In this document: one piece after another, positions 1 through 64,000 of the stretch | Layout of the letters: every line of letters starts with the position of its first letter | Numbering within the stretch: the first letter of the stretch is position 1 | NCBI GenBank assembly: GCA_964395055.1 | Contig: CAYNAA010000004.1 | Span: 1,830-65,829 of the forward strand | DNA: 64,000 nt | Source of the DNA: an uncultured Candidatus Izemoplasmatales bacterium | GTDB lineage: Bacteria > Bacillota_I > Bacilli_A > Izemoplasmatales > Izemoplasmataceae | Direction of reading: 5' to 3' | Made by a program: the position numbers and the translations under genes | Notes under the pieces: model-generated | Seen by the model: only the letters and a program-made list of their open reading frames with translations | The model's database searches: none | What the model was told of the DNA's origin: nothing

Positions 1-712
1 TAGGAGGATATAGAAAACCTCCTGGTATGTAGATAACATCATAAATGCTATATACACTTGGATCCATGGATTTCGGGATTGACCATTTGAAAATCCCGGG
101 CGATTGATAATCGTCATCGTCATCGATTAGCGCTGCATTGCCCTTTCCGGGCCATATGGGAATTTCAGGCAAAATAGCCATGGTGGCGTGCCATTCAATT
201 GGCAGAGCCATCATGGCGGTCCATGCAGATTCCTTTGGTGGGGCAATCCGGTTTATCTCTTCGGCCATTCCGCCGGATAGGATTTGAATTTTCTCCCAAG
301 TACGAAAGGATATCTCACCTCTTGCGGTAGGAATCTCAAGGACAATCATATTTCCCCCTTGATACAAGGTGTATCGGGTATTTCCGGTACAAGTACCATA
401 TATCAAAGTGACATCCCATGGACAGTATTCCCCCAAAGTGGGAGTTATGGCGATCCCATTTTCTATATTTGCAGCCCGTTCCCTTCGCCATTGTGCCACT
501 TGGGCATTCACCAATTCTTGCATTGTGGAAATATGCCTCACCTCATCTAACGGGACAACGGTCCCGTGCTTAAAGAAAGCACGGAGCCGCTCAAAAGCGA
601 TTGCCGCTTGTGTGAAGTCCCGATACTCGAAGATGTATTTCTTATCGTTGGCCACATACATGTTCACGTTTTCTTCTCTCATGTCTTCTGTCCTCATGTT
701 TTCTGTCCTCAT
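1..712 (-). CDS. hypothetical protein; C-terminal end lies beyond the left window edge
   Basis: Minus-strand frame is open from ATG 712 to base 1, with in-frame alternative starts at 696, 682 and 661. Begins MRTENMRTEDMREENVNMYVANDKKYIFEY. Missing from the ORF track because it runs off the window. Plus-strand ORFs 284-874 are its shadow frames. Confidence 0.55.
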   Translation of the reverse strand, partial: MRTENMRTEDMREENVNMYVANDKKYIFEYRDFTQAAIAFERLRAFFKHGTVVPLDEVRHISTMQELVNAQVAQWRRERAANIENGIAITPTLGEYCPWDVTLIYGTCTGNTRYTLYQGGNMIVLEIPTARGEISFRTWEKIQILSGGMAEEINRIAPPKESAWTAMMALPIEWHATMAILPEIPIWPGKGNAALIDDDDDYQSPGIFKWSIPKSMDPSVYSIYDVIYIPGGFLYPP

Positions 713-723
713 AGAATATTCTA
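712..723. repeat. TAGAATATTCTA palindrome, exact copy
   Basis: 12/12. Its TAG (723-721, minus strand) is the stop of ORF 721-858. It abuts ATG 712 of the next ORF. Confidence 0.9.
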
Positions 724-858
724 CGACACGTCGAATCCGCTATTGCGGAAAGCCTTTAACTCACTCCAAGTCAATGCCATTTTAACCTCTCCCGGATATG
801 GTAATCCGGGGGCGCCAATCCTGATCGTCCGCATCGCATGGTCAATCCATACCGTCAT
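721..858 (-). CDS. small hypothetical protein (45 aa)
   Basis: Hand translation: MTVWIDHAMRTIRIGAPGLPYPGEVKMALTWSELKAFRNSGFDVS. AGGAG (867-871) lies 8 nt before ATG 858. Below the 60-aa cutoff of the ORF track. Confidence 0.4.
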   Translation of the reverse strand: MTVWIDHAMRTIRIGAPGLPYPGEVKMALTWSELKAFRNSGFDVS

Positions 859-871
859 GATGTTTTCTCCT

Positions 872-883
872 TAGAATATTCTA
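872..883. repeat. TAGAATATTCTA palindrome, exact copy
   Basis: 12/12. On the minus strand it is fused to the SD as TAGAATATTCTAAGGAG, 13 nt before ATG 858. Confidence 0.9.
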
Positions 884-901
884 AGAGTCGTTATGACTCT
901 T
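883..901 (-). promoter_or_regulatory. leader stem-loop (7-bp stem, 5-nt loop)
   Basis: AAGAGTC-ATAAC-GACTCTT on the minus strand, between the predicted promoter at 914-943 and the palindrome/SD. Confidence 0.5.
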
Positions 902-913
902 AACTATGCTCCC

Positions 914-943
914 ATTATAACACAAAGACCGGTCTTGTGTCAA
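914..943 (-). promoter_or_regulatory. sigma70-type consensus promoter reading leftward
   Basis: Minus strand reads TTGACA (943-938), an 18-nt spacer, then TATAAT (919-914) preceded by TGT (extended -10). Confidence 0.7.
925..936. promoter_or_regulatory. putative operator, perfect palindrome AAGACCGGTCTT (in the promoter spacer)
   Basis: 12-bp perfect palindrome inside the -35/-10 spacer. An identical copy lies at 948-959. Confidence 0.55.
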
Positions 944-947
944 GCAT

Positions 948-959
948 AAGACCGGTCTT
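948..959. promoter_or_regulatory. putative operator, perfect palindrome AAGACCGGTCTT (upstream of -35)
   Basis: Identical to 925-936, with centres 23 bp apart. The two copies bracket the -35 hexamer. Confidence 0.55.
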
Positions 960-960
960 T

Positions 961-1034
961 ATTCCTACGCGGGCGTGGGCGCCTTTATTCCCCTACGCGG
1001 GCGTGATTCCTACGTGGGCGTGAGCGCCTTTATT
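961..1034. repeat. GC-rich direct repeats (CCTACG[C/T]GGGCGTG x3; 29-bp unit x2)
   Basis: 14-mers at 964-977, 992-1005 and 1009-1022. GCGCCTTTATT at 979-989 and 1024-1034. The 29-bp unit at 961-989 recurs at 1006-1034 with 2 mismatches. Confidence 0.8.
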
Positions 1035-1035
1035 G

Positions 1036-1047
1036 TAGAATATTCTA
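1036..1047. repeat. TAGAATATTCTA palindrome, exact copy
   Basis: 12/12. Non-coding, between the two repeat families upstream of the 914-943 promoter. Confidence 0.9.
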
Positions 1048-1056
1048 TCCCATACT

Positions 1057-1137
1057 TTTATAATCCGCCCGGATCAGTCCTAATTTATAATCCGCCCAGA
1101 TCAGTCCTAATTTATAATCCGCCCGAATCAGCCCAAT
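1057..1137. repeat. 27-bp direct tandem repeat x3
   Basis: TTTATAATCCGCCCGGATCAGTCCTAA at 1057-1083, 1084-1110 (1 mismatch) and 1111-1137 (more diverged). Confidence 0.85.
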
Positions 1138-1306
1138 CCAAGTTTTCTTACAACCCAAGTTCCCTTGCAATCCGCCTATAACTCAAGTTTTTCCGAAACG
1201 TTTGGAAATAACCTAAATGATGTTGATCTGGTCAACACCACATGTTTTCTTACATAAGCCATGGCCTCTTCACTGGTGAAAAAAGACTTTACCTTTATAT
1301 CAGCAT

Positions 1307-1336
1307 CCAATCATCACTTTTCCAATCATCACTTTT
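1307..1336. repeat. 15-bp tandem repeat x2 (CCAATCATCACTTTT)
   Basis: Copies at 1307-1321 and 1322-1336. A partial third copy runs into the stop codon of ORF 1341-1577. Confidence 0.7.
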
Positions 1337-1340
1337 TCAA

Positions 1341-1577
1341 TCATTCTGGAATCTCTTGCAATAAACCTGGGAAAACTTGAGTAACATATTCTTCATAAAG
1401 CCATTCCTTCAATTGATCTAGATTATCAAGATCAAATATCCCAGATTGACTCTCGTGTACCAAATGAACATACAATGCAATGGCAAAGAAATCTACTGTA
1501 TCTTCGCAAAAATGCGGATCATTTAGGTAGTATACGAAATCTTGGAAAAATTGTTCAGCATCGGTATGCATCAGCAT
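1341..1577 (-). CDS. hypothetical protein (78 aa)
   Basis: ATG 1577 is preceded by AGGAGG. The upstream ORF stops at 1571-1573, giving a compact coupled junction. Confidence 0.6.
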   Translation of the reverse strand: MLMHTDAEQFFQDFVYYLNDPHFCEDTVDFFAIALYVHLVHESQSGIFDLDNLDQLKEWLYEEYVTQVFPGLLQEIPE

Positions 1578-1846
1578 TGTCCTCCTTTATCTAAAGTGTT
1601 CTCATGATCTTTACAATATTGCCAATCCCCTGTCGCCGCGAGAGCTAAAGCTTTCGCAGCATACGATAATTCTCCTTTGCACAAGTATTCATGGATCACG
1701 TAATATAAAACATTACGTGGTGTAAATGTATGGACAGCAGATTTTCTTTCTGTACTCATACATTGAACAGCTTCATGACGATAGTTGAATATCATATTTG
1801 ATGCAATCACTCTTGTCCCTTTAGACATATGAGTAATGAAAAACAT
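1571..1846 (-). CDS. hypothetical protein (91 aa)
   Basis: ATG start with a purine-rich SD-like stretch upstream. Packed against its neighbours on the same strand. Confidence 0.55.
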   Translation of the reverse strand: MFFITHMSKGTRVIASNMIFNYRHEAVQCMSTERKSAVHTFTPRNVLYYVIHEYLCKGELSYAAKALALAATGDWQYCKDHENTLDKGGQC

Positions 1847-1849
1847 GCC

Positions 1850-2077
1850 TTACTTCCTATGAATCTGTAAAGATTTGTATGGGCCACGTTCCCCCATCTT
1901 TTCGACTTGCTCAAACCGAAAACGAGGAAACATAGAATTCAAGTAATTCTTGAGTGCCGCATCGGAACGACACCTACCACGGACATGCTTCAAAAACAAA
2001 ACAATTGTACGCATATCTTCTTCCGTTCGCGGATCTAATACTTCTTGCAAACGTTGCGCATCTTCAAATCGAATCAT
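1850..2077 (-). CDS. hypothetical protein (75 aa)
   Basis: ATG 2077 lies 23 nt downstream of palindrome 2101-2112, with AAAGGA in between. Confidence 0.55.
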   Translation of the reverse strand: MIRFEDAQRLQEVLDPRTEEDMRTIVLFLKHVRGRCRSDAALKNYLNSMFPRFRFEQVEKMGERGPYKSLQIHRK

Positions 2078-2100
2078 TGTTCTATCCTTTCTTTTCCTTT

Positions 2101-2112
2101 TAGAATATTCTA
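2101..2112. repeat. TAGAATATTCTA palindrome, exact copy
   Basis: 12/12. Its TAG (2112-2110, minus strand) is the stop codon of ORF 2110-2295. Confidence 0.9.
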
Positions 2113-2295
2113 ACCACGAAGTCGATCAATCTCTTTTCGTAAATTTCGATTTTCCGCCATCTCATCTGCCCACGCTTGGCGTAATTCCTCAATGCGGGCA
2201 TTTTGATATTGCAATTTCTTAACATAATCTTCATCAGGAAAAAAGGCCTCTAATACTTGTTCAATTTCCTTTAACAAGTGGCTTTTGTCCTTCAT
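2110..2295 (-). CDS. small coiled-coil protein, member of a 3-gene paralogue set
   Basis: 61 aa. Shares ENRNLR and RIEEL with ORF 2549-3109, and KEIDRLR with ORF 2335-2556. Confidence 0.5.
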   Translation of the reverse strand: MKDKSHLLKEIEQVLEAFFPDEDYVKKLQYQNARIEELRQAWADEMAENRNLRKEIDRLRG

Positions 2296-2334
2296 TTTCT
2301 TTCCTCTTCTTAGGTTTTTCTTAGGTCTTTTTTC

Positions 2335-2556
2335 TTAGGTCTTTTTCTTACGAAGCCGATCAATTTCTTTGTCCACCACATCCATAGCACCATGTAATGC
2401 TTCCCATTCCTTGGTTCCACACCATTCTGGGATCATTCGCCATGCTGCCCATGCCGCTGCTGTTTGCTTTATTATTTCACGCAGCCGTTCAATTTCTGCT
2501 ATGGCGCACTCGTGGTGTGCGCGCCAACATTCCTGATAATGGTTTTCATTATTCAT
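2335..2556 (-). CDS. small coiled-coil protein, paralogue set
   Basis: 73 aa. ECWRAHHECAIAEIERLRE parallels DCWRIYWKRAVAEVDRLRT of ORF 2549-3109. ATG 2556 follows AAGGA. Confidence 0.5.
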   Translation of the reverse strand: MNNENHYQECWRAHHECAIAEIERLREIIKQTAAAWAAWRMIPEWCGTKEWEALHGAMDVVDKEIDRLRKKKT

Positions 2557-3109
2557 CGTTTTGATCCTTTTTTCGGTTCAGCGTGGTTTTCAATTCCTCG
2601 ATACGGGAGTTGAAGTTCCCCCGCAGCCGCCGGACCTCATCCACCAACAACCCAAGAAGGTCGAGTAAAGCATCGTCAGTAGTATGAAGGTTATGGCTGT
2701 CTATTATGGGTCGCCAAGATTCGGATTGCGCCGCAATTACTTGGTGCACCAATGGTTCTATCACCGATTTTATGCTCTCACGTTCCGAGTCTAACCCTTT
2801 GGTCATAGCCACCCAGGCTTCATTGCACAGGTATTCTTCCCACAGGTATGTATACCCCGGATTGACAGCTACCTTATTGGGATTAGTGCCATGGCCATTG
2901 TAATACATGGTTTTGATTGCCTGCATCTTAATAGCGTTTCGCAAATTGCGATTTTCTGTTCGCAGCCGATCAACCTCCGCCACAGCGCGTTTCCAGTAAA
3001 TACGCCAACAATCTTCACTCATTGCTCTGGTCATCCTTTTCTCCGGTGTCATCCCACCGGCGCATATACATCCTCCATCCGAAATCCTACCGCTCACGTA
3101 TCGTTGCAT
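2549..3109 (-). CDS. coiled-coil protein, paralogue set (start probably ATG 3034)
   Basis: 186-aa maximal ORF. GGAG sits 6 nt before ATG 3034 (MTRAMSEDCW...). Lies in the GC-rich island. Confidence 0.5.
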   Translation of the reverse strand: MQRYVSGRISDGGCICAGGMTPEKRMTRAMSEDCWRIYWKRAVAEVDRLRTENRNLRNAIKMQAIKTMYYNGHGTNPNKVAVNPGYTYLWEEYLCNEAWVAMTKGLDSERESIKSVIEPLVHQVIAAQSESWRPIIDSHNLHTTDDALLDLLGLLVDEVRRLRGNFNSRIEELKTTLNRKKDQNDE

Positions 3110-3193
3110 ACTCCAGCCAGCGCACCTCGTTTCCTACCCGCACCGGTAGCCACAAAAACTTGCGCACGTCTCCGTAGTTGGGGATTGTCCACC

Positions 3194-3502
3194 TCATGAT
3201 TCGCCCTCCATGATTTCCTTCACGTTCTCATCTACCTTTGCCAACGCCTCGAGCAGCGCGAGTGTGGCAGACTGGGCACGACCGGTATAATAGGAATCTG
3301 TATAAGGCAAGTAAATGCTTGCACGACTCCGGATAATACGCTCAATATGCGGCTCCCCAGATATAAAATTCCAGAGCCATCCCAGCCACCATCCGTCCAC
3401 AGTAACCGTATCTATGCTTTTAGTGGGGTCCGGGGCGATGCACTGCCATCCAGTAAATTTCCAGCAACCACACTCACAAATCCCTACTTTACCCACGCCC
3501 AC
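3194..3502 (-). CDS. hypothetical protein (GC-rich island)
   Basis: GTG start with no clear SD. The translation looks protein-like, whereas the overlapping plus-strand ORFs are S/P/H-rich junk. Confidence 0.35.
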   Translation of the reverse strand: MGVGKVGICECGCWKFTGWQCIAPDPTKSIDTVTVDGWWLGWLWNFISGEPHIERIIRSRASIYLPYTDSYYTGRAQSATLALLEALAKVDENVKEIMEGES

Positions 3503-3553
3503 GGCGCGGCTTCGGGCGTCATACCCACCAGGTGGGCGAGTTCGGCTATCTGG

Positions 3554-3811
3554 TCAGCAGTCATTGTTCTGGCCCTCCATGGTTATTTTTTCTGGTTCCC
3601 ATACTGGGCAGTCCTTTCCGTCCCACGCCCAACACTCTAACCTCTTAGACGTGTCTAGTGCTGCGTGTATGTAGTTAACCTTCGTAAAGGCTGTAGGTAG
3701 TTGAATAGGGTAGGAGCAGGATGTTGTGCAGTCGCTCTTGCGAATGTGCCCATAGCGCCGCTTCATTGTTTCGCGATCCCACCACTTGCATGTACCGCAG
3801 CATTGTCTCAT
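3554..3811 (-). CDS. Cys-rich hypothetical protein (85 aa, GC-rich island)
   Basis: MRQCCGTCKWW... ATGA start/stop overlap with ORF 3808-4188. Confidence 0.5.
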   Translation of the reverse strand: MRQCCGTCKWWDRETMKRRYGHIRKSDCTTSCSYPIQLPTAFTKVNYIHAALDTSKRLECWAWDGKDCPVWEPEKITMEGQNNDC

Positions 3812-4188
3812 TCATCGTCTTTTTCCTTCTTTTCCTGCCACTCGGTATGCACCCCTGCTACCCAGGGCAGCACGTCCGCTAAATCGTGTCCCACACCAAC
3901 ACACAACTCTGTGTATTGTGCATGATCGAAATAGAAGCGCACACCAGCGGCGTCAAACGCCAGTTCGTCTCGGTTGGCCACACGCAGGCCCAACAATGCC
4001 GCGCGCAGCTCGAAAAACTCATGCACCAATGTAGCCACCACATGAGCCCACGGCTGATCCATGCCAATACACACACGGATGTACCGGCCATCATCCCTAG
4101 GAAACTCAAAGTCTCCACCAGCACCACCGCGTGGATAGACGCGGGTGTAGGCGCCATTCACGATCAGGCCCCGGTACCGTTTGCTCAT
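3808..4188 (-). CDS. hypothetical protein (126 aa, GC-rich island)
   Basis: ATGA overlaps at both ends (4185-4188 and 3808-3811) indicate a translationally coupled chain. Confidence 0.55.
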   Translation of the reverse strand: MSKRYRGLIVNGAYTRVYPRGGAGGDFEFPRDDGRYIRVCIGMDQPWAHVVATLVHEFFELRAALLGLRVANRDELAFDAAGVRFYFDHAQYTELCVGVGHDLADVLPWVAGVHTEWQEKKEKDDE

Positions 4189-4970
4189 GATGTTTTTCCC
4201 ATCCGTGCCTCAAGCGCACGGAGTGCCTGGCCGAATTCGTTGTCGTGCCCACAGATGGATGTGATGTGGATAAGTCTGACGTGACCGTAGCGAACTCCAT
4301 TTGGAGCAATTGCTAAATACCCACTTATGCCTATACGCCACCCCGTCGGCCACTCCGGCAGCGGCTCGGGTGGCGGGATAATGCCCATCTCACGCGCGCG
4401 GGCGAGAGCAGCGTGGGCCTCCCATTCTGTGGCGAAAATGCCCTGTAGGTATTCCACAGACATGCACACGTAGAGTTTTCCGTATGGGGTGAGCCAATAC
4501 TTCCCGTCCGTCACATCCCACAGCCCGTCGTCCCGCTCGACCACCTCCCACCCGTCATCGGGTTCGCCGTTCCGCTCGGCCTGCTCCGGCTCATGGTATT
4601 CAATCAGTGCAAGCAGCGCCTCGGCGGCGGTGGCAAACACGTCATTTTCCGAGCACACAGCGCTAGTTTTACCGTCATGGCACACATAGAGATCACTATT
4701 TGCTGGACTCCTGCCATTGGCAATTGCCCAACCACTGGGGTGTCCTCCGGCACGTCGTACCCGAAACACTCCAGACCTCTCGCGTGCATTTACGAGGTCG
4801 CAGAATTTTTCGATCATAGCATCCAGGCTTTGCAAGTCAAAGCAATGGGGTCCATGATGGAGCACCCAAAAATAGGCGCCTTTTGTGTCGCGATTGCCCT
4901 GCACCCCCGCCTGTCCACGCTCCATGTAGCGTATGAGCTTGTTCTCGTCTGCCTGTGCCAAGTTTTTCAT
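4185..4970 (-). CDS. hypothetical protein (261 aa, GC-rich island)
   Basis: Longest ORF of the island. ATG 4970 overlaps the stop of the 35-aa ORF 4967-5074. Confidence 0.6.
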   Translation of the reverse strand: MKNLAQADENKLIRYMERGQAGVQGNRDTKGAYFWVLHHGPHCFDLQSLDAMIEKFCDLVNARERSGVFRVRRAGGHPSGWAIANGRSPANSDLYVCHDGKTSAVCSENDVFATAAEALLALIEYHEPEQAERNGEPDDGWEVVERDDGLWDVTDGKYWLTPYGKLYVCMSVEYLQGIFATEWEAHAALARAREMGIIPPPEPLPEWPTGWRIGISGYLAIAPNGVRYGHVRLIHITSICGHDNEFGQALRALEARMGKTS

Positions 4971-5074
4971 GTCAGTACCTCCAATTGCCGCACCTGGATT
5001 TTGTCACGATTACCCAGAAACAGCATGTCTTCCGCCTGCCCACGCTCCATGTAGCGCAAAATTTTTAGCTCCAT
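4967..5074 (-). CDS. 35-aa ORF, truncated duplicate of the N-terminus of ORF 4185-4970
   Basis: MELKILRYMERGQAEDMLFLGNRDKIQVRQLEVLT compared with NKLIRYMERGQAGVQGNRD. The 25-nt repeat at 5032-5056 and 4907-4931 differs at 1 position. ATG 5074 lies 20 nt after palindrome 5095-5106. Confidence 0.35.
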   Translation of the reverse strand: MELKILRYMERGQAEDMLFLGNRDKIQVRQLEVLT

Positions 5075-5094
5075 AGCTGCCTTCTCTCCAAGGT

Positions 5095-5106
5095 TAGAAT
5101 ATTCTA
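5095..5106. repeat. TAGAATATTCTA palindrome, exact copy
   Basis: 12/12. Marks the right edge of the GC-rich island and lies downstream of the tRNA and its hairpin. Confidence 0.9.
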
Positions 5107-5121
5107 ACTTTTTTCTTTAAG

Positions 5122-5154
5122 GGTACTCCCTCCCTTTTAATGGGAGGGAGTACC
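5122..5154. other. 13-bp GC-rich stem-loop downstream of the tRNA
   Basis: GGTACTCCCTCCC, a 7-nt loop, then GGGAGGGAGTACC. No U-tract follows it on the transcribed (minus) strand. Confidence 0.7.
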
Positions 5155-5169
5155 GATCAATTAAAAAAG

Positions 5170-5256
5170 TGGTAGGCGAGGCGGGGATCGAACCCGCAAG
5201 CCCATACGGGCAAGGGATTTTAAGTCCCTCGTGTATTCCAATTCCACCACTCGCCC
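5170..5256 (-). tRNA. tRNA-Leu (anticodon UAA), class II, CCA encoded
   Basis: Hand-folded. Acceptor GGGCGAG/CTCGCCT. D-arm GTG..CAC with GG in the loop. Anticodon stem AGGGA/TCCCT with loop CTTAAAA. Long variable arm GCCC-GTAT-GGGC. T-arm GCGGG-TTCGATC-CCCGC. Discriminator A, then CCA. 87 nt. Confidence 0.9.
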
Positions 5257-5257
5257 T

Positions 5258-5269
5258 TAGAATATTCTA
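5258..5269. repeat. TAGAATATTCTA palindrome, exact copy
   Basis: 12/12. Ends 1 nt before the 5' end of the tRNA. Confidence 0.9.
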
Positions 5270-5340
5270 TTTTCTCGATATTAGTGCTAACAAAAAAAGC
5301 AGTAGCACAGCTCCTGTTAGCACATAGTTTAGAGCCTCCA

Positions 5341-6417
5341 TTACTCTGAGAGAATGTCATTCACCATCTCCCAAAAGCGATCTGGGTCCTTGTCCCGAGC
5401 TTCTTCAATACGAATAAGCTCATCTTCTAAATCTGGTAATTCTTCCTGAGCAACCTTGTCACCCAGAGCTGCATCTAATTGTCGTGCCAAGATTTGACTA
5501 CGACAAACATTTCGCGCACTTTTCAGTTTCTTTGGCCCCCATGTTTTTGGGGCTTTTTCTTTTCGTGGCTTGTCTTTGTCTGCTCTCTTCTGTTTCAACC
5601 ACTCTTCAGCTTCTTCTTCATTTTTGATACCATCGACTTCGATGGCTGTTGCAGATGTAAACTTGATTGCATCTTTATCGCCATCGCAGTATTGCTTAAA
5701 TTCTTCTTCAATGAGCGAATGCGCTGAAGCGATCCGCTTAAAATACTGCACTTTTCCACGCCATGTTTCCAAACGGGCTTGTTCAATGGTAGTTACCTTC
5801 TTCGATCCCACCATTGTGAACCCGTGCTTTCTCAATTCATCTAAACGAGCATCCAATGCCAGTTTGGCTCGCGAGCCTCCTAGCTTATAAAACAGGGGAG
5901 AAAGGATATTTGCGATCTCACCTTCAGTTCGATTCTGTCGGACATAGCGTTTCACAGCAAGATAGAGCTCAAACATATCGAGCTCTTCTTCACTGCCATG
6001 ATCCATCATAAGGCGCTGTCGCGTTGGCTCATCAAGATTCAAGACAAGACGATAGGGAACCTGTCCCTCGTAGTGCTTCTTGAAAAACTCTGGCTCGTTA
6101 TCCCGGAGCCACATCAAAGCTCGATGACGTAGAAAACCACAAATACCACGCGGCTTCGCATCATCTTTAGTGGTGTTCATATCCCCCACGATCAAGGGAG
6201 TGCGAATAAAACCATCAGCTTTGAGCTCTGCAATTTTTCGTGTCACTCGCTCATCATATTTGTCAGTGCGGCGAACATTCCACTTTGTAGAATAATCTAC
6301 ATCATCGAGATTGAAATAGTGAAGTTCCTTGTCAGTTTCGATTTCGATTTGTGTGTGCAACTCCGCCATTATTTCAGTGTCAGCATTTAATTCTTCTTGT
6401 ACATGCTCAGTGGTCAT
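5341..6417 (-). CDS. ParB/Srx-superfamily N-terminal domain protein (paralogue C)
   Basis: TPLIVGD...GICGFLRHRALMWL matches the ParB-box GxxRxxA pattern. Lysine/glutamate-rich C-terminus. Confidence 0.5.
   Translation of the reverse strand: MTTEHVQEELNADTEIMAELHTQIEIETDKELHYFNLDDVDYSTKWNVRRTDKYDERVTRKIAELKADGFIRTPLIVGDMNTTKDDAKPRGICGFLRHRALMWLRDNEPEFFKKHYEGQVPYRLVLNLDEPTRQRLMMDHGSEEELDMFELYLAVKRYVRQNRTEGEIANILSPLFYKLGGSRAKLALDARLDELRKHGFTMVGSKKVTTIEQARLETWRGKVQYFKRIASAHSLIEEEFKQYCDGDKDAIKFTSATAIEVDGIKNEEEAEEWLKQKRADKDKPRKEKAPKTWGPKKLKSARNVCRSQILARQLDAALGDKVAQEELPDLEDELIRIEEARDKDPDRFWEMVNDILSE
6288..6299. repeat. palindrome variant TAGAATAATCTA (11/12), inside a CDS
   Basis: One mismatch. 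It is the reverse complement of the variant at 6727-6738. Confidence 0.6.
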
Positions 6418-6440
6418 TTTTCGTTCCTCTTTTTTTTGCG

Positions 6441-6452
6441 TAGAATATTCTA
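6441..6452. repeat. TAGAATATTCTA palindrome, exact copy
   Basis: 12/12. Its TAG (6452-6450) is the stop of ORF 6450-6713. It lies 23 nt before ATG 6417. Confidence 0.9.
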
Positions 6453-6713
6453 CACGAACAGCCTTTCACCAATCACATCGAAAGTTAATGCCCGCGCATT
6501 AACGATATATATAGAACACATCCGCGCGGATGCGAGAATAGCATCGAATTCTTCTTGTGATTCTGGGATCACAGAAGCTCGCCTAAGTGGTTTTTCACTT
6601 AGGATCACTGGCAAATGATTCTTTTTTACCAGCCAATCAAAGGAAGGAGGATCATGAGATCTGATCCCGATACTCTTGATTTCGCATTGTCGCATGTTCA
6701 GTAAGTGTGCCAT
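6450..6713 (-). CDS. hypothetical protein (87 aa), first gene after the tandem promoters
   Basis: ATG 6713 lies 13 nt after palindrome variant 6727-6738, with AAAGGGA as SD. Confidence 0.55.
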   Translation of the reverse strand: MAHLLNMRQCEIKSIGIRSHDPPSFDWLVKKNHLPVILSEKPLRRASVIPESQEEFDAILASARMCSIYIVNARALTFDVIGERLFV

Positions 6714-6726
6714 CGTGTTTCCCTTT

Positions 6727-6738
6727 TAGATTATTCTA
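6727..6738. repeat. palindrome variant TAGATTATTCTA (11/12)
   Basis: Lies between the 14-bp repeat array and the SD of ORF 6450-6713. Confidence 0.7.
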
Positions 6739-6740
6739 CC

Positions 6741-6852
6741 TTTAGCACAAAGTCTTTAGCACAAAGTCTTTAGCACAAAGTCCTCAGCACAAAGTCTTTA
6801 GCATAAAGTCTTTAGCATAAAGTCTTTAGCACAAAGTCTTTAGCATAAAGTC
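6741..6852. repeat. 14-bp direct tandem repeat x8 (TTTAGCACAAAGTC and variants)
   Basis: Eight contiguous units in exact 14-bp register. Variants are C/T at unit position 8, and one unit starts CTC. Lies in the predicted transcribed leader. Confidence 0.9.
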
Positions 6853-6870
6853 TTTCGCCATCATATCTCT

Positions 6871-6900
6871 ATTATATCACAGAAGTAGGTTCAATGTCAA
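6871..6900 (-). promoter_or_regulatory. sigma70-type consensus promoter reading leftward
   Basis: Minus strand reads TTGACA (6900-6895), an 18-nt spacer, then TATAAT (6876-6871) preceded by TGA (extended -10). Confidence 0.7.
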
Positions 6901-6915
6901 GTCTTCCACTATTAT

Positions 6916-6945
6916 ATTATAGTAGTTTTTTTGATCGAAAGTTAA
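6916..6945 (-). promoter_or_regulatory. second promoter, -35 abutting the palindrome
   Basis: Minus strand reads TTAACT (6945-6940), an 18-nt spacer, then TATAAT (6921-6916). Shares the 16-mer AAAAACTACTATAATA with the promoter at 27112-27140. Confidence 0.5.
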
Positions 6946-6957
6946 TAGAATATTCTA
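6946..6957. repeat. TAGAATATTCTA palindrome, exact copy
   Basis: 12/12. Lies 3 nt after the TAA stop of ORF 6961-7845 and directly upstream of the -35 at 6940-6945. Confidence 0.9.
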
Positions 6958-6960
6958 AAA

Positions 6961-7845
6961 TTATGAATTGAGTACCCAATTAACCAAGTTACTATTATTT
7001 CGTAATATGTCTACTTGGCGTTGGGATTCTGCAAAAGAAAGTTCTGTGAAATAATGTTGAGATTGGATTGCTTCCCACATTCTACGCAAACGTGAACGTA
7101 GTTCCATTACTTTATCACTGCGCCCTTTTACCCGATGTGCAGCACAACGTAATTCACCTTTACTGAAAGCTAATTGTTCTACTCCCATAATCCAAGTTTC
7201 TGCTTTTTCTAATCCGATCATCATTGCATACATATATAATTGGTCACGCCATCTTCTATCTAAGTGCCCTCCCATATGAATCGGAATCCCATGATACTTG
7301 AGTGGAATGATGTCTTTATATGCCCCACGATCTCTCCCCTTTACCATCAATCTAATATAGTGTGGGGCTGGATGAGCAGTAGAACAAAAGCCATTAACCT
7401 TCCAATCATATACACAATTGATCCCGTCTTTAAGTATAAAGAATAGATCAGGTTTTCCACCAATAGGAACCCAAAAACCATCCTCAAAAACGATTTTCCC
7501 GTGGGCATCGAATTCATACATGATAGAATTCGCATGTTCTAGTTCTGTGAGCAATTTTCTTAAAGCGCCGGAATTTTTATACTCTTGAAAAACATATCGC
7601 ACATTTTCAAAAGCCCAATCTCTATTATGATGTTCAACTTGGGCCTCGAAAAGAATAGGAAACCATCCTTTTTTGCCAGAAATATGTGCAGCCAAATAGC
7701 TTTTAACATAGGCATCAAAAGCTGATCCAATTGCCATAGGGCGAGTTTGTCGTTGTCGGGGTAAATCCAAAATATATGTAAGAACAAATGACTTACGATC
7801 CTGCTCGAATTTTGAAAGCATTGTCGGACTAATTGCTCTAATCAT
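6961..7845 (-). CDS. PD-(D/E)XK nuclease (Cas4/RecB-like exonuclease fold)
   Basis: GGKPDLFFILKDGINCVYDWKVNG gives the PD...(D/E)xK motif. About 290 aa and adjacent to replication genes. Confidence 0.6.
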   Translation of the reverse strand: MIRAISPTMLSKFEQDRKSFVLTYILDLPRQRQTRPMAIGSAFDAYVKSYLAAHISGKKGWFPILFEAQVEHHNRDWAFENVRYVFQEYKNSGALRKLLTELEHANSIMYEFDAHGKIVFEDGFWVPIGGKPDLFFILKDGINCVYDWKVNGFCSTAHPAPHYIRLMVKGRDRGAYKDIIPLKYHGIPIHMGGHLDRRWRDQLYMYAMMIGLEKAETWIMGVEQLAFSKGELRCAAHRVKGRSDKVMELRSRLRRMWEAIQSQHYFTELSFAESQRQVDILRNNSNLVNWVLNS

Positions 7846-7967
7846 TTTTCATTCCTTGCTGCGGCAAAACAAACTAATGCCAACAATAAAAGTAATATAT
7901 ACTCAATTGGATCAGCTTGTCCTGTAACATAAAACTCAATCGCTTCTGTGAATTGCTCCCACATCAT
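7842..7967 (-). CDS. small membrane protein (41 aa)
   Basis: MMWEQFTEAIEFYVTGQADPIEYILLLLLALVCFAAARNEK. AGGAG sits before ATG 7967. The TGA overlaps ATG 7845 (ATGA). Confidence 0.4.
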   Translation of the reverse strand: MMWEQFTEAIEFYVTGQADPIEYILLLLLALVCFAAARNEK

Positions 7968-7977
7968 TCCTTCTCCT

Positions 7978-7989
7978 TAGAATACTCTA
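7978..7989. repeat. palindrome variant TAGAATACTCTA (11/12)
   Basis: Its minus-strand TAG (7989-7987) is the stop of ORF 7987-8163. It is fused to the SD as ...TTCTAAGGAG. Confidence 0.7.
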
Positions 7990-8163
7990 ATGTACAGGAC
8001 ATTCTACCTTGTTTTCATCAAAAACACGTAACTTATTACCCTCGACTTTGAAAATATATTTGGACATATACCCTCCCTTTGTTGCTTCATCGAAGTCTTT
8101 ATGATCTTCATGATAAAAATGCTCTTCGCCAAATTCATCAATATACATAACGATCTGCATCAT
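7987..8163 (-). CDS. small hypothetical protein (58 aa)
   Basis: MMQIVMYIDEFGEEHFYHEDHKDFDEATKGGYMSKYIFKVEGNKLRVFDENKVECPVH. AGGAGG sits before ATGATG at 8163. Below the ORF-track cutoff. Confidence 0.4.
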   Translation of the reverse strand: MMQIVMYIDEFGEEHFYHEDHKDFDEATKGGYMSKYIFKVEGNKLRVFDENKVECPVH

Positions 8164-8783
8164 TTTTCCTCCTTAGAATATTCTAATCCCTGTTGGAGTA
8201 CATCTCTTATTGCTTGTAAGTGTTCATCCTTAGCCTTAAAACACTTACGTTGATAAACCATATACTCTATAAGCATGGGTAATTCTGTTCGTATTTCTGC
8301 GATAAAACGAGCATTGTTCTCTTTATCTTTTAGAGGTAAACTTGTCACAGATCCAGAGACTACACCTCCTCTTTGTATATTCTTTCCGTAAGTAGTGTCA
8401 CATATTAAATGAGCCTTTGAGTTATTTTCTTTAACAACCCATGGTGCCCGTGTAGCTAGATCATTAAGGGCTTCCAAATACTTTACAACATTAAAACCTA
8501 GTGTCATCATATCTATAGCTAATTCTGTAATATAGCCATGGTTGTTAAAACAATTTTCAAAGAAAGCTAATTTATTTTTATGTGCCTCACATGAATATAG
8601 GATCAAAGTTGAATGGTTAGCAGTGGTTGTTCGTAGCATAAAATTTGAGCTTACTAAATCTACGGAATCAGGATGCTCAAAGGTAATAGTCAAAGCATGT
8701 GTTGTAGATTTCTTACAAACAATACATTCTCGTCCATAAGACTCCATTTTAACTAATGCAGCATGTCCTTCATAGTAAGTCAT
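8160..8783 (-). CDS. hypothetical protein (207 aa)
   Basis: ATGA overlap with the amidase gene at 8780-8783. Palindrome 8174-8185 is embedded in its last codons (LEYSK). Confidence 0.6.
   Translation of the reverse strand: MTYYEGHAALVKMESYGRECIVCKKSTTHALTITFEHPDSVDLVSSNFMLRTTTANHSTLILYSCEAHKNKLAFFENCFNNHGYITELAIDMMTLGFNVVKYLEALNDLATRAPWVVKENNSKAHLICDTTYGKNIQRGGVVSGSVTSLPLKDKENNARFIAEIRTELPMLIEYMVYQRKCFKAKDEHLQAIRDVLQQGLEYSKEEK
8174..8185. repeat. TAGAATATTCTA palindrome, exact copy
   Basis: 12/12. Read as L-E-Y-S in ORF 8160-8783. On the minus strand it is fused to AGGAGG, 10 nt before ATG 8163. Confidence 0.9.
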
Positions 8784-9364
8784 GGCTTAAACCTTTCAAT
8801 GCATCTCTCGATAGCTTGTTGTGTTTTAGGTCCATCGATCCCATCAATTATCCCTAAATAAAAAGCTTCAGCTTGTAAAAATGCTTGTAGTCGTTTTAAG
8901 GGTTCATCAGGAAAAGAATTGTTACGTGTAAAAGAATTACTAATCAGGGATCGAATTTCATCCATATTCACTTTTGCTCCGGGGCAAGTTTTAGCAGTAT
9001 GGTGCTTCTTATTTACATATTGATTGATCTCCCTATGCCCAATTACTTTAATCTCATAATCATCCAAACGATGATACAGTTCAACTATAGCATTCTTTTG
9101 CTCATCCGTAAAATCTGCAAGATCACCATGTCCAGAACAACATACCCCAATTCCTTTGCGATTTAAGCCTTTGGCATGTGCTCCGGGTTTACTAAGGGGT
9201 CGACCTTTTTCAATATCTCCATTCATTCGGATCACAAAATGATAGCCGATATCTGACCAACCACGTTCAAGATGCCATTGACGAATTTGTTCTACACTAC
9301 AATCTCCAGGTATATCATTAGGAGCAAATGCAGCTGTATGAATAACCAAAAATTTGAAGCTCAT
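8780..9364 (-). CDS. N-acetylmuramoyl-L-alanine amidase endolysin with C-terminal peptidoglycan-binding domain
   Basis: VIHTAA, GYHFVI and H..GLNRKGIGVC match the Amidase_2/PGRP pattern. The C-terminal LQAFLQAEAFYLGIIDGIDGPKTQQAI matches the PG_binding_1 pattern. Confidence 0.8.
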   Translation of the reverse strand: MSFKFLVIHTAAFAPNDIPGDCSVEQIRQWHLERGWSDIGYHFVIRMNGDIEKGRPLSKPGAHAKGLNRKGIGVCCSGHGDLADFTDEQKNAIVELYHRLDDYEIKVIGHREINQYVNKKHHTAKTCPGAKVNMDEIRSLISNSFTRNNSFPDEPLKRLQAFLQAEAFYLGIIDGIDGPKTQQAIERCIERFKP

Positions 9365-9365
9365 G

Positions 9366-9791
9366 TCAATAGTCCTTCTTTAGTTTCTTTTGAACCAAAG
9401 CATCGACTCGCAAATTTGCAGGAATTCCAGCATGTCCAGGAATCCAATTCCAGGTGATTTTATGTTTTCGGCTAAGTTGATCTAATTTGATCCACAAATC
9501 CTTATTTTTAATCTTCACTTTATGCCACCCTTTAGCTCGCCATCTAAAAATCCATTTTGTCATCCCTCTTTGTAGGTATTGTGAATCTGTGTAAAGATCA
9601 ACAGAGCAAGAAGTCTTCAGTTTCTTTAATGCCAAAATGGCGGCTTCAAGTTCCATCCTGTTATTAGTTGATCGTTTTCTAACAACAGTAAATTCTTTTT
9701 CAATATCTCGAAAAATTAAAAGGGCCGCCCCAGCCCCTTTCCCTGGATTAGGGCGGCACCCACCATCACAATATACTTGAACATGCTTCAT
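9366..9791 (-). CDS. ribonuclease HI
   Basis: YCDGG, TNNRMELEA, DSQY and PGHAGIPANLRVDAL give the DEDD catalytic pattern. ATG 9791 overlaps the ligase stop (ATGA). The ORF-track start at 9803 is a TTG. Confidence 0.85.
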   Translation of the reverse strand: MKHVQVYCDGGCRPNPGKGAGAALLIFRDIEKEFTVVRKRSTNNRMELEAAILALKKLKTSCSVDLYTDSQYLQRGMTKWIFRWRAKGWHKVKIKNKDLWIKLDQLSRKHKITWNWIPGHAGIPANLRVDALVQKKLKKDY

Positions 9792-10777
9792 GCACTTCTC
9801 CAATAACGGGCTTCTTTAGGTATCCCGCTATTAGTTAATTCTCGATATTTGAAAGTGATCTTTTGACCTCTTTCAAAATGTTTCAAAGGCATTTCATATT
9901 CTTCTTTTCCTTGTTTTGTTATTGCTTCATTTAGTTTAACTTCAGTGCATAACTCACGTTCTTGATTATTTAGACCAGAAACCTTTATATTTTTATCCCG
10001 CCAACGTACAATCAATGATCCAGCTCTGCCTAGATTACGTGAATCTTTGTCGGTTTGTCGTCCCCAAACAAAGCCAATTACTTCGCCTTCATCATCGAAG
10101 AATGGTTTGTATTTCATGATATTCCATGATCGACGTGGTTCCCATTCTCCAAATACTCTACGAAACATAACACCTTCATGGCCTTGCATCAGTATCTCAG
10201 GTAAAGTTTCGTTTTCAAACTTTTTCCAATTGTAGTCAAAAGGTGTTTGCTCAACGGCTTTGAATATCTCATTTTCTGGGGTGAGATGGGTACCTTTATC
10301 TAGTGCCCAAGGTAGATCTTTTTCAATAGCCAATCTTACCATATAATCTTTGATTTTGCGGTCAATCAACATCTGGCATGTTGGCGTCTTGATAATTCTG
10401 GTATTAAAAACTCTGAGCAAACCTGGAGCATCAAAAGCCATGAATCTGATATGCATCCATTCAGAATTGATGGGTTTATATTTTCTACAAGCACTCATTA
10501 CTTGCTGAAAATTTTGAACCCCTGCCCATAATTCACCATCTACGGGGACTTTAGGCAATTGATCCAACCACCAATCAGGGGCGAAAATAGGCTTAGCGTT
10601 AATGCTCCAAAGGCCAGTGGCTTTACGATCCAAACACCAAGGAACATCAGTTCTTCCTCGTGTTATACCACCATCCCAAAAAGCACGCATTCCATCGAAT
10701 TTGATTGACCATGTCCATTTACCATTAAGTCTACGGAGATCTAACTTTTGGGCTTTCATTAAAAAGAAAGTAGACAT
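9788..10777 (-). CDS. ATP-dependent DNA ligase
   Basis: KFDGMR (motif I, adenylated Lys), DGELW (III), EGVMFRR (IV) and KYKP (V). Confidence 0.85.
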   Translation of the reverse strand: MSTFFLMKAQKLDLRRLNGKWTWSIKFDGMRAFWDGGITRGRTDVPWCLDRKATGLWSINAKPIFAPDWWLDQLPKVPVDGELWAGVQNFQQVMSACRKYKPINSEWMHIRFMAFDAPGLLRVFNTRIIKTPTCQMLIDRKIKDYMVRLAIEKDLPWALDKGTHLTPENEIFKAVEQTPFDYNWKKFENETLPEILMQGHEGVMFRRVFGEWEPRRSWNIMKYKPFFDDEGEVIGFVWGRQTDKDSRNLGRAGSLIVRWRDKNIKVSGLNNQERELCTEVKLNEAITKQGKEEYEMPLKHFERGQKITFKYRELTNSGIPKEARYWRSA

Positions 10778-10788
10778 GTATGGTTTCC

Positions 10789-11103
10789 TTATTTACTTTT
10801 CTTTTTCTTTTCCACAATTACTTCTACGGCGTAGCATTGCTTTTTGCCACCACGAGATAACCATAATGGGTTCAAAGCAATAATCATTGATGGCTTAGCT
10901 TGCGGATGATGTATCGCTTTGGCATTGGGATATTTCTCTAAAAAAGTGATTAACTCCTTTAATGTTGAGGCAGTTTCAATATTATCTGCGGGCTTAATAA
11001 CCTTTTTACTTCGATCAATTTTGCCCAGATGTATGGATGCTGTGCCTTCTCGGCGGAGAAAAATTACAGCTTCCTTATTTACCTTTTTGACTTTAGCTAG
11101 CAT
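10789..11103 (-). CDS. hypothetical protein (104 aa from ATG 11103)
   Basis: The 30-aa N-terminal extension of the track ORF is lysine-rich and overlaps a better small ORF. AAGGGA sits 8 nt before ATG 11103. Confidence 0.45.
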   Translation of the reverse strand: MLAKVKKVNKEAVIFLRREGTASIHLGKIDRSKKVIKPADNIETASTLKELITFLEKYPNAKAIHHPQAKPSMIIALNPLWLSRGGKKQCYAVEVIVEKKKKSK

Positions 11104-11236
11104 TGTTTTTTTCCCTTTCTTCTGCTTGTTTTGCCAAATATGCTTGATAAGCTTTTTCGGCTTTCTCTTTGGTTGTGTACATACATGGCCCATTTCCTAT
11201 GCGCCATTTTCCGTTTGAACATTTTTCTACAGGCAT
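11093..11236 (-). CDS. small hypothetical protein (47 aa)
   Basis: MPVEKCSNGKWRIGNGPCMYTTKEKAEKAYQAYLAKQAEEREKNNAS. AGGAG sits 8 nt before ATG 11236. Confidence 0.45.
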   Translation of the reverse strand: MPVEKCSNGKWRIGNGPCMYTTKEKAEKAYQAYLAKQAEEREKNNAS

Positions 11237-11259
11237 CACTTTTCTCCTAAAAGTTTGGA

Positions 11260-11526
11260 TCAGCGGTCCATTGTATGAATATTGACAATACGTTTGTTAA
11301 TTTCTCTAAGATAATTTTTGGCCAAATCACTTTTAGGTAAACTAGAATATTCTAGCTCACAGTGTGAGAATCTATTCCCGAAAAAATAAGGAATAACTGC
11401 CACCGTGCCTTCTTCGTTTGTGAAGCCATCTAAAGTAAAATCACTAAGTGAAAGACTTTTTTCTTTCCCATCATTTATTGCTGCCCAAAAACGTGCAGTT
11501 AATTTTTGCCAAGATAATTCTTTCAT
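11260..11526 (-). CDS. hypothetical protein (88 aa)
   Basis: ATGA overlap with the upstream ORF at 11523-11526. Contains palindrome 11343-11354, read as ELEYSS. Confidence 0.55.
   Translation of the reverse strand: MKELSWQKLTARFWAAINDGKEKSLSLSDFTLDGFTNEEGTVAVIPYFFGNRFSHCELEYSSLPKSDLAKNYLREINKRIVNIHTMDR
11343..11354. repeat. TAGAATATTCTA palindrome, exact copy (14-bp CTAGAATATTCTAG)
   Basis: 12/12, extended to 14 bp. Lies inside a CDS. Confidence 0.9.
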
Positions 11527-11762
11527 AGATCCTCCGCATAAACGTAAGTAGCCATTTGATCAGCTAACCCAGGCCACATTGCTTTCATTTCATTAAAAGG
11601 TAAAAAGTTACCATGTTTCCGTACTTCCATCCATTCTTGTTCATGATTCACTCCAGGAACGACTCCAATATATACACAATATAGTTTGAGATCATCTTCA
11701 ATTACTGCAACCAACATAATTTGGTGATGATTAAATGCGGTATAATTAAATCTCTGAGTCAT
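11523..11762 (-). CDS. hypothetical protein (start ATG 11762; track start 11783 is TTG)
   Basis: MTQRFNYTAFNHHQ... Same-strand packing with neighbours. Confidence 0.5.
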   Translation of the reverse strand: MTQRFNYTAFNHHQIMLVAVIEDDLKLYCVYIGVVPGVNHEQEWMEVRKHGNFLPFNEMKAMWPGLADQMATYVYAEDL

Positions 11763-12003
11763 GATTATCAATCTCAGTAGCAATTAAAGCTGCGGCAACC
11801 ACAAGTTTTATTTTTCCCGATTGATGGCGTATAGTTTCAAATACATCTAAGGCTTCTTCTGTTTGCCAAGGCCAGTCTGAGCGAATATCACTCAATATAG
11901 CCATTGCTGCCATAGTTAATGTTCCCGGTGAATGGGTATCACTCGTTCCCGGTGAATGGGTATCACTCATTTGTGCTTTTGCGATCAGATCAACAGCTTT
12001 CAT
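11746..12003 (-). CDS. hypothetical protein with duplicated SDTHSPGT octapeptide
   Basis: An exact 24-bp tandem duplication at 11921-11968 encodes the repeat. Confidence 0.5.
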   Translation of the reverse strand: MKAVDLIAKAQMSDTHSPGTSDTHSPGTLTMAAMAILSDIRSDWPWQTEEALDVFETIRHQSGKIKLVVAAALIATEIDNHDSEI

Positions 12004-12045
12004 TGGATTATCCTTTTAGTTTCTGTGCTTGTTCACTCTGTAAAG

Positions 12046-12156
12046 TTACCAATGTTGGCCCAGGCGTTGGGGCAACACCCTGGTATTGACATAAAGATCA
12101 TATGCAGGCTCTAATGATTCACAATCACTAAGATGTCCTGTATCATCGCAATTCAT
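12046..12156 (-). CDS. possible 36-aa ORF
   Basis: ATG 12156 overlaps the TGA of ORF 12153-12479 (ATGA). MNCDDTGHLSDCESLEPAYDLYVNTRVLPQRLGQHW. No other support. Confidence 0.2.
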   Translation of the reverse strand: MNCDDTGHLSDCESLEPAYDLYVNTRVLPQRLGQHW

Positions 12157-12479
12157 TCAAATATACTTCTTGTGGATTGTCGAGTTCTTCGTAATTGACC
12201 TAATTCAAAATCAAGACCCATTTTTTCGATGTAATTTACATATCCATCTATTTCCGTTTCTACACTTAGTTTCCTATTACTTAGTTCTCTGCGAATTACC
12301 TTCCAGAGTAATGAGAAATGAATTAACACTTCCCATAAAGAAGCCGTAGATTTATGTTGTAGGCGCCATCTCTCAGCGCCACGAATTAATTGTTTGGCAA
12401 GATTTAACAAATGAGGATCTGATAATTCGTTGAATGGGGTTTCTATACCTTCATCATTTTGCCAATATATAGCTAACAT
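12153..12479 (-). CDS. hypothetical protein (108 aa)
   Basis: TAATG stop/start overlap with ORF 12479-12994. Confidence 0.55.
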   Translation of the reverse strand: MLAIYWQNDEGIETPFNELSDPHLLNLAKQLIRGAERWRLQHKSTASLWEVLIHFSLLWKVIRRELSNRKLSVETEIDGYVNYIEKMGLDFELGQLRRTRQSTRSIFE

Positions 12480-12994
12480 TATTCTTGCCTCGCTATGATC
12501 TTTAATCTATCAATGATGGAAAAATAAAGATATTCGTTGAAGTCGTTGGGAATTTCTGCATGATTCCATGGACGAGGCATAAGAATCGCAGTTTCTCCCC
12601 AAGCTTCACATTCTTCTTCACAATCATCGAGTAAGATCACGTTTTTTTCATCAAAGAAATTAACTTTAAGGGTTTCACAAAACATTAAAGGCATCCCCTT
12701 AAAGCGCTTCAATATCCAAGAAAACTTACCTCTGGCAGCTTCCATGTCTAAAAAACGAGTAATAAAGTAAACGCTATGTCCACTTACAAGACCAAGAATA
12801 CTCTTAAATTCTGGGGTTTCAGGGAGATTGGCCCAGAAATCTTGTGGCATTGCTTCAAAAGTATGGCCCGTAACTTTTAGCACATTATATTCACCTTTAG
12901 GCCAATTTTTTAGAATGTGCTCACATCTATGATAACGACAAAAAGCAGGAATTGTATCGCAAAGAACTCCGTCAAAATCTAATGCAATGTTCAT
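12479..12994 (-). CDS. HAD-superfamily 5'(3')-deoxyribonucleotidase-like phosphatase
   Basis: N-terminal LDFDGVLCDT gives the DxDGV nucleophile motif. ILLDDCEEE supplies the distal acidic motif. Confidence 0.65.
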   Translation of the reverse strand: MNIALDFDGVLCDTIPAFCRYHRCEHILKNWPKGEYNVLKVTGHTFEAMPQDFWANLPETPEFKSILGLVSGHSVYFITRFLDMEAARGKFSWILKRFKGMPLMFCETLKVNFFDEKNVILLDDCEEECEAWGETAILMPRPWNHAEIPNDFNEYLYFSIIDRLKIIARQE

Positions 12995-13008
12995 GAGTTT
13001 TTTCCTTA

Positions 13009-13034
13009 GCCGGGGGAGAAGATTCTCCCCCGGC
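13009..13034. other. GC-rich intergenic stem-loop (about 11-12 bp stem)
   Basis: GCCGGGGGAGAA / TTCTCCCCCGGC. No U-tract on the transcribed strand. Confidence 0.7.
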
Positions 13035-13038
13035 GCTA

Positions 13039-13050
13039 TAGAATATTCTA
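13039..13050. repeat. TAGAATATTCTA palindrome, exact copy
   Basis: 12/12. Its TAG (13050-13048) is the stop of ORF 13048-13257. Confidence 0.9.
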
Positions 13051-13257
13051 TTCGGAATCTTCTTTCTGCATTGGCGTAATATTTTGTGGAGCTGGAGGAT
13101 CAATGCCCTTTTCTTTAAGAGCATTCTCAAGCTCGGCATTACGTTGCATAAGAGATTGACAAATTTGTTGTCCTAAGCGTAATGCCTCTGCTTGTTCTGT
13201 TAGATGATCCACTTTTCGGCTAAAGGCAACATATGCCTCAGAGATCGTCAGTGGCAT
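13048..13257 (-). CDS. hypothetical coiled-coil protein (69 aa)
   Basis: ATG start, tightly packed after the helicase gene. Confidence 0.5.
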   Translation of the reverse strand: MPLTISEAYVAFSRKVDHLTEQAEALRLGQQICQSLMQRNAELENALKEKGIDPPAPQNITPMQKEDSE

Positions 13258-13259
13258 AA

Positions 13260-14657
13260 TTAAGTCTCCTGTACATAGTAGAGTTTTTTCATTGCCCGAG
13301 TAATGGCGATGTATTCTAAGTTATCCTCTTGAATCATCTGCCATTCTTTCGTGCATTTCGGATGTGGAAGAAGCTCGGGGTGGAGCAAAAAGACTCGATC
13401 AGTTTCTAAACCTTTACTTCGATGAATAGTGGCGCATACCACACCCTCCAAATTGTTGGAGAACAATTGCTCAATACCTTTTTCAATACCTTCTCGGCCA
13501 AAGGCTTCAAGCAATGCTCTCACAGTATCCACTTTATCACGAATTGCTACCAACCGAGCTTCATCTTTAATTCGCTCAGTCATTTGTTGCTCATACTCAT
13601 CGAGATCATCAACATGCTTTACCAGCTCCAATAAGCCTTCCCCTATTTCTCGACCTTTGACAATGGCTTTGCGTTGGTTACGGATAAGGGAAAGAGCGAA
13701 TTGAACAATAGGAGCAGTTGTACGGCATAAAACATAATCCCCCTCTTGAACAGTTTCTAAAAGATCCTCACGAGAAATACTCGTGACTTGACCTTCTTCA
13801 GCATCTTCAACTGATTCAATTTGAGGGACAATCCTTTTTGCCTCTTCAACAATGGCACGAGCACAACGGTAGCATATGCTCAACGGCAGAACATCTGCCG
13901 AAAAACGTGCAACGATATTATCAATGGCATCATGACTTGCGCCGCGAAAACCATAGATCGCTTGTCTTGTATCCCCTACAGCAATAACTCGTTTTGCAAC
14001 CCGATGAACCAAATCAATCTGTGCAGGGGATAAGTCTTGAGCTTCATCAACAAATACATAGTCATAGGGGGGCATTTTGAGATCATGATATATCGGAAGA
14101 AAAATCATATCATCAAAATCAATGACTTTCTTTTTCTGGATACCTAATTTATGTGTATTGATTGCATGTGAAATAAAACTTTCATCTTGACAATTAATAC
14201 CAAAATGATCGATAAGCCAATCAATTTCTCGAGGGCTTGGTTCAATGATATTATGGGCTTTGAAAAGGGCCACTAATTGAAGAGTAGCTGAACGAATCTT
14301 AAAGAGACGTTGTTTGGCCTCTTTATCATCCTTTGGGTTATCAAAAATATCGAACCAAAGAATATTTTGATTCTTGTTATTATTGACTTTAACCCAACCC
14401 AAGTTTTTTCGGATCATTCTAAATCCAAGAGAATGAAGTGTAGAGACTTCAACATGCTGGGGGGCACGTTGGCTTAGTTCCTCGGCAATATGCTTATTGA
14501 AGGCAATAAAAAGTGTTTTCTTATCTTTTGGTAAGAATTCCAAAGCCTTAACAATTGTGCTAGTTTTTCCTGAACCAGCCACCGCATTTATTACCGCATT
14601 ACCACAACCATTCTGGATGTATTCAAACACGGCTTTTTGATATCTATTTGGGATCAT
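13260..14657 (-). CDS. UvrD/Rep/PcrA-type SF1 DNA helicase
   Basis: AVAGSGKTS (Walker A), VFVDEAQDL (motif II), GDTRQAIYGFRGA (III), TIHRSKGLE (V/VI) and ITRAMKKL. Confidence 0.85.
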   Translation of the reverse strand: MIPNRYQKAVFEYIQNGCGNAVINAVAGSGKTSTIVKALEFLPKDKKTLFIAFNKHIAEELSQRAPQHVEVSTLHSLGFRMIRKNLGWVKVNNNKNQNILWFDIFDNPKDDKEAKQRLFKIRSATLQLVALFKAHNIIEPSPREIDWLIDHFGINCQDESFISHAINTHKLGIQKKKVIDFDDMIFLPIYHDLKMPPYDYVFVDEAQDLSPAQIDLVHRVAKRVIAVGDTRQAIYGFRGASHDAIDNIVARFSADVLPLSICYRCARAIVEEAKRIVPQIESVEDAEEGQVTSISREDLLETVQEGDYVLCRTTAPIVQFALSLIRNQRKAIVKGREIGEGLLELVKHVDDLDEYEQQMTERIKDEARLVAIRDKVDTVRALLEAFGREGIEKGIEQLFSNNLEGVVCATIHRSKGLETDRVFLLHPELLPHPKCTKEWQMIQEDNLEYIAITRAMKKLYYVQET

Positions 14658-15366
14658 TATTTTCTCCTAGTAAGTAGTTTATTCGATGTCGCATACGTTT
14701 TCTTTTGTTGTTAACAGTTACTTTTGTAACTCCAAGTTGTCTGCCAATTTCTTCATCCGTGTAGCCTTCTACTCTTTGAAGAATAATTCGTTTCTCTGTT
14801 TCTGTAAAAAGATCTGAATTCAAGACCTCTTGGTATAACATTGGAAAGGCATCATCTCTTTTTCCAATATATCCTGGATGATATCCCATCTTTTCGCTAT
14901 CGGCTTCATTTCTAGGAGTAAGATTTTCGATATGCTCAAATTCTTGAAACAAATCATTTAGGTCATACTCTTTTAATTTAATAATCAGCCATGCCGAATT
15001 TATTGGGGGTGCTACGACATGATCCTTTTTTATATATGTCTGAAGATAGCCCCAGATACTTTTATGTATATAGGCAGAAAAATTGTTATGTAGAGTCATT
15101 ACCTCGTTGTTAGCAACTTTTCTTGTGCAAATAATTAAATGCAGTAATCCTTGAGCGAATAAATCTTCAGCTTTGAATGGATGAAACACGCTCAACCTAG
15201 CAGCTATGGCGGCAACCAGTCGAATATGACCTTTAATTAATTCATCGATTGCCGCAGCGTCACCTTCCCTTGCTTTTTTTAAGTAATATTGTGTCTCATC
15301 TGCTGTCAGTGCTTTAGGGGGATTTTTAATTCCCCGAAATGACCTTCTCACTTCTTCTCTCCACAA
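14644..15366 (-). CDS. sigma-70 family (ECF-like) sigma factor
   Basis: A region-2-like helix (LIKGHIRLVAAIAARL) and a region-4 HTH (RIILQRVEGYTDEEIGRQLGVTKVTVNNKRKR). No ATG in the first ~90 codons. The track start is TTG. GTG 15351 follows GGAGAGAAGAA. Confidence 0.7.
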   Translation of the reverse strand: MWREEVRRSFRGIKNPPKALTADETQYYLKKAREGDAAAIDELIKGHIRLVAAIAARLSVFHPFKAEDLFAQGLLHLIICTRKVANNEVMTLHNNFSAYIHKSIWGYLQTYIKKDHVVAPPINSAWLIIKLKEYDLNDLFQEFEHIENLTPRNEADSEKMGYHPGYIGKRDDAFPMLYQEVLNSDLFTETEKRIILQRVEGYTDEEIGRQLGVTKVTVNNKRKRMRHRINYLLGENNDPK

Positions 15367-15790
15367 TCCAAAAGATTATTGGTTCCCCTAATTCAAGTGT
15401 CTCTTTCCCAGTTACTGGATCAATGAGTAAAACATTCTCATGATCCCAAGCAAAAGCATGTGCCGGTCCTGAAGCTTGTCGTACCAATACTCCTGAGTAA
15501 TTTCGCATATAATTCCAAATTCTTGCCTTAAAGTTAGGATGCTTTCCAATAGGAAGTAAATTACCTTCAAAGTCAAAAGCTTGTATGATTTCGGTAATAG
15601 AATATTCTATATTCAAAACTTCAATGATTTCTTGTATGTGAAAACACTGATACGGAAAATCCGTGATATATTTTTTATTTAACCCCGTGTGCCCGATATT
15701 ATATATAAGGTCATTGACATCCTTGTTTGTTACCATAGCAAAAGCCGTTGGCAAACATGCACTTATATTAGGTTGTTTCTGTGGTCTCAT
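15326..15790 (-). CDS. hypothetical protein, possible papain-like/C39-like cysteine peptidase
   Basis: N-terminal Q..NISACLPTAFAM (a Q...C pattern) and a later PAHAFAWD (His). Weak, by eye only. Confidence 0.35.
   Translation of the reverse strand: MRPQKQPNISACLPTAFAMVTNKDVNDLIYNIGHTGLNKKYITDFPYQCFHIQEIIEVLNIEYSITEIIQAFDFEGNLLPIGKHPNFKARIWNYMRNYSGVLVRQASGPAHAFAWDHENVLLIDPVTGKETLELGEPIIFWIVERRSEKVISGN
15598..15609. repeat. TAGAATATTCTA palindrome, exact copy (in CDS)
   Basis: 12/12. Read as I-E-Y-S-I. Confidence 0.9.
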
Positions 15791-16086
15791 GGTAAATCAA
15801 TTTCCTGTTTTATGGCGTCACTTAAACTAGAATAACCTCGTTTCTTTCCTTCTTCAGTTAAGAAAGTTTCTAATTCATCTAATTTTTGTCCGAGCATTTT
15901 TGCGAAAACATATGATCGCAATATCTCAGAATATAGGCTATCCTTAAAATTTGATGGACTATGCTTACCTGATCCATTGCATAAAGGACAAGTTTCAAAT
16001 TCCCATCTATATCGATCATAGCCATATGCCTTTGTTCTCATACGTATTGTGCCTTTACCGTTACAATAATAACATGTACTCATCAT
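15787..16086 (-). CDS. stand-alone DnaJ-type zinc-finger protein (99 aa)
   Basis: CYYCNGKG and CPLCNGSG give two CxxCxGxG motifs. ATGA overlaps with both neighbours. Confidence 0.6.
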   Translation of the reverse strand: MMSTCYYCNGKGTIRMRTKAYGYDRYRWEFETCPLCNGSGKHSPSNFKDSLYSEILRSYVFAKMLGQKLDELETFLTEEGKKRGYSSLSDAIKQEIDLP

Positions 16087-17000
16087 TTGTCTCCTTCACT
16101 GTTATCTCTATTATAACACATTTTCTCTTTTATGTCAAGAGTTACGGTTTCCGCAATCGAAAACAGTTTTGCTACAGGACCGTCATTTACGATAACGGTA
16201 TCCCATTCCGTAAAATTATCAAGAGCAGTATCTGGTACTGATGTAGAATATTCTATTCGTGGATTTTCTATCTTAAATAGCTTTCCTTTTTTCTTGTGTA
16301 TTGCTTTTGCTTCATCGGGAAACCTAACATCTGTAATAATTACAACATTAGCATTATGGGGTGTATTTAATAGATACGCTGTCCAAGTATTTTCCCAAAC
16401 TTGCTCACGTATCGCGGGCGTGCCCATTCGTATTAATGTTTCGCGTGCGGTCAGGCCCGTAGCAAGTGTTAAATCTTTATCTTGGGGCTTATATCTATAA
16501 TGCATCTCAGACCTAAATCCTGCCCAGCCATACAATCTATGACATATTTCATATAAAGGAGAAGCGAATGCAGTAATATGTGTAGTGAGACCAAGAGCAT
16601 TTAATTTTGCCGAAAGCACTAAAGCAAAAGTGTCTTTCCCTACTCCACTTTTATGCCCTAATCCAATGAAAAAAGGAATGAAGGGATAGATGACTTCTCT
16701 TTCTTTTATGGCTTTTTGATTAGTGACTTCTCTTTCTTTTGCGGCTTCTCTTTCTTTTGCGACTTCTCTTTCTTTTGCGACTTCTCTTTCTTTTGTGGCT
16801 TCTCTTTCTTTTGTGGCTTCTCTTTCTTTTTCACCAACACAACTACAAATAAGCAGTTTGCATTTATTGTAGTCCATAATTAAACCTTTTCCATGACATA
16901 AATTACAATTAAGATTTGCGTTAGGGTATTGGGGCATCTCCCCTGGATCAATACTAAAAATCAGCTGATCGTAATCTTGAGTTTCAAGCTCTCGCATCAT
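16083..17000 (-). CDS. deoxynucleoside monophosphate kinase with N-terminal zinc knuckle and KEREAT repeat linker
   Basis: CNLCHGKG. Six KERE(A/V)(A/T/V) hexapeptides. P-loop GLGHKSGVGKDT, the G..SGKDT type seen in phage dNMP kinases. Confidence 0.6.
   Translation of the reverse strand: MMRELETQDYDQLIFSIDPGEMPQYPNANLNCNLCHGKGLIMDYNKCKLLICSCVGEKEREATKEREATKEREVAKEREVAKEREAAKEREVTNQKAIKEREVIYPFIPFFIGLGHKSGVGKDTFALVLSAKLNALGLTTHITAFASPLYEICHRLYGWAGFRSEMHYRYKPQDKDLTLATGLTARETLIRMGTPAIREQVWENTWTAYLLNTPHNANVVIITDVRFPDEAKAIHKKKGKLFKIENPRIEYSTSVPDTALDNFTEWDTVIVNDGPVAKLFSIAETVTLDIKEKMCYNRDNSEGDK
16244..16255. repeat. TAGAATATTCTA palindrome, exact copy (in CDS)
   Basis: 12/12. Read as I-E-Y-S-T. A GATAAT lies 23 nt downstream on the minus strand. 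Confidence 0.9.
16722..16829 (-). repeat. 18-bp in-frame tandem repeat x6 (KEREAT linker)
   Basis: Residues 58-93 of ORF 16083-17000. A degenerate seventh unit follows. Confidence 0.85.
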
Positions 17001-17013
17001 GATGTGACTCCTT

Positions 17014-17060
17014 TACCAAAAGTTTTTACTAAGAGTTTTTACTAAGAGTTTTTACCAAAG
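17014..17060. repeat. 13-bp tandem repeat x~3.5 at a gene junction
   Basis: TACCAAAAGTTTT, TACTAAGAGTTTT, TACTAAGAGTTTT, TACCAAAGATCTC. The last unit contains the stop of ORF 17052-17945. Confidence 0.8.
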
Positions 17061-17945
17061 ATCTCCTATATCAAATATCTGCTTAAACCAAGACATAAAG
17101 CCGTCATCTTCTTCAGGATAATCCTTACCCCACATAGCATTTTCCAATGCTTTCTGAGCTTTTTTACCTTTTATACCTGAAGTAGGGTTGAATTCTGCTG
17201 CTTCTTGATCCCGAAAATCCCAATAATTATATGCTCTGAATCGTGGATGCTTTTTCACAACTCCCATATAGAAGTCATAAATCCATTGTGCCTGCCTTTC
17301 TTGAGTAAAATTAAATATCCCTGAAGGACAGCTATTTTCAGACAATTCAAAAGGTAAATCCGTAGCTTCTGCTAATTTATCAAGCCTTTTTAACATTGTA
17401 GTTGATGAAGGTAGCATACTTTCTTCTGCAAAAACATGTGCTTGAATACCAATACATTCAAATAAACCTTCATTAGCCTGAATGAATTCGATATATTGAT
17501 CCAACCAGTCACCAGTTAAGATACCATGAGTATTTAATCGACGATCCCATGAATCAGATTGAGCAGCTTGGAAAATTTCAATGACTTGTGCCATTGTAAC
17601 ATATTCTGGATATTTTTCGAGTGTTTGCAATGGTTCATTAAAAGGATCAACCACACTTACTTCAGCGGCCAAATGTGTTTTCACTTCATGAACACGTTGA
17701 AGACGCTGTTCATGGGTAGCTTGAAAATCAGGTAACCAGCTTTTGCTTTCACATCCTGGAATAAGGTAGATAATAGGATGTAATTGGACTTCTTGAAATC
17801 CTGCTAAAAGAATTTGTTGGATATGTTGTCTAAGTTCCAATACATTAGGCCACTTAAACCAATAACCCCCAACACTAAGCTGATTGAATCCCATTTTAAG
17901 AAAAGTGTCTTTCTCAAGATGACTATCAGTAATACCATTCTTCAT
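17052..17945 (-). CDS. putative glycoside hydrolase (clan GH-A TIM-barrel-like)
   Basis: VVDPFNEPL is a candidate acid/base NEP motif. IGIQAHV and FELSEN are candidate nucleophile-strand motifs. ATG 17945 overlaps the VRR-NUC stop (ATGA), so the upstream 38 codons of the track ORF are discounted. Confidence 0.4.
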   Translation of the reverse strand: MKNGITDSHLEKDTFLKMGFNQLSVGGYWFKWPNVLELRQHIQQILLAGFQEVQLHPIIYLIPGCESKSWLPDFQATHEQRLQRVHEVKTHLAAEVSVVDPFNEPLQTLEKYPEYVTMAQVIEIFQAAQSDSWDRRLNTHGILTGDWLDQYIEFIQANEGLFECIGIQAHVFAEESMLPSSTTMLKRLDKLAEATDLPFELSENSCPSGIFNFTQERQAQWIYDFYMGVVKKHPRFRAYNYWDFRDQEAAEFNPTSGIKGKKAQKALENAMWGKDYPEEDDGFMSWFKQIFDIGDLW

Positions 17946-18334
17946 GATTTTTTCCTTGTCTTTTCCTGCCTTGTTTTTGGGGAATACAAAAATGTGTGCC
18001 AATTCGGCTTCTTGAACAGTTTTTGATATTCCGCTAAAGTCGCGGCAGTAAGTACCCAAATTCCCTCGCCAGAAGCCGCAATGATCGGGAAATATTTCAA
18101 CTGTGCAGGGGTGAACGCAAAAGCTTGTAAATTCTTGACTTCAATCCATCTTGACCCATGAATATGGTGTAACGCATACAGATCAGGGAACCCTCTTTGA
18201 AACATATTCCCATGAGTTACCATAACCACCCAATCCCTGACAGAAAGAAACTTAATCAGGTTTTGTTGAATTGCGTGCTCTGGCCCCTTACCTTTTAATG
18301 ACTTTGGTGCATACACCTTTGACTTCACTCCCAT
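17942..18334 (-). CDS. VRR-NUC domain nuclease
   Basis: GFPDLYALHH...WIEVKNLQAFAFTPAQ gives the G-x-PD...E-V-K...Q pattern. Confidence 0.7.
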   Translation of the reverse strand: MGVKSKVYAPKSLKGKGPEHAIQQNLIKFLSVRDWVVMVTHGNMFQRGFPDLYALHHIHGSRWIEVKNLQAFAFTPAQLKYFPIIAASGEGIWVLTAATLAEYQKLFKKPNWHTFLYSPKTRQEKTRKKS

Positions 18335-18641
18335 AAGTCGCCTTGATTTTGCGGATCAAGTCTTCTCGATTTTCTCCTGCCAACCCTAAAAAAGTACCTA
18401 AATCACGTAATTCATAAAGTGTTAGTGTCTCTAATTTTTGTCGTTTATGCCATTTACGCCATTTCTTCAATACTCCTAAATTCTCAGCCATAATAAGACG
18501 AACAAGTTGTTTCTTAATTCCTGTAGAAGATTCATTATAGAATATTCTAAATTCAGCGGAATTAATTAATCTTTCAATTGCTCTGAGATTATTAATCCGG
18601 TCTTTAACACTTTTAATAATATCATTTATTTGTCCGCCCAT
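18288..18641 (-). CDS. hypothetical protein (117 aa)
   Basis: Same-strand packing. Contains palindrome 18538-18549. Confidence 0.5.
   Translation of the reverse strand: MGGQINDIIKSVKDRINNLRAIERLINSAEFRIFYNESSTGIKKQLVRLIMAENLGVLKKWRKWHKRQKLETLTLYELRDLGTFLGLAGENREDLIRKIKATYGSEVKGVCTKVIKR
18538..18549. repeat. TAGAATATTCTA palindrome, exact copy (in CDS)
   Basis: 12/12. Read as R-I-F-Y. Confidence 0.9.
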
Positions 18642-21007
18642 GAAGCTAGTCTCGTTTTCCAGTCAATCTCAAGTAAAGGCACAACAGAACGATACTCTTT
18701 AATAGTATCATCTACAGCTTGAGTTAATTCAGAGCGTTTTCCTGGCATAACGGGCACCATTACTTCATCATGAATATTTAAGGGGATAACGCACCAATCA
18801 GAATAACCATATGGCTGTAATTTCCAGCAATTACATTGTAATCCTTTTGTTATTTGAGCACCTGTTCCTTGAATTGGCATATTAATAGCAACTCTTGCCA
18901 CTTTATTAGCTATAGAAAATGCTGCCCCATATAAGGCAGATCGCGTGGCACCAATTAAAGTCTGGGAATCTTCTGATCTCACAACTGTACCTATTCTATT
19001 GGCCCATTCTTTAGGTGGATTGGTTGCCAATTCGTACAATGCTTCAATGACTTGGAATTCTAAAGTAAAATAACGAGTAAAGCCCAGCAATGTTGTCACG
19101 GTATCTTTATGTGGGCGCCATTTAATTTCTGTACGTTTACCTCCAGGTTGGTATAACGGACAATAATCTTCCATTGTTTTAGATCGTTTCTTGCCTACTT
19201 CAGGGTAAGCTCGTTCAAAGGAATTAATGCCTGCTCTTGCTTCATTTTGTTCAATACCTAAATTTTTCTTAAAAGCGTGTTCTGTACCCGCAAATAGCCA
19301 GGTAAAAAGTCCACTTTTAGAAATGGTATATAAATCAGGTACTTGTCCGTCTGTTAATCTAATCTGTTTGTAACTATACCCAGGAAAAATGTGAGTTCCA
19401 AAAATTGCATGGATCTTTTTCTTTTCTTTGCCAGTGTTATCACATTTTTGACAACCTACGCCATCACAATATACACAATCAACATAACTCGTTAATTCTT
19501 CTATCAATTCAGGATCATTGTAGACGGCAGCAGCAATGGTGACTTCAAACCCAGAAAAGTCACCGCCATCAAGATCCATATTTTCAAATGCCAACGGAAA
19601 AGCCTTACGAACATATTTCGCTTTCTTAATACCTTGCGCATTTAACCCGCCTGTTCCAGACATGCGACTACTTAAAGTGCCAATTACATTAAGGGCAGCA
19701 TGGAAACGACCTGCAATTAAGAATTTATCATAGACCTGGATTTCTTTTTCTGCATGGCGTGCTTCATATACGAGATGAGCACGATAAGATGCTTGACACT
19801 CCCACTTAATTTCCTTGAGTTTTTCGTGACGCTCTTTTACATCAAGCTTTGCTTTATCAATCTCTTTAATTTGCTCAGCCGCATTTTCATCCCAGTCCAT
19901 GATCTCTTTTAAGGCTTCTTTGTCTGTTGAATCAGGCATACCTAATGCTTCTTCTTCAGACATTACGGCACTTATCCAACGCATAACTGCACGTTGATCT
20001 GTAGGTATTTTACCTTTTATTTTAAGAGCATATTCTCGTAAATCTTTAATTAATTCTATATCAACTTTGAAACCTTTCCATCTAACAGCTCCAACCATAC
20101 ACGCCAATATTGAATCATTATCTCCAATTGGTGGATCATTGAAATGATGATATAAGGCTCTCGTATACACAACATCATTTTCAGCATACTTGCGAGCAGT
20201 TGGATGAAAACCCCAATAATCAATATGATCATCAATAAATTGAGGCCAAGCTCCTTTCCATTTTCCCTTGAAAAGTTTTTTTCTTTGACCTTTCCACTTA
20301 TCTAACTCTTGTAAAGCTAATGCAAAGGGCGCATACCCTAATTCCAAAGGATACTTATAATCAGGTAAAGCGATTTCTTTTAATAAAACGGGATCTTCCT
20401 CAAGATTTAAAGCATCCTTTGCTAATGCTTTAAGTGCTGATGAAGGTGAGAATTTAACATATAAATTCACAAACCCCGATTTTGGGTGCTCCTGAATCTT
20501 CCAAACGGATTTTCGGCGTTTATCTTTCTCAAACAAGATTGCCTTAAAGGGAAGTCTTCTATTTAATTCTTGCTGTAGAGTTTCTGCCATTGATTCAGGG
20601 ATTTTACGAATATAGATATTCTTTCGATCCATAAGATATTGGTATTTAGTTTTTCTGGCATGAAGCATTAAGTCAAAAGCTGAACGTGGTTTAATACATC
20701 CCCTATCTCGTGCATCAGGCTCACAATTTGCATATAACTCAGGATCAATGTATTTACAGGCATTTGGGTAGCGTTCCTGATATTCTAGCAAAGTTGTATA
20801 GGCTTGTGCAATATGGAACCAGTCGAATGCTAGATTAAAACCGATGACACAATTACCCGCAAACCAATCAATTAGATCAAGGGTTTCTTGAACAGGACGA
20901 CGCCAGACCTCATGGATAGATACCTCTCCTTCTTCTTCAGCATACTGTATAATTACAATGGGACCATGTAATCCACAAGTTTCAGTATCTAAGTAAATTT
21001 TTTTCAT
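18626..21007 (-). CDS. family A DNA polymerase with 3'-5' exonuclease domain and inserted zinc knuckle
   Basis: Exo motifs YLDTETCGL, GFNLAFDW and YAENDVVYT. Pol motif A DFSGFEV, motif B region KSGLFTWLFAG, motif C NIHDE. CVYCDGVGCQKCDNTG is inserted just after motif A. Confidence 0.9.
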   Translation of the reverse strand: MKKIYLDTETCGLHGPIVIIQYAEEEGEVSIHEVWRRPVQETLDLIDWFAGNCVIGFNLAFDWFHIAQAYTTLLEYQERYPNACKYIDPELYANCEPDARDRGCIKPRSAFDLMLHARKTKYQYLMDRKNIYIRKIPESMAETLQQELNRRLPFKAILFEKDKRRKSVWKIQEHPKSGFVNLYVKFSPSSALKALAKDALNLEEDPVLLKEIALPDYKYPLELGYAPFALALQELDKWKGQRKKLFKGKWKGAWPQFIDDHIDYWGFHPTARKYAENDVVYTRALYHHFNDPPIGDNDSILACMVGAVRWKGFKVDIELIKDLREYALKIKGKIPTDQRAVMRWISAVMSEEEALGMPDSTDKEALKEIMDWDENAAEQIKEIDKAKLDVKERHEKLKEIKWECQASYRAHLVYEARHAEKEIQVYDKFLIAGRFHAALNVIGTLSSRMSGTGGLNAQGIKKAKYVRKAFPLAFENMDLDGGDFSGFEVTIAAAVYNDPELIEELTSYVDCVYCDGVGCQKCDNTGKEKKKIHAIFGTHIFPGYSYKQIRLTDGQVPDLYTISKSGLFTWLFAGTEHAFKKNLGIEQNEARAGINSFERAYPEVGKKRSKTMEDYCPLYQPGGKRTEIKWRPHKDTVTTLLGFTRYFTLEFQVIEALYELATNPPKEWANRIGTVVRSEDSQTLIGATRSALYGAAFSIANKVARVAINMPIQGTGAQITKGLQCNCWKLQPYGYSDWCVIPLNIHDEVMVPVMPGKRSELTQAVDDTIKEYRSVVPLLEIDWKTRLASWADK

Positions 21008-21010
21008 AGC

Positions 21011-21883
21011 TTATCTACCTGGAATACTAAGTTCTCCCGCTTTGGGAATACCTTCTTTTCTAACTTCATATACTTTACCGATCTCTGAAAAATGTGTCTG
21101 TAAGTCAGTCATTAAATCTAAATCAGAGATGTTGCCAGCTGCCCAAGCAAGCATCCTAGTGTGTATACCACTATACCCTCCAGACTCAAAATAATGATCG
21201 ATAAGATTTTGGATTTCTTCGGCTGAACGTGCGCGTGAGATTTTTGCTCGACTTTTTCGTGTGGCAACACTATCAGGAACCTTTATTTTTATGGGTCCAC
21301 TATACCCTTTTAACCGTTTATCTTTAATAGCTCTAGCAAATGCAAAACGATCACGTCTATTCTTCATGGAATAAAGTTTTCGTATTTGCTCATTTGTAAG
21401 CATTTCATCTTCAGCCATTTGCTGAATTTCTGGTTCAAGCTCTAAAAGATAAAGTCTAGGTTGAACCCAACCCGTGCTTCTTCCAATTCTTTTTTCAATT
21501 TCTCCACGATCCAATCCCATTCTAACGAATTTTGAAAGGGCATTTGCCTCTTGCATAATTGTCAAATCATGACGATCAATATTTTCTTGGAGATTTACAA
21601 TTGCAGCATCGGTTTTACTCAACTCCTTTTCACTTAAAGTAAAAGGCATTTCCTTCCACTCAAGAATTTTCATACAGGCATAACACCTGGTATAACCAGC
21701 AACGAGATCATATTTTTCCTTGATCCCCTCATGTGGTTTTACCTTGCGAATCAACGGTAATTGGTGTAAGCCTTCTTGTTTGATGCTCTTTGCTAAATTG
21801 AGAGCATGTTCATGCCTGATTCGTCCACGATTATTCGCGTCCCAATCTATGTGGACTTCATCCCATTTAAGTTTTAACTCCAT
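21011..21883 (-). CDS. ParB-like protein with HTH (paralogue B)
   Basis: LPLIRKV...YDLVAGYTRCYA gives the GxxRxxA box, followed by an HTH-like IGRSTGWVQPRLYLLEL. Confidence 0.6.
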   Translation of the reverse strand: MELKLKWDEVHIDWDANNRGRIRHEHALNLAKSIKQEGLHQLPLIRKVKPHEGIKEKYDLVAGYTRCYACMKILEWKEMPFTLSEKELSKTDAAIVNLQENIDRHDLTIMQEANALSKFVRMGLDRGEIEKRIGRSTGWVQPRLYLLELEPEIQQMAEDEMLTNEQIRKLYSMKNRRDRFAFARAIKDKRLKGYSGPIKIKVPDSVATRKSRAKISRARSAEEIQNLIDHYFESGGYSGIHTRMLAWAAGNISDLDLMTDLQTHFSEIGKVYEVRKEGIPKAGELSIPGR

Positions 21884-21887
21884 GATC

Positions 21888-22253
21888 TTATTCCTCTATG
21901 AAGGGCACGTCCTCCCCCATAACCTCTTCATTGTTTGTACATGTATGTTCTTCAACACAAATCTCTCCACAAAATACTTCCCCGCAATCTTCGCAATAAA
22001 CTTCATCGCCAGGAGTAATAGCTTGATCACACCATGAGCAATCCATAATTGGTATCTCTCCTTCCTTAGCTTTCATCCTGTATATCTTTGCGATCACATC
22101 CTTATAGGCTTTCTCAAAACCTAATTTTTGAAAACGCTGACCGCCATCACCATTGATAATACAAAAAAGCTCAATTAATTTAGTTTCCAGATCTTTAGCC
22201 TTTGACTTACACTTAGCCTCATTTTGCTCCATTTGAATTAGTCTTTTATCCAT
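21888..22253 (-). CDS. hypothetical protein with C-terminal Cys-rich zinc-ribbon-like segment
   Basis: CSWCDQAITPGDEVYCEDCGEVFCGEICVEEHTC. Confidence 0.5.
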   Translation of the reverse strand: MDKRLIQMEQNEAKCKSKAKDLETKLIELFCIINGDGGQRFQKLGFEKAYKDVIAKIYRMKAKEGEIPIMDCSWCDQAITPGDEVYCEDCGEVFCGEICVEEHTCTNNEEVMGEDVPFIEE

Positions 22254-22256
22254 GAC

Positions 22257-22841
22257 TTAAAGCTCAACGAGTTTTTTGTACGCAGCGGCCGTCATTAGAC
22301 AATCACCACGAGCCGTATGAGCATCTTTAATCTCAATGCCTAAACCTTGACAAATCTTTCCAAGACTAATTCCCCCAAAGGGCAGGGTCATTTCATTGCG
22401 TTGTGCGCGGTCACAAAGATATAATGCAATACGCGCGACATCGCGAACCTGATAATGAAAAAAGGTGGAAATACAATTCGGCTGTTTGTTATCCCGATCA
22501 AGCCATGCCATAAGCATGGGTTTATCAAATGACCAATTTTGGGCAATTACATCCATGGTTTTACGGCCCGATGGAATAACATAATCCTTGTGCCATTTAA
22601 TAAAAGCTGCAATTGTCTCGGCCCGTGTTGGGGCTTGTTCTAATTCCTCTTTGGTTTTTCCATTAACCTTCAGAGCACGGGGATCCAAACGATCTGGAAA
22701 ATCAGGTTTTACATCTGTTTCAAAAGCCGGAATTTTCTCATTCACACTGAAATCTGGATTTAGAGGCAAAAGGCAAATGCCGATGGCCTCGTGGTAATAA
22801 GGCTGAAGACCTCCTGTTTCAACATCAGCGGCGACAATCAT
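22257..22841 (-). CDS. DnaQ-like DEDDh 3'-5' exonuclease
   Basis: MIVAADVETGGL (Exo I), NWSFDKPML (Exo II) and HTARGDCLMTA (Exo III, H-x4-D). GGAGG sits 9 nt before ATG 22841. Confidence 0.75.
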   Translation of the reverse strand: MIVAADVETGGLQPYYHEAIGICLLPLNPDFSVNEKIPAFETDVKPDFPDRLDPRALKVNGKTKEELEQAPTRAETIAAFIKWHKDYVIPSGRKTMDVIAQNWSFDKPMLMAWLDRDNKQPNCISTFFHYQVRDVARIALYLCDRAQRNEMTLPFGGISLGKICQGLGIEIKDAHTARGDCLMTAAAYKKLVEL

Positions 22842-24786
22842 GATCTGTTTCCTCCATAAACTTTTGTAATTCACCAAGAGACACACTTTGAAGTTCTCGT
22901 TTTTTCTTTAAGTTCTCACGCACATACTCATCTGTTTCCAAATGAATAATGTCAACAATAATAGCTCCTTTATTTTTATCCATCCCGATACGATGGATAC
23001 GTGCTTCAGATTGGATACGATCATCACCCGAGAAGGTATTGGAATAGTATACCAACATATATGATGCCGTTAGAGTTAGAGAAGTTTTTGCTGTAGCTGG
23101 ATGTGCAACGAAAGCAAGTTTCGGGATTTTTCTTTCTTTATCCTGAAAAGCTGTCAATGGATGAGTATTCAAGGGCACACTTGTTGACATCCCATATTTT
23201 GCAGATTTACACTCTTTAGTTCCATCAGCTCGAATAGTTTCCCATCCTGCTTTTTTACATATATCTATCACTCGATCAATCGATGCTGTAAAACCTGCAA
23301 AAACAACGATTCTTCCATTTTCTTCACACTCTTCCAATAATTCTCTAAGCGCTTCATCTTTAGGTGTGGGTACTCGTTTTGTTGTTCTTATCATCTTTGT
23401 GTGAACACCCGCACCATCACAATTTGGGCAAGTCACTTCATATTGTTCTCCTTCTCCTTCTTTGAATTCTATGGATTTACCTCTACCAAAACAACGATCA
23501 CACTGTGTAGTTTCATCACTAGGTTCTTCTTTATATTGAAAACCATCGCTCAATTCTCTTAAACGAGTAAGAGCTTGAATTGTTGTTGGTGAAGTTTTTG
23601 TTATCATTTTCGCGGCGCGTTTAATTGTAGGTTTTATTGGGCATTTCACAATGCGATAAATTATGTCTGGTAAATCAATACAATCCTTCTTGAATTGGAC
23701 TAAAACAAGCCCCCTTAAACGACGGTATAGCTTGTCAATTTCGTTTACGGATGGCTTGAAATGATGAAAGTCATCCGTAAGGCATGTCGATACTTTGGGA
23801 GCTAAGCCCGCTAAGCCTTCCTGAATTTCCTTTTTCTTATCTTCTAGTGACTTATTTCCCATGTGATTAGGGTGATCCTTATACTCACCACAAACCGCAC
23901 ATTTATTTTCATCATCCCACCATGTTATCAATTTCGGATACATACCACCTGCAAGTGATTGTTCCTTCTTAATTAAGGCAAGACAATTTTCCATTTTAAT
24001 GATGTTGCCTTCTTTAAGAAAACCTGGGCAAGCTATTTCCGCTTGCATCCACCAATCCTTAGGTGACTTAGGAGCGGGAGCACCAGAAGCCAAAATGATA
24101 TAAGGCTTCTCATGATCTTTTCTCATCCCATCAGTAAGATGTTTGGCACACTGTGACCGTTGACTTGCCGGTGTTTTCAAGTATTGGGCTTCATCGAAGA
24201 TAACCAAATCCGGTGCAGTACGACCTTCAGGCCAATCCATTACGAGTGATCGCATTTCCGAGTACGACAAAAAGATCGGCCAAACTTTTGCTTCCCATTC
24301 CGAAAACAACAATTTGATTTGTGTCAACGAAAAACGTGGGGCAACATACCATGCTAATTTTGGGCGCACATGCTCTAACACTTCAATGAATGCCAAGGTT
24401 TTACCTGTTCCCATTTCGGCTGCAACAATACATTCACGTCGAGTTAGCATATGTTGTATCATAACAACCTGATGGTCATATAATACACTACGATTAGGCT
24501 TTATGTCAAGAAGTTCCCTATCATAGCGATAATAGGGATCAGGAGCATCGGCATCAAGATATTGTAATGCCCACAAATTACGTGGAGTGCGGTTTACTTC
24601 CCAATGGGGAATTGGATCCCGTGAAAATTTTGCACCCTCCATCGCCCGTATTTCTTCTTTTAAGTTGTTCCATTCATCTGAATGATGCCAATTAAAATAA
24701 AGATAAATCTTTTTTGCATTTTCTTCTATTTGAATACGGAATTTAAGTTTGCCTGATTTAAAGTATTTTACTTGGTCTGCCACCAT
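22825..24786 (-). CDS. SNF2/DEAD-like SF2 helicase with inserted double zinc knuckle
   Basis: LYDHQ, AAEMGTGKT, VIFDEAQYLK and QSEARIHRIGM. CDRCFGRG...CPNCDGAG lies between the two RecA-like lobes. Confidence 0.85.
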   Translation of the reverse strand: MVADQVKYFKSGKLKFRIQIEENAKKIYLYFNWHHSDEWNNLKEEIRAMEGAKFSRDPIPHWEVNRTPRNLWALQYLDADAPDPYYRYDRELLDIKPNRSVLYDHQVVMIQHMLTRRECIVAAEMGTGKTLAFIEVLEHVRPKLAWYVAPRFSLTQIKLLFSEWEAKVWPIFLSYSEMRSLVMDWPEGRTAPDLVIFDEAQYLKTPASQRSQCAKHLTDGMRKDHEKPYIILASGAPAPKSPKDWWMQAEIACPGFLKEGNIIKMENCLALIKKEQSLAGGMYPKLITWWDDENKCAVCGEYKDHPNHMGNKSLEDKKKEIQEGLAGLAPKVSTCLTDDFHHFKPSVNEIDKLYRRLRGLVLVQFKKDCIDLPDIIYRIVKCPIKPTIKRAAKMITKTSPTTIQALTRLRELSDGFQYKEEPSDETTQCDRCFGRGKSIEFKEGEGEQYEVTCPNCDGAGVHTKMIRTTKRVPTPKDEALRELLEECEENGRIVVFAGFTASIDRVIDICKKAGWETIRADGTKECKSAKYGMSTSVPLNTHPLTAFQDKERKIPKLAFVAHPATAKTSLTLTASYMLVYYSNTFSGDDRIQSEARIHRIGMDKNKGAIIVDIIHLETDEYVRENLKKKRELQSVSLGELQKFMEETDHDCRR

Positions 24787-25208
24787 CGTAATACTCCTGT
24801 AGCTCTAAGTTGGTCTTCAACCTTCTTTAGCAAGATTTCTCCGCTTTTTTCCTTATTAGAATATTCTATGAGGGTTATCCAATCATAAATGGTTCCTGAT
24901 AGTATAGCTAAGGAAAAACCATACTTATCTGTATCCAAAATTGCAATATCAATCCCTGCAAATAAATCTTGCACCTCTTTTAGCATACTAAAAGGAAAAG
25001 TGCCCAAAAACAATAAGGGCGTCAATTTCGCTGCTTTTTTCTTTCCCAAATAATGTTTGAGAGTTATCGGTAAAGCTAGGAAATGATCTAAGTCAACCCC
25101 AAAATTCGCAGCTTCTTCTAAGACCCGTTCTTCCCTATTCCAATTAATGATATTTTCATAAGTAGCGGTTGCCATTGCAAAGGGTGTAATTTTTATGTCG
25201 AAAGTCAT
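24768..25208 (-). CDS. hypothetical protein (146 aa)
   Basis: Same-strand packing. Contains palindrome 24857-24868 (IEYSN), 70 nt before the SNF2 start. Confidence 0.5.
   Translation of the reverse strand: MTFDIKITPFAMATATYENIINWNREERVLEEAANFGVDLDHFLALPITLKHYLGKKKAAKLTPLLFLGTFPFSMLKEVQDLFAGIDIAILDTDKYGFSLAILSGTIYDWITLIEYSNKEKSGEILLKKVEDQLRATGVLRWWQTK
24857..24868. repeat. TAGAATATTCTA palindrome, exact copy (in CDS)
   Basis: 12/12. Confidence 0.9.
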
Positions 25209-25229
25209 TTGGCAACCTTTTTTTATTTT

Positions 25230-25266
25230 GTGGCGGACAGGCTAGGGAAGTTAGCCTGCCCGCCAC
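25230..25266. other. 15-bp intergenic stem-loop (1 mismatch)
   Basis: GTGGCGGACAGGCTA, a 7-nt loop, then TAGCCTGCCCGCCAC. An A-rich tract rather than a U-tract follows on the transcribed strand. Confidence 0.7.
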
Positions 25267-25289
25267 GCACGGGGGACAGAGAGAGAAGC

Positions 25290-26003
25290 TTAACGTTCCC
25301 GGGTTTCGGCAGTCGAATCAACCTCGACCGGTTCTTCATCATCCCAAGGTGCAGAGACTTCCTCGGTATTTTGGAAATTCTTGATCTGTTCTGTCATTTC
25401 CGCAATATCCGGGGGAACGGCAAACGGGGTTGTACAGGGCTTGACATTGAGTCCCCACCAACTATATTCATCATTGTCAATGGGATCAGATTTCAATGTT
25501 GCAGCCTTGCGCAAATAAGCAATCAACGTTGTCTTTGCAACACGACGAAGAGTAGGATTGTTGCAAAAGAAAGTCATGAACTTACCTGTTTCACCGTGGT
25601 AAAACAGAAATTCATAACCCCAGAAATAACCGCGTGTTTTGTCATTGGCACGCTTCTGAAACTCTTGAAACTTCTCCGACGTGTGGTCATACACAACATC
25701 GATCTTGCCAGTCTGGCGGTTCGAGAACATTGCTCGCGGTCGGAAGTCACAGATGAACACATCAATGGCTTCACCAAGATCATGAACGTCAGACTTTCCA
25801 TATTTCAAGGCAAGATGTCCCTGAGTAATGGAATGAGGCGGCTTGGCCAAAACTGAAGATGACTGGACTAAAGTGAGATAAGGTAGCCAATTAGCTTCAT
25901 CACCTAATTCTTCTACAATGCTAGTTGAATTGGCGGCAGGTAAAAGACTTGCCAGATCATCTTGAACTACTGGGACATTTGTTTCATCAACCATGGTAAT
26001 CAA
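25290..26003 (-). CDS. hypothetical protein, possibly an ssDNA-binding/annealing protein
   Basis: About 237 aa with an acidic C-terminal tail (PWDDEEPVEVD), positioned among replication genes. Guess from architecture only. Confidence 0.3.
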   Translation of the reverse strand: MITMVDETNVPVVQDDLASLLPAANSTSIVEELGDEANWLPYLTLVQSSSVLAKPPHSITQGHLALKYGKSDVHDLGEAIDVFICDFRPRAMFSNRQTGKIDVVYDHTSEKFQEFQKRANDKTRGYFWGYEFLFYHGETGKFMTFFCNNPTLRRVAKTTLIAYLRKAATLKSDPIDNDEYSWWGLNVKPCTTPFAVPPDIAEMTEQIKNFQNTEEVSAPWDDEEPVEVDSTAETRER

Positions 26004-26018
26004 TTCTCCAATTGTGGT

Positions 26019-26969
26019 TTATTGAGCATTTTCGACAAGGGCTTCAGATTCTTCAGCTTTCTTGGCTTCTTCTCGTTGACGACGCTCTTCAGCACGCTTT
26101 CTCTTTGCCTCTTGTTCCTGTTCCCACTTTTCACGCTCAATCTGCTCTGTTTTGGGATCAACCCGAAGAACCCAATCGATAGCGAGATCAAAAGCTTCAA
26201 CAGGCGTCATGTTGTCAGTGACAAGATCCGCGCGTGCCTTATGAGTTTCCTGTTCATCCAGAATATCCGTCTTAGAACGCACACGAGGAAGAAGTTTGAA
26301 TGTCTCAGCCCCGGCTTTCTTTCCGGCTCGCTGAGCAGTCTTGATCTGTTCAAGGCGTGCCTTTGCGGCTTCCACGAAAACTTCAGGAGACTGTTCACTT
26401 GCCCGCTTAACCCATTGAAGCTGTTCGTCTGCCGGAAGCTTCGCAAGCTGTTGAGCATTGGTAAGTGGAATATCACCATTGTCAACGCTTTCCTGAATTT
26501 CCGGTACCAACTTGGATAGATTCATACGGGCCGTGATCCAAGCGGGGGAAACATTCATTTCCTCGGCAAGCTGACTGATAGTTACATCATCATTCAGCGC
26601 CAAATAGTGCATGATCGCGCGACCATATTCCGCAGGCTTAGTCTTAATGTTATGCAGATTCGCTTGAATCTGAAGACTAAGTGTTTTGGATTCATCAGCA
26701 TCCAAAATTTGTGCCGGAATTGTATCATAATTCAACAATTCACAAATAGCCACACGCTGAAGGCCATCAATGAGGATGTAAATCTCTTCGCCGGTTTCCT
26801 CATCAATGGTCTCTCGAACGGTGATCGACTGTAAAACGCCTTCCTTTTCAATGGAACGCTTCAGAAATTCAAATTCCTCTGATTCAGTTTTGGCTTCTCG
26901 TAATGCCCTTTCACCTGCTTTGATTTTGCTTACTTGTACTTCTTCGATTCGTCCACGATTTGCTTCCAT
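26019..26969 (-). CDS. ParB-like protein with HTH (paralogue A)
   Basis: LQSITVRE...YILIDGLQRVAICELL gives the ParB box. HTH TISQLAEEMNVSPAWITARMNLSKL. K/E-rich C-terminus. Confidence 0.7.
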   Translation of the reverse strand: MEANRGRIEEVQVSKIKAGERALREAKTESEEFEFLKRSIEKEGVLQSITVRETIDEETGEEIYILIDGLQRVAICELLNYDTIPAQILDADESKTLSLQIQANLHNIKTKPAEYGRAIMHYLALNDDVTISQLAEEMNVSPAWITARMNLSKLVPEIQESVDNGDIPLTNAQQLAKLPADEQLQWVKRASEQSPEVFVEAAKARLEQIKTAQRAGKKAGAETFKLLPRVRSKTDILDEQETHKARADLVTDNMTPVEAFDLAIDWVLRVDPKTEQIEREKWEQEQEAKRKRAEERRQREEAKKAEESEALVENAQ

Positions 26970-27111
26970 GATCCTGTTTTCTCCTGGTTTGATAATAGAT
27001 CAGCTTTACCCGATCAGTAAGGGCTGGACTGATATTATTATCATTCTTCAATTAACACACAAGCCATTGTCAAATAAACGGGAATTGAAATGTACTCCCG
27101 CCGTCTATTTT

Positions 27112-27140
27112 ATTATAGTAGTTTTTCGGGAAAAAGTAAA
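27112..27140 (-). promoter_or_regulatory. leftward promoter of the divergent control region
   Basis: Minus strand reads TTTACT (27140-27135), a 17-nt spacer, then TATAAT (27117-27112). Shares AAAAACTACTATAATA with the promoter at 6916-6945. Confidence 0.5.
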
Positions 27141-27142
27141 GA

Positions 27143-27155
27143 TAGAATGATTCTA
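27143..27155. repeat. palindrome variant TAGAAT-G-ATTCTA (13 bp, arms intact)
   Basis: Both 6-bp arms are conserved, with one extra central base. Lies 2 nt upstream of the -35 at 27135-27140. Confidence 0.7.
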
Positions 27156-27160
27156 TGCTA

Positions 27161-27172
27161 CGCGCGCGCGCG
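27161..27172. repeat. (CG)6 alternating tract
   Basis: CGCGCGCGCGCG in an otherwise AT-rich intergenic region. Confidence 0.9.
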
Positions 27173-27278
27173 ATAAGAGAATAACGTCACCGAAAAATAG
27201 ATAGAAAAAGAACAGAATAAGTAGAGATATATAGAAAAGAAAAGAAAAAATTTTTATATAAAAGAGGGAATCTTCCGG

Positions 27279-27307
27279 TTGTCTATCTATTTGAAAACTG
27301 CTATAAT
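27279..27307 (+). promoter_or_regulatory. rightward promoter of the divergent control region
   Basis: TTGTCT (27279-27284), a 17-nt spacer, then TATAAT (27302-27307) preceded by TGC (extended -10). Confidence 0.55.
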
Positions 27308-27362
27308 AGAATAGAACATGTTGAACAAAACAGGCATGTTAGCTAAGCAATTGTCCCAAACC

Positions 27363-27386
27363 AGTGTACTATGGAGCTAGTACACT
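27363..27386 (+). promoter_or_regulatory. leader stem-loop (9-bp stem)
   Basis: AGTGTACTA-TGGAGC-TAGTACACT, between the promoter and the SD (GGAAAGGAG) of ORF 27419. Confidence 0.5.
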
Positions 27387-27418
27387 TCAAACCTTAACGG
27401 AAAGGAGTAGATCACTTT

Positions 27419-27622
27419 ATGTCTTGCAATGGTTGTTTTTATCTTGAATTAACCACTTGTAAATTACGGAGGAAAATGTTTTGTGGGGAATCACCTAAGC
27501 ATTTTGCTGAACGAATGCAGATCATTGTTGATTGGAACCGTAAGCATCATTGGCCACATAAGTTCGATCCAACTTATGTAAAAAATTGTACACAATTCCG
27601 TACCGCTATTCAGGAGAAATAA
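27419..27622 (+). CDS. hypothetical protein (67 aa)
   Basis: Strong SD. First gene of the rightward block. Confidence 0.5.
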   Translation: MSCNGCFYLELTTCKLRRKMFCGESPKHFAERMQIIVDWNRKHHWPHKFDPTYVKNCTQFRTAIQEK

Positions 27623-27625
27623 CTT

Positions 27626-30331
27626 ATGGAAGCCTTTTCTCAACAAACCGTCTCTGATCGACCTTTTAGAACACAGGCCATCAAGAAATTCTTAACTGAG
27701 AAATCTCAAAATAATTGTCCAGATCTTGTTGAGTTATATTCACATGACATGGAAGTTCAAGTTAATGTTGCTCAAGATTATGGGGTATTGAAGAGTCAAG
27801 AATACCGTGGCCCACAAAGCTTGTGTTACACAAATGATCTAGAAACTTGGTTTCCATTCCGTATTCCCAAAAATGCCAGTTCCGATCCTTCTTATACTGA
27901 TACCCCCATGTCTTATGATTTAGCTGAGCATGTTGAAAGTATTGGAATGACAGGTTGGAATTGGTTTGAAAAAAGAAGTATTTTTGTTGGGTATGACTTC
28001 GACTCAATTATTGGTCATCATGATGGCTTAACTCCAACGGAATTAGAAGAAGTTCGACAACGTGCAAGTGAAATTCCTTGGGTTACAGTTCGTAAGAGTA
28101 CTTCAGGTTCAGGTATTCATTTGTATGTCTTTCTTGATCTTGATATTACTGTTAATAATCATGATGAACATGCTGCCATTGCTAGAGCCGTACTTGGGAA
28201 AATGTCTCAGGCCGCAGGGTATAACTTTTATTCAAAATTGGATGTTTGTGGCCATGTTTTATGGTGTTACCATCGTAAAATGGAGGAAACAGATGGTTTA
28301 ACCTTATTAAAAAAAGGAATTAAACTCAAAGAAATTCCAAATAATTGGGCAGAACATATTAATGTTATTCGTAAACGTGCTACCCGCACATCATTACCAA
28401 TTAAAGGATCATCAGAAACGAAAGAAGCATTCAACAATATCATTTCTGAACGTAGGCAAGTTCATTTAGATGAAGGTCATCAGCGAATTATTAAAGAATT
28501 AGAGAAATATGGACGTTGTATGTGGGATGGAGATCGTCATTTATTGGTTACACACACTTATACATTAAAACAAGTACATGAATCATTGGTTCTTCGTGGT
28601 CCTTTTGATACCATTGCATCAGGATCATTACGGGGAGATGACCACAATTGTTTTTGTATACCTCTTCATGACGGGGCTTTTCTTATTTATCGTTTTGGGC
28701 AGATCGAAGAACATCATACATGGATGCAAGACCCAAGGGGTATCTCTTATTGTTATTACAATAGACATCCGAATTTACAAATCTTAGCAAAAGTGTATGA
28801 AGGAACGGAACGAGAAAAAGGTGGGTATATTTTTGAAAATGTTGAAACAGCATTACAGGTATTAAATGATCTTGGAACCCCAACAGATATAGATAAGAGT
28901 GTACATGGTCGACCTACAACACTAATAGAGACTAAGGATGGACGAATAAAAATTAAAATTCCCCGGCAAGATGCAGATCGACCAGATAAAATGAAATTTT
29001 GGGAAGCAGCGAAAGATAAAACTTGGACCCGTAGTTTTAGGCCAACCAAAAATGCCCCACCGGATTTATCCCCACGCCTTGTAGGAGATAAGGAAATTGT
29101 CAAACATATTGTAGATCATCATGGTAATGATGCAGGTTGGGTTATTTTTTCACATGGCCTATGGAATCAAGAACCATTGCAACATGTGAAATTATTACTT
29201 AAATCACATGGCTACAATTCGACTGAGATTGAGAAATTATTGGGAGAATCTATCAATAATTGCTGGACATTAGTTAATCGCCCCTTTGAACCAGAATATC
29301 CTGGTGATAGACAATGGAATAGAAATAGCCCACAATTCAAGTTTCAACCCTCTTTAACAGATGATCCAAAATATCCTCATTGGAAACTTATATTGGATCA
29401 TTGTGGTAAATCTTTAGATAATGCAGTTAGAGAAGATAGTTGGTGTAAAGATAATGGTTTATCTACAGGAGCAGATTATCTAAAATGCTGGATCGCCAAC
29501 TTATTTCAAAAACCCCTTCTTAGATTGCCTTATTTATTTTTATATGGTGAACAAAATACAGGTAAATCCATTTTGCACGAGGCATTGTCTTTACTTTTTG
29601 AGCCAGGATATTGTCGAGCTGATCTACCTTTAACAAATCCTAGTGGTTTTACAGGTGAATTAGCACATGCCATACTATGTGTGGTAGAAGAAACGGATCT
29701 TAATAATAACAGGATAGCTTATAATAGAATTAAGGATTGGGTAACGAGTTTGGAAATCGTAATTCATGCCAAAGGAAAAACACCTTATCAAATTCCTAAT
29801 GCCACACATTGGATACAATGTGCCAATAGACGTGATGCTTGTCCCATATTTCCCGGAGATACCAGAATAGTAGTTATGGAAGTAGATGCTCCTGATGAAT
29901 ATATACCTAAAGGCTTACTCTTAGAAAAATTAACTAAAGAAACGCCCGACTTCCTCTCTGAAGTAACCAAATTGCCTTTGCCTAAATCACCTGATCGTTT
30001 AGCTTTACCCCCCATTATTTCCGATCACAAAATGATTGCCATGCACGCTAATGCTACTTCTCTTGAATTATTTATTGAGGAATTTTGTTATGAAGTTCCT
30101 GGAGCTACCATTACCGTTAAAGAATTTTATGAACATTTCATTAATTCTTTGGAACCAACAGAAGCCATGCGGTGGCCTAAACGACGACTTGGTAAAGAAA
30201 TGCCTTCAAAATTCCCAAAGGGGAAGATGACAAATGGGGCTCAAATGGCCTTTGGAAATATTTCTTTTAGTCCTGGTAAAGCAACAGATAAACCTTTGTA
30301 TGTAAGCAATGATGGTTATTTAAGAAGATAA
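27626..30331 (+). CDS. bifunctional primase-polymerase / D5-like SF3 helicase
   Basis: AEP motifs VGYDFDS (DxD) and SGSGIHLYVF (sGxH). C-terminal Walker A GEQNTGKS and Walker B LCVVEE. Confidence 0.85.
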   Translation: MEAFSQQTVSDRPFRTQAIKKFLTEKSQNNCPDLVELYSHDMEVQVNVAQDYGVLKSQEYRGPQSLCYTNDLETWFPFRIPKNASSDPSYTDTPMSYDLAEHVESIGMTGWNWFEKRSIFVGYDFDSIIGHHDGLTPTELEEVRQRASEIPWVTVRKSTSGSGIHLYVFLDLDITVNNHDEHAAIARAVLGKMSQAAGYNFYSKLDVCGHVLWCYHRKMEETDGLTLLKKGIKLKEIPNNWAEHINVIRKRATRTSLPIKGSSETKEAFNNIISERRQVHLDEGHQRIIKELEKYGRCMWDGDRHLLVTHTYTLKQVHESLVLRGPFDTIASGSLRGDDHNCFCIPLHDGAFLIYRFGQIEEHHTWMQDPRGISYCYYNRHPNLQILAKVYEGTEREKGGYIFENVETALQVLNDLGTPTDIDKSVHGRPTTLIETKDGRIKIKIPRQDADRPDKMKFWEAAKDKTWTRSFRPTKNAPPDLSPRLVGDKEIVKHIVDHHGNDAGWVIFSHGLWNQEPLQHVKLLLKSHGYNSTEIEKLLGESINNCWTLVNRPFEPEYPGDRQWNRNSPQFKFQPSLTDDPKYPHWKLILDHCGKSLDNAVREDSWCKDNGLSTGADYLKCWIANLFQKPLLRLPYLFLYGEQNTGKSILHEALSLLFEPGYCRADLPLTNPSGFTGELAHAILCVVEETDLNNNRIAYNRIKDWVTSLEIVIHAKGKTPYQIPNATHWIQCANRRDACPIFPGDTRIVVMEVDAPDEYIPKGLLLEKLTKETPDFLSEVTKLPLPKSPDRLALPPIISDHKMIAMHANATSLELFIEEFCYEVPGATITVKEFYEHFINSLEPTEAMRWPKRRLGKEMPSKFPKGKMTNGAQMAFGNISFSPGKATDKPLYVSNDGYLRR

Positions 30332-30534
30332 CTCATTCTTAGAGAAAGGAAAGCTTAATGAGCAAGGTTATTTGGGTTTATTCCCCAGAAAAAGAAAATA
30401 TATTTTTTATTATAATGGGAAGGAAATTGGTTTTGAAGTTAATGTATTGATTTAGAAGAAATGGGTTTTGCTAAATTAATATGATAAGAGCAAGAAAAAA
30501 ACTTGAGGGCTTTAACAATAGAGGAAAAAGAACA

Positions 30535-30891
30535 ATGAAATTGATAAAGAGTGATAATGGGGCAGTAGTTTATTTGGAAGCAGAAGATCTTGCAGAAGGA
30601 AACCTGTTAAAAGGTTTTATGGCAACATCTGCTGCCAGAGAATGTCATTTAAGGATTGAAAAAGGAGTTGTTAGGTTATATGCTGAACATTTTCTAGGCA
30701 ACATTAATTTGATTGAATTAAATACTCATTATGAAATGTATCCTAATGATAAAGAAACAAGAGCCTTTATTATGGATGTAATGCAGCATGGGGGTGAGAT
30801 TGTTGGGACTTTACATCAAGATGGTGAAACATGTGAACCTTTTATAAAGTTCACAAAAAGAAACCCAAAGACAAGGAAACAAGAAGAATGA
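30535..30891 (+). CDS. hypothetical protein (118 aa from ATG 30535)
   Basis: GAGGAAAAAGAACA precedes ATG 30535. ATGA overlap with the methylase start. Confidence 0.5.
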   Translation: MKLIKSDNGAVVYLEAEDLAEGNLLKGFMATSAARECHLRIEKGVVRLYAEHFLGNINLIELNTHYEMYPNDKETRAFIMDVMQHGGEIVGTLHQDGETCEPFIKFTKRNPKTRKQEE

Positions 30892-31730
30892 TAACAGAAA
30901 AACAGCGTAAAATGGAGATTCTTTTGGGTTTAACATCTAGAACACAACGTTCTATGGCTCCGCCAATGAAATATCCTGGATCTAAGTATAATTCATTACC
31001 AGAAATTTTGCCAGAATTACCCTATACTTCAATGTATGTAGAAGTTTTTGGGGGTGCTGCAACGGTTTTATTAAATCGTGCTCCTGTTAATTTTGAAGTA
31101 TACAATGATCGTTTTTCGGGGATAGTGGCATTTTTTCGGGCTGTACGGGATTACCCTTTTGAATTGATAGCAAGAGTTGAATTAATGCTACATTCAAGAG
31201 AAGAATGGGAACGATGTCGTGCAACTTGGCATCAACCTAATATTGGTGTTGTAGAAAGAGCAGCTAGATGGTATTATATGACACGATATTCTGTTCTTGG
31301 AAGGGGAGATTCGTGGGCAAGAATTAGAAAACCTGGATTGCCAATAGCAAGTAGTATGAAGAAAAGACTTGATCTACTTCAACGAATTGCTGATCGTTTT
31401 GAAAAAGTACAAATTGAAAATTTGGATTGGCGCGAAATACTAAATGATTACGATCATCCACAAGCAGTATTTTATTTAGATCCCCCTTATCTTAATTCAA
31501 ATAGAGCTGGATACAAACAATCAATGACTGTTAAAGATCACAAAGAAATGATCAAACAAATAAGTGAAATGAAAGCATATGTAGTATTATCAGGGTATGA
31601 GAATGATATTTACAACGTTGATTTTTGGGATCGCAAGAAAACTTGGGCGCGTAAGGATAATGCTTCAGTGATACTAGGAGAAGGAATGGGCACACAATAT
31701 GAAGTATTGTGGATAAAGGAAGCGCGATGA
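30888..31730 (+). CDS. dam: DNA N6-adenine methyltransferase (Dam/D12 class)
   Basis: KYPGSKYN, VEVFGGAATV (FxGxG) and FYLDPPYL (the DPPY catalytic motif). Confidence 0.85.
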   Translation: MITEKQRKMEILLGLTSRTQRSMAPPMKYPGSKYNSLPEILPELPYTSMYVEVFGGAATVLLNRAPVNFEVYNDRFSGIVAFFRAVRDYPFELIARVELMLHSREEWERCRATWHQPNIGVVERAARWYYMTRYSVLGRGDSWARIRKPGLPIASSMKKRLDLLQRIADRFEKVQIENLDWREILNDYDHPQAVFYLDPPYLNSNRAGYKQSMTVKDHKEMIKQISEMKAYVVLSGYENDIYNVDFWDRKKTWARKDNASVILGEGMGTQYEVLWIKEAR

Positions 31731-32377
31731 AACACCTCAATAATCATATCCTATGTTCAATTGTTACACGTAAAAGCGGTTACGACCCTGTAATGAATGA
31801 ATTAGTAGAGTTTCTTATTTTACCTTTGGACTTAGGATTAAATCCTTCAAAGGATTTACCTTTTCATGGAGTTATAACTCCGCAATCTGAGGAAGGAAAA
31901 TTACGTAAAAATTATCGAGAATATCTTACGAAATATGGTTTACATCCTGATTTACTAATAACGACTTTTGAAAATTGGTATCAAAAGTTACAACTAAGAC
32001 ATAATAAGAGAATTATCCCTTTAGCATATAATTGGCCAGAACAATTGATTTTTCTTAGAAATTGGTTTGGGTATACCGCCGATGGCTTTCCACATATGTT
32101 TGACTTTTTTCACGAAAAAGAATACAGAGATCTATTTCCAGTAAGCCGTTATTGGAATGATTTATTATACATGAATGAGGAGTATACCCCTTTTACAAAA
32201 CTTGAATTTCTTCCAATTTGCTCAAAACTAGGAGTGCCGCACCCAAAAGATGCGACACTCTTATCTGAAGCAATAGCCTTAGCTAAAGCATATCAGAAAA
32301 TTTCAAATTTATCTATTCCTCCAGGGGTAACTCTAGATCTTCATTTTCCTGATCCAATTGACTACGAAGAATCATGA
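31727..32377 (+). CDS. catalytically degenerate paralogue of the DEDDh exonuclease
   Basis: Collinear with ORF 22257-22841, but DVETGG becomes IVTRKSG, NWSFD becomes NWPEQ, and HTARGD becomes KDATLLSE. ATG 31727 overlaps the Dam stop (ATGA) and follows AAGGAAG. Confidence 0.45.
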   Translation: MKHLNNHILCSIVTRKSGYDPVMNELVEFLILPLDLGLNPSKDLPFHGVITPQSEEGKLRKNYREYLTKYGLHPDLLITTFENWYQKLQLRHNKRIIPLAYNWPEQLIFLRNWFGYTADGFPHMFDFFHEKEYRDLFPVSRYWNDLLYMNEEYTPFTKLEFLPICSKLGVPHPKDATLLSEAIALAKAYQKISNLSIPPGVTLDLHFPDPIDYEES

Positions 32378-32624
32378 GATCTTTCAAACGGGCACGAAGA
32401 GTTTGAATTCGTTCAAGCTTTCGTGCCCGTTCGTCTTCACTTATATCTTCGTTTTTCATTGACCAAAGATCATAAGAATTTTCAGCCACAACAACTGTAA
32501 AGTATGTTGTTGTAATTAGCCGATCAATATCAACTTCTCGTGTTATTTCTGGTCGAGGGGTAAAGGCACACCCACAAGCCAGAATAACCATAAAAGGAAA
32601 AGTAATGAAAAAGTTTTTTCGCAT
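32313..32624 (-). CDS. lipoprotein, putative o-spanin
   Basis: MRKNFFITFPFMVILAC|GC gives a signal peptide plus a lipobox-like ILAC, then the Pro-containing TPRPE. Lies immediately downstream of a TM/coiled-coil gene. The track start at 32663 is TTG. ATG 32624 follows AAAGGAA. Confidence 0.45.
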   Translation of the reverse strand: MRKNFFITFPFMVILACGCAFTPRPEITREVDIDRLITTTYFTVVVAENSYDLWSMKNEDISEDERARKLERIQTLRARLKDLMILRSQLDQENEDLELPLEE

Positions 32625-32628
32625 TAGC

Positions 32629-32961
32629 CTATTCCTTTTTGAGTTGATGGACTGCGTTTTCAATCATTAGATCTATATATTCGTCACTTAGCTTACGTTG
32701 TAGTTTAATTCCCCTGGCTTCGGCATATTCTTTTGCTTTCGCTTTGGCTTTTTCACGCATTTCGGCGGCTTCTTTGTTTGTAAGTTTTCGATTTTCTGCT
32801 TTTTTATTTTCGACATAGCGCCTGTTCACCCAAATTACGGCTTCCTTAATGATTTCAAAAATCCATTTATGTTTGAATTGTTGATACCATTTCATTCCAG
32901 GAATAAATCCCAGAATAAGAAGGATAATAGGGACAACAAGTTCAAGAATTTCTATGACCAT
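32629..32961 (-). CDS. type-II membrane coiled-coil protein, putative i-spanin (or holin-like)
   Basis: From ATG 32961 (TAATG overlap with ORF 32961-35546): MVIEILELVVPIILLILGFIPG (TM helix), then a charged helical region. Confidence 0.4.
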   Translation of the reverse strand: MVIEILELVVPIILLILGFIPGMKWYQQFKHKWIFEIIKEAVIWVNRRYVENKKAENRKLTNKEAAEMREKAKAKAKEYAEARGIKLQRKLSDEYIDLMIENAVHQLKKE

Positions 32962-35546
32962 TATTCTTCTCCTATTTTCGTGTTGGTAATAACCGTGATC
33001 TCTACGGACCAATCCGTAGGATTTAAGGTTATTTCTTCAATTCTCCCCTTTACCCCGTTAGGCAAATTTCCGCCAACTTTACCCCAATCAGGATGTACAA
33101 TTAAAGGTAAACCTTCATTTTCCAAGAAAGTTAGGGGTAATTGATAATCTAATAAAAGATAATCATTTGGCAGTAAATAACGATCATTAGTTAAGAAAAC
33201 ATCTAAAAAGGTTTTGAAAGTTACCTTTTGCCAGACATTTGCATAATAATTTAACCACCAATATAAAATAACGTTATATCCTCTTGGATCTGCATCATCA
33301 ACAGTACTGATCCAGTTAGCTAGATTATAAGGATCTGCTCCGAAAGTATTAAGTTGATCCAATTTTCGGTTGGTAACGATTTCAATATTTTCTACGAGTT
33401 CGTCATGTTTGTCTATTGAAGCTTGATCTCGTAGAATAATTTGTCCTTTTGTCCAGGAACCTCTACATTTGAAAATATTTTTTACATCTCCCACATCTGA
33501 ATAAGAAATAGTCAGTGTTGATTGTTCTGTGTTGCCCTCATTTATTACTCTTTTTGCCGTGTTTTCAGCCAAAAGATCAACAAGGATTGCTTGATTATTG
33601 TATAATTGAATAGCTTTTCCATGTTCAAAAGCCAAATTCGCTAACCATGTTTTTACTTCTTGACTTTCTTGTACACATATATTTATAGGGCGGTGTTTTG
33701 TTAGATTAGGGTTAATTGTGAAAGTATTATCGGTGTATAACTCTATGATTTTTTGAAAAACTTTTTCATCGGTATCATATTCATTTATTGCTGAAACAAC
33801 TAATTCAATATTGTCGACATCTTGAAACATAGCTAAAGGTGCTAAGATAATAAAAGTAACTTCTCTTGGAAGATAAGGACATTCATCAGGCGAGAAATGA
33901 TTAACCATATCCAATAAAGCTTCAGGAACAACCTCATTAGTTGTACCATAACTAACAATAAAAGTATGCCCATCTTCTTCAGAAAAACTATATTTAATTA
34001 CATTATAATCTGTTAATGGATTTAATGGATATAGCTGACCTTCATGTTTGATATAGGCATGATTGATAGAAGTATCAACATCAAGAGTCACAGGAAATAA
34101 TAAAGTTGGCCACCAATTTACTAAAGATATTTCTGCACCTTGTTTCAAGGCAATACTTAAATGTTTTTCTCCGGTTACAGGATTTGGTTCATACTTTCTT
34201 TTATGCTTATCGGCACGTTGTGATTTAATGGTTGCTGTTTCATATGGGTCCTGTGTTCCTGGCTTAAAAAGTTTATTATTAATGACTAATTCAATAAAAG
34301 TAACAGAATATCCTGATAAGGAAAATTCTTTTTCTTCTTCATCCATAATCTCATCTAACCACAGCACTAAACCATTTTGATCAACGACTTTGGCCCATAA
34401 CGTGATCCAATTTGCTTCATACTCATCATTCATATTAACACTGGTACTTACGGCATGAAAGCGTATAAACTTGTCTTTTAACCAGGGTTGCCCGCCAGCA
34501 TGATATTCTTCAATTGGAAAAGGAACTGTTATTGTTGTGGAAGATTCTAAGTCACCATGAATATTAAATGTAGAAGAAGGAGTAAAGGAACCATAGCCCA
34601 ACATTGTTATGATATTTGGGTAGTAATTTTGGTTATCTTCTTCATAGGCCAGTTGTGTTTCAAATTGCGGCGGGGACCACGCTACAATATTATTATATAA
34701 AGGAATATTAAAATCAATGGCTTTAAAGATAGGGCCAGCTCCGAAATCTTGAAAATATCCATATGCCCTAATTGACCCGCCTTCAATTTGTATATCTACT
34801 TCTTGATTTCCTTCATAATTTCCACCATAAAAACTTTTCGGAGGGAGACGATCATAATCCTCAGGATCAATTGCAAAATCGGTACATGTATCTGTTTTCG
34901 CTCTAAGATATACCGTTTCTCCCGTGAAATCCAAATAAGAAAATTCTGGAGGATAAGCCCCATCTTTATTTGGCATGATCCAAACGAAATTCTGTATTAA
35001 TCTTGTTGAAGGTTTATTAATAACTGGCCCTAATGATGCATAAGTTACATTTCCAAAAATATGTGGCCATGGTTTATTGGCGAGATTAAGTTGTAAATAC
35101 ATATGCTCTTCAAAACTAGGTTGAAAACCAAATTGACGATATTCAATATTTGAAACAATATCAATATTTAAGCTACGATCTTCTTCTTTCCAATCTATGG
35201 GACTTTTTGCTTTACCTGTCATAATTGTTCTTTGAATATATTTGGTATGGGATTCTCGAATTAACAATATAATATTAAATTTTAAGGTATACAGATCAGT
35301 ATGTTCCAACATATATTTAAATTGTCCCGTGAAATCATTAAAAATAATACTTACAGAACCTACACTACCAAAACCATCAACTTCCGTAGTTTGTGAAAAA
35401 GGTCCGACTTGAGAAATTGTTCCTTGAATATCTACATTTAAGGGATTTAATTTTTTAGGAATTTCTTGCATAGCGTGATATTCTTTTGATCCATCAGGAT
35501 AAAGAATTTCAACAACAATAATCGGCTCAATCCCGGTTTTTCTCAT
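32961..35546 (-). CDS. tail/baseplate structural protein (861 aa)
   Basis: Last large gene of the virion block, coupled by start/stop overlaps. No enzymatic motif recognised. Confidence 0.45.
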   Translation of the reverse strand: MRKTGIEPIIVVEILYPDGSKEYHAMQEIPKKLNPLNVDIQGTISQVGPFSQTTEVDGFGSVGSVSIIFNDFTGQFKYMLEHTDLYTLKFNIILLIRESHTKYIQRTIMTGKAKSPIDWKEEDRSLNIDIVSNIEYRQFGFQPSFEEHMYLQLNLANKPWPHIFGNVTYASLGPVINKPSTRLIQNFVWIMPNKDGAYPPEFSYLDFTGETVYLRAKTDTCTDFAIDPEDYDRLPPKSFYGGNYEGNQEVDIQIEGGSIRAYGYFQDFGAGPIFKAIDFNIPLYNNIVAWSPPQFETQLAYEEDNQNYYPNIITMLGYGSFTPSSTFNIHGDLESSTTITVPFPIEEYHAGGQPWLKDKFIRFHAVSTSVNMNDEYEANWITLWAKVVDQNGLVLWLDEIMDEEEKEFSLSGYSVTFIELVINNKLFKPGTQDPYETATIKSQRADKHKRKYEPNPVTGEKHLSIALKQGAEISLVNWWPTLLFPVTLDVDTSINHAYIKHEGQLYPLNPLTDYNVIKYSFSEEDGHTFIVSYGTTNEVVPEALLDMVNHFSPDECPYLPREVTFIILAPLAMFQDVDNIELVVSAINEYDTDEKVFQKIIELYTDNTFTINPNLTKHRPINICVQESQEVKTWLANLAFEHGKAIQLYNNQAILVDLLAENTAKRVINEGNTEQSTLTISYSDVGDVKNIFKCRGSWTKGQIILRDQASIDKHDELVENIEIVTNRKLDQLNTFGADPYNLANWISTVDDADPRGYNVILYWWLNYYANVWQKVTFKTFLDVFLTNDRYLLPNDYLLLDYQLPLTFLENEGLPLIVHPDWGKVGGNLPNGVKGRIEEITLNPTDWSVEITVITNTKIGEE

Positions 35547-36043
35547 GGCTCGCTCCTAATGATCATCAGATTAATCGTTATTGTTGAATATTCATCTTCA
35601 ACTTCTTCTTTACCCCTCATTCCTGCGGCTCGTTCATTTGAAGTTAATACAATGTCTTCATCTAAAAAGATTACTGCATGTTTCTTATTATCAGGATCTT
35701 TATAGCCAAGAATTTTTCCTTCTGCCGATCTAACAAAATGTTCTAAGGCTAATTTTCGTTCATTTCTGATTCCATCAAAGTTTAACGCTAAAGTATAAGT
35801 TGCTGCACCTAAACGATCGGTGTTGATATATGAACGAATCTGTCCATTCATTGATCGTTTTGTAGTAATTTCAACAGATTTTGATATATCTGTGACCCAA
35901 TCTGGATTTCTTAATTTTATTGCATCTCTGAGAAAAGTAGAATAATCTAAATTCGCATCATTCCAATTTTCCATATCATATGGGGGATCCGCTATTAAAG
36001 GTGGAGTATTAACAGTTAGCCCCGGAAACCATAACCAGATCAT
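35543..36043 (-). CDS. tail structural protein (166 aa)
   Basis: Position and ATGA coupling within the tail module. Confidence 0.4.
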   Translation of the reverse strand: MIWLWFPGLTVNTPPLIADPPYDMENWNDANLDYSTFLRDAIKLRNPDWVTDISKSVEITTKRSMNGQIRSYINTDRLGAATYTLALNFDGIRNERKLALEHFVRSAEGKILGYKDPDNKKHAVIFLDEDIVLTSNERAAGMRGKEEVEDEYSTITINLMIIRSEP

Positions 36044-36462
36044 GAGATTTTCATTCTCCCTTCTGGATAGATTGTATCAACGATTTCAAAGTCAAATTGA
36101 ATTGTCATTTTACAATTATCCAATTCACCCAAAATTAGGTTTTTAGCAATTCCAATATATCGAGTACCATCTTTTAAGATTAAAATAGACATATATCCAG
36201 CGAAATATTTGAAAGCATCTTTTACTTGCTTTAACATGTTAGTGGCAGGGAGATCACCTTCCTTTGGAATATTATTAAAGGTAACTGTCCATTCTTGATC
36301 CGTTTGTCGATAAGAAGCAACAACTAAATCTTTAAAAATCTTTGATTTATTTGTCAATCGCTTACTATCCCCAAAATCCAAGAAAGGTAATTTTATTGAT
36401 AATGTCCCTATTCGCCATTCTATGAAATTAGGTTCTTCCCATAAGAAAGGATCAAAATACAT
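36040..36462 (-). CDS. tail structural protein (140 aa)
   Basis: Position and coupling within the tail module. Confidence 0.4.
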   Translation of the reverse strand: MYFDPFLWEEPNFIEWRIGTLSIKLPFLDFGDSKRLTNKSKIFKDLVVASYRQTDQEWTVTFNNIPKEGDLPATNMLKQVKDAFKYFAGYMSILILKDGTRYIGIAKNLILGELDNCKMTIQFDFEIVDTIYPEGRMKIS

Positions 36463-36465
36463 TAT

Positions 36466-38442
36466 TCAAGCCTCCAATGGTGAGTGATTATAATCGAGCA
36501 TTGAGATATATTCTACTTGTTTTACGGAAGGAGCCCTAATATCAAGTAGCGCACGTAATGCTTTGTCTTGTTCAGAAATTAATGCAAAAGCTTCAGCAAA
36601 GCTATCTCCGCCATGGGGCCAATCAAACCACTCATTCACGTCTTTATTAACATAATATGGGGGTGAGTACCAATAGTGTGCAGCTTTATCTGTTGCCCAA
36701 CTGAAATGAGCATTTAGCTTATCCCGTCGTTTTTTCAATTGTAAAATTTTATTCCAAATCACTTTACGATCCAGTTCTTTAATTCGATTCCACAGCCGCA
36801 ATTTACCTACAAAAACATGGGGATCATAATAAGCATAAGTAGCAGTATAGTTATCTTTACCTGACCATATTGGTAAACGAGTTCCTTCCTGAATATCCGC
36901 AGGCAAAGGAGCCATCAAATTTAGATTATCATAGTTTACATTCTTCACAAAGATTGGAATTCCCCTATTATCATCAGGATCAAGCCATCCAAAAATAAAT
37001 AATTCTAAATTCTCTACATTAGCAGAAAAACGATAACAATTTTCGCCAATCCAGTACCCTCGAGCATTTCTCATTTCTGAAGCATCAAGATCTTCTTGCA
37101 AAGGTGGATCAATTTTTATCCAATTTGGATTTTGGGTGCGTGTTTCACTAATTTCAATAATTCGATAAATTGTACGATGTGATTCAAAAACAACAAAATC
37201 ACCTACTCTTGTGCCACGCAATCCTGAATGATATCGTTGACCTACAGGTAAAGAAACAGAAGGATTCCATAAATCAATCTTGGTACTACCTTTTGTAGGA
37301 GCATAATTATTGTAACCTTCAACTTGTTCATGGCCATCATAATTAGCTCTTATAGGAAGTTCTGTTGCCCCCATAAAACCACCATATAATGATCCAGGTT
37401 GTAAACTCCAACCAAAAGAGGGATAATGATCAGGTAGATAACGCCAATCTTCTGTTGTATTTACGCAAACACCATATCCTAGACAAGGAATAGGGTAAGG
37501 TTCCCCCAATGTAAGTGTTGCACTTAATCCTTGAGGCCATTCTCCACCTGCGATATCTGAATAACCTGTAACAGGAACATTAACTGATTCCCATGGACCT
37601 GTCAACCACATATGATTGGTAAACCCCCAAGGTTTATTTGGTTGGTCATTTATTGTAGGTATTCCGCTTCTTGATCCTGGTCTTCCTGAACTTCCATCAT
37701 CTGTATCAATCATGACTTTACCGTTGGCATTAATTTTTGTTTCCATTAAACTATCTGGGATTACTTTACATTTAATTGAAGTATCTCCTTTGCTTGCTGC
37801 TTCAGTAATAATAAAGCCAATGCGTTCGGGATGGGTAGCAGTGATACCTTGTTTTTCCTCAGCTCGTTGTATATGAATTCCAGGTGTACCTTCTTTAAGG
37901 GGCTGAATGCCAATTTTATGCACATCATAGCCGAAAGATTTATATCCTTCTTTCGTGGCTTCCTGAGCACAAAACATTCCTCTAGTATCATAGACTATAT
38001 CCCCAGAATTTATTTCATATAATTGTGGGCCTTGATCTATATCTTGACAAGTTTTCGTATTTAATTCTAAAAGTAAAGGATTCCATACAGCATAACATAA
38101 TTCAAATGCTGTTTGGTAGTAATCTCCTAACCCACCACCAATATCTTGTAAGAGAGTATTATCCCATTCTTCTGGTCCTTTGTAAATAAGATCAGCTACT
38201 GCTCTTAAAGCCTTTAGACTTAATTCAGAGATATCTGTGGCTTTAAATGTGATATTATTCCCACAATAAGGTAACCTAACCCAACGATCTGGATCTCCTT
38301 TTTGTCCTAACCAATACGGGTAGCTATGTCGAAGAAAAAAGTCTCCAACTTTTCTGACGTAAGCAATAGCAGGAGGAGCTACCTTAATTTCTTCAAGGTC
38401 AGCTTCCAAAAGAACTTCAAAAAATGGGATGTCAGTCTTCAT
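36466..38442 (-). CDS. tail structural protein (658 aa from ATG 38442)
   Basis: GGAG sits 8 nt before ATG 38442. The N-terminus (VAPPAIAYVRKVGDFFLR) is paralogous to that of ORF 38432-39913. The upstream 77 codons of the track ORF overlap the preceding gene. Confidence 0.45.
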   Translation of the reverse strand: MKTDIPFFEVLLEADLEEIKVAPPAIAYVRKVGDFFLRHSYPYWLGQKGDPDRWVRLPYCGNNITFKATDISELSLKALRAVADLIYKGPEEWDNTLLQDIGGGLGDYYQTAFELCYAVWNPLLLELNTKTCQDIDQGPQLYEINSGDIVYDTRGMFCAQEATKEGYKSFGYDVHKIGIQPLKEGTPGIHIQRAEEKQGITATHPERIGFIITEAASKGDTSIKCKVIPDSLMETKINANGKVMIDTDDGSSGRPGSRSGIPTINDQPNKPWGFTNHMWLTGPWESVNVPVTGYSDIAGGEWPQGLSATLTLGEPYPIPCLGYGVCVNTTEDWRYLPDHYPSFGWSLQPGSLYGGFMGATELPIRANYDGHEQVEGYNNYAPTKGSTKIDLWNPSVSLPVGQRYHSGLRGTRVGDFVVFESHRTIYRIIEISETRTQNPNWIKIDPPLQEDLDASEMRNARGYWIGENCYRFSANVENLELFIFGWLDPDDNRGIPIFVKNVNYDNLNLMAPLPADIQEGTRLPIWSGKDNYTATYAYYDPHVFVGKLRLWNRIKELDRKVIWNKILQLKKRRDKLNAHFSWATDKAAHYWYSPPYYVNKDVNEWFDWPHGGDSFAEAFALISEQDKALRALLDIRAPSVKQVEYISMLDYNHSPLEA

Positions 38443-39913
38443 AAAGTAGCTCCGCAGGGTATAAGTTGCGTGACCAATCTTCCCATTCAATGTCATATTC
38501 TCCACTGAATTTTGGAAGTCTTTGCTTATAAGCTTGACTGCTATTTGTAAGATTGCATAAAAAGAGATTATGAAAAGTAAAATACTGAGCGAGTTCATTA
38601 AAATGGTTTGTATCATTAATTGGTAAGATTCTTGTAAGATCAGCAAAAGGAAGATAAATGACCATAACTTCACTTTTATCAGAATGATCTTTTTTTAAGG
38701 GTTCATCAAACTCAAAATGTTCATCATCTTGGGCTTTTAAACTATACTCTTCATCTTCAATAATTATATAGCAATTACCTTGGAAAATATTAGGTAAACC
38801 AGAAATAGAAATTGTTCCTGTATAATCTTTAGAATATTCTCCCTCTAACACACCAAAGAAAGGTGATAAAATTTGATACCAGGTTTGATCTAATTCATTA
38901 TAAGCAAGATCTCCAGGTATACATTTTTTACTCAAATATAGTCTTAGTAAATCACTTTCCGATTTTATGGAATGTATTTTTCTTGTAAAACGGGCGGGGG
39001 CATCCGCGCCCGCAATACTAAGATAATCCCAAGTTTGTTGCTTGTGCCCTTCACATAAGTCTAAAATTTCACAACTTACAATATACCATTCCCGTACTTC
39101 AATCTTAAATTCCGTGCCTTCTTCTATTGTTTGATCTAATTTCTGATTAATGAAGACTTTTGTTGTGGGTTGGCCTAAAGGTTTCCAAATACTATTAAAT
39201 CGAGAATCATCATAAGCTGGATGATCGGAATATTCATCACCTAAATTTTTACAATTGACGGTCTGATTTTCTTCATCAAATTCACAAGGATATCCACCAT
39301 CAGGATGCGGATCTTCTGTTCGACTATTCGGGTAATGTTCTAAGATCCAATATTCTTTATTATTAATGATCAACTTTGCACAGGAACCATAAGCCCCAAA
39401 AGCATCTTCTTGAAGAGGAATATTGCGACTAGAAAAAACTTTATCTGGTATTTCAATTTCAAGTCCATCTACATGAATAATTCGATCACTATTGCCATGA
39501 CTTTTTGCAATTGTTCCATATAAATTTTGAGTTCTGAATATAAAATCACCAGGATTAAGATTTTCAATTTCTGTATTATCTTCTGATCCGTAATGATGTC
39601 CAAATATTCCTTCTAACTCACCCATTCCTCTTGCTGTAGCTAAAGTATTAATGTAGTCTGGGTAATAGTCAAGATTCCATCCATTTAACCACTGTGTGTG
39701 TATCACATGAATTGGACGATCAAATTCTGGACTTGAAACATCCATATTATGCCAACCATTGCCTATACCACTATAATAAGGGGTATCAACAAAGTCTTTA
39801 ACATAGGCAAATTTTAGATAATAATTTCCATCCTCACGGCAATAAGCCATAGCCGGTGGTGCAATAGGGGAAGATCTTAACTCATCTCGTGTGGCAACTG
39901 AATGAATTATCAT
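38432..39913 (-). CDS. tail structural protein (493 aa from ATG 39913)
   Basis: ATGA overlap with ORF 39910-41253. N-terminus IAPPAMAYCREDGNYYLK. Confidence 0.45.
   Translation of the reverse strand: MIIHSVATRDELRSSPIAPPAMAYCREDGNYYLKFAYVKDFVDTPYYSGIGNGWHNMDVSSPEFDRPIHVIHTQWLNGWNLDYYPDYINTLATARGMGELEGIFGHHYGSEDNTEIENLNPGDFIFRTQNLYGTIAKSHGNSDRIIHVDGLEIEIPDKVFSSRNIPLQEDAFGAYGSCAKLIINNKEYWILEHYPNSRTEDPHPDGGYPCEFDEENQTVNCKNLGDEYSDHPAYDDSRFNSIWKPLGQPTTKVFINQKLDQTIEEGTEFKIEVREWYIVSCEILDLCEGHKQQTWDYLSIAGADAPARFTRKIHSIKSESDLLRLYLSKKCIPGDLAYNELDQTWYQILSPFFGVLEGEYSKDYTGTISISGLPNIFQGNCYIIIEDEEYSLKAQDDEHFEFDEPLKKDHSDKSEVMVIYLPFADLTRILPINDTNHFNELAQYFTFHNLFLCNLTNSSQAYKQRLPKFSGEYDIEWEDWSRNLYPAELLYED
38830..38841. 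repeat. palindrome variant TAGAATATTCTC (11/12), in CDS
   Basis: Read as G-E-Y-S-K. Confidence 0.5.
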
Positions 39914-41253
39914 TTTCGTCCCTTTTTGTGCATGTGGTACATTACTGTTTTTCCAGAGTTTGCTAAGAACTTTAAATACCAACGATGATTAATATTGGCA
40001 AAACATTCTTTGATTTTACTTGTATTTATTGTTGAGTGACATGTTGGAAAACAAACTCCACCTCCCACTAACCATTGATGATCTTGTCTTCTATATTGTA
40101 ATCTTCGGGCTGTAAATTCTTCAGGAGTTAAATAACCTTGAACAGTTGGTTCTTCACAATCCGTCACAAAGGTTTTTTCAGCATAGGGAACAGGATATCC
40201 CCAATTCCAGCTATAAATATCAGCATAAACTGCGGGCGATAAAGGTTTAATTATATGGAATTTTAAAGGTCGTAATGACCAAGTAGTCGCAGGTAAAGGT
40301 ATTTCTAATTCTTCATCAGGAATATCAGCAGCATCTTGATCTTGTTTTGTATAAAATGCAAATAATAAACCTGGAGTTAGATCTTCTAAAGGAGGGTCTA
40401 TATAGGCTTTATATTTTCTCCATGTTTCACCATTTTCTTCCCAATCTTCCTGAATAACTATTCGCCTTACATTATGTTCAGTTATATTTATAACTTCATC
40501 GATATCATTTTTTTCAACCAAAATTATATCATAAGGAGGATTTAATAGTTCTGGCCATTTTGAAGGATGCTCAATATCTTCTTCTTCTTCAACCCACCCA
40601 TCAACATCTTTAGCTAAAAGGTTGATGTAAAGAATTATATTACCTGTTGTTTCAGCTATTTCAACACTATTTTGAATGATATAATCTTCATATTGTTCAT
40701 CGCTAATAAAAAGTGGAAGTTCATAGTCAATATATTCATCTACAGGACGTTCATAAAAACCAAAATATTTTGGCCCTTCAACATTAAGTATAAAACCTGG
40801 AGTAATAGTTAAAATATCTTCTTCAATATCGATCACTTTTACTTTATGAGTATCAGGAATGGGATCAGTAATTCTTAAATTACCTTCAGAATCTCGAACA
40901 ATAAGATATAAATAAAATGGTGTTTCAGAAGGAAAACACTGTAAAGCTTTTTTATCTACTCGATAATGAGTATCATCAATGACTTCTTTAATTATTGCAA
41001 AGTCAGCTAGGGCCGTTGTTGTATAATAAAATTCAGGTTGACTTTCCTTTAGCTCTCCATCTTCATATCTAACAGGATAAGATCGTTTACCTGGAGAATT
41101 ACGTGGCCCATAAGTTGCATAATATAGGTTTTGTGTTCTATCATATAACCAAACTGGTCCCCTCTCCCCATTTACCATTTCAGGATACCAAGAAGGGAGA
41201 CCAGTTTTTTCTCTAAAAATTAGAGATTTAGCTTCCGGCTGTGTCGAAGGCAT
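39910..41253 (-). CDS. tail structural protein (start uncertain, ATG 41253 preferred)
   Basis: The first 38 codons of the track ORF overlap the well-formed 98-aa ORF in another frame. MPSTQPEAK starts at 41253. Confidence 0.4.
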   Translation of the reverse strand: MPSTQPEAKSLIFREKTGLPSWYPEMVNGERGPVWLYDRTQNLYYATYGPRNSPGKRSYPVRYEDGELKESQPEFYYTTTALADFAIIKEVIDDTHYRVDKKALQCFPSETPFYLYLIVRDSEGNLRITDPIPDTHKVKVIDIEEDILTITPGFILNVEGPKYFGFYERPVDEYIDYELPLFISDEQYEDYIIQNSVEIAETTGNIILYINLLAKDVDGWVEEEEDIEHPSKWPELLNPPYDIILVEKNDIDEVINITEHNVRRIVIQEDWEENGETWRKYKAYIDPPLEDLTPGLLFAFYTKQDQDAADIPDEELEIPLPATTWSLRPLKFHIIKPLSPAVYADIYSWNWGYPVPYAEKTFVTDCEEPTVQGYLTPEEFTARRLQYRRQDHQWLVGGGVCFPTCHSTINTSKIKECFANINHRWYLKFLANSGKTVMYHMHKKGRK

Positions 41254-41524
41254 CGTAAAAAGCATCCATTTTACTATAAACTGTAGGATCAGGCATGTCC
41301 GCAGTATCCTCACGGATACTTGATAAAAATTCTGGAGGAATATCATCTCCTTGCCAATTTTCAACATAACTTTTCGTATTTTTGTATTTCAATACTTCTT
41401 GTCTCGCAGCTCTTAATGCATCAGAAATCGTGTTCAATTTTTGTAGCATAACTTCAGGATCAGCATCAATTATGGCCTCAACCCAGTCAGTTTTAGCTGA
41501 ACCAATCTGTGGATAAGTTTTCAT
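41228..41524 (-). CDS. virion-module protein with N-terminal YPQIG tag (98 aa)
   Basis: MKTYPQIGSAKTDW... Confidence 0.45.
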   Translation of the reverse strand: MKTYPQIGSAKTDWVEAIIDADPEVMLQKLNTISDALRAARQEVLKYKNTKSYVENWQGDDIPPEFLSSIREDTADMPDPTVYSKMDAFYDAFDTAGS

Positions 41525-41772
41525 CGTCCTTGTCTCCCGGGGGTAGGATTAACTTTTTCTGTTGCCTGGAAAGTGTCCACTGCTCTTTGAAAGGCTTGAT
41601 TTGTTCTTTGAATATCTAATTTATTTATAATCCCTTGTTTTTGATTAGGTGTAAGTTCAGCGAGCATACCTCTAATAATTCTTGTTTCTTGTAATTTACT
41701 TTTCAGTTTACGTAATTCATTTTCCAAATCCTCAATATCCTGTAACAATTTTTCACTATTTTCAATGCGCAT
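41521..41772 (-). CDS. coiled-coil protein (83 aa)
   Basis: Heptad-like LQDIEDLENELRKLKSKLQE. ATGA coupling. Confidence 0.45.
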   Translation of the reverse strand: MRIENSEKLLQDIEDLENELRKLKSKLQETRIIRGMLAELTPNQKQGIINKLDIQRTNQAFQRAVDTFQATEKVNPTPGRQGR

Positions 41773-41784
41773 GATCAGTGATCC

Positions 41785-44700
41785 TTATGCGGGTTGAATC
41801 CTTATGCCAAACAATTTGACATCATCCGTAAGATCATCACGAGTACATTTTAATCTAAAGATAAAGAATGGTCCATCTCCTTCTGGAGTAAAAGTATATT
41901 CTTTCTTCTCATAACCAAAAGTATTCCCATCAGATGTTGCTATCGCTGTTTCATCAGTTGGCCAATAAGTTTCAGCTTGAGAGGGAAAACCATCGGTAGG
42001 ATTTAATGCTTTTGCTCCGAAGTTCCAAAATAACCTTTCATCCTCAGATCCCCCATGCCAAAAGATTGTGAGTTTAAGTACGCCCCCTGCATATTCATCA
42101 GGTGGTGCAAAAGTCCACACATAGTATTCATCATCTGTTTCAGTAAGTTCTAAATGAGGGGCAACAAAATTCTTAAAAATATCAACTGGTCCATAGTTCA
42201 TTTCACCTAAGCGTCCTGCTTCTTGGGGAGCAAACCAATGTGACCATAATTTATTAACTGCTCCTACTCCGCCTTCAATAGTACCAGTAATCGTTGTTGT
42301 ACCATCTAAATTAACCCTATCATTGAAGTTAGTCTCATTTTCAACTTCAATTGGTCCACTTGCTGAATGTATAGGGGCACCAATTGTAATAATACTATCA
42401 GTTATCGATGTATTTCCAATTTCCAAATTCGGTAAAGAGAAAGACCCAACGGTAAGTGTTCCGTCAATATTTACATCTCCTGCAAAGATAGAAGTAACAC
42501 CTGTCCCTAATACTCGAATTTTTTCATCAGTTACAATTGTACCTTTTGCTTTTATCTCACCATTTTCATAAAGAGTTGCACCAGAATCCGCATATCCACT
42601 GCCGACTTGAATTTCATCGAAGGCAAATAATCCACCTGTATCATTGATGATAGAGCCACTTACAGTTAAATCACCTGCAATTTTGAGATCACCATTTGTA
42701 TAAATTGTAACTCCACCGTCATCGAAACCCTCAGTATTTCCTATGGGATTTATTTTAAGGTCGGTTTCACTTATAAAATCAAGATCACCAGTAAATGTTA
42801 AACTACCATAAAATTCACTAACTCCTTCCATCGTAAATTTAAGTTGATCAACACCATAATCAGATAACTTTAATTGATTATCATCACTGATCCGATAAGT
42901 TAATTCCCCTATATCTGGGTAATATCTAAGCCAATGGCCCTCTCCGCTGGTAATATATATATTATCTGGCTCTAATGTAATAGTATCACCAATAGTTAAA
43001 GTATTATTAACAGTCATGGTATCAACATTTTGATCTGCTGTACCACCTCCAATAATACTTCCATCGATCTCTAAATCTCCTGCGATTTTAATCTTTGTAT
43101 TTCCATCATCTGATATCGTTATACCGCTATTATTATATCCACCCAGAAAATGAACACTATTGGCAAAGTATACATGCCCAGCAAAATTACTATCTGTCCC
43201 CGAGTTAGTTTGATTTAATTTATCAAAAGTTATTTTTCCTACTCCACCTGTTTTTTCAATTATTACTAAACCATCGCCAATACTTAAATAATTAGCAATA
43301 TATACAGTCCAATTAAAGTCACTTCGATCATTGAATGTGGCTGTTCCATCTATTTCCAAATTCCCCGAAACATCTACTTCAAATTGGTTAGAATCTCCGA
43401 CTTGAAGAGTATCAAATACTCCTGTTGATCCACCTCCCCCTGAATTAATTGTCCCATCAACTGTTAAATCACCGCTAATTTGAATATTTCCATCCGCTGA
43501 AATTGATACCCCACCGCCAGTATAACCATAGTCACTTCCATCTTTACCAAGATCAATTCGAGCAGTATTAGATGGTAGAATAATATCTCCATTGTTGTAT
43601 CCTGTTATCCCTGCACTTGTGCCTACGATAACAGCACCGCCGCTAGGAGTATCCCCAGCAGAATCTGATCCAACATTTATTCTAGTAAGAGCACCAATTA
43701 AATCGTCAGTATGGATTCGTCCAGCAGATATAATTCGTCCGTCTTCATAAAGATCTGATCCACCATCGTCATAACCTCCACCAACAGTTAAGCTAGTGAA
43801 AGCATTACTGGGATTACTTGGATCAATTTCTGTGCCATTAAGAATTAATGATCCGTCTATAACTACGTCACCAGCATCTGTCATAGTAATATTACTACCA
43901 ATAGTTAATTGCGTATCTGTATGAATATTATTATTGGTTTGGAATAAGCCATTTGTTGATATCGTTGCACCGGCGCCGCCACCATATCCTCCACCAACAG
44001 CCAAACTTTCTACTGCACTTACATCTCCCCCATCCCAACCAATAATATCACCACCAATCTCAAGATCACCAGTTAATACTATTGTTCCGTCACTCTTAAT
44101 AATTACGCCAGTAGTTGTGTGGTCTCCTGCTTCAAGATTACCATCGGTTTGTACATTACCACCTGGAGTAACAGTTAAACCTGTATCACCATAACCTCCA
44201 TATAATAGGATATTAGTATTATTTGCTTCAAGATACTCCCCGCCAAGAATATTACCATCAGTGCTTAAATCTCCATTTCCATCTATTGTTAATCCTGTAT
44301 CACCATAACCCCCTCCAATAATAATACTATCAAACTCATTCCCGCCAGTTCCACTTCCACCATTAATAGTTCCATCGACAGTTAAATCACCTGCAATTTT
44401 TAGATCACCATTGGCTAAGATAGATACCCCTCCTTCATCATACCCATAGGAAGAATAATCTAGAATCCCGCCTATATGAATATCTTTCTTAAAGATACTA
44501 CGATCAGGTAAGAAAGTAAACCAATTACTTAAAGTATCATCAACAGTATAAAAACGAATTTCATGGACATCACTAGCTTCTGATCCTGGCGCATTATTAA
44601 AAGATATTTCTCCATTGATTCTTGACCCATCATATTTATGTGTAATTTCAGCATTATCATGTAAAAACCATATATGACAATTTCCACTTGCTCCTGTTTC

Positions 44701-47700
44701 ATGATCAATTCTTAAACCTTTATCCGTTACAAGATAACCATCAGTTTCTACACCATATGCACCTATCGTTGCTCCACCAATTCCACCATGATATCCCCAA
44801 GCTGCATGTATATCTGCACGTGCCCAAATTTCACCACCAACTTCTAATTTACTATTACTAGGAGTGTATTGCATCCCTTTGCCAGATACAGGGGAAGATT
44901 CTTCTTCATCATCATACCACTTATTTGTACCATAAAAATAGGTGTGATCTTTGAAAGAAGCAGTTCCTTCAATAATCAAATTACCATCTGCTTCAATGTC
45001 TCCAAGATGAGAAATTGTTACTCCTGTATCACCATAACCTCCGCCTACAGACAAACTATCAAAGGCACCTGTTTCTGCAATTGTTGTAGTGTGTGTGAAA
45101 GAAATCCAATTGGCCCCATCCCAGCCTTGCCAATCACCTTCTTGTAATAAAGTAACTTCGTCATCAACTTCTACATCTTGGAATAAGGCTGGGGAAATTT
45201 CTATTTCCCATAAACCTCCACCTAGATCACTAGAAGAAATTATTTGATATTTTGTAGGATCATCTTCAATTAATAATCTTGGTTCATCTACTTGTGTTTC
45301 AACGATTTCTACGGGGCCGTTCTTGATATAAATAGTTGTACTGTCAACAGGAAGAGAAGTATTAATTTGGGCTTTCACTGCACCCGTGTATCTCATTATC
45401 CCGCAAAAACGTTCATCAATATCATCGTTACCTATTCCAAGATATCCTCGTCCATAAAGAGTATTAATAATTAAATTATCTCTAATATTGAGACTACCAT
45501 TAACCAAAACATCTTGATTAAGGGAAATATGATGATGGTTAAATTCAGCTATATCAAAGCTACCCACAACTAATTGGTCAATAAATCCAATAGAAGGACA
45601 ATAAAACATATCATAAGCATTCAATACCCCATTAACTGAAATTGCTTCAGCACTGATAGCCTTATTAACAGTAATAGTATCTTGGCTAAAGTTAATGATT
45701 TTTTCTGGTTCAGCTTCAGGAGTCAAATAATAATTTAATTCTAATTCTTCTATATTGAGAGTTAATCCCCAAGCGGGAGCCGTTTCTTGACTAGAATCAC
45801 CTAGACGTAATTCCGTAGATAATTCGAGATATTGCCCACGAAGACCAGTATCTTCTATATAAGATAAATATTCCGTAGAATAAAAAGAATTTGTATCTGC
45901 GCTAAAGAATACCGCGGGCTGTTCATGAGAAGGATCAATTAAATTTCTTCCCATGGTAATATCCCACCATTGCTCAGTATCGTCAGATAAAGCTTGCTGA
46001 TAAGCTTTTAATCGATCAGACTCAAACTGAATTGCACCTAAATCATCTGCACCCCAAATTCCTGATAATTTTATTCCTGTTGAAGATGTTATATCATCTG
46101 CACTTAATGATCCACCTATTGAAGAATTATTAGCAACATTTAAATTATTGGATATATGTACCGTATTTGCACACCAAAGTTCAACATCAATCCATATACC
46201 ATCTCCATCAAGAGTTAAATGATCTGTTGCTACCCAATTATCCCCATCACTATATAAGAATTTTCCTGTGTGACTATCAGGATTTTGAAATGGTAAATGT
46301 CCAGTTAATGACACCCAACCAATATTCTCAATATATGCCTCATAATCATTTTGGTTATATCGTAGTTGACCCCCAGCAGCAATAGGTGGAGAAGACAGAT
46401 CTTCATAAGCCTTTAATTCAAAGACTTCATTGACAATGACTTTATCGTCTTGTAAATTTAGTACATTAGTAGGAAGCCATGCTTCAGAAGTAGCATCCCA
46501 ATGAGTTAATTGTCCATCTGTTGTACCTAAAGCAATATCTGTTTCTGTCTCGCCAATAATAATCCAATCAGTGCCATTTGGAGAGAATTTAAGATTAGTC
46601 CCATCGAAATAGAGTCGACCAACAGCAGCTCCAAATCCGGGACTAGTTTGTGCATTTAAATCAAGATATTGCTCCATTTCAATATTTTGTACAGAAAGTA
46701 ACTCAGTGTCAAAATCAAAAGTTAATAGATTTGTATTTCGATACTTACCACCCTCATAGTCAGGATCATAAATTACTGTTGATCCTTTTATTGGGGATTC
46801 TTCATTATTCCATATAGCTTGGCCATGGAAGCCTGCGGTAAATGATACCCATTGATAACCATCCCAACCTTCCCAGTCACCTCGGGATACGTTGCCAGGA
46901 GTTGAATAACGAATAGCACCAACAGGAATATATGGTCCGCCAGCTACATGACCTATACGAATATAACTACCGAATAATGCTTCTTCTGCACAGTATAAAC
47001 GGCTTGTATCTATTGAACCCGTGCCTAAAACTAGATCGCCCTCTTCAATAAAGACACTATCATTTAATACATCTACTCTACCAGCTATGATAACATCATT
47101 ATTTGCCTTTAATAAATCTCCAATTTCAACTTCACCATTTAATAAAGATTTACCCTGGTTAACTAATGGATGGGCAGGAATTGCTGATTCTGATCCAGTT
47201 TTAACACTTGATCCAGCGTCAACAGCTTCAGTTAATCCTGCATTAAGATGTAAAGTATCTGTTGGATCACCCTCAGCATTAGCTAAAATATACCAGTTAT
47301 CTGAAATTTTTACAGACATTCCTGCAGATAATTGTGAATCGAAATTCGTTACCTCTATTATAGTATCACCTGGATTATGGTCATTTACTGTCATCCCTGT
47401 TTCAGAAACTGTTCCTGGAAGTTCTGTACCTTCTCCAAATTCTGCTGTATCATACCCTAAACCTAAATGATAAGCAAATACCCCCCTCGTTTGCAGTAGC
47501 AATCCACCAGGTAATCCTTGTTCACTTTTGCTACGTATCTCAAAGCCATTAAAAATGAGATCATCGCCTTCATCTTGAGGCATTCGATAATGAATTTCAA
47601 AAATCTCTGATCTATCTGTTATCCCACCGGTACCCCGATCTTCTTCATCCGTTTTTATATGCCAGCCTTGACCTGTAGGTTTTTCATCATCATCATTTAC

Positions 47701-50700
47701 GCTGCCTAAAACTAGGTGTAACATTGTTGTTACTAAGCTATTACTAATATTTTCACCATATTCAGGATTAACTAATAACTCAGTAGTATTATACCACCAA
47801 TCTCCTTCTCGTTTTAGCATTTGACCAGTATATAATGGTAATTCTTCTCGAATAGGTGAAGTCAAGAAGGCCCATTCAGGACCATCTTCACGATCCACAC
47901 AAGCATAGAAATGATGATTTTCAGGATGATAGAATATTCTACCAGGGATTCTAGCAGGTCCATTTGCACCAATTAATGGGTCAACTTCAGCGTAACTTAA
48001 CCAAGGAGTAGCATCTCCAATAATAAGATCACCTGCACTTAGAGTCCGATCAACATCCAAATCTCCAGTAATAATAGTATCTTTATCAAGGGTAATTGAA
48101 TAATCTAAAAATGCTACATCGTGATATGTTTCCCAGTATGTCCCATTATAATATAAAATATCTCCCCGTTTTAACCAAGGATCACCTGATTCACGAGGTA
48201 ATACGCTTAAATGCCCTGTAAAGGATACCCAACCAATATCTTCTATAAATCCCTCAAAATCATTTTGGTTATATCGAATTTGCCCTGGTGTAGCAATAGG
48301 TCGAGGTAAAATTCCTTGTACTGTAATAATGGTATTGTCATTTACAGCTTCAACTAAACTTGGATCAATTTCAATAGCCGTGGTTATTGATCCATCATTT
48401 GTTACATCTATAATAGTATAAACTGTATCATCACCATAAAATTTGATTTCTTGATCTACGCTAAGAGTTTCTCCAAAACCATCTACAGCAATATTTGTAG
48501 CACCAATTTCATACCCACCAGTTTTATTAACTCTTCCCTGTGCATAAAAATCTTCATACTTTCCAATTTCAAGTAAGCGTAATTGTGTTTTTACACCATC
48601 ACTAATTAAAGAAGAATTGACGACCCAATCTGAGGCACCATTCCATCGTAATGTAGATCCCGAGATAGTACTAGATGGTAAGGATGGGCCGCTGTATGAT
48701 CCTGATAATTGAGTCCAAACACCAACATCTGTACAACCTTCAAATCGAGCAGTATCAGCATTGTATCGAATAGCTCCTAATACAGCTGCCGTAGAAGAAT
48801 TAGATGCGAGTTTGATGACACCAGTATTAGTTGTCTCAACGGAAGTATTCTTTAACCACTGCGATCCATCCCACCATAATATAGATCCATATGGATCAGA
48901 ATATTCACCATCTGCTAAAGATAAAGTAAAAGATCGCCAAACCGGACCACCTGGTGTATGGATACATCCCTGAAAATCCCCATTATATCGAATCATTCCA
49001 GGTGTATCCTCTATACCATCTAATTCCTCACCAATTTGGATAGTATGCTCAAAAGTGGCATTAGCTTCTACTAAAAGATCATTTTGAATATATTGATCTC
49101 CGTAAATACTTATCTTAACACGAGTGTCGTAAAAATCAATTGTTGTATTATCAGCAATAGCTTCAGTTAAACCATCTTTAATATAAATTTCGTCAGTTGG
49201 AACTCCATTTGCTTCAGTAATTTTATACCAATGATCTCCAATTTTTGCTTGACTTTCTGCTTCAATGATTTCTGTGCATCCAGTAATGGTAATAGCCGTA
49301 TCTACGCCATCCCCAATTTCATAATCTCCATCTACATTTGCCGAAATGATCGGGGTTTGATTAATTTCCTCTAATTGCCACCGTGTAAATTCTAAATTAG
49401 TTAAAATCGATAATCCAGCTACATCAGCTCTTAAATTAAAAAGCATCCCTTCATCTTGTAAATCAATTCTTGTCGTATTAAAAATACTACCCCCATCTCC
49501 ACCTTCACCTAGGAAATCAAAATTCGTCACAGTTAGAGTATTAATTATTGCTTCATGAATTTCAATATAGTTAGTTTCATTGGTACCAGTAATATACCCA
49601 TTTTCTCCTAAGTCGATTTTATTTGGATTTATTGTTCCAATACTAAATGAATCAGAGGCTGCATCTAAAATTATAGTTGTATCACCTGCAGTTAATTCTA
49701 ATGTTTGTGCAGCGATGGTGGTTGTATGAAGTTTGTTTGATGCGATCCAAAGAATATCACTCTCTTCCCATACAACACTACCTTCTCCATCATTTGTGGC
49801 CACCATGAAGTAACCAGGATTAGAAGGAGTAGGTACAGCAGCAGAAATAGGCCAACTATTCCATGATTCCCCATCATTCCATTGTAGTTCACTTAAAGTA
49901 TCATTCCATTTAATTGTTCCAGCTAATCCCGCACCCTCACCGATTTTGATTTCTGGAGTGTTCAGCTTTGAATCTTGAAAAGTTAGATCAGATCCAGCGG
50001 AAACCCAGACACCATCTGCATACATCAATGCGCCATCAACATCAGCACTAGGTAATCTTTGTTCCGGGATAGTATTGGTTAAAGAAACACGAATATATTC
50101 ATCACCATGTCGTAGAATTGCTTGAATATCATTATTTACATACTCAATTAAGCCACCTTGTAAAGGTGTAGAAGGATCTTTTTCCCCAATAACAATTGCA
50201 TTTTCAATTTTAACAACAGTAGGCTCAATAAGTAATTGTGTATTTGCTTGCCAATCTCCATCTTTATAATGAATACTTGCATATTGCGTACCTGCGTCTG
50301 CAAAAGTTACAGTATCCCCACCTAAAGTTTTCCATTCTCCTGCGATATATGCACGAAGTCCTAATGCTTCATCATAATATATTTGTCCATTATCTTCAGT
50401 AGGAACAGTTTCTGTAGGTACTAATCGTAATTGATTTGCTTCTATATTTCCTATGAAAGTGGTATCTTCAAAAAAGGTGTTTTCTAAGTGTGAGGTAAAA
50501 GTTGAATAGGAAATAGTAACCCCATTCATATTGAAACTGATATTACCACTTTCTAAGATGATTGCACTTGTTCCCGCTAATTCAATTACACCTAAATCTC
50601 GATCAAATCTATCATCCGCTGCAATTAATATATTCTCTTGAGATCTTAATTCTAAAGATCGACTCCATATATTTAAAGCTTGTTGGGTTGTTGGAATTTC

Positions 50701-52044
50701 TGAAATTTCAACAAAAGTAGTAGTTGCATCGATTTGTGCAGTAAGTTCCTGATCTAAAACGATAGACAAGATAGTTTCATTATCTGTATCATAGTTAATT
50801 GCTTCTATAGTATATTCTGTAGCATGATTATCAAATTTAATTGTAGTCTTTGTTAGATCAGAAACAGATACATTAATTGCAGTATCATGTCCAATACTAT
50901 ATGTATCTGAAACCGTTCCAGAATTTAAGAAGGGCACCGCCAACCCAACAATAAAACTAGTGGCACCTAAGCTTGTTTCAGCCTGAAGAATATTTAAATC
51001 CGGACTTAATGTGGTAATATCTCCCCCTAAATGTATTTGATTGAGATGTATTTGTCCCTCTAATCTTAGATCATTAGTCAAATAAACTTCTGACTCATTA
51101 AGTCGTAACTCATTATTACCAAAATTTAATAATAATTGGGTATTAGATAAATTAATATTACCCGTATAAGCTAAAGTCGTAGGATCAGTATAATATAAGA
51201 AATCTCCAGTAGAAGCACCAGCAGGTGGCGACCATTCTCCATTTTCACCTAATGCAAAATTATGCCATTCAGAGCCATCATAACCTAAAAATTGTCCTTC
51301 TTCAAATTTCACCATTCCTGCAGAATCAGAATCATCATTTTGAGGGCCAATAATTAATTGATTATCTAGCGTTAAAGTTTTAATATGTAAATGATCGGGA
51401 TGCTGAAAATCTTGCATTTCTTTTACAGCATCCTGTAATTCCTCTAAATTAATAAAGCCAAACAATAATAATGCTTTTTCGCTATCAGTATGAGCACGTT
51501 CAGCTGAGACTATTTCACCAGAAGAATTTTCCCAGTGTCTTCCGATAACTCGTCCCTCTGTATTATCATTGATATCCTCAAGTAAAGGCGGATCAATAGT
51601 TAAATCATTACCATCAATTTCAGTAATTCTATATAATTGTGGGTTATTTCCTAAACGAAAGTACTCAAAAGTTAAGAGCTCAGAAGCATCATCAACCGTT
51701 AATGTTGTTGCATTTGTTAAATGATTACCATCAACAACGATTTCTTTTATTTCAGTGTAGGTATAATAATTATCCCAATCTCGGACAACAGTAAATTGAT
51801 CATTATCTGATTCACTTTGAGCATAACATAAAACTCTTTCCGCATTTCTTAAATCAAATAACGTGTATCCTTCTGTTAATGTTAAAACAAATGGAAGAGT
51901 TGGTATCTCAGCATCTGCCATACCTTCTGCCAAAACGATTTCTGTCTGCCCAATTTCAAGTCGTCCAGTAGGAAATAGAACTGGATCAGAAAAATCTAAT
52001 GAGCTTTCTTTATAATTTCCTAAATTCAAGAACCCCATGATCAA
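41785..52044 (-). CDS. giant repeat-rich fibre-like virion protein (3419 aa)
   Basis: Single uninterrupted 10.26-kb ORF directly after the tape measure gene. Contains many internal repeats (GxIRYN...W..F and GGGYGDTG...DGN types) and a distinct C-terminal ~170 aa. Confidence 0.6.
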   Translation of the reverse strand: MIMGFLNLGNYKESSLDFSDPVLFPTGRLEIGQTEIVLAEGMADAEIPTLPFVLTLTEGYTLFDLRNAERVLCYAQSESDNDQFTVVRDWDNYYTYTEIKEIVVDGNHLTNATTLTVDDASELLTFEYFRLGNNPQLYRITEIDGNDLTIDPPLLEDINDNTEGRVIGRHWENSSGEIVSAERAHTDSEKALLLFGFINLEELQDAVKEMQDFQHPDHLHIKTLTLDNQLIIGPQNDDSDSAGMVKFEEGQFLGYDGSEWHNFALGENGEWSPPAGASTGDFLYYTDPTTLAYTGNINLSNTQLLLNFGNNELRLNESEVYLTNDLRLEGQIHLNQIHLGGDITTLSPDLNILQAETSLGATSFIVGLAVPFLNSGTVSDTYSIGHDTAINVSVSDLTKTTIKFDNHATEYTIEAINYDTDNETILSIVLDQELTAQIDATTTFVEISEIPTTQQALNIWSRSLELRSQENILIAADDRFDRDLGVIELAGTSAIILESGNISFNMNGVTISYSTFTSHLENTFFEDTTFIGNIEANQLRLVPTETVPTEDNGQIYYDEALGLRAYIAGEWKTLGGDTVTFADAGTQYASIHYKDGDWQANTQLLIEPTVVKIENAIVIGEKDPSTPLQGGLIEYVNNDIQAILRHGDEYIRVSLTNTIPEQRLPSADVDGALMYADGVWVSAGSDLTFQDSKLNTPEIKIGEGAGLAGTIKWNDTLSELQWNDGESWNSWPISAAVPTPSNPGYFMVATNDGEGSVVWEESDILWIASNKLHTTTIAAQTLELTAGDTTIILDAASDSFSIGTINPNKIDLGENGYITGTNETNYIEIHEAIINTLTVTNFDFLGEGGDGGSIFNTTRIDLQDEGMLFNLRADVAGLSILTNLEFTRWQLEEINQTPIISANVDGDYEIGDGVDTAITITGCTEIIEAESQAKIGDHWYKITEANGVPTDEIYIKDGLTEAIADNTTIDFYDTRVKISIYGDQYIQNDLLVEANATFEHTIQIGEELDGIEDTPGMIRYNGDFQGCIHTPGGPVWRSFTLSLADGEYSDPYGSILWWDGSQWLKNTSVETTNTGVIKLASNSSTAAVLGAIRYNADTARFEGCTDVGVWTQLSGSYSGPSLPSSTISGSTLRWNGASDWVVNSSLISDGVKTQLRLLEIGKYEDFYAQGRVNKTGGYEIGATNIAVDGFGETLSVDQEIKFYGDDTVYTIIDVTNDGSITTAIEIDPSLVEAVNDNTIITVQGILPRPIATPGQIRYNQNDFEGFIEDIGWVSFTGHLSVLPRESGDPWLKRGDILYYNGTYWETYHDVAFLDYSITLDKDTIITGDLDVDRTLSAGDLIIGDATPWLSYAEVDPLIGANGPARIPGRIFYHPENHHFYACVDREDGPEWAFLTSPIREELPLYTGQMLKREGDWWYNTTELLVNPEYGENISNSLVTTMLHLVLGSVNDDDEKPTGQGWHIKTDEEDRGTGGITDRSEIFEIHYRMPQDEGDDLIFNGFEIRSKSEQGLPGGLLLQTRGVFAYHLGLGYDTAEFGEGTELPGTVSETGMTVNDHNPGDTIIEVTNFDSQLSAGMSVKISDNWYILANAEGDPTDTLHLNAGLTEAVDAGSSVKTGSESAIPAHPLVNQGKSLLNGEVEIGDLLKANNDVIIAGRVDVLNDSVFIEEGDLVLGTGSIDTSRLYCAEEALFGSYIRIGHVAGGPYIPVGAIRYSTPGNVSRGDWEGWDGYQWVSFTAGFHGQAIWNNEESPIKGSTVIYDPDYEGGKYRNTNLLTFDFDTELLSVQNIEMEQYLDLNAQTSPGFGAAVGRLYFDGTNLKFSPNGTDWIIIGETETDIALGTTDGQLTHWDATSEAWLPTNVLNLQDDKVIVNEVFELKAYEDLSSPPIAAGGQLRYNQNDYEAYIENIGWVSLTGHLPFQNPDSHTGKFLYSDGDNWVATDHLTLDGDGIWIDVELWCANTVHISNNLNVANNSSIGGSLSADDITSSTGIKLSGIWGADDLGAIQFESDRLKAYQQALSDDTEQWWDITMGRNLIDPSHEQPAVFFSADTNSFYSTEYLSYIEDTGLRGQYLELSTELRLGDSSQETAPAWGLTLNIEELELNYYLTPEAEPEKIINFSQDTITVNKAISAEAISVNGVLNAYDMFYCPSIGFIDQLVVGSFDIAEFNHHHISLNQDVLVNGSLNIRDNLIINTLYGRGYLGIGNDDIDERFCGIMRYTGAVKAQINTSLPVDSTTIYIKNGPVEIVETQVDEPRLLIEDDPTKYQIISSSDLGGGLWEIEISPALFQDVEVDDEVTLLQEGDWQGWDGANWISFTHTTTIAETGAFDSLSVGGGYGDTGVTISHLGDIEADGNLIIEGTASFKDHTYFYGTNKWYDDEEESSPVSGKGMQYTPSNSKLEVGGEIWARADIHAAWGYHGGIGGATIGAYGVETDGYLVTDKGLRIDHETGASGNCHIWFLHDNAEITHKYDGSRINGEISFNNAPGSEASDVHEIRFYTVDDTLSNWFTFLPDRSIFKKDIHIGGILDYSSYGYDEGGVSILANGDLKIAGDLTVDGTINGGSGTGGNEFDSIIIGGGYGDTGLTIDGNGDLSTDGNILGGEYLEANNTNILLYGGYGDTGLTVTPGGNVQTDGNLEAGDHTTTGVIIKSDGTIVLTGDLEIGGDIIGWDGGDVSAVESLAVGGGYGGGAGATISTNGLFQTNNNIHTDTQLTIGSNITMTDAGDVVIDGSLILNGTEIDPSNPSNAFTSLTVGGGYDDGGSDLYEDGRIISAGRIHTDDLIGALTRINVGSDSAGDTPSGGAVIVGTSAGITGYNNGDIILPSNTARIDLGKDGSDYGYTGGGVSISADGNIQISGDLTVDGTINSGGGGSTGVFDTLQVGDSNQFEVDVSGNLEIDGTATFNDRSDFNWTVYIANYLSIGDGLVIIEKTGGVGKITFDKLNQTNSGTDSNFAGHVYFANSVHFLGGYNNSGITISDDGNTKIKIAGDLEIDGSIIGGGTADQNVDTMTVNNTLTIGDTITLEPDNIYITSGEGHWLRYYPDIGELTYRISDDNQLKLSDYGVDQLKFTMEGVSEFYGSLTFTGDLDFISETDLKINPIGNTEGFDDGGVTIYTNGDLKIAGDLTVSGSIINDTGGLFAFDEIQVGSGYADSGATLYENGEIKAKGTIVTDEKIRVLGTGVTSIFAGDVNIDGTLTVGSFSLPNLEIGNTSITDSIITIGAPIHSASGPIEVENETNFNDRVNLDGTTTITGTIEGGVGAVNKLWSHWFAPQEAGRLGEMNYGPVDIFKNFVAPHLELTETDDEYYVWTFAPPDEYAGGVLKLTIFWHGGSEDERLFWNFGAKALNPTDGFPSQAETYWPTDETAIATSDGNTFGYEKKEYTFTPEGDGPFFIFRLKCTRDDLTDDVKLFGIRIQPA
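47930..47941. repeat. TAGAATATTCTA palindrome, exact copy (in the giant CDS)
   Basis: 12/12. Read as R-I-F-Y. The only exact copy in the virion block. Confidence 0.9.
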
Positions 52045-55000
52045 TTCCTTATTCGGGCAGTGCCACGATGTTGTTCACGATTAATGGCAGTGATAAGACG
52101 ACGCGCATCAATGCTTTCTGATCCACTGCTTCTCAGACTAGCAGTTGTATTAAAATTATAGTTATTAGTAACAGGGCCACCATTTGCTTGATGTCGGGGA
52201 GGAACAAAACCACCTCGCTGTCCAAATAATGTATGATAAAGCCAGTCTACAGGTTCTGCTAACACGCTTGCTCCTATTAAAGATGGCATAATATTTGATC
52301 CACTTCCAGCTATTGACGCAAGTAATGGAGCAACTCCTGTGCCTCCTGTTCCTAACAAATATGCTATAGTTGCTCCAGCAATACCTGTTGCTCCAGCAAT
52401 ACCTGTCCCCCACATTGCTCCAGTCTGTGCTTTATCTACTCCCTTGAAATATCTATGTCTGCTTTCTAATGCAGCACGATCTTTTTCTTCTATTAAACTA
52501 AGTACAGGTTGATATCCTGGTGTTTGTTTGTATGCACTTAAACCTATATCTTTTCCATGTACTGGTTGTTGTAATTCATGATATTGTACTTCTGCTTTTA
52601 AGTTATTAATAAAACGTTGATATTCTTCTTCATATTTTTTAATTTTATCTTCAGGATCGCCACTCGGGTAAATTGTTTTTCCATCATGTACAATCTTAGG
52701 GTGACGCTGTTTTCTATAATTTTCAACTAATGAATTTTTTAATTCGTCAAACTGTTGAAAATCAATTATGGGAGTTATTTTTTGACCTTCTAACCCAAAA
52801 TATTTTATATATGCTGCCCATTCTTTTTCCCATTTTTCTCTTTCTCTAGGGTCTGAAACTTGTCCACCCTTAGCATAATATCCAGTATTTATACGTTGTA
52901 ATAATCCTCCATGCCGTTGAGCAGCTTCTTTATTTACAATAAATTCTCCTGGAGTCAACCAAGCAGGAACTGTGTCTGTTCCTCTTGGAGATCCCGGATG
53001 TCCGCCTAATGACATATAGGCAGTTTTTACTGCTTCTTCACGCCGTTCTAAATCTATTCCTTTATCTATATTTTTAAGAATATCAACAATTTCATTTGTT
53101 CCTGAATTAATTGCACCTAACTCTTTTAGGCGTTCATAATGAAATTTAATTTCTTGTCCTGGATCTGTAGCTGGACCTGTAACATTTCTCCAATCCACAT
53201 TTGTTAATAAGTTATTTACACGTTCAACAAAAGCATATGCGTTTTCACTTCCTTCTTTAGTCAAATGAGTTAAGCTATCTGCTGACTCAACCCAGGATTT
53301 TTGAAGCTTTGCTATTTGTCTTCTAACCTCTAGATCTTCTTCTGGTGACAATACCCCACCAGCTTCATCGATAATTGTTTTTATTTCTTGTATTATGCTA
53401 CTTCTTTCAGTAATTAATCCCTTCTCAGTTGTTGCTAATCCTTGAGGTAATTCTTGTATAAATCTTTGAAATGCTTGATTTGCATCAGCTAATTGTGCTA
53501 TTTCACCAGGAGCACGTGGATCAGTACTTAGCAATCTCAATAAATCTGTTTGAGCATAAATTGCTTGAGTTTGTTGATCTGAAGCAGCAGCATCATCTAA
53601 AGCTGCTCCTTCTACTACTTCTAAAGCATTTGCAGCATTTAATTGTTGTGTTAGAATTCTCTCACCATATCCTGAACCAAAGACTTCTTTAAAAAGTTTT
53701 TGTTGGGAAGTTGGTAATCCAATTAAGATAGCATTACGCATATCTTTCCAAGTTGTTACTCCTTCTTTAAATTGTTTTTGTAGAAATTCAGATAATTTTT
53801 CAAAACGATCAATATACTTTTCCCAATAATCTGTTTGTTTCTGTACTTTAAATAAAGCATCAAAATCCATTTGTCCCGGACTTATTCCACGTTCTTGGGC
53901 TAATCCTCTAACAATATTATCTAGAGTAGAACCAATAAGTTGTCTTTCAGCTAAAAGACGATGATAAATTTGATCTGACCATTGTTTTGGATCAATACCT
54001 AAACCTTTAATAATATTTCTTGCTTCATCTATTTTTCCTCTATCTTGTCTTAATCTAAATGCTTTTTCAATTTCAAATATGATTTCATCAAATTTTCCTA
54101 TTGTTTCTTGCCCAAAGCTTAAAACTCTATTTAAATGTTCATCACCAATTTTGGCACTTTGTGCATAAGCTTTTGGAAGTTGATCTATAAGGTGTCTAAC
54201 ATATTGCAATCTCACCTGGGATTCATCTAAAGTTGACCCTGCATATTTTAAGGATAATTCTTTACGTCGATCTAAACTTTCTTCAATATATTGAGAAACG
54301 ATTTTGCTTGTATCTGCTGTTAATTGAAGCCGTTTATTTAATTGATCTAAATGTTCTTCCCATAAATTACTTTGATCGCGTAATTCTTGCTTTAAAGTTT
54401 CTGTTTGTTTTTCATAAAATTGCGTGATTTTGCTTCCATAATCTTTTGTTTGTTTCACTTGTTCATTATAATTAGTTTCCACTGCTTTCGACATATTTTT
54501 TAAGTTCGTTTCAAAATCTGCCCCAAATATTTCTTCTATATCTCCTTTAATAGCTTTCTGTTTTTCTTGAAAATCCCATAATGTTTTTGTTAAAGTTACA
54601 AATAATGTAAGTAATGCTACCAATTTTCCTTTTCTTAATCCCGTCATCAACGTTTTATGATCTGCTAAAGGTACACCCTTTATAGGAATACCGCCTAAGA
54701 GACCTTTTACACCTGCTCCTGCAGCTGATGTGATTCCTGCGGCAACCAATGTTGCAGCAGTAGGTGCAGCTTGAACAGCAGCCTCAGATAAATCTGATCC
54801 AGGTGTAATAACCTCAAACCCCCCAATTTTAACCCCTTTATCTAGCTTATCATCTAACCATGCAAATAGATCTACCATTTCTTTACCAATTTCAATAAAG
54901 AAATTGCGGATTTTGTTCATTTCACTTGTAAATTTTTCCCCTGGGCCTTCAAAAATTAATCGTTGTGCTTCTAAATAACTCTCTAAAGCATTTTCCATTT

Positions 55001-58000
55001 TCGCAGTGTCTTCAGCTATTTGTTCCTTATTTTGTGTGAGTGTTGCCCCACCAATAATTGCACGGATATCTCGTAAATCTTCTGCTAATTCTCCTAATTG
55101 ACCCCTATTAGATTCATATAATTTATCCAATACCCCAGTTAAACCATATACTTGAATAGCTGCACGTCCAGAAGATACACCCCATTCTTTAAATAAACGC
55201 TCTAATCCAGGAGTAGGTTTAGCCAATTTATTTAATACATTAATTAAGAAAGTACTTGCCCGCTGAAATTTGACACCACTAATCGTTAAAGTTGCTAAAG
55301 CAGAATTAGTTTCTGCCAGACTTAAACCAGCTTGACTAGCTAATGCTCCTACACGGCCAAATTGGTTTGCCATATCTTCAACACGAACACGACCTAGTTC
55401 AACAGTCTTAAATAATTGTGCTGCTATTAATTCAGCATTAGCCACATTAATATTGAATGAATTAACAGCAGAGGTTAAAAGATTAACCGCATCTGTTAGA
55501 TCAGACTTTGTAGCTTTAGCAAAAGGAGCAACTATTTCAGCAAAGTCTACTGCTGCTTGTCCCGCTGCCACTTGATTAGAAGTGATCTGATAAATAGCTT
55601 CCGAAATATCTTCTTGTGCTAGATTATAAGCTTGGGAAATTTGATGAACAGCATCCCCCCATTCCTCAAGTGTTTTCTGGTTTTGCTGACTAATAGTTTG
55701 AATTTCAGCTAAGCTACGATATAATTCAACGGAAGTTGTAAAAGCCTTTTCTAATTCTGTTGTTATTCCATAGAAAATATGTGTTAGCGCGCGTGCAAAG
55801 ACTAAGCGCTTAAAGTTTTCAATACTGAGCATTAATTCTTTACCGCTATGTGAAAACTTAGACATAGATTGGCTAGTTCTATTTAATTTTTGAGCTAACT
55901 CAGGGAATTGGCGAATCACATTTGTATTTCCTTCTTTTATCTTCTTGATGGTTTCTCGAAATTCACTTGCAGGCCGTCCTGTTTTTGCGAAAGCTTTAGC
56001 TAATTCTTGGCTTTGCACAACCGCATCAATCTTCATTCCTCCACTTAAATGGATACCTCGTGCTCTTTGTTCTTCTTTTAGAAATTGATCTAACTGTCCT
56101 GATTGTTGTAATTCTCCTGCTACACGTTTCTGTCTAGCTTCTTCTACCTCTTGTTTTTGCTCCTTGTTAATCCGCCCAATTAATTGTTTTTTTCTTGAGA
56201 TCTCTTTATTGATTCGCTCATGTTCACGTCTCTCCATATCTAGTAAACGATTATATTCTTTCCAAGATTTCTTATATTTTTCGGCAGCCCTAGCTCTAAT
56301 ATTAGCATCTTTATTTTTAAATTGTTCTAAGATTTCAGTTGAACTTACATCAGCTGTTCCGGCTTCTTTACCTACAGTTGCTGCTAAACGATTTTTCTGT
56401 AATTCAAAATCTGTTTGATATCGTTGATTTGATCGACGTAAATCTTGCATCCATTGCTGTTGATCATATTCTGTTTTAGGAATTTGTATACCACTTTTGA
56501 ACCCAGATATCTTTTGTTGAGCAGCTTGTTGTTGTCGTTCAATACGTTGACGTTTTAATGCTTCAGTTACTTGATTAGCTAAATTTAATTCTTGTTTTTG
56601 TGCTTGCAGTAAAGCCTTATATACTCTGGGTGCTTCTTCTGATAATTTTTCAGTGTCATTAACTAATCCTTGTAATACTTCCTCACTTAAATGGGTATTT
56701 TCTCGTGCAAAACGTTTAAATTCATCTTCAAAATGATTTAATGCTTGATTAGCCTCAATAATAGATTCTTTACCAGCTAGATCAGTTTTCTCAGGCCGAA
56801 TACTTTTAATTCCCGCGGCCTCACGACGTGCAATATTTTGCCCACGCTTCTCTGCTTCTTGCTGAGCAATTCGGGTACGTTCTTGTTCTATCTCTCTTTG
56901 TAATCGAGCATATATTTGAGCGACATCCCCATATTTCTCACGCGCTACAGATAATTTCTTTGGATCTGTTTCTCCTAATTCCAACATTATTTGCTTGGGA
57001 GCTGTACCAGTTCTTTGAGCAGCTCCAATCAAACGCCTTTTTAAATCTCGTTTTAACGTTTCTGATCTAGTTTGTACTTCTTTATTTGCTGTATCAAAAG
57101 CATCTTTGACTTGGGCGATTACTGCGTTACCCGCTGCCGTCCCTGTTGCTTTATTGATTTGTGTTTCATATTTTTCAATTAAACCTTTGGCGCGGGTGCC
57201 AGCTTGAGTAATTTCTTGGTTTATTTGATTACGCTGTTCACGTAAAGTTAATATTTCTTTTTCTATTCCAGCTAAAGTCGTTTGTTGTCTTGCTAATGCT
57301 CCTTTGTCATCTACTTTTTCACCTGTTTCAGGATCAATTTCCTTAGTTTTTTGGCGACTTACTTGTTCATATCGCCCTGTTACATCCTGTAATTTTTGAT
57401 CTAATTTATCTAGTTGCCGTTCACGATTACGGATTAATTTTTCTTCATTTTTAATAGCTTCTTGTGTTTGTTGGATTCCTGCTGAAGGTGCTTTACTTGT
57501 ATAAGTTGCCTCTCTCTCTTTTCGTAGTCGGGTTAATTCAGCTCTTAATTCCTTGGAAGTTTTAATTTGACCTTCAATAGCCCGTCGTTCACGCTCATAA
57601 ATACGAGTTGCTGCCGATTTATTTGTTAATTGTTCATGAGCTTTTGCAGCTTTTTCTTCAGCTCTTACATATTCCAGTAGTGTTTGGCCTGTTTTTGCAT
57701 ATTCTTCTCTTAATTTGGCAATTTTTCCGGGATCAGTTAAACCTAGAGTTTTACTTTTACTCTGTTCAGTAATCCTATTATATTGGCCTACTTCTTTTCG
57801 TAAACGACTTAGTTCATTTCTTGCGCTTTGTAATTGAGCTATATGTTTTTGTAATCCACCAGTCTGGCTAAAAATTTTTTCACTCTGTGTGAAATGATCG
57901 ATTAGGGCTTTTTGTTCAGCGTCAGTTTGTTCTGATTGACGAGCAAGACGAACAAGGGCATTCGTCATTTGATTAACAGAGCTGATATAAGACTGTGCAT

Positions 58001-58031
58001 CAAGCCCTATTCTTGAAGTATGATCAGCCAA
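52041..58031 (-). CDS. tail tape measure protein (1996 aa)
   Basis: Very long, mostly coiled-coil, with hydrophobic/Gly-rich segments. Contains the TDTVPAWLTPGEFIVNKEAAQRHGGLLQRIN motif common in tape measure proteins. Follows the chaperone pair. Confidence 0.85.
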   Translation of the reverse strand: MADHTSRIGLDAQSYISSVNQMTNALVRLARQSEQTDAEQKALIDHFTQSEKIFSQTGGLQKHIAQLQSARNELSRLRKEVGQYNRITEQSKSKTLGLTDPGKIAKLREEYAKTGQTLLEYVRAEEKAAKAHEQLTNKSAATRIYERERRAIEGQIKTSKELRAELTRLRKEREATYTSKAPSAGIQQTQEAIKNEEKLIRNRERQLDKLDQKLQDVTGRYEQVSRQKTKEIDPETGEKVDDKGALARQQTTLAGIEKEILTLREQRNQINQEITQAGTRAKGLIEKYETQINKATGTAAGNAVIAQVKDAFDTANKEVQTRSETLKRDLKRRLIGAAQRTGTAPKQIMLELGETDPKKLSVAREKYGDVAQIYARLQREIEQERTRIAQQEAEKRGQNIARREAAGIKSIRPEKTDLAGKESIIEANQALNHFEDEFKRFARENTHLSEEVLQGLVNDTEKLSEEAPRVYKALLQAQKQELNLANQVTEALKRQRIERQQQAAQQKISGFKSGIQIPKTEYDQQQWMQDLRRSNQRYQTDFELQKNRLAATVGKEAGTADVSSTEILEQFKNKDANIRARAAEKYKKSWKEYNRLLDMERREHERINKEISRKKQLIGRINKEQKQEVEEARQKRVAGELQQSGQLDQFLKEEQRARGIHLSGGMKIDAVVQSQELAKAFAKTGRPASEFRETIKKIKEGNTNVIRQFPELAQKLNRTSQSMSKFSHSGKELMLSIENFKRLVFARALTHIFYGITTELEKAFTTSVELYRSLAEIQTISQQNQKTLEEWGDAVHQISQAYNLAQEDISEAIYQITSNQVAAGQAAVDFAEIVAPFAKATKSDLTDAVNLLTSAVNSFNINVANAELIAAQLFKTVELGRVRVEDMANQFGRVGALASQAGLSLAETNSALATLTISGVKFQRASTFLINVLNKLAKPTPGLERLFKEWGVSSGRAAIQVYGLTGVLDKLYESNRGQLGELAEDLRDIRAIIGGATLTQNKEQIAEDTAKMENALESYLEAQRLIFEGPGEKFTSEMNKIRNFFIEIGKEMVDLFAWLDDKLDKGVKIGGFEVITPGSDLSEAAVQAAPTAATLVAAGITSAAGAGVKGLLGGIPIKGVPLADHKTLMTGLRKGKLVALLTLFVTLTKTLWDFQEKQKAIKGDIEEIFGADFETNLKNMSKAVETNYNEQVKQTKDYGSKITQFYEKQTETLKQELRDQSNLWEEHLDQLNKRLQLTADTSKIVSQYIEESLDRRKELSLKYAGSTLDESQVRLQYVRHLIDQLPKAYAQSAKIGDEHLNRVLSFGQETIGKFDEIIFEIEKAFRLRQDRGKIDEARNIIKGLGIDPKQWSDQIYHRLLAERQLIGSTLDNIVRGLAQERGISPGQMDFDALFKVQKQTDYWEKYIDRFEKLSEFLQKQFKEGVTTWKDMRNAILIGLPTSQQKLFKEVFGSGYGERILTQQLNAANALEVVEGAALDDAAASDQQTQAIYAQTDLLRLLSTDPRAPGEIAQLADANQAFQRFIQELPQGLATTEKGLITERSSIIQEIKTIIDEAGGVLSPEEDLEVRRQIAKLQKSWVESADSLTHLTKEGSENAYAFVERVNNLLTNVDWRNVTGPATDPGQEIKFHYERLKELGAINSGTNEIVDILKNIDKGIDLERREEAVKTAYMSLGGHPGSPRGTDTVPAWLTPGEFIVNKEAAQRHGGLLQRINTGYYAKGGQVSDPREREKWEKEWAAYIKYFGLEGQKITPIIDFQQFDELKNSLVENYRKQRHPKIVHDGKTIYPSGDPEDKIKKYEEEYQRFINNLKAEVQYHELQQPVHGKDIGLSAYKQTPGYQPVLSLIEEKDRAALESRHRYFKGVDKAQTGAMWGTGIAGATGIAGATIAYLLGTGGTGVAPLLASIAGSGSNIMPSLIGASVLAEPVDWLYHTLFGQRGGFVPPRHQANGGPVTNNYNFNTTASLRSSGSESIDARRLITAINREQHRGTARIRN

Positions 58032-58812
58032 AACTTCTTATCCTTCCGAAATGTGTGGCAAAATGTCCACGTATAGTCTTTTTCACTTCAGGTAGTGTTG
58101 TAACATCTGATTGAAAAATACTATCTGCATAAAGAATTGCTAAATTTGATATTCCACCAAATAGGTAATCTGCAATTCTTTCTAATTCAGATAGGCTTGC
58201 TTCCATAACTCTCCAAGGTTCATTTTGATGAATACTGGTAACTCCTGCATTATATTTTTCCCAGTATTCTGAAATTAGAGAAAAGAATAATGAAAATTTC
58301 GCTGATGCTTGATTTCCTGTTGGAGTGTATTTTAACATATACATTGGATCTAATCCTTCATCCATGGCAGCTATTTCAAAAGATTTTTGTCGAGAATCTT
58401 CTAATTCAAAGTCACCTAAAACATCTTCTCTACGTGAAACAACTATTGTGTTTGCACTCCATTGATAACTGCCTAAATAAGCTAAAGGAGTATCTCCTGG
58501 CTCAACGTAGCCTTCATCCTTTTTTGCAGCCGTTTCCTCCATGGGAATCCGGCTTGCATAATCCGCAGCTAAACCTAAACTATTTAATTCTAGATCAATC
58601 TCCATTACTGCTTGCTTAACAGCTCTACGAGTTCTTCCTGTTAAAACCGGTATTCTTAAAGCCACATCAACTAAATAATGTGCGCCCACAGTTAAAAATG
58701 CCATTTTTAGTTCATCACGAATCGCTCTTTCAATGACTGTACCCACATTACCTTTGGTATAAACCGTATTTAACTCTTTGCCTAATACTTTAAAAGTTCC
58801 AAGGAACTGCAT
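58024..58812 (-). CDS. hypothetical protein inserted between the tail chaperone and the tape measure
   Basis: 262 aa. Its stop overlaps the tape measure start. Confidence 0.45.
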   Translation of the reverse strand: MQFLGTFKVLGKELNTVYTKGNVGTVIERAIRDELKMAFLTVGAHYLVDVALRIPVLTGRTRRAVKQAVMEIDLELNSLGLAADYASRIPMEETAAKKDEGYVEPGDTPLAYLGSYQWSANTIVVSRREDVLGDFELEDSRQKSFEIAAMDEGLDPMYMLKYTPTGNQASAKFSLFFSLISEYWEKYNAGVTSIHQNEPWRVMEASLSELERIADYLFGGISNLAILYADSIFQSDVTTLPEVKKTIRGHFATHFGRIRSFG

Positions 58813-59547
58813 TTTCTGCTTCCTCGTAATCGATTAACTCACTAAATGCAATCATGTGTGCTTGCGTCACAGCTGAGCATTCATCCCAAGTATCTTCAAC
58901 TCCAGGAGGTCTCACATTAAGTCTCCAACAGCTTTTCCAAATCGCAAACAACATTGTTCGGCCTTTTGGAGTAACTGGATTAGTTACTCTGATCGGCTCA
59001 TAGCTAAAAAATTATCACGTGCCTCTTGAATTACTGCATCACTTAAACTATTCACCCGCATAGTCTCAGACAAAATACGAGTTAATTGTGCCTCAACAAA
59101 ACCATTCAACTCACGTAATTCATCACGCCAATTAGCAAACGTTTCTGGGTCTTTTAGATCAACTTTTTCCCATTCGATTGGTTCTCGTTCAATAGTATTT
59201 TTTATTTTCGTAGGAGAAAGAAGTGGAGTTGTTTCAGTATCAATATAATCGGGATTCTCGACCTCAACTTCTTTCTCAAGACCTACTTCTTTAAGGCTAT
59301 TTAGAACAATCCAATCTGTAAATTTTTCAGAATGAGCAGACAATAATTCTTGATATCGTTTATTGTCAGTTAGAGGATGCTCATTTCCTGGAGCACCCCC
59401 TACTGGTGCTTTAGGGGGTGGACAAACTTGATCGAAATCTGCATAAGAAGCAACAGGTCGAAAGATTAAATACAATGTTCCCTCCGGCGTTTGAATAGGT
59501 AACACCGATTCATTGTTGCTTTGAATTCTTATACCTTTGATCTTCAT
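58790..59547 (-). CDS. tail assembly chaperone frameshift product (GT-like)
   Basis: After a -1 slip at T_TTT_TTA, the -1 frame stays open for 70 codons (SYEPIRVTNPVTPKGRTMLFAIW...AVPWNF). This fills the otherwise non-coding gap 58813-58983. Confidence 0.55.
58984..59547 (-). CDS. tail assembly chaperone (G-like)
   Basis: Lies between the tube gene and the tape measure. A slippery heptamer sits 6 codons before its stop. Confidence 0.65.
   Translation of the reverse strand: MKIKGIRIQSNNESVLPIQTPEGTLYLIFRPVASYADFDQVCPPPKAPVGGAPGNEHPLTDNKRYQELLSAHSEKFTDWIVLNSLKEVGLEKEVEVENPDYIDTETTPLLSPTKIKNTIEREPIEWEKVDLKDPETFANWRDELRELNGFVEAQLTRILSETMRVNSLSDAVIQEARDNFLAMSRSE
59005..59011 (-). other. programmed -1 ribosomal frameshift site (T_TTT_TTA)
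   Basis: Zero frame reads AAT TTT TTA, a canonical X_XXY_YYZ heptamer in the correct register. Confidence 0.6.
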
Positions 59548-59573
59548 ACTAAAATTCTCCCGCCAAGTTTTTA

Positions 59574-60257
59574 TTAGATTTCTTCTCGTGGATCATCCGG
59601 CCAAAAAGCTGCATCATTAAGATCAAGAGGCTCAGCATCCACAGCTTTAACATAACCAAAGCTGCCACCTGAACCGCCACTTGCATCAATACGTTTTGGA
59701 ATTGGTCGAAGGACATGACACTTACCACTTACGTCAATTGTACCTCCATTAATATCCACATTGATGCTATCAGTACGGAAATAACGGAAAAGCGTTGCTT
59801 CACCATGTGCAGAAGTGTTAGGACAATCCATAGCCGGATTATTATGTAATTCTAATTCGGCCGCATATGGGGGGCAACCATAAGTAGCTAACCAATTTTC
59901 AACAGCGCCAACGAAAATTGGATTTGCATCTGGGTCACCAAAATCATGTCCATCAAGAATTTCATGGACAGTATAATTTTCGTCACCGTTTGTCTTTGTG
60001 AAGGTAAATTTACCCTGGAAAGAAACTTCTAAAGGCGCTTCATCGCCTTTACGAACATCATCAAGAACACCTCGATCAAGCATATATTCTTGATTCTTGG
60101 TCATGTTCCAGGTGAAATTACCTTCACCAAACTTGAGTCCCAAATAGGTATCACAACGATCACCCGGAGCATATACTCCTGAAGCTTTTGTCTTCAGAAA
60201 GAGTACATGATTTTTTAGGGTAGTTTGTGTACCTTTTTGCTGTGAATTTGCCATCAC
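59574..60257 (-). CDS. major tail (tube) protein
   Basis: 227 aa, immediately upstream of the G/GT chaperone pair, which is the canonical siphovirus order. Confidence 0.55.
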   Translation of the reverse strand: MMANSQQKGTQTTLKNHVLFLKTKASGVYAPGDRCDTYLGLKFGEGNFTWNMTKNQEYMLDRGVLDDVRKGDEAPLEVSFQGKFTFTKTNGDENYTVHEILDGHDFGDPDANPIFVGAVENWLATYGCPPYAAELELHNNPAMDCPNTSAHGEATLFRYFRTDSINVDINGGTIDVSGKCHVLRPIPKRIDASGGSGGSFGYVKAVDAEPLDLNDAAFWPDDPREEI

Positions 60258-60265
60258 TTTTTCTC

Positions 60266-60709
60266 CTATTGCTCAATAACAAGGCTTAAATCAGTTTCTA
60301 TTGTTCCCATTTCAAGGGGGACAGAAGCTCGAACAACTCCTCGGTATTTGTTTTTGACCGCAATACCTTGTAGGCATTGTCCAAATTCCAAAACAGGGAT
60401 AGCTTTCCGTGCAGCCGCCATAAAGACGCCTGCAATTTCTGAGTAACGATAAATATTGTGGTTCTTTTCAGATATTTCTAGGAAAAGATCAATTCTTGCT
60501 TGTAACAATGCGCGAATATCTCTTCCTTCTTCCTGAAAGAAAGGCCCAAAAGTCTTTATCTCTACTCGTTCGTCTTCTGATTCAATTGGATTACGCTGTC
60601 CTTCAAATCGAGCTTCAAGATCAATTGACTCAGCGGCCCGAGTGAAGTGAACATTCACAGCCTGTATGAGCCATTTAATCCATTGATCTTGTGTATCAAA
60701 TGCACCCAT
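60266..60709 (-). CDS. head-tail joining / tail terminator-like protein
   Basis: Size and position only. Confidence 0.35.
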   Translation of the reverse strand: MGAFDTQDQWIKWLIQAVNVHFTRAAESIDLEARFEGQRNPIESEDERVEIKTFGPFFQEEGRDIRALLQARIDLFLEISEKNHNIYRYSEIAGVFMAAARKAIPVLEFGQCLQGIAVKNKYRGVVRASVPLEMGTIETDLSLVIEQ

Positions 60710-60715
60710 AGCAGT

Positions 60716-61105
60716 TTACTCTTTCCTAAAAGCCAAGTTTTTGACTTTCAGTTCATAGATACCTTCATCACGAATATCTTGGGCATCCTCTACTCTAAAA
60801 GTATGCCCAGCTACAGTTAAATCTGATCCAATTAATTTATCTAAATCTTCACATACATGGGCATCTATTAAAATAATGCTTCCTCCTTGAGCAAACCAAT
60901 TGCCATAATTAAAGTCACTGTTTCGCATATTGGCTGCGTATGCAGAAGAAAATGTGATCGGAAGAAGAACGACTCTCTCAATTTCTTTTTCCTCTACATC
61001 GAGTTCTTCCATACCAGAAACAGGATTAATCCTAGAATCTTTAACAATAGAAGATATCCCTAATTCTCCATACTCACGTAACAGCCAATATACGAAATCA
61101 GTCAT
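60716..61105 (-). CDS. head-tail connector/adaptor-like protein
   Basis: Size and position only. Confidence 0.35.
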   Translation of the reverse strand: MTDFVYWLLREYGELGISSIVKDSRINPVSGMEELDVEEKEIERVVLLPITFSSAYAANMRNSDFNYGNWFAQGGSIILIDAHVCEDLDKLIGSDLTVAGHTFRVEDAQDIRDEGIYELKVKNLAFRKE

Positions 61106-61367
61106 TTTTATGTTTCTCCCATAAGCAAGGACGTAAGCTTAATGCTTCCAATGCTTCTGTGTTATGTCTTAAAGCATCTACAACTTGTGTTATATTGTTC
61201 ATTAGGTGTGTCCTAATAAATACTTCATACTCTGAAAGTTTTGCTGATAATTGTTCTTCTCTCTTGAAATCACGATATATAAAGAATATTATAACTAAAG
61301 CCAATGGGCCGGCTTCAGTAATTATTTTTTCCCAAAAAGCCGGTTCCATCTTTACCTCCTTACCCAA
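61098..61367 (-). CDS. single-pass membrane/coiled-coil protein inside the head module
   Basis: AGPLALVIIFFIY forms a hydrophobic helix, followed by a helical charged region. Confidence 0.45.
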   Translation of the reverse strand: MGKEVKMEPAFWEKIITEAGPLALVIIFFIYRDFKREEQLSAKLSEYEVFIRTHLMNNITQVVDALRHNTEALEALSLRPCLWEKHKND

Positions 61368-61797
61368 TACGGAATGCTTCGATCAAAATATCTTCATCTA
61401 ATGCATCGCCATCCCAATTAAAATAAATCTTGGAATCAGCGAATTCATAATTCATAGAAAAGGGGCCAAGGATTACTGTTTCACCAGCAGCGATATCAAT
61501 AGTAGGTTCTACCACTTCAATTTCGACCCCATCTTCCTTGATAACAGCAGACATTTCTGGTGTTACCGTGATACTATCAGTATCATCGGTATTCATGATC
61601 GCAATAACAAGTTTATTACGAATATTGACTAAGAAATTACCGTTTGTCTTGTCAATATTCTGTGGGTTATCATCAAGAAGATGAATGCCACTTGTAGAAT
61701 TCATCTTCTTATGTTCAGAACCCTCAGGTCCAGTTTTTGCGATTTCAACTTCATCGCCCGTAGGTTCATAACCACCAATCTGTGGATACCATTTCAT
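61360..61797 (-). CDS. virion protein with N-terminal YPQIG tag (possible capsid decoration)
   Basis: MKWYPQIGGYEPTG... Immediately downstream of the capsid gene. Confidence 0.4.
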   Translation of the reverse strand: MKWYPQIGGYEPTGDEVEIAKTGPEGSEHKKMNSTSGIHLLDDNPQNIDKTNGNFLVNIRNKLVIAIMNTDDTDSITVTPEMSAVIKEDGVEIEVVEPTIDIAAGETVILGPFSMNYEFADSKIYFNWDGDALDEDILIEAFRIG

Positions 61798-61808
61798 GAT
61801 TTTCTTCC

Positions 61809-63191
61809 TTATGAGATGAAGATGCCGCCATAGCGACGATCAAGGGTTTTTACTGCACAAAGGGTGTCAAGAGTTACGATATCTCGCATCTTCATCATAT
61901 CATAACCAAAGGTAACACGCAGTGCAATTCCATTCATAACCGCAATGCCTGAACGAACACTTTCACTTGGCGGCGCTAAGGGGCGATTCACAAAGGTAAT
62001 TGCATCTTGGATGAATGCGGGATTGTAATTGCCACGCGGGAAAAGGGCGACAGTGGCTCCATGTGCAACAGCATTATCCAAGGGACGATTCAGGAGCATA
62101 CGATTATTACTTGTATCAACTGCCATAATCGTATACACAACATCGGAATTACCAAAAGATACACCCTGGCCAATCTTCGGGTGCGGATCAATACCATCAT
62201 ATTGAATCTCATCACCATACTGGAAAGCATACGTGCCGCCAGAAGGATGATTAATTGTTCCGGTATCCCAAACTTCAACTGCATCATCATCAGCCACAGC
62301 CTTGTGAAGTCCGGGACTAATTGTGATTTCAGTACATGGATCACCAGATGCTCCGGTAATGCGATAAGGAATACCATTAATCAGGCACCACGAACCATTA
62401 GTAAGTGCCCCACCAAAAGTATCAACAGTTAAAGTGGTAGAGCCAGTGGCATAACCATCACCATTATTAATTGCACCACTCGATGTACTTTGTCCAGCAG
62501 AAATCTCTGCTACCTGGCTGCCTTCATTAACATTGAAACTCCGAAGACGCCCAAGTAAGCCATTTTGAATGGCTCCAACCGCTGCCGCATTATTGAGTTT
62601 ATCAGCTTCAACAAACCGATCAACATCTAGCAACAGTTTATCGGTAGCAGGACCAACAATGAGCTGTCGCCCATTATTAGGAATATTGCGACGCTGGAAA
62701 TGTTCGCGCAGATCAAGCATTGCTGCATCGGCATTCCCTGAAGTCAATCCTACTGATCCTGCAACCTGGCTATGGAATTGATAAGTCTCACCAAGGAGAA
62801 CTTGATCGATACCTCCAGAAAGTGCATCTGCTGCTTTCACTATGAATTTTTCACGGAGATTTGAAAAAGTAGAACGCTTATCCGCATCATCCAAATAGAA
62901 TGAAACGTGTAAATGTTGGTTCAGCCGAATCGTATCTCCGCTTGTCGTGGCATCTTGCAATACGATGTCTTCATCTTTGAATTTGCGTTTCGTTGCAAAA
63001 CTGCCAGTACGGTTTAAATTAACAACATCACCTGCATTGGCGAAATATTGCTCATAATCCCGGTTTACCATCGGAAGCACTACGAGCTTTGCTGTCATTT
63101 CTCGTAAAGTTTCCATGGCCCACCATTCAGGGATCAAAGCAGCAAAGTCATTTGCACCAATCTGGGGGTATGTTTTTTGATTAACGTTCAT
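61809..63191 (-). CDS. major capsid protein with an internal two-module insertion
   Basis: 460 aa, directly after the scaffold-like coiled-coil gene. N-terminal MNVNQKTYPQIG. Residues ~230-375 carry two copies of the module also found in the giant fibre. Confidence 0.65.
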   Translation of the reverse strand: MNVNQKTYPQIGANDFAALIPEWWAMETLREMTAKLVVLPMVNRDYEQYFANAGDVVNLNRTGSFATKRKFKDEDIVLQDATTSGDTIRLNQHLHVSFYLDDADKRSTFSNLREKFIVKAADALSGGIDQVLLGETYQFHSQVAGSVGLTSGNADAAMLDLREHFQRRNIPNNGRQLIVGPATDKLLLDVDRFVEADKLNNAAAVGAIQNGLLGRLRSFNVNEGSQVAEISAGQSTSSGAINNGDGYATGSTTLTVDTFGGALTNGSWCLINGIPYRITGASGDPCTEITISPGLHKAVADDDAVEVWDTGTINHPSGGTYAFQYGDEIQYDGIDPHPKIGQGVSFGNSDVVYTIMAVDTSNNRMLLNRPLDNAVAHGATVALFPRGNYNPAFIQDAITFVNRPLAPPSESVRSGIAVMNGIALRVTFGYDMMKMRDIVTLDTLCAVKTLDRRYGGIFIS

Positions 63192-63192
63192 C

Positions 63193-64000
63193 TCAGCCTC
63201 CTACGAGCTTCTTATTGTTTTCACGCCACTTTTCATACAGAGCTGGATCAGAAAATACTTCTTCTGGCGGCATTCCGTTTTCACTCGATCCACCCTTCCC
63301 ATAGAAGGTTTGAAGTCCTACCCCTCCTGTTTCATCGCTTTTGAAAAGATTTCCAAAACGTTCAGGAAGCTCACGCATACGTTTCACTGCGGCTTTGATA
63401 GGTAGTTTCTTGGTTACAGGGTTGCCTTCTTCGTCGACATCCTGAAAGGTCGCCACTGCTTCAAATTGTCCCTTAATCGGTTTACCATCGTCATCGAGTT
63501 TCGGGACAAGTTCAGCATTCATCCTAATAAGACCATACATTTGTTCATAAGAGACTGCATTATTCTCTTCACAAGCGCCTCTGATCTCATTAGCAATACG
63601 TTCCTCATGCCAAAGTGATTGAATTTCATCACGTTCAGCCGCGAGTTTTTTGGTTTCGGTATCAAGTTTCTTTTTTAATTGAGTTACTTCTGTTGTTAAC
63701 TGTTCTTCTTTGGTTTGACTCTGAGATTTTAAGGCATTAATTCGCTGCTCTAATTCTTCTTTCATCTGCTCACTTGTACTTTTATCAGCTCTTAAATTTT
63801 CTAATTGCTGGATTAATTCACTATTTTTTGCATTGGCTTTTTTACGTGCTTCCCCTACTTCATAACTAAATTGATCTTGGGTTAAAAGACGATTACCTTC
63901 AGGGTCTTTGTAAAATACCCGGCCCTTGTCGTCCTTTTCTGCAGTAATAGTAATTTTGCTGGCGCCTTTTTCTCCACCTTCTTCTCCACCTTCATCTTCA
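63193..64000 (-). CDS. scaffolding-like coiled-coil protein; N-terminal end beyond the right window edge
   Basis: The frame of track ORF 63193-63765 stays open upstream to base 64000 (...EDEGGEEGGEKGASKITITAEKDDKGRVFYKDPEG...). Heptad-rich and located before the capsid gene. Confidence 0.55.
   Translation of the reverse strand, partial: EDEGGEEGGEKGASKITITAEKDDKGRVFYKDPEGNRLLTQDQFSYEVGEARKKANAKNSELIQQLENLRADKSTSEQMKEELEQRINALKSQSQTKEEQLTTEVTQLKKKLDTETKKLAAERDEIQSLWHEERIANEIRGACEENNAVSYEQMYGLIRMNAELVPKLDDDGKPIKGQFEAVATFQDVDEEGNPVTKKLPIKAAVKRMRELPERFGNLFKSDETGGVGLQTFYGKGGSSENGMPPEEVFSDPALYEKWRENNKKLVGG

Follow-up and report, generated by a model that had tools for sequence, protein, structure and literature searches.

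A 12-bp perfect palindrome, TAGAATATTCTA, is dispersed through the leftward early/replication arm of this phage sequence, and its relatives carry other palindromes in the same arm. This family-wide pattern, read from sequence comparison, in which palindromy is kept while the sequence changes, is the new result of the present analysis. On balance, we consider it moderately probable that the 12-mer is a double-stranded DNA operator through which a phage-encoded, sequence-specific homodimer would regulate transcription of the arm.

The palindrome occurs in 16 exact copies in the window (the whole 64-kb stretch analysed), whereas 100 dinucleotide-preserving shuffles gave 0 copies. All 16 lie where the first-pass annotation had placed them, and its view that their number is far above chance holds. 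Five one-mismatch copies were found in addition, four of which are altered at a central base. The earlier list of variants had included four of these five (6288, 6727, 7978 and 38830) and overlooked 35938; its remaining entry, 27143, is no substitution variant but a 13-bp palindrome, TAGAAT-G-ATTCTA, with one extra base inserted centrally. The copies, to which no strand is assigned, are as follows.

712..723, exact; TAG is the stop codon of ORF 721-858; next ATG ~14 nt on
872..883, exact; 5′ UTR of predicted promoter P943, +24 to +35; fused to AGGAG; ATG 858 13 nt on
1036..1047, exact; intergenic; centre ~-135 from the predicted P943 start site
2101..2112, exact; stop codon of ORF 2110-2295; ATG 2077 23 nt on
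5095..5106, exact; 63 nt downstream of the tRNA-Leu 3′ end; upstream edge of a GC-rich island
5258..5269, exact; ends 1 nt before the tRNA-Leu 5′ end
6288..6299, one mismatch, central base; within ORF 5341-6417
6441..6452, exact; stop codon of ORF 6450-6713; ATG 6417 23 nt on
6727..6738, one mismatch, central base; end of a long 5′ UTR; ATG 6713 13 nt on
6946..6957, exact; 0-nt gap to the -35 box of predicted promoter 6945-6916; centre -43
7978..7989, one mismatch; stop codon of ORF 7987-8163; fused to AGGAG
8174..8185, exact; final codons of ORF 8160-8783 (LEYSK); fused to AGGAGG; ATG 8163 10 nt on
11343..11354, exact; within ORF 11260-11526 (LEYS)
13039..13050, exact; stop codon of ORF 13048-13257; next come a GC-rich hairpin and then a Shine-Dalgarno sequence
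15598..15609, exact; within ORF 15326-15790 (IEYS); sigma-like gene start 231 nt on
16244..16255, exact; within ORF 16083-17000 (IEYS); ~106 nt upstream of the -35 box of predicted consensus promoter 16138-16110
18538..18549, exact; within ORF 18288-18641 (RIFY)
24857..24868, exact; within ORF 24768-25208 (IEYS); helicase start 24786 70 nt on
27143..27155, 13-bp form; divergent promoter gap; 2 nt upstream of the P_L -35 box; centre -45
35938..35949, one mismatch; within late ORF 35543-36043
38830..38841, one mismatch, outer base; late region
47930..47941, exact; within the 3419-aa late ORF (RIFY)

Fifteen of the 16 exact copies fall in the arm (1-27.2 kb; binomial p = 3e-5), 47930 being the sole exception. 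Nine of these 15 are intergenic or touch just a stop codon (p = 3e-6), against a background non-coding share of ~10% in the 1-27 kb arm. A recount bears out that the first 13.1 kb holds 14 of the 21 copies; the late block contains three (35938, 38830 and 47930) rather than the two first reported. As the first-pass annotation had described, the minus-strand TAG of the motif terminates the five ORFs so marked above, the motif lies 10-23 nt before the next start codon at six copies (872, 2101, 6441, 6727, 7978 and 8174; the distance is ~14 nt for the copy at 712 and 44 nt for that at 13039), it is joined to a Shine-Dalgarno AGGAG at 872, 7978 and 8174, and in-gene copies are translated as (I/L)EYS (8174, 11343, 15598, 16244 and 24857) or RIFY (18538 and 47930). 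The tRNA-Leu is bracketed by two exact copies, which, like the promoter geometry and the family-wide pattern described below, had escaped the first-pass annotation. The role as stop codon and the placement ahead of the Shine-Dalgarno sequence are genuine, and are most readily explained by the need to fit a 12-bp DNA site into tiny intergenic gaps, together with a preference for locations around +35 relative to promoters. The earlier suggestion that the DNA word is kept at the expense of the protein needs tempering: in the two cases compared with orthologues, the encoded peptides fall in poorly conserved stretches, and the cost is probably small.

In syntenic uncultured relatives, whose PolA is 52-59% identical, this arm contains perfect palindromes of other sequences: TCCCAATTGGGA in L008 (15 exact and 8 one-off copies in 22 kb), GATCGTACGATC in L010, AGAATsATTCT in L013, AGAAGCnGCTTCT in L094 and TAGCAnnTGCTA, shared by L095 and L096. 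More distant relatives have GATT-N5-AATC (11-27 copies per 18-22 kb locus, 10 in L062, versus <1 expected), GATT-N4-AATC, TGATA-N4-TATCA or TGTTA-N4-TAACA. Restriction to the arm was compared in L008 and L096, the two relatives for which a stretch of structural genes was available: the 76-kb contig of L008 has 23 copies in its 22-kb arm versus 1 in 19.6 kb of structural genes, and L096 has 9 exact copies versus 0 exact in 12.4 kb. The centre and spacing vary within and between phages (12 versus 13 bp in the window, nn in L095/L096, s or n in L013/L094). Flanking the 12 bases, we found no conservation apart from a purine-rich (Shine-Dalgarno) tract downstream, and no -35-like element. Symmetry conserved without sequence is as expected for a homodimer and its site evolving together.

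The copies also stand in a regular relation to promoters, which are consensus predictions. The following sites in the window are relevant here.

27112..27140, minus strand, promoter-like site P_L (TTTACT-17-TATAAT), leftward, upstream of the ParB1 operon
6871..6945, minus strand, two tandem promoter-like sites (TTAACT-18-TATAAT and a perfect TTGACA-18-TGnTATAAT)
914..943, minus strand, perfect consensus promoter-like site P943 (TTGACA-18-TGnTATAAT)
16110..16138, minus strand, perfect consensus promoter-like site upstream of the operon with the sigma-like gene

P_L and promoter 6945-6916 have the cassette AAAACTACTATAAT in common, and their -35 boxes are adjoined by motif copies (27143 and 6946, respectively). 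Across 23 strong sigma70-like promoters scored in seven phages, the motif is centred at +25 to +45 in six (0.29 expected), at -80 to -40 in six (0.55 expected) and lies within 80 bp in 11 (2.1 expected), the random-position null ignoring the shared preference of promoters and motifs for intergenic DNA. Across phages the motif keeps to two positions, one adjoining the -35 box, with its centre between -43 and -76, and the other right ahead of the Shine-Dalgarno sequence, at +29 to +38. The copy at 27143 occupies the gap between divergent promoters; being upstream of each, it is transcribed from neither and is probably untranscribed. A point against the operator reading comes from L010, which has strong predicted promoters without a nearby motif and a second palindrome family.

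The position of many copies immediately before a Shine-Dalgarno sequence or at the tRNA 5′ end would also suit a signal acting in RNA, and RNA processing was one of three options raised by the first-pass annotation. This explanation is the weaker one: hairpin stems are only 4-7 bp with mostly non-significant z-scores, the bases of the would-be loop are themselves symmetric, and six exact copies lie in genes, at least 70 nt from the next start codon. There is also little support for another of those options, a shuffling joint comparable to PeSL elements. The palindrome has neither a promoter nor a stable stem-loop; the GC-rich island has a motif copy at one boundary only; and a motif that differs between relatives cannot mediate exchange between them. 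The remaining option, recognition by a dimeric factor that binds DNA or RNA, with ParB-like candidates, is supported in its DNA form by the symmetry in relatives and the -35-adjacent sites. A double-stranded DNA operator is favoured because dyad symmetry persists with changing sequence, a variable centre and no conserved flanks, and because one site is probably untranscribed and RNA hairpins are weak.

Candidate readers and associated proteins are encoded in the arm.

26019..26969, minus strand, ParB1, ParB/Noc/Spo0J-like (ParB_N and HTH_ParB), first gene of the leftward arm
25290..26003, minus strand, 237-aa protein with no assigned fold, always directly downstream of ParB1 across the family
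21011..21883, minus strand, ParB2, also ParB-like, in which the GxxR and ENxxR boxes are canonical
14644..15366, minus strand, sigma-70-family protein with regions 2 and 4

Two ParB-like proteins, rather than the three first proposed, were confirmed in the window; in both, the N-terminal and HTH domains show matches to structures of Noc, Spo0J and ParB, and weakly to KorB. ParB2 is disfavoured as the reader because its recognition helix (GWVQPR or GWVQVR) hardly changes among phages of at least six motif classes. ParB1 appears to be the best candidate: its recognition helix varies between motif classes and is identical in L059 and L060, which have GATT-N5-AATC in common. Its covariation with the motif is confounded by phylogeny, and two points count against it. 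L095 and L096 have a common motif, yet their ParB1 helices differ at 6 of 15 positions, about as many as between the window and L096, and the nucleotide-pocket motifs of ParB1 are degenerate (GLQR for GERR, QANLH for ENLQR). Synteny of ParB1 with its 237-aa neighbour, a possible partner, extends across the whole family. An unbiased comparison of orthologues singled out no protein as the motif reader, and the reader may instead be host-encoded.

From these patterns we infer that a protein binds the 12-mer at all, and that its effect would be repression rather than activation or anti-silencing. Host RNA polymerase would start transcription of the arm at a small number of very strong sigma70-type promoters. 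The regulator, for which ParB1, with a motif site at its own promoter, is the best candidate, would be made early and bind both promoter-bracketing sites (immediately ahead of the -35 box or near +35) and a second class of sites, found at many junctions between genes and in some places within them, turning promoters down and/or blocking or modulating read-through. A +35 site is outside the polymerase footprint, and repression there would need a roadblock or looping. Late genes, in which no sigma70-like promoters were found in the window and which nearly lack the motif, would be read with the phage sigma-like factor, the probable driver of late transcription.

Dispersed palindromes are already known in phages, from Cluster O mycobacteriophages. 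The outcome proposed here would be a global regulon that spans the early arm, in the manner of KorB/OB or of stoperators. A precedent is RK2, in which KorB has a palindromic operator, OB, placed immediately upstream of the PkorA -35 box, and acts from distal sites as well (PMC11790492).

On balance, the 12-bp perfect palindrome TAGAATATTCTA probably constitutes a dispersed set of operators for a putative phage-encoded dimeric regulator of the early arm, the leftward early and replication genes that occupy roughly the first 27 kb of the window. Sixteen exact copies are present in the window and none in 100 dinucleotide-preserving shuffles, the control that the first-pass annotation had proposed; every exact copy that it had placed was recovered by exact search. 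A search with one mismatch allowed returned five more copies, a central base being altered in four of them:

6288, one-mismatch copy
6727, one-mismatch copy
7978, one-mismatch copy
35938, one-mismatch copy, missed in the first-pass annotation
38830, one-mismatch copy

A site at 27143, previously counted with these variants, is not a substitution variant but a 13-bp palindrome with one extra central base, TAGAAT-G-ATTCTA. All genes from 1 to ~27 kb lie on the minus strand, so that the arm is transcribed leftwards from ~27.1 kb. It holds 15 of the 16 exact copies (p = 3e-5), nine of which are intergenic or overlap a stop codon only, in an arm that is ~10% non-coding (p = 3e-6).

The use of the palindrome at gene junctions is stereotyped. 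ORF checks bear out the annotation in that at five copies the upstream gene takes its stop codon from the palindrome, and at least eight copies end 10–23 nt before a start codon, three of them fused to AGGAG. The only conservation flanking the 12 bases is a purine-rich Shine–Dalgarno tract downstream. Small genes or a tRNA lie between two copies in four places (872/712, 5258/5095, 6727/6441 and 8174/7978). Six exact copies are located inside genes, 70 to >6000 nt from the next start, and are read as (I/L)EYS or RIFY, as had been described. The accompanying claim, that the motif is kept at some cost to the protein, needs softening: in the two proteins compared with orthologues the copies fall in poorly conserved stretches, so the cost is probably small. 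Downstream of the 13039 copy, and before the next Shine–Dalgarno sequence, is a GC-rich hairpin, GCCGGGGGAGAATCTTCTCCCCCGGC (12995–13038, minus strand), which has no T-run on either strand and is not an obvious terminator.

The tRNA, which the first reading had missed, is a tRNA-Leu (anticodon UAA; 5170–5256, minus strand). Two copies bracket it: that at 5258–5269 stops 1 nt short of its 5′ end, and that at 5095–5106 is 63 nt beyond its 3′ end. Immediately downstream of the tRNA, after copy 5095, the region ~2300–5100 forms a GC-rich island (50–63% GC versus 35–40% around it) with 6–7 ORFs that have no Pfam matches and with no copy of the palindrome inside; it looks like recently acquired DNA.

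The recognized genes are those of a siphovirus-like phage, and the protein database places the window on a 72.7-kb contig with many metagenomic relatives, of which roughly 1,900 are matched through the family-A DNA polymerase. The genes on which the argument draws are:

Late block: P22-type coat protein
Late block: tape measure protein, 1996 aa
41785–52044, minus: 3419-aa ORF of the late block, neighbour of the tape measure gene
Early arm, replication: family-A DNA polymerase, UvrD-like and SNF2-like helicases, ligase
Early arm, nucleases and lysis: RNase H, an exonuclease, PD-(D/E)XK nuclease, amidase endolysin
14644–15366, minus: sigma-70-family protein (PHROG sigma factor, E = 6e-19)
21011–21883, minus: ParB2, ParB-like protein
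25290–26003, minus: 237-aa protein
26019–26969, minus: ParB1, ParB-like protein

Among 50,697 cultured phage records there is no DNA-level relative of the arm and no protein-level match to the polymerase (PolA); against cultured phages, ParB1 and the coat protein find only remote (27–31% identical) or generic matches. PolA has only remote matches and no close relative in 185,579 reference genomes. No ParA-type ATPase, integrase or endoribonuclease gene was recognized among the scanned ORFs, and no repressor-type HTH protein or lysogeny module in the window. The 3419-aa ORF has no Pfam match; its position is taken in relatives by ORFs of 2267 aa and 2813 aa.

The strongest predicted sigma70-type promoters of the arm, few in number, are:

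943–914, minus: perfect TTGACA-17/18-TGnTATAAT site (P943)
6900–6871, minus: perfect TTGACA-17/18-TGnTATAAT site
16138–16110, minus: perfect TTGACA-17/18-TGnTATAAT site
6945–6916, minus: good sigma70-type match
27140–27112, minus: good sigma70-type match, upstream of the ParB1 operon (P_L)
27279–27307, plus: good sigma70-type match

The late block (33000–64000) has no sigma70 match of comparable quality, the best being one weaker in-gene site at 38186; together with the phage's own sigma-70-family protein, this suggests that late transcription may proceed from phage-specific promoters. The 6946 copy directly adjoins the 6945 promoter at its −35 box, and in P_L only 2 nt separate the −35 box from the 13-bp copy at 27143; these two promoters have the cassette AAAACTACTATAAT in common. 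The 872 copy spans +24 to +35 of P943, and the remaining copies are at least 100 bp from promoters or inside genes. A shorter cassette, AAAACT(A/G)CTATAAT, is common to three early promoters (27112–27125 and 6916–6929, minus; 27294–27307, plus), and the 11-mer TGCTATAATAG to six family members with GC contents from 36% to 59%.

The geometry holds beyond the window. For 23 strong predicted promoters in seven phages, scored against random placement, a motif centre lies at +25 to +45 in 6 (0.29 expected), at −80 to −40 in 6 (0.55 expected) and within 80 bp in 11 (2.1 expected), p-values for these excesses being optimistic because the random-placement null ignores the intergenic preference common to promoters and motifs. 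Several promoters are bracketed by the motif on both sides, and the +29 to +38 position is still striking, recurring as it does in five phages, each of which has a different motif sequence.

That each phage has its own motif emerges from syntenic loci fetched around PolA relatives. In the same arm, the close relatives carry the following over-represented palindromes:

L008: TCCCAATTGGGA, 15 exact and 8 one-off copies in 22 kb
L010: GATCGTACGATC, 2 exact and 9 one-off copies
L013: cAGAATsATTCTg, 7 exact copies and 1 one-off copy
L015: cAGAATATTCTg, weaker, few copies
L094: gAGAAGCnGCTTCTc, 3 exact and 4 one-off copies
L095 and L096: TAGCAnnTGCTA, common to both; 9 exact and 7 one-off copies in 22 kb of L096

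Distant members have GATT-N5-AATC at 11–27 copies per 18–22 kb locus (10 in locus L062) against <1 expected, a motif that is not enriched in the near clade, or else GATT-N4-AATC, TGATA-N4-TATCA or TGTTA-N4-TAACA. Since each close relative has its own palindrome, the conserved property, as far as these sequences go, is dyad symmetry with dispersal rather than the word itself. Variation is tolerated in the central bases or in the spacing of the half-sites, whether one compares phages or copies in the window (12 versus 13 bp). The restriction to the early arm recurs in both of the two relatives for which a structural stretch was fetched: the L008 phage (76-kb contig) has 1 copy in 19.6 kb of structural genes versus 23 in the arm, and the L096 phage has 0 exact copies in 12.4 kb of structural genes versus 9 in the arm. 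Family GC ranges from 36% to 60%, implying different hosts. A scan of IMG/VR for TAGAATATTCTAAGGAG found six contigs with one copy each, the level expected by chance.

Several further repeats were seen in the family. L010 is also enriched in another palindrome, TATC-N3-GATA, which occurs 11 times in 22 kb (for example at 1439, 1532, 7006 and 9423) just before Shine–Dalgarno sequences or upstream of −35 boxes, and several of its one-off GATCGTACGATC copies overlap start codons (GATCGTACGATG). Iteron-like arrays of 14–17-bp direct repeats occur at 6740–6855 in the window, 5173–5320 in L014, 10394–10769 in L029 and ~16270–16320 in L015. The window array consists of 8.3 copies of CTTTAGCACAAAGT in the 5′ UTR, with tandem strong promoters on one side and a palindrome copy on the other, and those of the relatives adjoin the sigma-like gene; such arrays might be an origin or be bound by a second protein. 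The L014 and L029 repeats, being local tandem arrays, were rejected as dispersed sites. GATC is 1.8–3 times over-represented in all family members and AAGATCA/TGATCTT 10–20 times in L096, L099, L095 and L015 (35 versus 13 expected in the window), on both strands and in structural genes too; the phages encode a D12 (Dam-type) methyltransferase (30888–31730 in the window).

Only three DNA-binding proteins are recognized in the arm: ParB1, ParB2 and the sigma-like protein. Both ParB proteins have Pfam ParB_N and HTH_ParB matches and align through their N-terminal and HTH domains to structures of Noc, Spo0J and ParB and weakly to KorB (E = 0.002–0.009), the best matches being Noc and Spo0J, not KorB. 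For the CTP-pocket boxes on which clamp closure and sliding depend, GxxRxxA and ENxxR, ParB2 has GYTRCYA and ENIDRHDL; in ParB1 these read GLQRVAI and QANLH, with the Arg and Asn kept and the Glu lost, and its nucleotide-pocket motifs are degenerate. The recognition helix of ParB2 (GWVQPR or GWVQVR) is almost invariant across at least six motif classes, which disfavours ParB2 as the reader; a search for a site common to phages with the same ParB2 helix gave only the extended −10 sequence TGCTATAATAG. The ParB1 helix varies between motif classes and is identical in L059 and L060, two relatives that both have GATT-N5-AATC, yet it differs at 6 of 15 positions between L095 and L096, which have the same motif; this covariation is a correlation confounded by phylogeny. 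An unbiased comparison of orthologue identities between same-motif and different-motif pairs singled out no protein. A Cro-like reader was rejected, as the first gene of the rightward operon is HTH_3 in L094 only and is not conserved. If the sites are operators, ParB1 is the leading candidate reader, with perhaps even odds.

ParB1 and the 237-aa protein directly downstream are syntenic in all relatives. The latter matches nothing in Pfam, PHROG or the PDB profiles and finds only itself among indexed proteins, and its single-sequence AlphaFold model (pLDDT 35) gives no usable fold. ParB1 might conceivably direct a thymine dioxygenase, as in PMC13229309, but with these profiles the neighbour is not recognizable as any known family.

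The position of copies at gene junctions could mean that the signal acts on the polycistronic RNA, as a small hairpin (4–7-bp stem, 4-nt loop) or through copy–copy pairing, and is read by a nuclease or translational regulator for processing or control of ribosome binding; cistrons would then be punctuated in a way not seen before. The copies that precede start codons or are fused to AGGAG, the five stop codons and the pair flanking the tRNA-Leu fit such a role, as do the small predicted hairpins, which at two sites reach z = −2.4 and −2.6, and, in L008, a 3′ half whose GGGAG doubles as a Shine–Dalgarno sequence that a hairpin would sequester. However, five of seven folded sites are no better than shuffled sequence (z −1.4 to +0.4), the would-be loop bases are symmetric (ATAT, AATT and GTAC), which RNA folding does not need, and what is kept in all 16 copies is the exact sequence, not pairing with compensatory changes. 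Moreover, the six in-gene copies are not tied to a start codon by distance, other copies abut −35 boxes, the 27143 site lies upstream of both divergent promoters and is thus transcribed by neither, pairing between the 12-bp and 13-bp forms would be imperfect, and the scanned ORFs include no recognized endoribonuclease. Given the mostly weak hairpins, the symmetric loop bases, the exact conservation, the in-gene copies and those upstream of −35 boxes, we favour double-stranded DNA as the site, with a putative homodimer as its reader, and regard an RNA-level signal as rather unlikely. Of the first-pass proposal of a site for a dimeric factor, the duplex DNA form is thus supported and the RNA form is weaker; its dismissal of a terminator hairpin agrees with the 4–7-bp AU-rich stems and missing T-run, and an RNase III site was rejected because such stems fall short of an extended duplex of ~20 bp.

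Four other readings accept a DNA site but give it a different function. ParS-like loading sites for a ParB-type clamp might serve partition or compaction, for example in a plasmid-prophage state, with silencing as a by-product, as has reportedly been proposed for the transcriptional effect of the dispersed SopB sites of phage N15. The family conserves two genuine ParB/Noc-like proteins, palindromes of 12–13 bp are as long as parS, NBS and OB sites, chromosomal parS and Noc sites normally include some within genes, and the iteron-like arrays suggest plasmid-like replication; but the missing ParA-type ATPase and integrase, the fixed positions around promoters and the avoidance of the structural half in the window and both relatives tested, which segregation or compaction would not require, make a centromere-like or condensation role unlikely. 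A host regulator or nucleoid protein whose operator each phage has adopted would explain why motifs differ as hosts differ across the GC range of the family, the phage reader is so far a candidate only, and several motifs, such as TGATA-N4-TATCA, loosely resemble known bacterial operators. Against this, the trait is family-wide and always found with the same phage-encoded ParB pair, L095 and L096 have one motif despite 49% versus 42% GC, and sites taken over from a host regulon would not usually be perfectly identical in 16 copies, so that a host reader seems quite improbable. The annotation had also offered a cassette-shuffling joint comparable to promoter-early stem-loops (PeSLs), in which short homologies mediate gain, loss and shuffling of genes. 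The single small genes and the tRNA between copies suit it, as does the foreign-looking island that starts right after copy 5095 and holds none; the other edge of the island (~2330) is, however, not at a copy, motifs that differ between relatives preclude exchange between them, and few if any rearrangements occur at the analogous repeats of Cluster O phages (PMC4351075). With no promoter in or around the motif, weak hairpins and no sharing between relatives, the 12-bp word departs from PeSL architecture, and we consider a recombination joint very improbable. Least credible is a promoter element in which the TAGAAT half-site is a −10 box for a host or phage sigma factor, with transcripts starting 6–8 nt downstream, at the Shine–Dalgarno sequence or the tRNA 5′ end. 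TAGAAT does keep the TAnnnT core, TTGTTA-18-TAGAAT at 5258 would start at the first base of tRNA-Leu, and the phage encodes a sigma-family protein, but there is no −35 box, TG extension or other upstream conservation, a palindrome has no direction, TCCCAATTGGGA, GATCGTACGATC and TAGCAnnTGCTA are unlike −10 boxes, and several copies lie downstream of or beside separate full consensus promoters.

For the operator set that we favour, we envisage that host polymerase would initiate at the strong early promoters and that ParB1, or another phage dimer, would accumulate and bind the copies beside −35 boxes, at ~+35 and at gene junctions. The bound dimer would turn the arm down or modulate read-through, and the late genes, with no motif and no sigma70-type promoters, would use the phage sigma-like factor. 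A VirB-like anti-silencing role of the same protein–site pair is possible. A broader hypothesis, which we put forward only tentatively, is that a widespread family of uncultured siphophages makes its early-to-late switch with ParB1 as a ParB/KorB-like protein, possibly together with its 237-aa neighbour, that would load at phage-specific 12–13-bp palindromes bracketing host-type promoters and punctuating early operons and would silence the arm, protein and site having co-diversified like immunity groups. If so, a ParB-fold regulator would act as a switch that times transcription in phages that appear to be lytic, with a natural set of orthogonal ParB/operator pairs. The ParB fold is known for segregation, nucleoid occlusion, plasmid silencing (KorB) and anti-silencing (VirB); any ParB-like reader would add phage temporal gene control to these roles and make the family a ready-made panel of orthogonal protein/operator pairs.

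Among known systems, the start-associated sequence (SAS) of Cluster K phages is a 13-bp asymmetric word immediately upstream of many starts that includes the Shine–Dalgarno sequence and has a supposed role in translation. The 12-mer resembles it in lying just upstream of starts and overlapping or abutting the ribosome-binding site, but is palindromic and also found upstream of −35 boxes and deep in genes. PeSLs of T4-type phages combine an early promoter with a stable stem-loop, are common to phages and recombine. Like them, the 12-mer is a short repeat flanking small early genes; PeSLs, however, are longer, and the 12-mer has no promoter, stable stem-loop or sharing between phages. The PeSL, terminator, RNase III and −10 promoter readings were all rejected on their defining features. 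Cluster A stoperators (L5 gp71-type) are 13–14-bp sites in many copies for one phage regulator, which blocks promoters and elongation, and site and repressor specificity co-diversify between related phages (PMC9283540, PMC6550527). In the window, likewise, many sites occupy short gaps between genes (9 of the 15 early-arm copies are intergenic), and each relative has its own motif. Stoperators, in contrast, are asymmetric and oriented with transcription, whereas the sites in the window and its relatives are palindromic and the window sites avoid late genes; the stoperator reader is a two-domain immunity repressor that works as a monomer in temperate phages, and none was found in the window. Membership of this class was rejected on the perfect palindromes and on the lack of a repressor-type HTH protein, integrase or ParA in the window.

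The closest worked example is KorB of RK2. About a dozen (twelve) OB sites are present on RK2, some upstream of −35 boxes, including that of the regulator's own operon, and others distal. OB is a perfect palindrome of 13 bp, TTTAGCSGCTAAA, on a mobile element of ~60 kb, and KorB represses from proximal and distal sites as a CTP-dependent clamp, one OB lying directly upstream of the PkorA −35 box (PMC11790492). The window similarly has about a dozen short, near-identical palindromes, some at −35 boxes including that of the candidate regulator's operon, and its candidate reader is, like the global repressor KorB, a ParB-family protein with an HTH. The two differ in that binding of reader to site is only proposed in the window, on sequence grounds, that no KorA- or TrbA-like co-repressor to lock the clamp and no IncC/ParA was found among the early-arm ORFs by Pfam or PHROGs, and that the nucleotide-pocket motifs of ParB1 are degenerate; the window element is a phage with sites confined to one temporal gene class, and many of them lie at +35 or gene junctions, unlike the OB pattern.

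Closest in kind is the 17-bp dyad repeat of Cluster O mycobacteriophages, TGTTCGGNNNCCGAACA, which has >30 copies and a variable centre; most copies belong to one long leftward operon of non-structural genes, where they lie in gaps between genes or close to gene 5′ ends, and some are in genes (PMC4351075). These phages are not obviously temperate and encode a protein with a ParB-like domain; the authors of that study predicted a dimeric DNA-binding reader and placed most sites away from predicted promoters (PMC4351075). Both elements have an invariant inverted repeat, a tolerated variable centre, a non-structural operon and no flank conservation. They differ in architecture (6-0-6 versus 7-3-7), in the marked promoter association of the window sites, mostly absent in Cluster O, and in the number of motifs, with one in all five Cluster O genomes and a separate one per relative here. 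Thus the kind, a genome-wide palindromic phage repeat of unexplained function, is already known from Cluster O; new are the motif's diversification throughout the family, its geometry around promoters and the ParB link. With many relatives that each have their own motif, a fixed promoter position and few conserved DNA-binding candidates, the present family is a cleaner case than Cluster O, one in which the reader and its action could be findable by a few binding and reporter experiments.

Follow-up and report, generated by a model that had tools for sequence, protein, structure and literature searches.

We find that a full-consensus minus-strand promoter of a phage (P1, 943-914) carries two identical copies of the perfect 12-bp palindrome AAGACCGGTCTT, one on either side of its -35 hexamer. 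In our reading, to which we give a probability of about 0.6, the two copies (O1 and O2) are operators for a dimeric repressor that would block the access of RNA polymerase to a strong, host-type sigma-A promoter. The window, that is, the whole stretch of 64,000 nucleotides analysed here, corresponds to positions 1830-65829 of contig C4, within a 1.76-Mb bin of 122 contigs. The two ends of C4 (72,688 bp) share a direct repeat of 41 nt, which falls within a coding 15-bp repeat, and from this we take C4 to be circular and probably a complete phage genome.

Anatomy and rarity of the twin palindromes at P1

The minus strand from 960 to 914 reads AAAGACCGGTCTT ATGC TTGACA C AAGACCGGTCTT TGTGT TATAAT. 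The -35 hexamer TTGACA (938-943, minus) is the consensus, and so is the -10 TATAAT (919-914), which with the preceding TGTGT forms a -16 TRTG or TGn extended -10 (914-924, minus). The spacer measures 18 bp and the promoter scan gave a score of 12/12, so that the predicted core promoter has the composition TTGACA-18-TATAAT plus TGn. O1 (948-959, minus) matches the palindrome exactly and ends 4 bp before the -35, and O2 (925-936, minus) occupies positions 2-13 of the spacer; the distance between the two is 23 bp, both start to start and centre to centre. The first-pass annotation had described a full-consensus promoter on the minus strand with identical 12-bp perfect palindromes at this distance, one upstream of the -35 and one within the spacer, and we confirmed this description base for base and by coordinates. 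The promoter geometry places the putative transcription start at A907, 7 nt past the -10 (905-908, minus). Relative to this predicted start, O1 spans -52 to -41 (centre -46.5) and O2 spans -29 to -18 (centre -23.5), and both symmetric sites would overlap the region contacted by RNA polymerase. An independent Logan assembly of the source run showed 0 differences over positions 600-1500 at a depth of 13. When sought in other sequencing runs, the phage was found in the source sample only and in zero RNA runs.

The identity of O1 and O2 ends at the edges of the 12-mer, with 3/11 matching flank positions downstream and 2/7 upstream. This confinement to the 12-mer, between unrelated flanks, argues for operators. 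We rejected an origin of the pair by a tandem 23-bp slippage duplication, as the flanks are unrelated; head-to-tail slippage repeats of 14, 15, 19 and 27 bp are common elsewhere in the phage and are unlike O1/O2. A recombinase core site was also rejected, the phage being without a recombinase and the arms being internally palindromic.

Past the putative start, the P1 transcript would run through the elements that had been listed for it in the first pass (a 7-bp hairpin, a palindrome/SD unit, a 45-aa ORF and a gene that leaves the window), and their order was correct. The leader stem-loop AAGAGTC-ATAAC-GACTCTT (881-903, minus) has 7 Watson-Crick pairs, or 9 pairs at ~-10 kcal/mol in RNAfold, and is probably a stabiliser of the mRNA 5' end. 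It is followed by a site distinct from O1/O2, TAGAATATTCTA (872-883), fused to the SD AAGGAG (872-867; whole unit 867-883, minus). There are 17 exact copies of TAGAATATTCTA in the 1.76-Mb bin, all on the phage contig. Three of them (1036-1047, 872-883 and 712-723) lie at about -135, at +30 and at the stop codon of the 45-aa ORF; since they bracket P1 and its first gene, P1 is probably also controlled by whatever reads this genome-wide site. Upstream, the repeat-rich region 953-1137 (minus) holds three GC-rich CACGCCCRCGTAGG at ~22-bp phasing, the TAGAATATTCTA copy at 1036-1047 and three 27-bp tandem units, which are possible further protein sites or an insulator.

The first-pass annotation had suggested a search of the complete genome for more copies of the palindrome. 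Performing this search, we found no further exact copy of AAGACCGGTCTT in the 72.7-kb phage contig or in the 1.76-Mb bin, and O1 and O2 remain the only two, which fits a regulon of a single promoter. The sole site with one mismatch in the bin lies inside an ABC-ATPase gene. Among 200 simulated genomes of the same first-order composition, none contained an identical 12-bp palindrome pair within 40 bp, and we count this in favour of operators. Perfect 12-bp palindromes number 35 in C4 as compared with 23.8 ± 5.1 in the simulations, and 17 of these are TAGAATATTCTA and 2 are O1/O2. Beyond the bin, six other genomes of the same genus had zero copies. The 76 other family genomes had 13 exact copies as scattered singles (reversed control, 1), against an expectation of ~4 that is a rough estimate from base composition; no paired or promoter-associated copies were seen in these relatives. 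In viral collections, AAGACCGGTCTT-N-TTGACA had as its sole match a chance coding match on a GC-rich contig. A literature search for the core AGACCGGTCT returned primers and one unrelated Streptomyces footprint only.

The promoter itself belongs to a recurrent design. The window holds 3 full-consensus TTGACA-N16-19-TATAAT promoters where 0.12 are expected, and P1 has three full-consensus sisters (TTGACA, 17-18 bp, TGTGnTATAAT) that lack such palindromes, two of them with the same 18-bp spacer. The palindromes are thus a specific addition to P1, which again argues for operators. Full-consensus sigma-A promoters upstream of an SD and ATG are also common in the bin outside C4 (36 in 1.69 Mb), in line with a promoter of host type. 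Of these 36 non-C4 promoters (TTGACA-N16-18-TATAAT), 13 lie on a single contig of 57,894 bp, C6, which may be another phage or mobile element. Two of the sister promoters have in common the 11-mer AAGACTTGACA (window 6895-6905; C4 1653-1663), and the half-site AAGAC adjoins their -35; AAGAC has 127 copies in the genome, and the sharing may reflect chance or common descent. We also rejected a link to the 8x14-bp AAAGACTTTRTGCT array (6740-6860) through the shared AAAGAC, because AAGAC is this frequent and the TGTG flank is the -16 promoter motif.

Proposed repression by a dimer and a possible repressor

The data above show the anatomy of the sequence and that the site is unique, and the searches described below that the cargo is orphan; the start site, the bound protein, the direction of regulation and the nature of the regulator at P1 we infer as follows. 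P1 would act as a strong early promoter of the host sigma-A type, and each palindrome would take one dimer of a sequence-specific DNA-binding protein, probably with cooperativity given the 23-bp spacing. Dimers bound over -52 to -41 and -29 to -18 would deny RNA polymerase access to the -35, to the spacer and to its upstream contacts, and the two-gene orphan cassette (45 aa and 247 aa) would be shut off after an initial burst. The repressor would most likely be encoded by the phage because no host regulon carries AAGACCGGTCTT, and it may perhaps lie in the same leftward transcription unit as P1. Two observations on the pair itself bear on this scheme: the twin perfect palindromes lie on both sides of the -35 in a promoter that scores 12/12 and has an extended -10, and each copy is itself palindromic, as a dimer site needs to be and as a hairpin arm would be only by chance (~1/4096).

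The first-pass annotation had proposed occlusion of RNA polymerase by a dimeric HTH protein. The geometry fits this proposal, and so do the host-type consensus promoter and the unique site, but the HTH repressor itself was not found. The small HTH genes for which it had suggested a search did not turn up either; Pfam scans of ~85 ORFs of the phage recognised no DNA binders other than a sigma factor and two ParB-like proteins with ParB_N plus HTH_ParB domains. No integrase and no Cro/CI-type HTH, RHH, MerR, TetR or AbrB protein was present among these ORFs. The lack of a recognisable repressor for O1/O2 in this set counts against the operator reading. Other points also weigh against it. The 12-bp sites are short in comparison with classical HTH dimer operators of 14-20 bp, relatives of the cassette and promoter are absent from every collection searched, the twin copies also form a strong RNA hairpin, and in unrelated genomes this twin 12-mer is found as plain hairpins that resemble terminators.

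The best candidate for the repressor, and a weak one, is a winged-helix-like 73-aa ORF immediately downstream, at C4 1606-1385, with a consensus promoter of its own. Its low-confidence model (pLDDT 50) has a helix-helix-helix-hairpin-helix topology, and the top Foldseek matches of this model are almost all winged-helix DNA binders (Sso10a, MntR, MarR, SarZ and OhrR) at TM ~0.6 and E 0.03-0.2, with none at E < 0.03. We regard the 73-aa ORF as a lead from modelling, not as a finding. Its promoter, a fourth full-consensus TTGACA-18-TATAAT with TGTGC (C4 1658-1629), would drive it. Before this promoter stand eight 15-bp tandem repeats GGG(TC/CT)GGCCTTTATA; the region (C4 1629-1785) lies 44-200 nt beyond the left end of the window.

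The closest layout that we know from the literature is that of acr-aca operons, in which one or two inverted repeats lie in the core promoter and an Aca dimer represses by blocking RNA polymerase, and in which the operon must itself include a gene for a DNA-binding protein, usually of the HTH type (PMC9410906, PMC6765145). This precedent for inverted repeats in a core promoter supports operators at P1. The P1 unit likewise has a strong promoter, inverted repeats within the core promoter and small genes downstream, and it matches the auto-repressed acr-aca-type operon proposed in the first pass in layout only; as put there, the comparison is not supported. The DNA-binding gene that belongs to it was not found in the unit: there is no HTH or Aca homologue and no known Acr, and the 45-aa and 247-aa products are orphans with no match in Pfam, PHROGs or NCBIfam. 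A divergent binder that is unrecognisable by sequence may be among these two products. The sites differ as well, being identical 12-bp palindromes at P1, whereas the two repeats of Aca2, IR1 and IR2, are unlike in spacing and affinity, the latter being located in the 5' UTR.

Other systems offer partial parallels. The OR operators of lambda lie 23-24 bp apart from centre to centre, a spacing that allows cooperative dimers. The sites at P1 have a similar distance (~23 bp) and, like those of lambdoid OR/OL, overlap the -35 and spacer of a strong early promoter. They are, however, two identical 12-bp sites and not three graded 17-bp sites, and among the ~85 ORFs scanned the phage has no divergent repressor gene, CI/Cro-type HTH, integrase or other sign of lysogeny. 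We excluded a CI/Cro-type immunity switch at P1 because lysogeny genes are absent from the ~85 ORFs in the Pfam scans. The P1 element also resembles the KorB/KorA system of the IncP plasmid RK2 in that one short palindrome directly precedes the -35 and another site lies within the core promoter, and ParB-like HTH proteins are present in the phage, though unaccompanied by a ParA. In RK2, many promoters carry KorB sites, and such a role would fit the 17-copy TAGAATATTCTA, not the single-promoter AAGACCGGTCTT. With CopG of pMV158 and Arc-Mnt of P22 the P1 unit shares a very small first gene (45 aa) and a -35 region within a symmetric element. RHH proteins bind short sites, and in the MetJ box, AGACGTCT, the arms are AGAC/GTCT, as they are in AAGACCGGTCTT. 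The 45-aa product differs in having no RHH, Arc or CopG match in Pfam. Control of P1 by a ParB paralogue in the manner of KorB, or by an RHH-type binder, would be an analogy. Like a moron, finally, the P1 cassette has its own strong host-type promoter, orphan cargo and a GC-richer stretch, with about 50% GC in a phage of 36-38%; it differs in that several such cassettes stand in series, each with its own repeat family, and no canonical terminator closes the P1 cassette.

Alternative readings of the element

Because each copy is a palindrome, O1 and O2 are also complementary to each other, a pairing that the first-pass annotation had missed. They form a composite near-perfect palindrome of 37 bp (924-960, minus), with 16-nt arms that are complementary at 15/16 positions and a 5-nt centre, CTTGA, inside the -35. 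Beyond the 12-mers themselves, 1 additional pair forms on the outside and 2 on the inside. In RNA that reads through from the upstream genes, which end at 1341, RNAfold predicts a 15+2-bp hairpin (about -19 to -24 kcal/mol) whose loop contains the -35. Folding 76 nt gave an MFE of -29.4 kcal/mol (z = -4.6), and the stem persisted in a 446-nt context. The element therefore contains a stable GC-containing stem-loop of the kind found in Rho-independent terminators. After the full stem the tail is GUGUUAUAAU, or UUUGUGUU if the outer A-U pairs open, and the terminator of the early arm has T10.

These features raise the question of whether O1/O2 act mainly as RNA, the read-through hairpin terminating or pausing transcription and thereby insulating the P1 cassette, or serving as a processing or stability element. 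The stem with its extra complementarity beyond the 12-mers, its persistence in the long fold and its flanks, which are A-rich on the 5' side (AAUAAA) and read UUUGUGUUAU on the 3' side, all point in this direction. The hairpin is also among the eight strongest hairpins with a T-rich tail on the minus strand in a lax scan, and no canonical terminator lies between 1341 and P1. Searching public collections for twin AAGACCGGTCTT with a 5-30-nt gap, we found 46 contigs (21 metagenome and 25 genome) in which the pair is a hairpin, a repeat or coding sequence. Most gaps measure 5-8 nt and several of the matches are textbook bidirectional terminators, e.g. AAAAAGACCGGTCTT-TGAATAA-AAGACCGGTCTTTTTG, but none of the 46 contigs has TTGACA in the gap. 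Such matches make the hairpin a genuine alternative. An RNA role does not require that each arm be a perfect palindrome. The U-tract is poor as compared with the GC stem and T10 of the early-arm terminator, the terminator scan made no call here, and a terminator 380 nt past the last gene would be oddly placed. The position of the -35 exactly in the loop, with the -10 exactly 18 bp on, suggests that a promoter shaped the element. Since palindromic arms are unneeded in RNA, the U-tract is poor, the scan made no call and the hexamers fit exactly around the copies, we rank a mainly RNA function second to operators and consider it unlikely. The RNA evidence is in any case compatible with a dual role and is not exclusive.

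Such a dual role can be sketched, though we hold it to be improbable in this specific form. As DNA, the 37-bp element would be a twin operator for a repressor whose fold is unrecognisable by sequence; as read-through RNA, it would form a terminator hairpin that has an insulating effect and holds the -35 in the loop. P1 would then act as a burst promoter that insulates and limits itself, and the 45-aa and 247-aa orphans under its control would make up a new cassette directed against the host or its defences.

It is similarly improbable that O1/O2 bind a phage protein whose main job is other than simple occlusion, such as a ParB-like paralogue acting in the style of KorB, or an activator of the MerR type that binds the spacer. 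The two Pfam-confirmed ParB_N plus HTH_ParB proteins of the phage would be candidate binders, and AAGACCGGTCTT and TAGAATATTCTA share the arms AGA-N4-TCT, as would suit paralogous proteins. In favour we also count that ParB, KorB and Noc recognise short palindromes, 13-16 bp long and CG-rich at the centre, and that O1 lies directly upstream of the -35, as class I KorB operators do. For MerR, the dyad centred in an 18-bp spacer resembles MerR promoters. However, only 3/6 half-site positions are shared between the two sites, which is expected by chance in ~17% of cases, and nothing links either ParB paralogue to O1/O2. No MerR-family protein was found among the ORFs scanned. A full-consensus promoter needs no activation, and the 18-bp spacer works at two palindrome-free sister promoters, so that an activator is unneeded.

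In MAGs of Gracilibacteria and Peribacteria, twin AAGACCGGTCTT with a 5-8-nt gap recurs many times (contigs L045 2913-3180, L039 2619-2647, L035, L043, L046, L049, L056 and L058), and five further contigs of the Peribacteria MAG of L039 also carry it (L044, L048, L052, L053 and L055). One such site is a tandem array with A8 spacers, and one copy lies in frame within a HemN-like radical-SAM gene in code 25 (...QSIQDRSFKKTGLEKPLL...). In these genomes the twin 12-mer looks like a small mobile palindromic element. On an unrelated metagenome contig (L013 1929-1976), the interval separating a DUF6429 gene from a 185-aa orphan contains CGGCCAAGACCGGTCTTTGGCTCA twice, as a direct repeat of 24 bp, which gives an operator-like twin palindrome with 24-bp spacing. 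From the repeat-like hairpins of the MAGs one could argue that the twin palindrome at P1 has no regulatory role and is the remnant of a mobile palindromic element, or else a chance structure flanking the -35. We consider this quite improbable. The MAG elements have gaps of 5-8 nt, none with TTGACA; neither the phage nor the bin, both of which use the standard genetic code, has a further copy; the precision with which -35, spacer and -10 fit around the copies argues for selection; and the simulations, with 0 such pairs in 200 genomes, speak against chance.

Least probable is a host transcription factor that would bind O1/O2 and wire the phage cassette to a host signal, as the host-type P1 and the mild over-representation of the 12-mer in family genomes might suggest. 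Against this, AAGACCGGTCTT occurs nowhere else in the bin in exact form and only once with one mismatch, in a coding region; the six genomes of the genus have none, paired or promoter-associated copies were not seen in relatives, and the host is assigned by binning only.

An orphan cassette in the early arm of the phage

C4 belongs to a tailed phage, in which Pfam finds a P22-like coat protein, a GpA-type large terminase, a holin, an amidase, a family-A DNA polymerase, helicases, a ligase, an RNase H and a D12 adenine methylase. It looks virulent from its sequence because no integrase or CI-type repressor is present in the ~85 ORFs scanned, and the mention of lysogeny in the first-pass annotation is doubtful for the same reason. 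Nearly all genes lie on the minus strand. The early arm starts at ~27,000, extends leftwards past the window start and ends at ~C4 72,400 in a canonical terminator with a GC stem and T10. P1 lies near the distal end of this arm, where the local GC content is 42-50% as compared with 34-40% elsewhere in the phage. Past the early-arm terminator, C4 71,460-72,400 is ~900 bp of non-coding DNA with at least 5 short repeat families, preceding the gene upstream of the large terminase (probably the small terminase), and is a candidate pac or ori region.

The first gene after P1 is the 45-aa ORF (721-858, minus), an orphan whose TAG stop lies inside the TAGAATATTCTA copy at 712-723. The second (1-712, minus) encodes 247 aa when counted from the first ATG (242 aa as called) and continues 31 nt beyond the window start to end at C4 1798. 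Its opening (668-712) consists of three 15-bp tandem units, ATGAGGACAGAARAC, translated as MRTEN-MRTED-MREEN, and the three in-frame ATG codons in these units make the true start of the 247-aa protein ambiguous. No terminator follows the 247-aa ORF; instead come another TAGAATATTCTA, eight 15-bp repeats, the consensus promoter and the 73-aa ORF, and then more small ORFs as far as the early-arm terminator. Two paralogous promoter-leader modules, at C4 890-1000 and 1320-1400, have a 13-bp variant palindrome TAGAATAATTCTA, TTGACA and AAGGTCTATG, and both have a GC-rich hairpin and a GGAyAGAGTCATG start context; in one of them the -10 was lost through deletion.

Both products of the P1 cassette are orphans, with zero family matches in Pfam, PHROGs and NCBIfam. 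A CopG- or Arc-like identity of the 45-aa ORF was rejected, as it has neither an RHH pattern nor a Pfam match; its middle is rich in Pro and Gly (GAPGLPYPGE), and the strand-helix-helix pattern does not fit. A word-indexed search of 5.8 billion clustered proteins with the 45-aa, 247-aa and 73-aa proteins returned only the query itself. In a full HMMER search, the 247-aa protein had a single remote homologue among 1.84 billion representatives, P0002, with which it is 37% identical over residues 32-177 (E = 2e-8). The gene of P0002 lies on a bacterial chromosome contig (L012 8001-9909, at the contig end) next to an N6/N4 DNA methyltransferase, and its promoter is near-consensus and without palindromes. 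Upstream of this locus is a 700-bp intergenic region with long inverted repeats. The methyltransferase neighbour suggests nothing firm about the function of the 247-aa protein. The AlphaFold model of the latter, built from a two-sequence alignment, had a pLDDT of 35 and was unusable. We found no related loci through the 247-aa and 358-aa proteins, no relatives of positions 1-6000 among phages by megablast, and no relatives of the cassette or promoter in 77 family genomes by DNA search. The relatives of the terminase are only 43-53% identical, and two such records are without a full-consensus promoter.

Occlusion of a promoter by dimers on palindromic operators is textbook regulation, and the P1 element adds no new principle to it. 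It represents one more case of a familiar design, found in a phage whose regulators cannot be recognised from their sequences. If O1 and O2 are operators, the phage has marked out one orphan cassette for tight and dedicated control. This would point to genes whose expression is required for a short time and whose excess is costly, for instance those for host take-over or anti-defence, and the exact 12-bp site would be a clean bait for a repressor that sequence profiles miss.

Follow-up and report, generated by a model that had tools for sequence, protein, structure and literature searches.

A GC-rich operon of small orphan genes, most likely an accessory cassette, in the terminal region of a novel siphovirus

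The window, i.e. the whole 64,000-nucleotide stretch of DNA analysed here, belongs to a novel AT-rich siphovirus with a genome of about 72.7 kb, and a GC-rich island lies in the plastic terminal region of that genome. The island is one tightly packed leftward operon of eight to nine small minus-strand ORFs. An assignment to the N4-like phages with a virion RNA polymerase was rejected, as the 1996-aa ORF codes for the tape-measure protein and the 3419-aa ORF weakly matches a distal tail protein. The island and its surroundings include the following features, with related loci designated by the letter L and a number:

1850-2077, minus strand: ORF75, which anchors the slot on the left and is conserved, having homologues in L009, L035 and L010
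2101-2112: palindrome copy that heads the next unit, with the ORF75 start 24 nt downstream
2110-2295, minus strand: ORF61, the last gene of the island's palindrome-to-palindrome unit, with backbone-like GC
2335-2556, minus strand: ORF73, a motif paralogue of ORF161 (ECWR..AIAEIERLR; KEIDRLR)
2371-5057: GC-rich segment (the island proper), delimited by segmentation and supported by GC profiles and dinucleotide signature
2549-3034, minus strand: ORF161, coiled-coil, with CWR..A.AEVDRLR, ENRNLR and LLVDEVRRLR motifs
3087-3197, minus strand: ORF36, 36 aa, the sole island ORF with homologues
3194-3502, minus strand: ORF102, GTG start with no Shine-Dalgarno site, Cys/Trp-rich
3484-3564, minus strand: ORF26, ATG start with a good Shine-Dalgarno site, overlapping the ORF102 start
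3554-3811, minus strand: ORF85, 85 aa with 8 Cys and 5 Trp and an N-terminal CGTCKWW motif
3808-4188, minus strand: ORF126, an ORFan with an ATGA overlap at each end
4185-4970, minus strand: ORF261, an ORFan and the longest gene of the island, with 56.7% GC, a GC3 of 0.61 and a weak internal repeat
4907-4931: direct repeat of 25 nt, 24 of them identical in its second copy at 5032-5056, encoding RYMERGQA in ORF261 and ORF35
4967-5074, minus strand: ORF35, which holds the right GC change-point (5057)
5095-5106: palindrome TAGAATATTCTA, a presumed regulatory element heading the island operon, with the ORF35 start 21 nt downstream
5109-5167: strong GC-rich hairpin separating the palindrome from the tRNA; the terminator scan did not call it
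5170-5256, minus strand: tRNA-Leu(TAA), the conserved right anchor, decoding TTA, with a syntenic and very similar copy in L009
5341-6417, minus strand: ORF358, a conserved gene (GC 44%, GC3 0.41)

The island genes are probably translationally coupled through four ATGA overlaps (3194-3197, 3808-3811, 4185-4188 and 4967-4970), and Shine-Dalgarno sites are present. The preliminary description had reported the last three overlaps, as well as the Cys-rich 85-aa ORF and the 261-aa ORF, all of which exist. A codon model learned from relatives of mid and high GC ranks the frame of every called island ORF above the other five, which confirms that the island is coding. ORF85 is also best in its own frame, yet its score is close to zero; it is uncalled in the Logan annotation of an identical contig, and its exact sequence is missing from the protein collection. 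An alternative start at 3109 turns ORF161 into ORF186, the N-terminal extension scoring negative on the same model.

Two genes look frameshifted or truncated, and at least two appear to be decayed. ORF26 may represent the frameshifted 5′ part of one gene (A_AAG_UAG) since ORF102, which it overlaps, lies in the −1 frame, so these two ORFs are possibly a single frameshifted gene. ORF36 looks truncated because its homologues, found as tandem copies in L044 and L027 (distant phages of the same clade), are about 60-65 aa long, and ORF35 appears to be a partial duplicate or remnant because its N-terminus resembles that of ORF261 (RYMERGQA..GNRD). The ENRNLR and KEIDRLR motifs of ORF61 recur in ORF161 and ORF73.

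ORF261 and ORF126 have no homologues among 5.8 billion clustered proteins, and an exhaustive phmmer search with ORF261 returned only the protein itself and one ankyrin-repeat protein, a spurious match with a score inflated by the repeats of the latter. The other island ORFs were compared with smaller libraries only. None of the island ORFs matches INPHARED, Pfam, PHROGs, NCBIfam or PADLOC entries, and Rfam has no match in the island. Among 93 related loci, no island homologue was detected except those of ORF36, and regular expressions for motifs of the island proteins were matchless there as well. Two similarities to PDB sequences, that of ORF126 to designed ‘Pizza’ propellers and that of ORF161 to a ‘CAP repeat’ protein, were dismissed as spurious, no stretch being significant individually. 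Structure prediction, which had been proposed as a check, was of no help: the AF2 single-sequence model of ORF261 is unusable (pLDDT 35) and that of ORF126 (pLDDT 45) is too poor for fold comparison. There is no match in INPHARED by megablast with positions 1-12000 of the window or by tblastn with the family-A DNA polymerase, IMG/VR yielded no close relatives when scanned with one protein at a time (ORF358, ORF261 and the nuclease), and none of the relatives found in the collections searched exceeds 46% protein identity.

The GC content of positions 2350-5090 is 53.2% compared to 37.4% in the rest of the window, and this is the highest-GC 2.7-kb stretch of the 64 kb (mean over all such stretches 37.9%, s.d. 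3.7). The 2.7-kb island inferred earlier from hand counts is thus real, and the counts themselves are exact (41 G+C of 60 at 4501-4560, 35 at 2581-2640 and 19 at 34021-34080). Likelihood segmentation, performed with a threshold of 7.5 (the maximum log-likelihood ratio among 30 random sequences being 5.8), yields discrete steps: 37.5% GC at 1029-2370, 53.5% at 2371-5057, 44.9% at 5058-6273 and 37.4% at 6274-12000. The left edge (2370/2371), located within the 3′ end of ORF73, is as had been claimed; the right edge, described as abrupt near 5090, does have a step at 5057/5058, but a second one follows at 6273, so that the descent takes place in two steps and raised GC extends into ORF358 and ORF87. 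Inside the island GC climbs gradually from 47 to 60% with no flat plateau, reaching about 60-63% around 4350-4700 with a maximum of 62.7% at 4351-4650, which was counted against the reading of the island as imported cargo.

Another explanation of the island is that a GC-rich fragment was chimerically joined into the metagenome-assembled contig. The sequence is known only from one NCBI contig and one Logan contig from a single sequencing run, and short repeats (2343-2368 and 5032-5056, the latter adjoining the right change-point) coincide with both GC change-points. These are, however, the only edge repeats, they belong to coding motifs, and at 25-26 nt they are below typical assembly k-mers. 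Moreover, the Logan assembly is 100% identical across both junctions (14,970 bases), the reading frames of ORF73 and ORF35 cross the two change-points, the motif family of ORF61, ORF73 and ORF161 bridges the left junction, and the homologues of ORF36 come from the same phage clade, all of which makes an artefact very unlikely.

Compositionally, the island stands out as foreign by its GC content, by each of the three codon positions, by its choice of codons and by its dinucleotide signature. GC1, GC2 and GC3 are 0.58, 0.43 and 0.57 in the island (0.65, 0.44 and 0.60 in ORF261 and ORF126 taken together) versus 0.50, 0.38 and 0.21 in the backbone. The relative synonymous codon usage (RSCU) correlates negatively with that of the backbone (r=−0.24) and best with that of relatives of 51-58% GC (r=0.4-0.5). 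TTA makes up 9% of the Leu codons compared to 49% in the backbone, despite the adjoining phage tRNA-Leu(TAA), and the proteins contain more Ala, Arg, Cys and Trp and less Ile, Lys, Asn and Phe. The GC-normalised dinucleotide signature lies at a delta* of 0.145 from the backbone versus a mean of 0.062, a distance reached by one of 102 backbone segments, and the relative abundance of CpG is 0.94 versus 0.70.

Deviant composition might nevertheless be a maintained property of the terminal-region genes rather than a mark of recent transfer, in which case AT-rich members of this large clade would actively keep the last few kb before the terminus GC-rich and the island would be an extreme case, its genes being perhaps old residents evolving too fast for recognition in relatives. 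Possible causes are selection for the G/C-ending codons preferred by a GC-richer host, in genes translated while phage-encoded tRNAs for A-ending codons are still scarce, escape from AT-targeted silencing or defence, and GC-biased gene conversion at a recombination hot spot. The GC3 of the ORF358 family exceeds that of the adjacent nuclease in 10 out of 10 phages (0.67 vs 0.35 in L007 and 0.64 vs 0.41 in L009), and as the family groups in the same way as the nuclease does, it is considered vertically inherited. High GC in the region therefore seems to be partly a lasting feature of the clade; it does not by itself prove a recent transfer. Downstream of the nuclease, 8 kb are GC-richer in 12 of the 16 most AT-rich members (the mean difference over the 16 being +3.2 points), no mirror-image AT-rich patches were seen in the GC-rich members, and the GC3 of the major capsid gene is raised too (0.33 vs about 0.2). 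AT-rich members also carry tRNAs for A-ending codons, namely Leu-TAA, Ile-TAT, Lys-TTT, Glu-TTC and Arg-TCT, and phage tRNAs of this kind suggest hosts poor in such tRNAs. ORF358 was also considered as a ParB-like protein, which was rejected since it has no Pfam match and no similarity to the genuine ParB gene at 26019-26969.

A standing bias of this kind, given the ORF358 family and the regional excess in AT-rich members, could explain part of the island signal, and the left third of the island may not be foreign at all because the motif family of ORF61 (with its low GC), ORF73 and ORF161 straddles the left boundary. As an explanation of the whole island, however, it is rather unlikely. The island is shifted beyond synonymous sites, at all three codon positions and in amino acids, its dinucleotide signature is atypical even after normalisation for GC, and its GC3 excess (+0.36) is far above those of the capsid gene (+0.1) and ORF358 (+0.2). 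Furthermore, the corresponding slot in L009 has backbone GC, and the island lacks the palindromes resident in the rest of the region.

These palindromes had been taken for the boundaries of the island. There are indeed copies at 2101-2112 and 5095-5106 and none between them, but the window contains 16 exact copies and five with one mismatch versus 0.53 expected, so flanking by two palindromes is expected for any unit in this arm, and the left copy lies 260 nt outside the GC edge, beyond ORF61. Judging from their placement, 11-24 nt upstream of many start codons, the palindromes are a repeated motif of a presumably regulatory type rather than island borders. What sets the island apart is the gap of 2994 bp between its two copies, the longest among the 12 sites of the terminal 8.2 kb, where the motif otherwise recurs every 0.2-1.1 kb (the other gaps are at most 1065 bp). 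The motif, a perfect palindrome of 12-14 nt, comes without a conserved −35 element. The same core occurs at 23 sites in the closest relative, L008, in which a GC-rich single-gene cassette is located exactly between two copies of the related palindrome. A search of IMG/VR with the double-palindrome DNA pattern gave just one chance match, in a giant-virus contig.

Upstream of the island, the palindrome is accompanied by a −10-like TAGAAT and preceded by the hairpin, which has the strongest fold among the copies (MFE −28 kcal/mol over 60 nt) with no T run after it. At three of 16 copies (5095, 5258 and 11343), the folding energy of the 60 nt upstream ranks among about the lowest 6% of the background. 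The operon is probably transcribed leftward as one unit from or near the palindrome at 5095-5106. The strong promoters postulated earlier are not borne out by a scan for σ70-type sites, which are no commoner than in shuffled sequence, and no intrinsic terminator was found in a scan of the island 3′ end.

By comparison with L009, the island appears to occupy a variable slot between tRNA-Leu(TAA) and ORF75. L009 keeps ORF358 followed by tRNA-Leu(TAA), as well as ORF75, with anchor proteins only about 38-40% identical to those of the window, and it has 5.7 kb of unrelated genes with backbone GC between the anchors. A tRNA gene does adjoin the island, as had been pointed out, but it is a conserved phage gene and not an integration scar: integration at the tRNA was rejected because it is conserved in L009 and there is no att-like repeat. 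No integrase, transposase or (homing) endonuclease domain was detected in the island either.

No donor of the island was found in the collections searched. Capture of the block from a host chromosome, as in a classical moron or host-derived auxiliary genes, would agree with the codon usage of the island, unlike the phage's own, and with 53-57% GC the island would resemble many Planctomycetota or Verrucomicrobiota, phyla whose metagenome-assembled genomes include relatives of the phage. Bacterial homologues of ORF261 and ORF126 are nevertheless missing from the 5.8 billion proteins, in agreement with the exhaustive ORF261 search, the relatives of ORF36 sit in phage contigs, and small, tightly overlapping ORFs are typical phage genes, so host capture is very unlikely. 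The donor was more probably another phage, and a GC-richer relative is a plausible source because the clade of the phage itself spans 33-63% GC.

Taken together, it is reasonable to suggest, with a probability of roughly 0.6, that the island is an accessory cargo operon which came from a GC-richer gene pool into the plastic terminal region of the phage. Most likely it would have arrived in one piece, out of a pool with about 53-58% GC, and landed in the slot between the conserved tRNA-Leu(TAA) and ORF75. The proposal of recent acquisition from a high-GC source is thus upheld in part: the foreign composition, the ORFans, the missing palindromes and the different slot content of L009 speak for it, and the GC3 of ORF358, the motifs of ORF61 and the lack of a donor speak against it. 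The products would be small proteins rich in Cys and Trp together with short coiled-coil ones that carry an Ea22-like EIDRLR motif, and they presumably modulate the infection without being essential. A more specific role in host takeover or anti-defence, suggested in the preliminary description, found no support of any kind, as characterised inhibitors of these types had no match to the island in Pfam, PHROGs, NCBIfam, PADLOC or PDB sequences.

The island is most likely an accessory ORFan cassette, a familiar kind of phage mosaicism. If so, it adds a further example, an operon of orphan cargo genes occupying a slot in a plastic terminal region, and draws attention to proteins that may modulate infection in a phage lineage of which no member has been cultured. 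The GC3-richness of ORF358 in AT-rich genomes advises caution against automatically reading GC islands of phages as recent transfers, and the palindromic motif, which is common to L008 and brackets single cassettes there, may offer a tractable system of motif-mediated gene shuffling outside the T4 group.

Like bacterial tRNA-linked islands, the block is compositionally atypical and adjoins a tRNA gene, but there is no integrase or direct repeat of the tRNA 3′ end, and the tRNA belongs to the conserved phage genes. Among the hallmarks of genomic islands, deviant composition and codon usage and an atypical oligonucleotide signature are present; mobility genes are absent, as are flanking direct repeats beyond the coding-motif ones. 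The A(I/V)AE(I/V)(D/E)RLR coiled-coil motifs of ORF73, ORF161 and ORF61 resemble ALLDEIERLQ of a weakly Ea22-like L008 protein and thereby the Ead/Ea22-like early proteins of lambdoid phages (PF13935), with pairwise E-values of only 0.006-0.02 over 30-50 residues; neither ORF61, ORF73 and ORF186 nor any other island ORF has a match to PF13935 at E up to 1.

Morons, in the concept of Hendrix and Juhala, are extra DNA between conserved genes of tailed phages, with deviant composition and their own expression unit, and are dispensable. A classical moron resides in a temperate phage, has one or two genes, carries a σ70 promoter and an intrinsic terminator of its own and is expressed from the prophage. 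The island is likewise extra DNA of differing base composition between conserved genes and is predicted to form its own unit, but it has eight to nine coupled genes, and no σ70 promoter or terminator stood out. In T4-type phages, ORFan cassettes of hyperplastic regions are bounded by promoter-early stem-loops, PeSLs (Arbiol et al. 2010, PMC2839356; Comeau et al. 2014, PMC4122927). Here too, a plastic region contains variable ORFans flanked by a repeated conserved motif of a presumably regulatory type that precedes genes; a stem-loop accompanies some of its copies, and in L008 a GC-rich gene lies exactly between two copies. The motif is, however, palindromic, lacks a conserved −35 element, has stem-loops at some copies only and does not combine a strong σ70 promoter with a stem-loop terminator, and the phage is a siphovirus unrelated to T4. 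The ‘ORFanage’ of cyanophage S-PM2 comprises 13% of the phage ORFs, and its dispensability and fitness cost were shown experimentally (Puxty et al. 2015, PMC4503421). The island is 2.7 kb long and compositionally deviant, but like the ‘ORFanage’ it is a contiguous block of homologue-less genes at one locus that probably came from phages and can probably be dispensed with.

The GC content of the window is 53.2% at 2350-5090 and 37.4% elsewhere, the former being the maximum among 2.7-kb windows of the 64 kb, and the three G+C counts made by hand in the preliminary description were exact on recount. Likelihood segmentation of GC over window positions 1-12000 placed the borders as follows:

1-1028, 47.2% GC
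1029-2370, 37.5% GC
2371-5057, 53.5% GC (hereafter the island, the remaining window being the backbone)
5058-6273, 44.9% GC
6274-12000, 37.4% GC

The island had been placed at 2350-5090 with an abrupt right edge; the left edge agrees (2370/2371), but at the right one GC falls in two steps through the tRNA-Leu(TAA) gene and the neighboring conserved gene ORF358 (ORFs are named by their length in aa). Within the island there is a gradient from ~47-49% at 2400-3000 to 60-63% at 4350-4700. The window has another GC-raised segment, 25230-27031 (46% GC), which carries a genuine ParB-family gene (26019-26969, matching PF02195 and PF17762) and a 237-aa ORF.

The genes of the island and its left flank are:

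4967-5074, minus strand, ORF35, N-terminus like that of ORF261
4185-4970, minus strand, ORF261, the largest island gene
3808-4188, minus strand, ORF126, an ATGA overlap at each end
3554-3811, minus strand, ORF85, 8 Cys, the lowest codon-model score (near zero)
3484-3564, minus strand, ORF26, ATG start and a good Shine-Dalgarno site
3194-3502, minus strand, ORF102, GTG start without a Shine-Dalgarno site, -1 frame relative to ORF26
3087-3197, minus strand, ORF36, the sole island ORF with homologues
2549-3034, minus strand, ORF161, with an alternative start at 3109 (ORF186) negative on the codon model
2335-2556, minus strand, ORF73, a motif paralogue of ORF161
2110-2295, minus strand, ORF61, low GC, the final gene ahead of the next palindrome

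The ATGA overlaps reported at 3808, 4185 and 4967 were confirmed and a fourth is present at 3194. With the codon model, trained on mid- and high-GC relatives, every island ORF obtained the top score of the six frames in its own frame. The N-terminal RYMERGQA..GNRD of ORF261 is repeated in ORF35, and there is a 25-nt DNA repeat (24/25 match), the upstream copy of which ends at the right GC change-point. The motifs CWR..A.AE(I/V)(D/E)RLR, ENRNLR and KEIDRLR are common to ORF61, ORF73 and ORF161 and absent elsewhere in the 64 kb; this family spans the left GC change-point, with ORF61 being backbone-like in composition.

ORF26/ORF102 and ORF36 show signs of decay. The 3′ end of ORF26 reads ...GUA AAG UAG, and from this A_AAG onwards the -1 frame leads on into ORF102. 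The junction may reflect -1 frameshifting, a mutation that shifted the frame or an error in sequencing. The ORF36 family (...RKFLWLPVR...RWLEYATI...) occurs as tandem pairs of ~60-65 aa in the distant relatives L044 (2497-3078) and L027 (12544-12939), so ORF36 looks truncated; it stops short and, in a different frame, overlaps the start of the alternative ORF186.

ORF261 and ORF126 returned self-matches only among 5.8 billion clustered proteins, and no credible match for the island was found in Pfam, PHROGs, NCBIfam, PADLOC, PDB sequences or by tblastn against GenBank phages. Exhaustive phmmer against 1.84 billion representative proteins gave ORF261 a spurious ankyrin-repeat match and added nothing else, and single-sequence AF2 models were unusable. 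A host-takeover or anti-defence role for the island is a conjecture.

Related phages were collected via alignment of homologues of the PD-(D/E)XK nuclease encoded at 6961-7845 (325 homologues, top identity 44%), giving 80 loci in IMG/VR and 13 in GTDB genomes, the latter mainly Planctomycetota metagenome-assembled genomes with one each from Opitutales, Chloroflexi and Patescibacteria. The clade ranges from 33 to 63% GC and seems to be linked with Planctomycetota and Verrucomicrobiota. Four nuclease relatives (L090, L091, L097, L099) sit within Planctomycetota contigs of 0.48-5.5 Mb, so some clade members may be prophages.

When the ORFs of window 1-6713 were compared with all collected loci, only three had matches: ORF358 (5341-6417, minus strand; 38% in L009 and L008, 31% in L004), ORF75 (1850-2077, minus strand; L009, L035 and L010) and ORF36. 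The gene order in L009 is ORF358 homologue, tRNA-Leu(TAA), 5.7 kb and ORF75 homologue, and its tRNA-Leu is clearly the nearest to that of the window among the copies of eight relatives. The 5.7 kb consist of unrelated genes with backbone GC, including 340-, 358- and 458-aa ORFs and small hydrophobic ORFs. Since unrelated genes lie between the same anchors, the island sits in a variable cargo slot flanked by conserved genes. We consider it, with a probability of about 0.6, to be an accessory ORFan operon that entered a plastic terminal slot as a block, its source being a gene pool of higher GC.

The composition of the island is foreign, as had been proposed. GC1/2/3 values are 0.58/0.43/0.57 in the island and 0.50/0.38/0.21 in the backbone, and codon choice is inverted (CTG 32% vs 3% of Leu, GTG 63% vs 12% of Val), with TTA making up 9% of island Leu codons and 49% in the backbone despite the phage tRNA-Leu(TAA) directly upstream (5170-5256, minus strand). 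Cys is enriched ~3-fold and Trp ~2-fold. GC, codon usage and amino-acid usage are like those of a ~53-56% GC genome, and the highest RSCU correlations (r=0.4-0.5) are with relatives having 51-58% GC. The island is likewise an outlier in its GC-normalised dinucleotide signature, as just 1 of 102 backbone segments attains its delta* of 0.145; CpG is depleted in the backbone (relative abundance 0.70) and not in the island (0.94). AC/GT is depleted in the backbone as well (0.79).

Composition is nevertheless to be read with some caution. The ORF358 family forms the same groups as the adjacent nuclease ({L007, L016, L027}, {window, L008, L009, L004} and {L036, L078, L029}), which indicates vertical inheritance, yet in all 10 phages its GC3 is higher than the nuclease value (e.g. 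0.67 vs 0.35; 0.72 vs 0.54), so that the GC bias is a lasting one specific to this gene. GC is also raised over the 8 kb past the nuclease in the most AT-rich members (mean +3.2 points, 12 of 16 positive), and no mirror-image AT-rich shift downstream of the nuclease was seen in GC-rich members. Because of the ORF358 bias and the regional excess, part of the GC elevation is a standing feature of the clade and composition alone cannot date the island, so the recency proposed for the acquisition is only partly supported. That the GC-richness as such is a maintained compositional bias is conceivable, if rather unlikely.

The tRNAs of AT-rich members (L007, L009, L010, L011, L013, L020, L026, L034, L057, L069, L084 and L085) decode almost solely A-ending codons: Leu-TAA (eight loci), Ile-TAT, Lys-TTT, Glu-TTC and Arg-TCT. 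Of 14 loci with more than 55% GC that were scanned, just 2 carry a tRNA. Such tRNAs fit hosts in which A-ending codons are rare, and there are hints that AT-rich phages of the clade infect hosts GC-richer than themselves. Capture of the island from a host chromosome is quite improbable, and the donor of the acquired operon was probably another phage.

The window belongs to a tailed phage whose genes include those for a P22-coat-like capsid protein, a family-A DNA polymerase and a UvrD-type helicase, together with two giant adjoining ORFs:

41785-52044, minus strand, giant ORF
52041-58031, minus strand, giant ORF

The 1996-aa ORF codes for the tape-measure protein and the neighboring 3419-aa ORF only weakly matches a distal tail protein. 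No similar DNA or polymerase was found in GenBank phages; the phage proteins were found on one NCBI contig (72,688 bp) and one Logan contig (run SRR11308339). The latter is 100% identical to window 1-14970, across the whole island, and we regard an assembly chimera as highly improbable. It extends 71 nt past window position 1 (L001 14971-15041) with another palindrome and 15-nt repeats, and stops. The terminal region 1-1140, which may be a genome end or origin-like region, has 47% GC and contains a 242-aa ORF that matches no Pfam family, tandem repeats of 27 and 45 nt, and three palindromes at intervals of 160 and 164 nt. Of the 80 IMG/VR loci, 28 have a contig end no more than 10 kb from the nuclease on its downstream side and 6 on its upstream side, which points to a genome end that is fixed or a repeat that breaks assembly; on this reading the island lies ~2.4-5.1 kb from the terminus. 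Eight 14-nt tandem units (CTTTAGCACAAAGT) are located at 6726-6879 between ORF87 and the nuclease gene, beside a palindrome near-copy.

The palindrome TAGAATATTCTA occurs at 21 sites (712-47941; 0.53 expected), 16 of them exact and 5 with one mismatch. Most of these stand 11-24 nt ahead of a start codon on the minus strand, often touching the Shine-Dalgarno site; no conserved -35 element was found at the copies, and a strong hairpin precedes only some. In L008, the closest relative, CAGAA(T/A)ATTCTG with the same core occurs at 23 sites spread over 959-20752; 19 of these are within 9 kb downstream of its nuclease, and many precede an ORF start by ~25-55 nt. Judging from its placement, the palindrome resembles a promoter or operator that is specific to the lineage and delimits expression units, and this resident element would drive expression of the island operon. 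The island had been said to be marked off by two palindromes (2101-2112 and 5095-5106), a bracketing that is unremarkable for a general upstream-of-gene motif. More telling is that the island is the longest palindrome-free gap among the 12 sites of the terminal 8.2 kb (2994 bp, others ≤1065 bp), its genes being packed via overlaps without motif-bearing spacers. Exactly between two of the L008 sites lies a gene for a pentapeptide-repeat protein (GC 0.56, GC3 0.67), with GC falling on either side. GC-rich patches past the nuclease in the AT-rich L007 (15894-16817; repeat identified by eye) and L008 (16013-16510; PF00805, E=6e-40) encode pentapeptide-repeat proteins.

An operon acquired into a variable slot has its closest known analogues in several phage systems. 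These include the PeSL-bounded ORFan cassettes of T4-type hyperplastic regions (PMC2839356, PMC4122927), from which the island differs in motif architecture, as well as phage morons and the S-PM2 'ORFanage' (PMC4503421).
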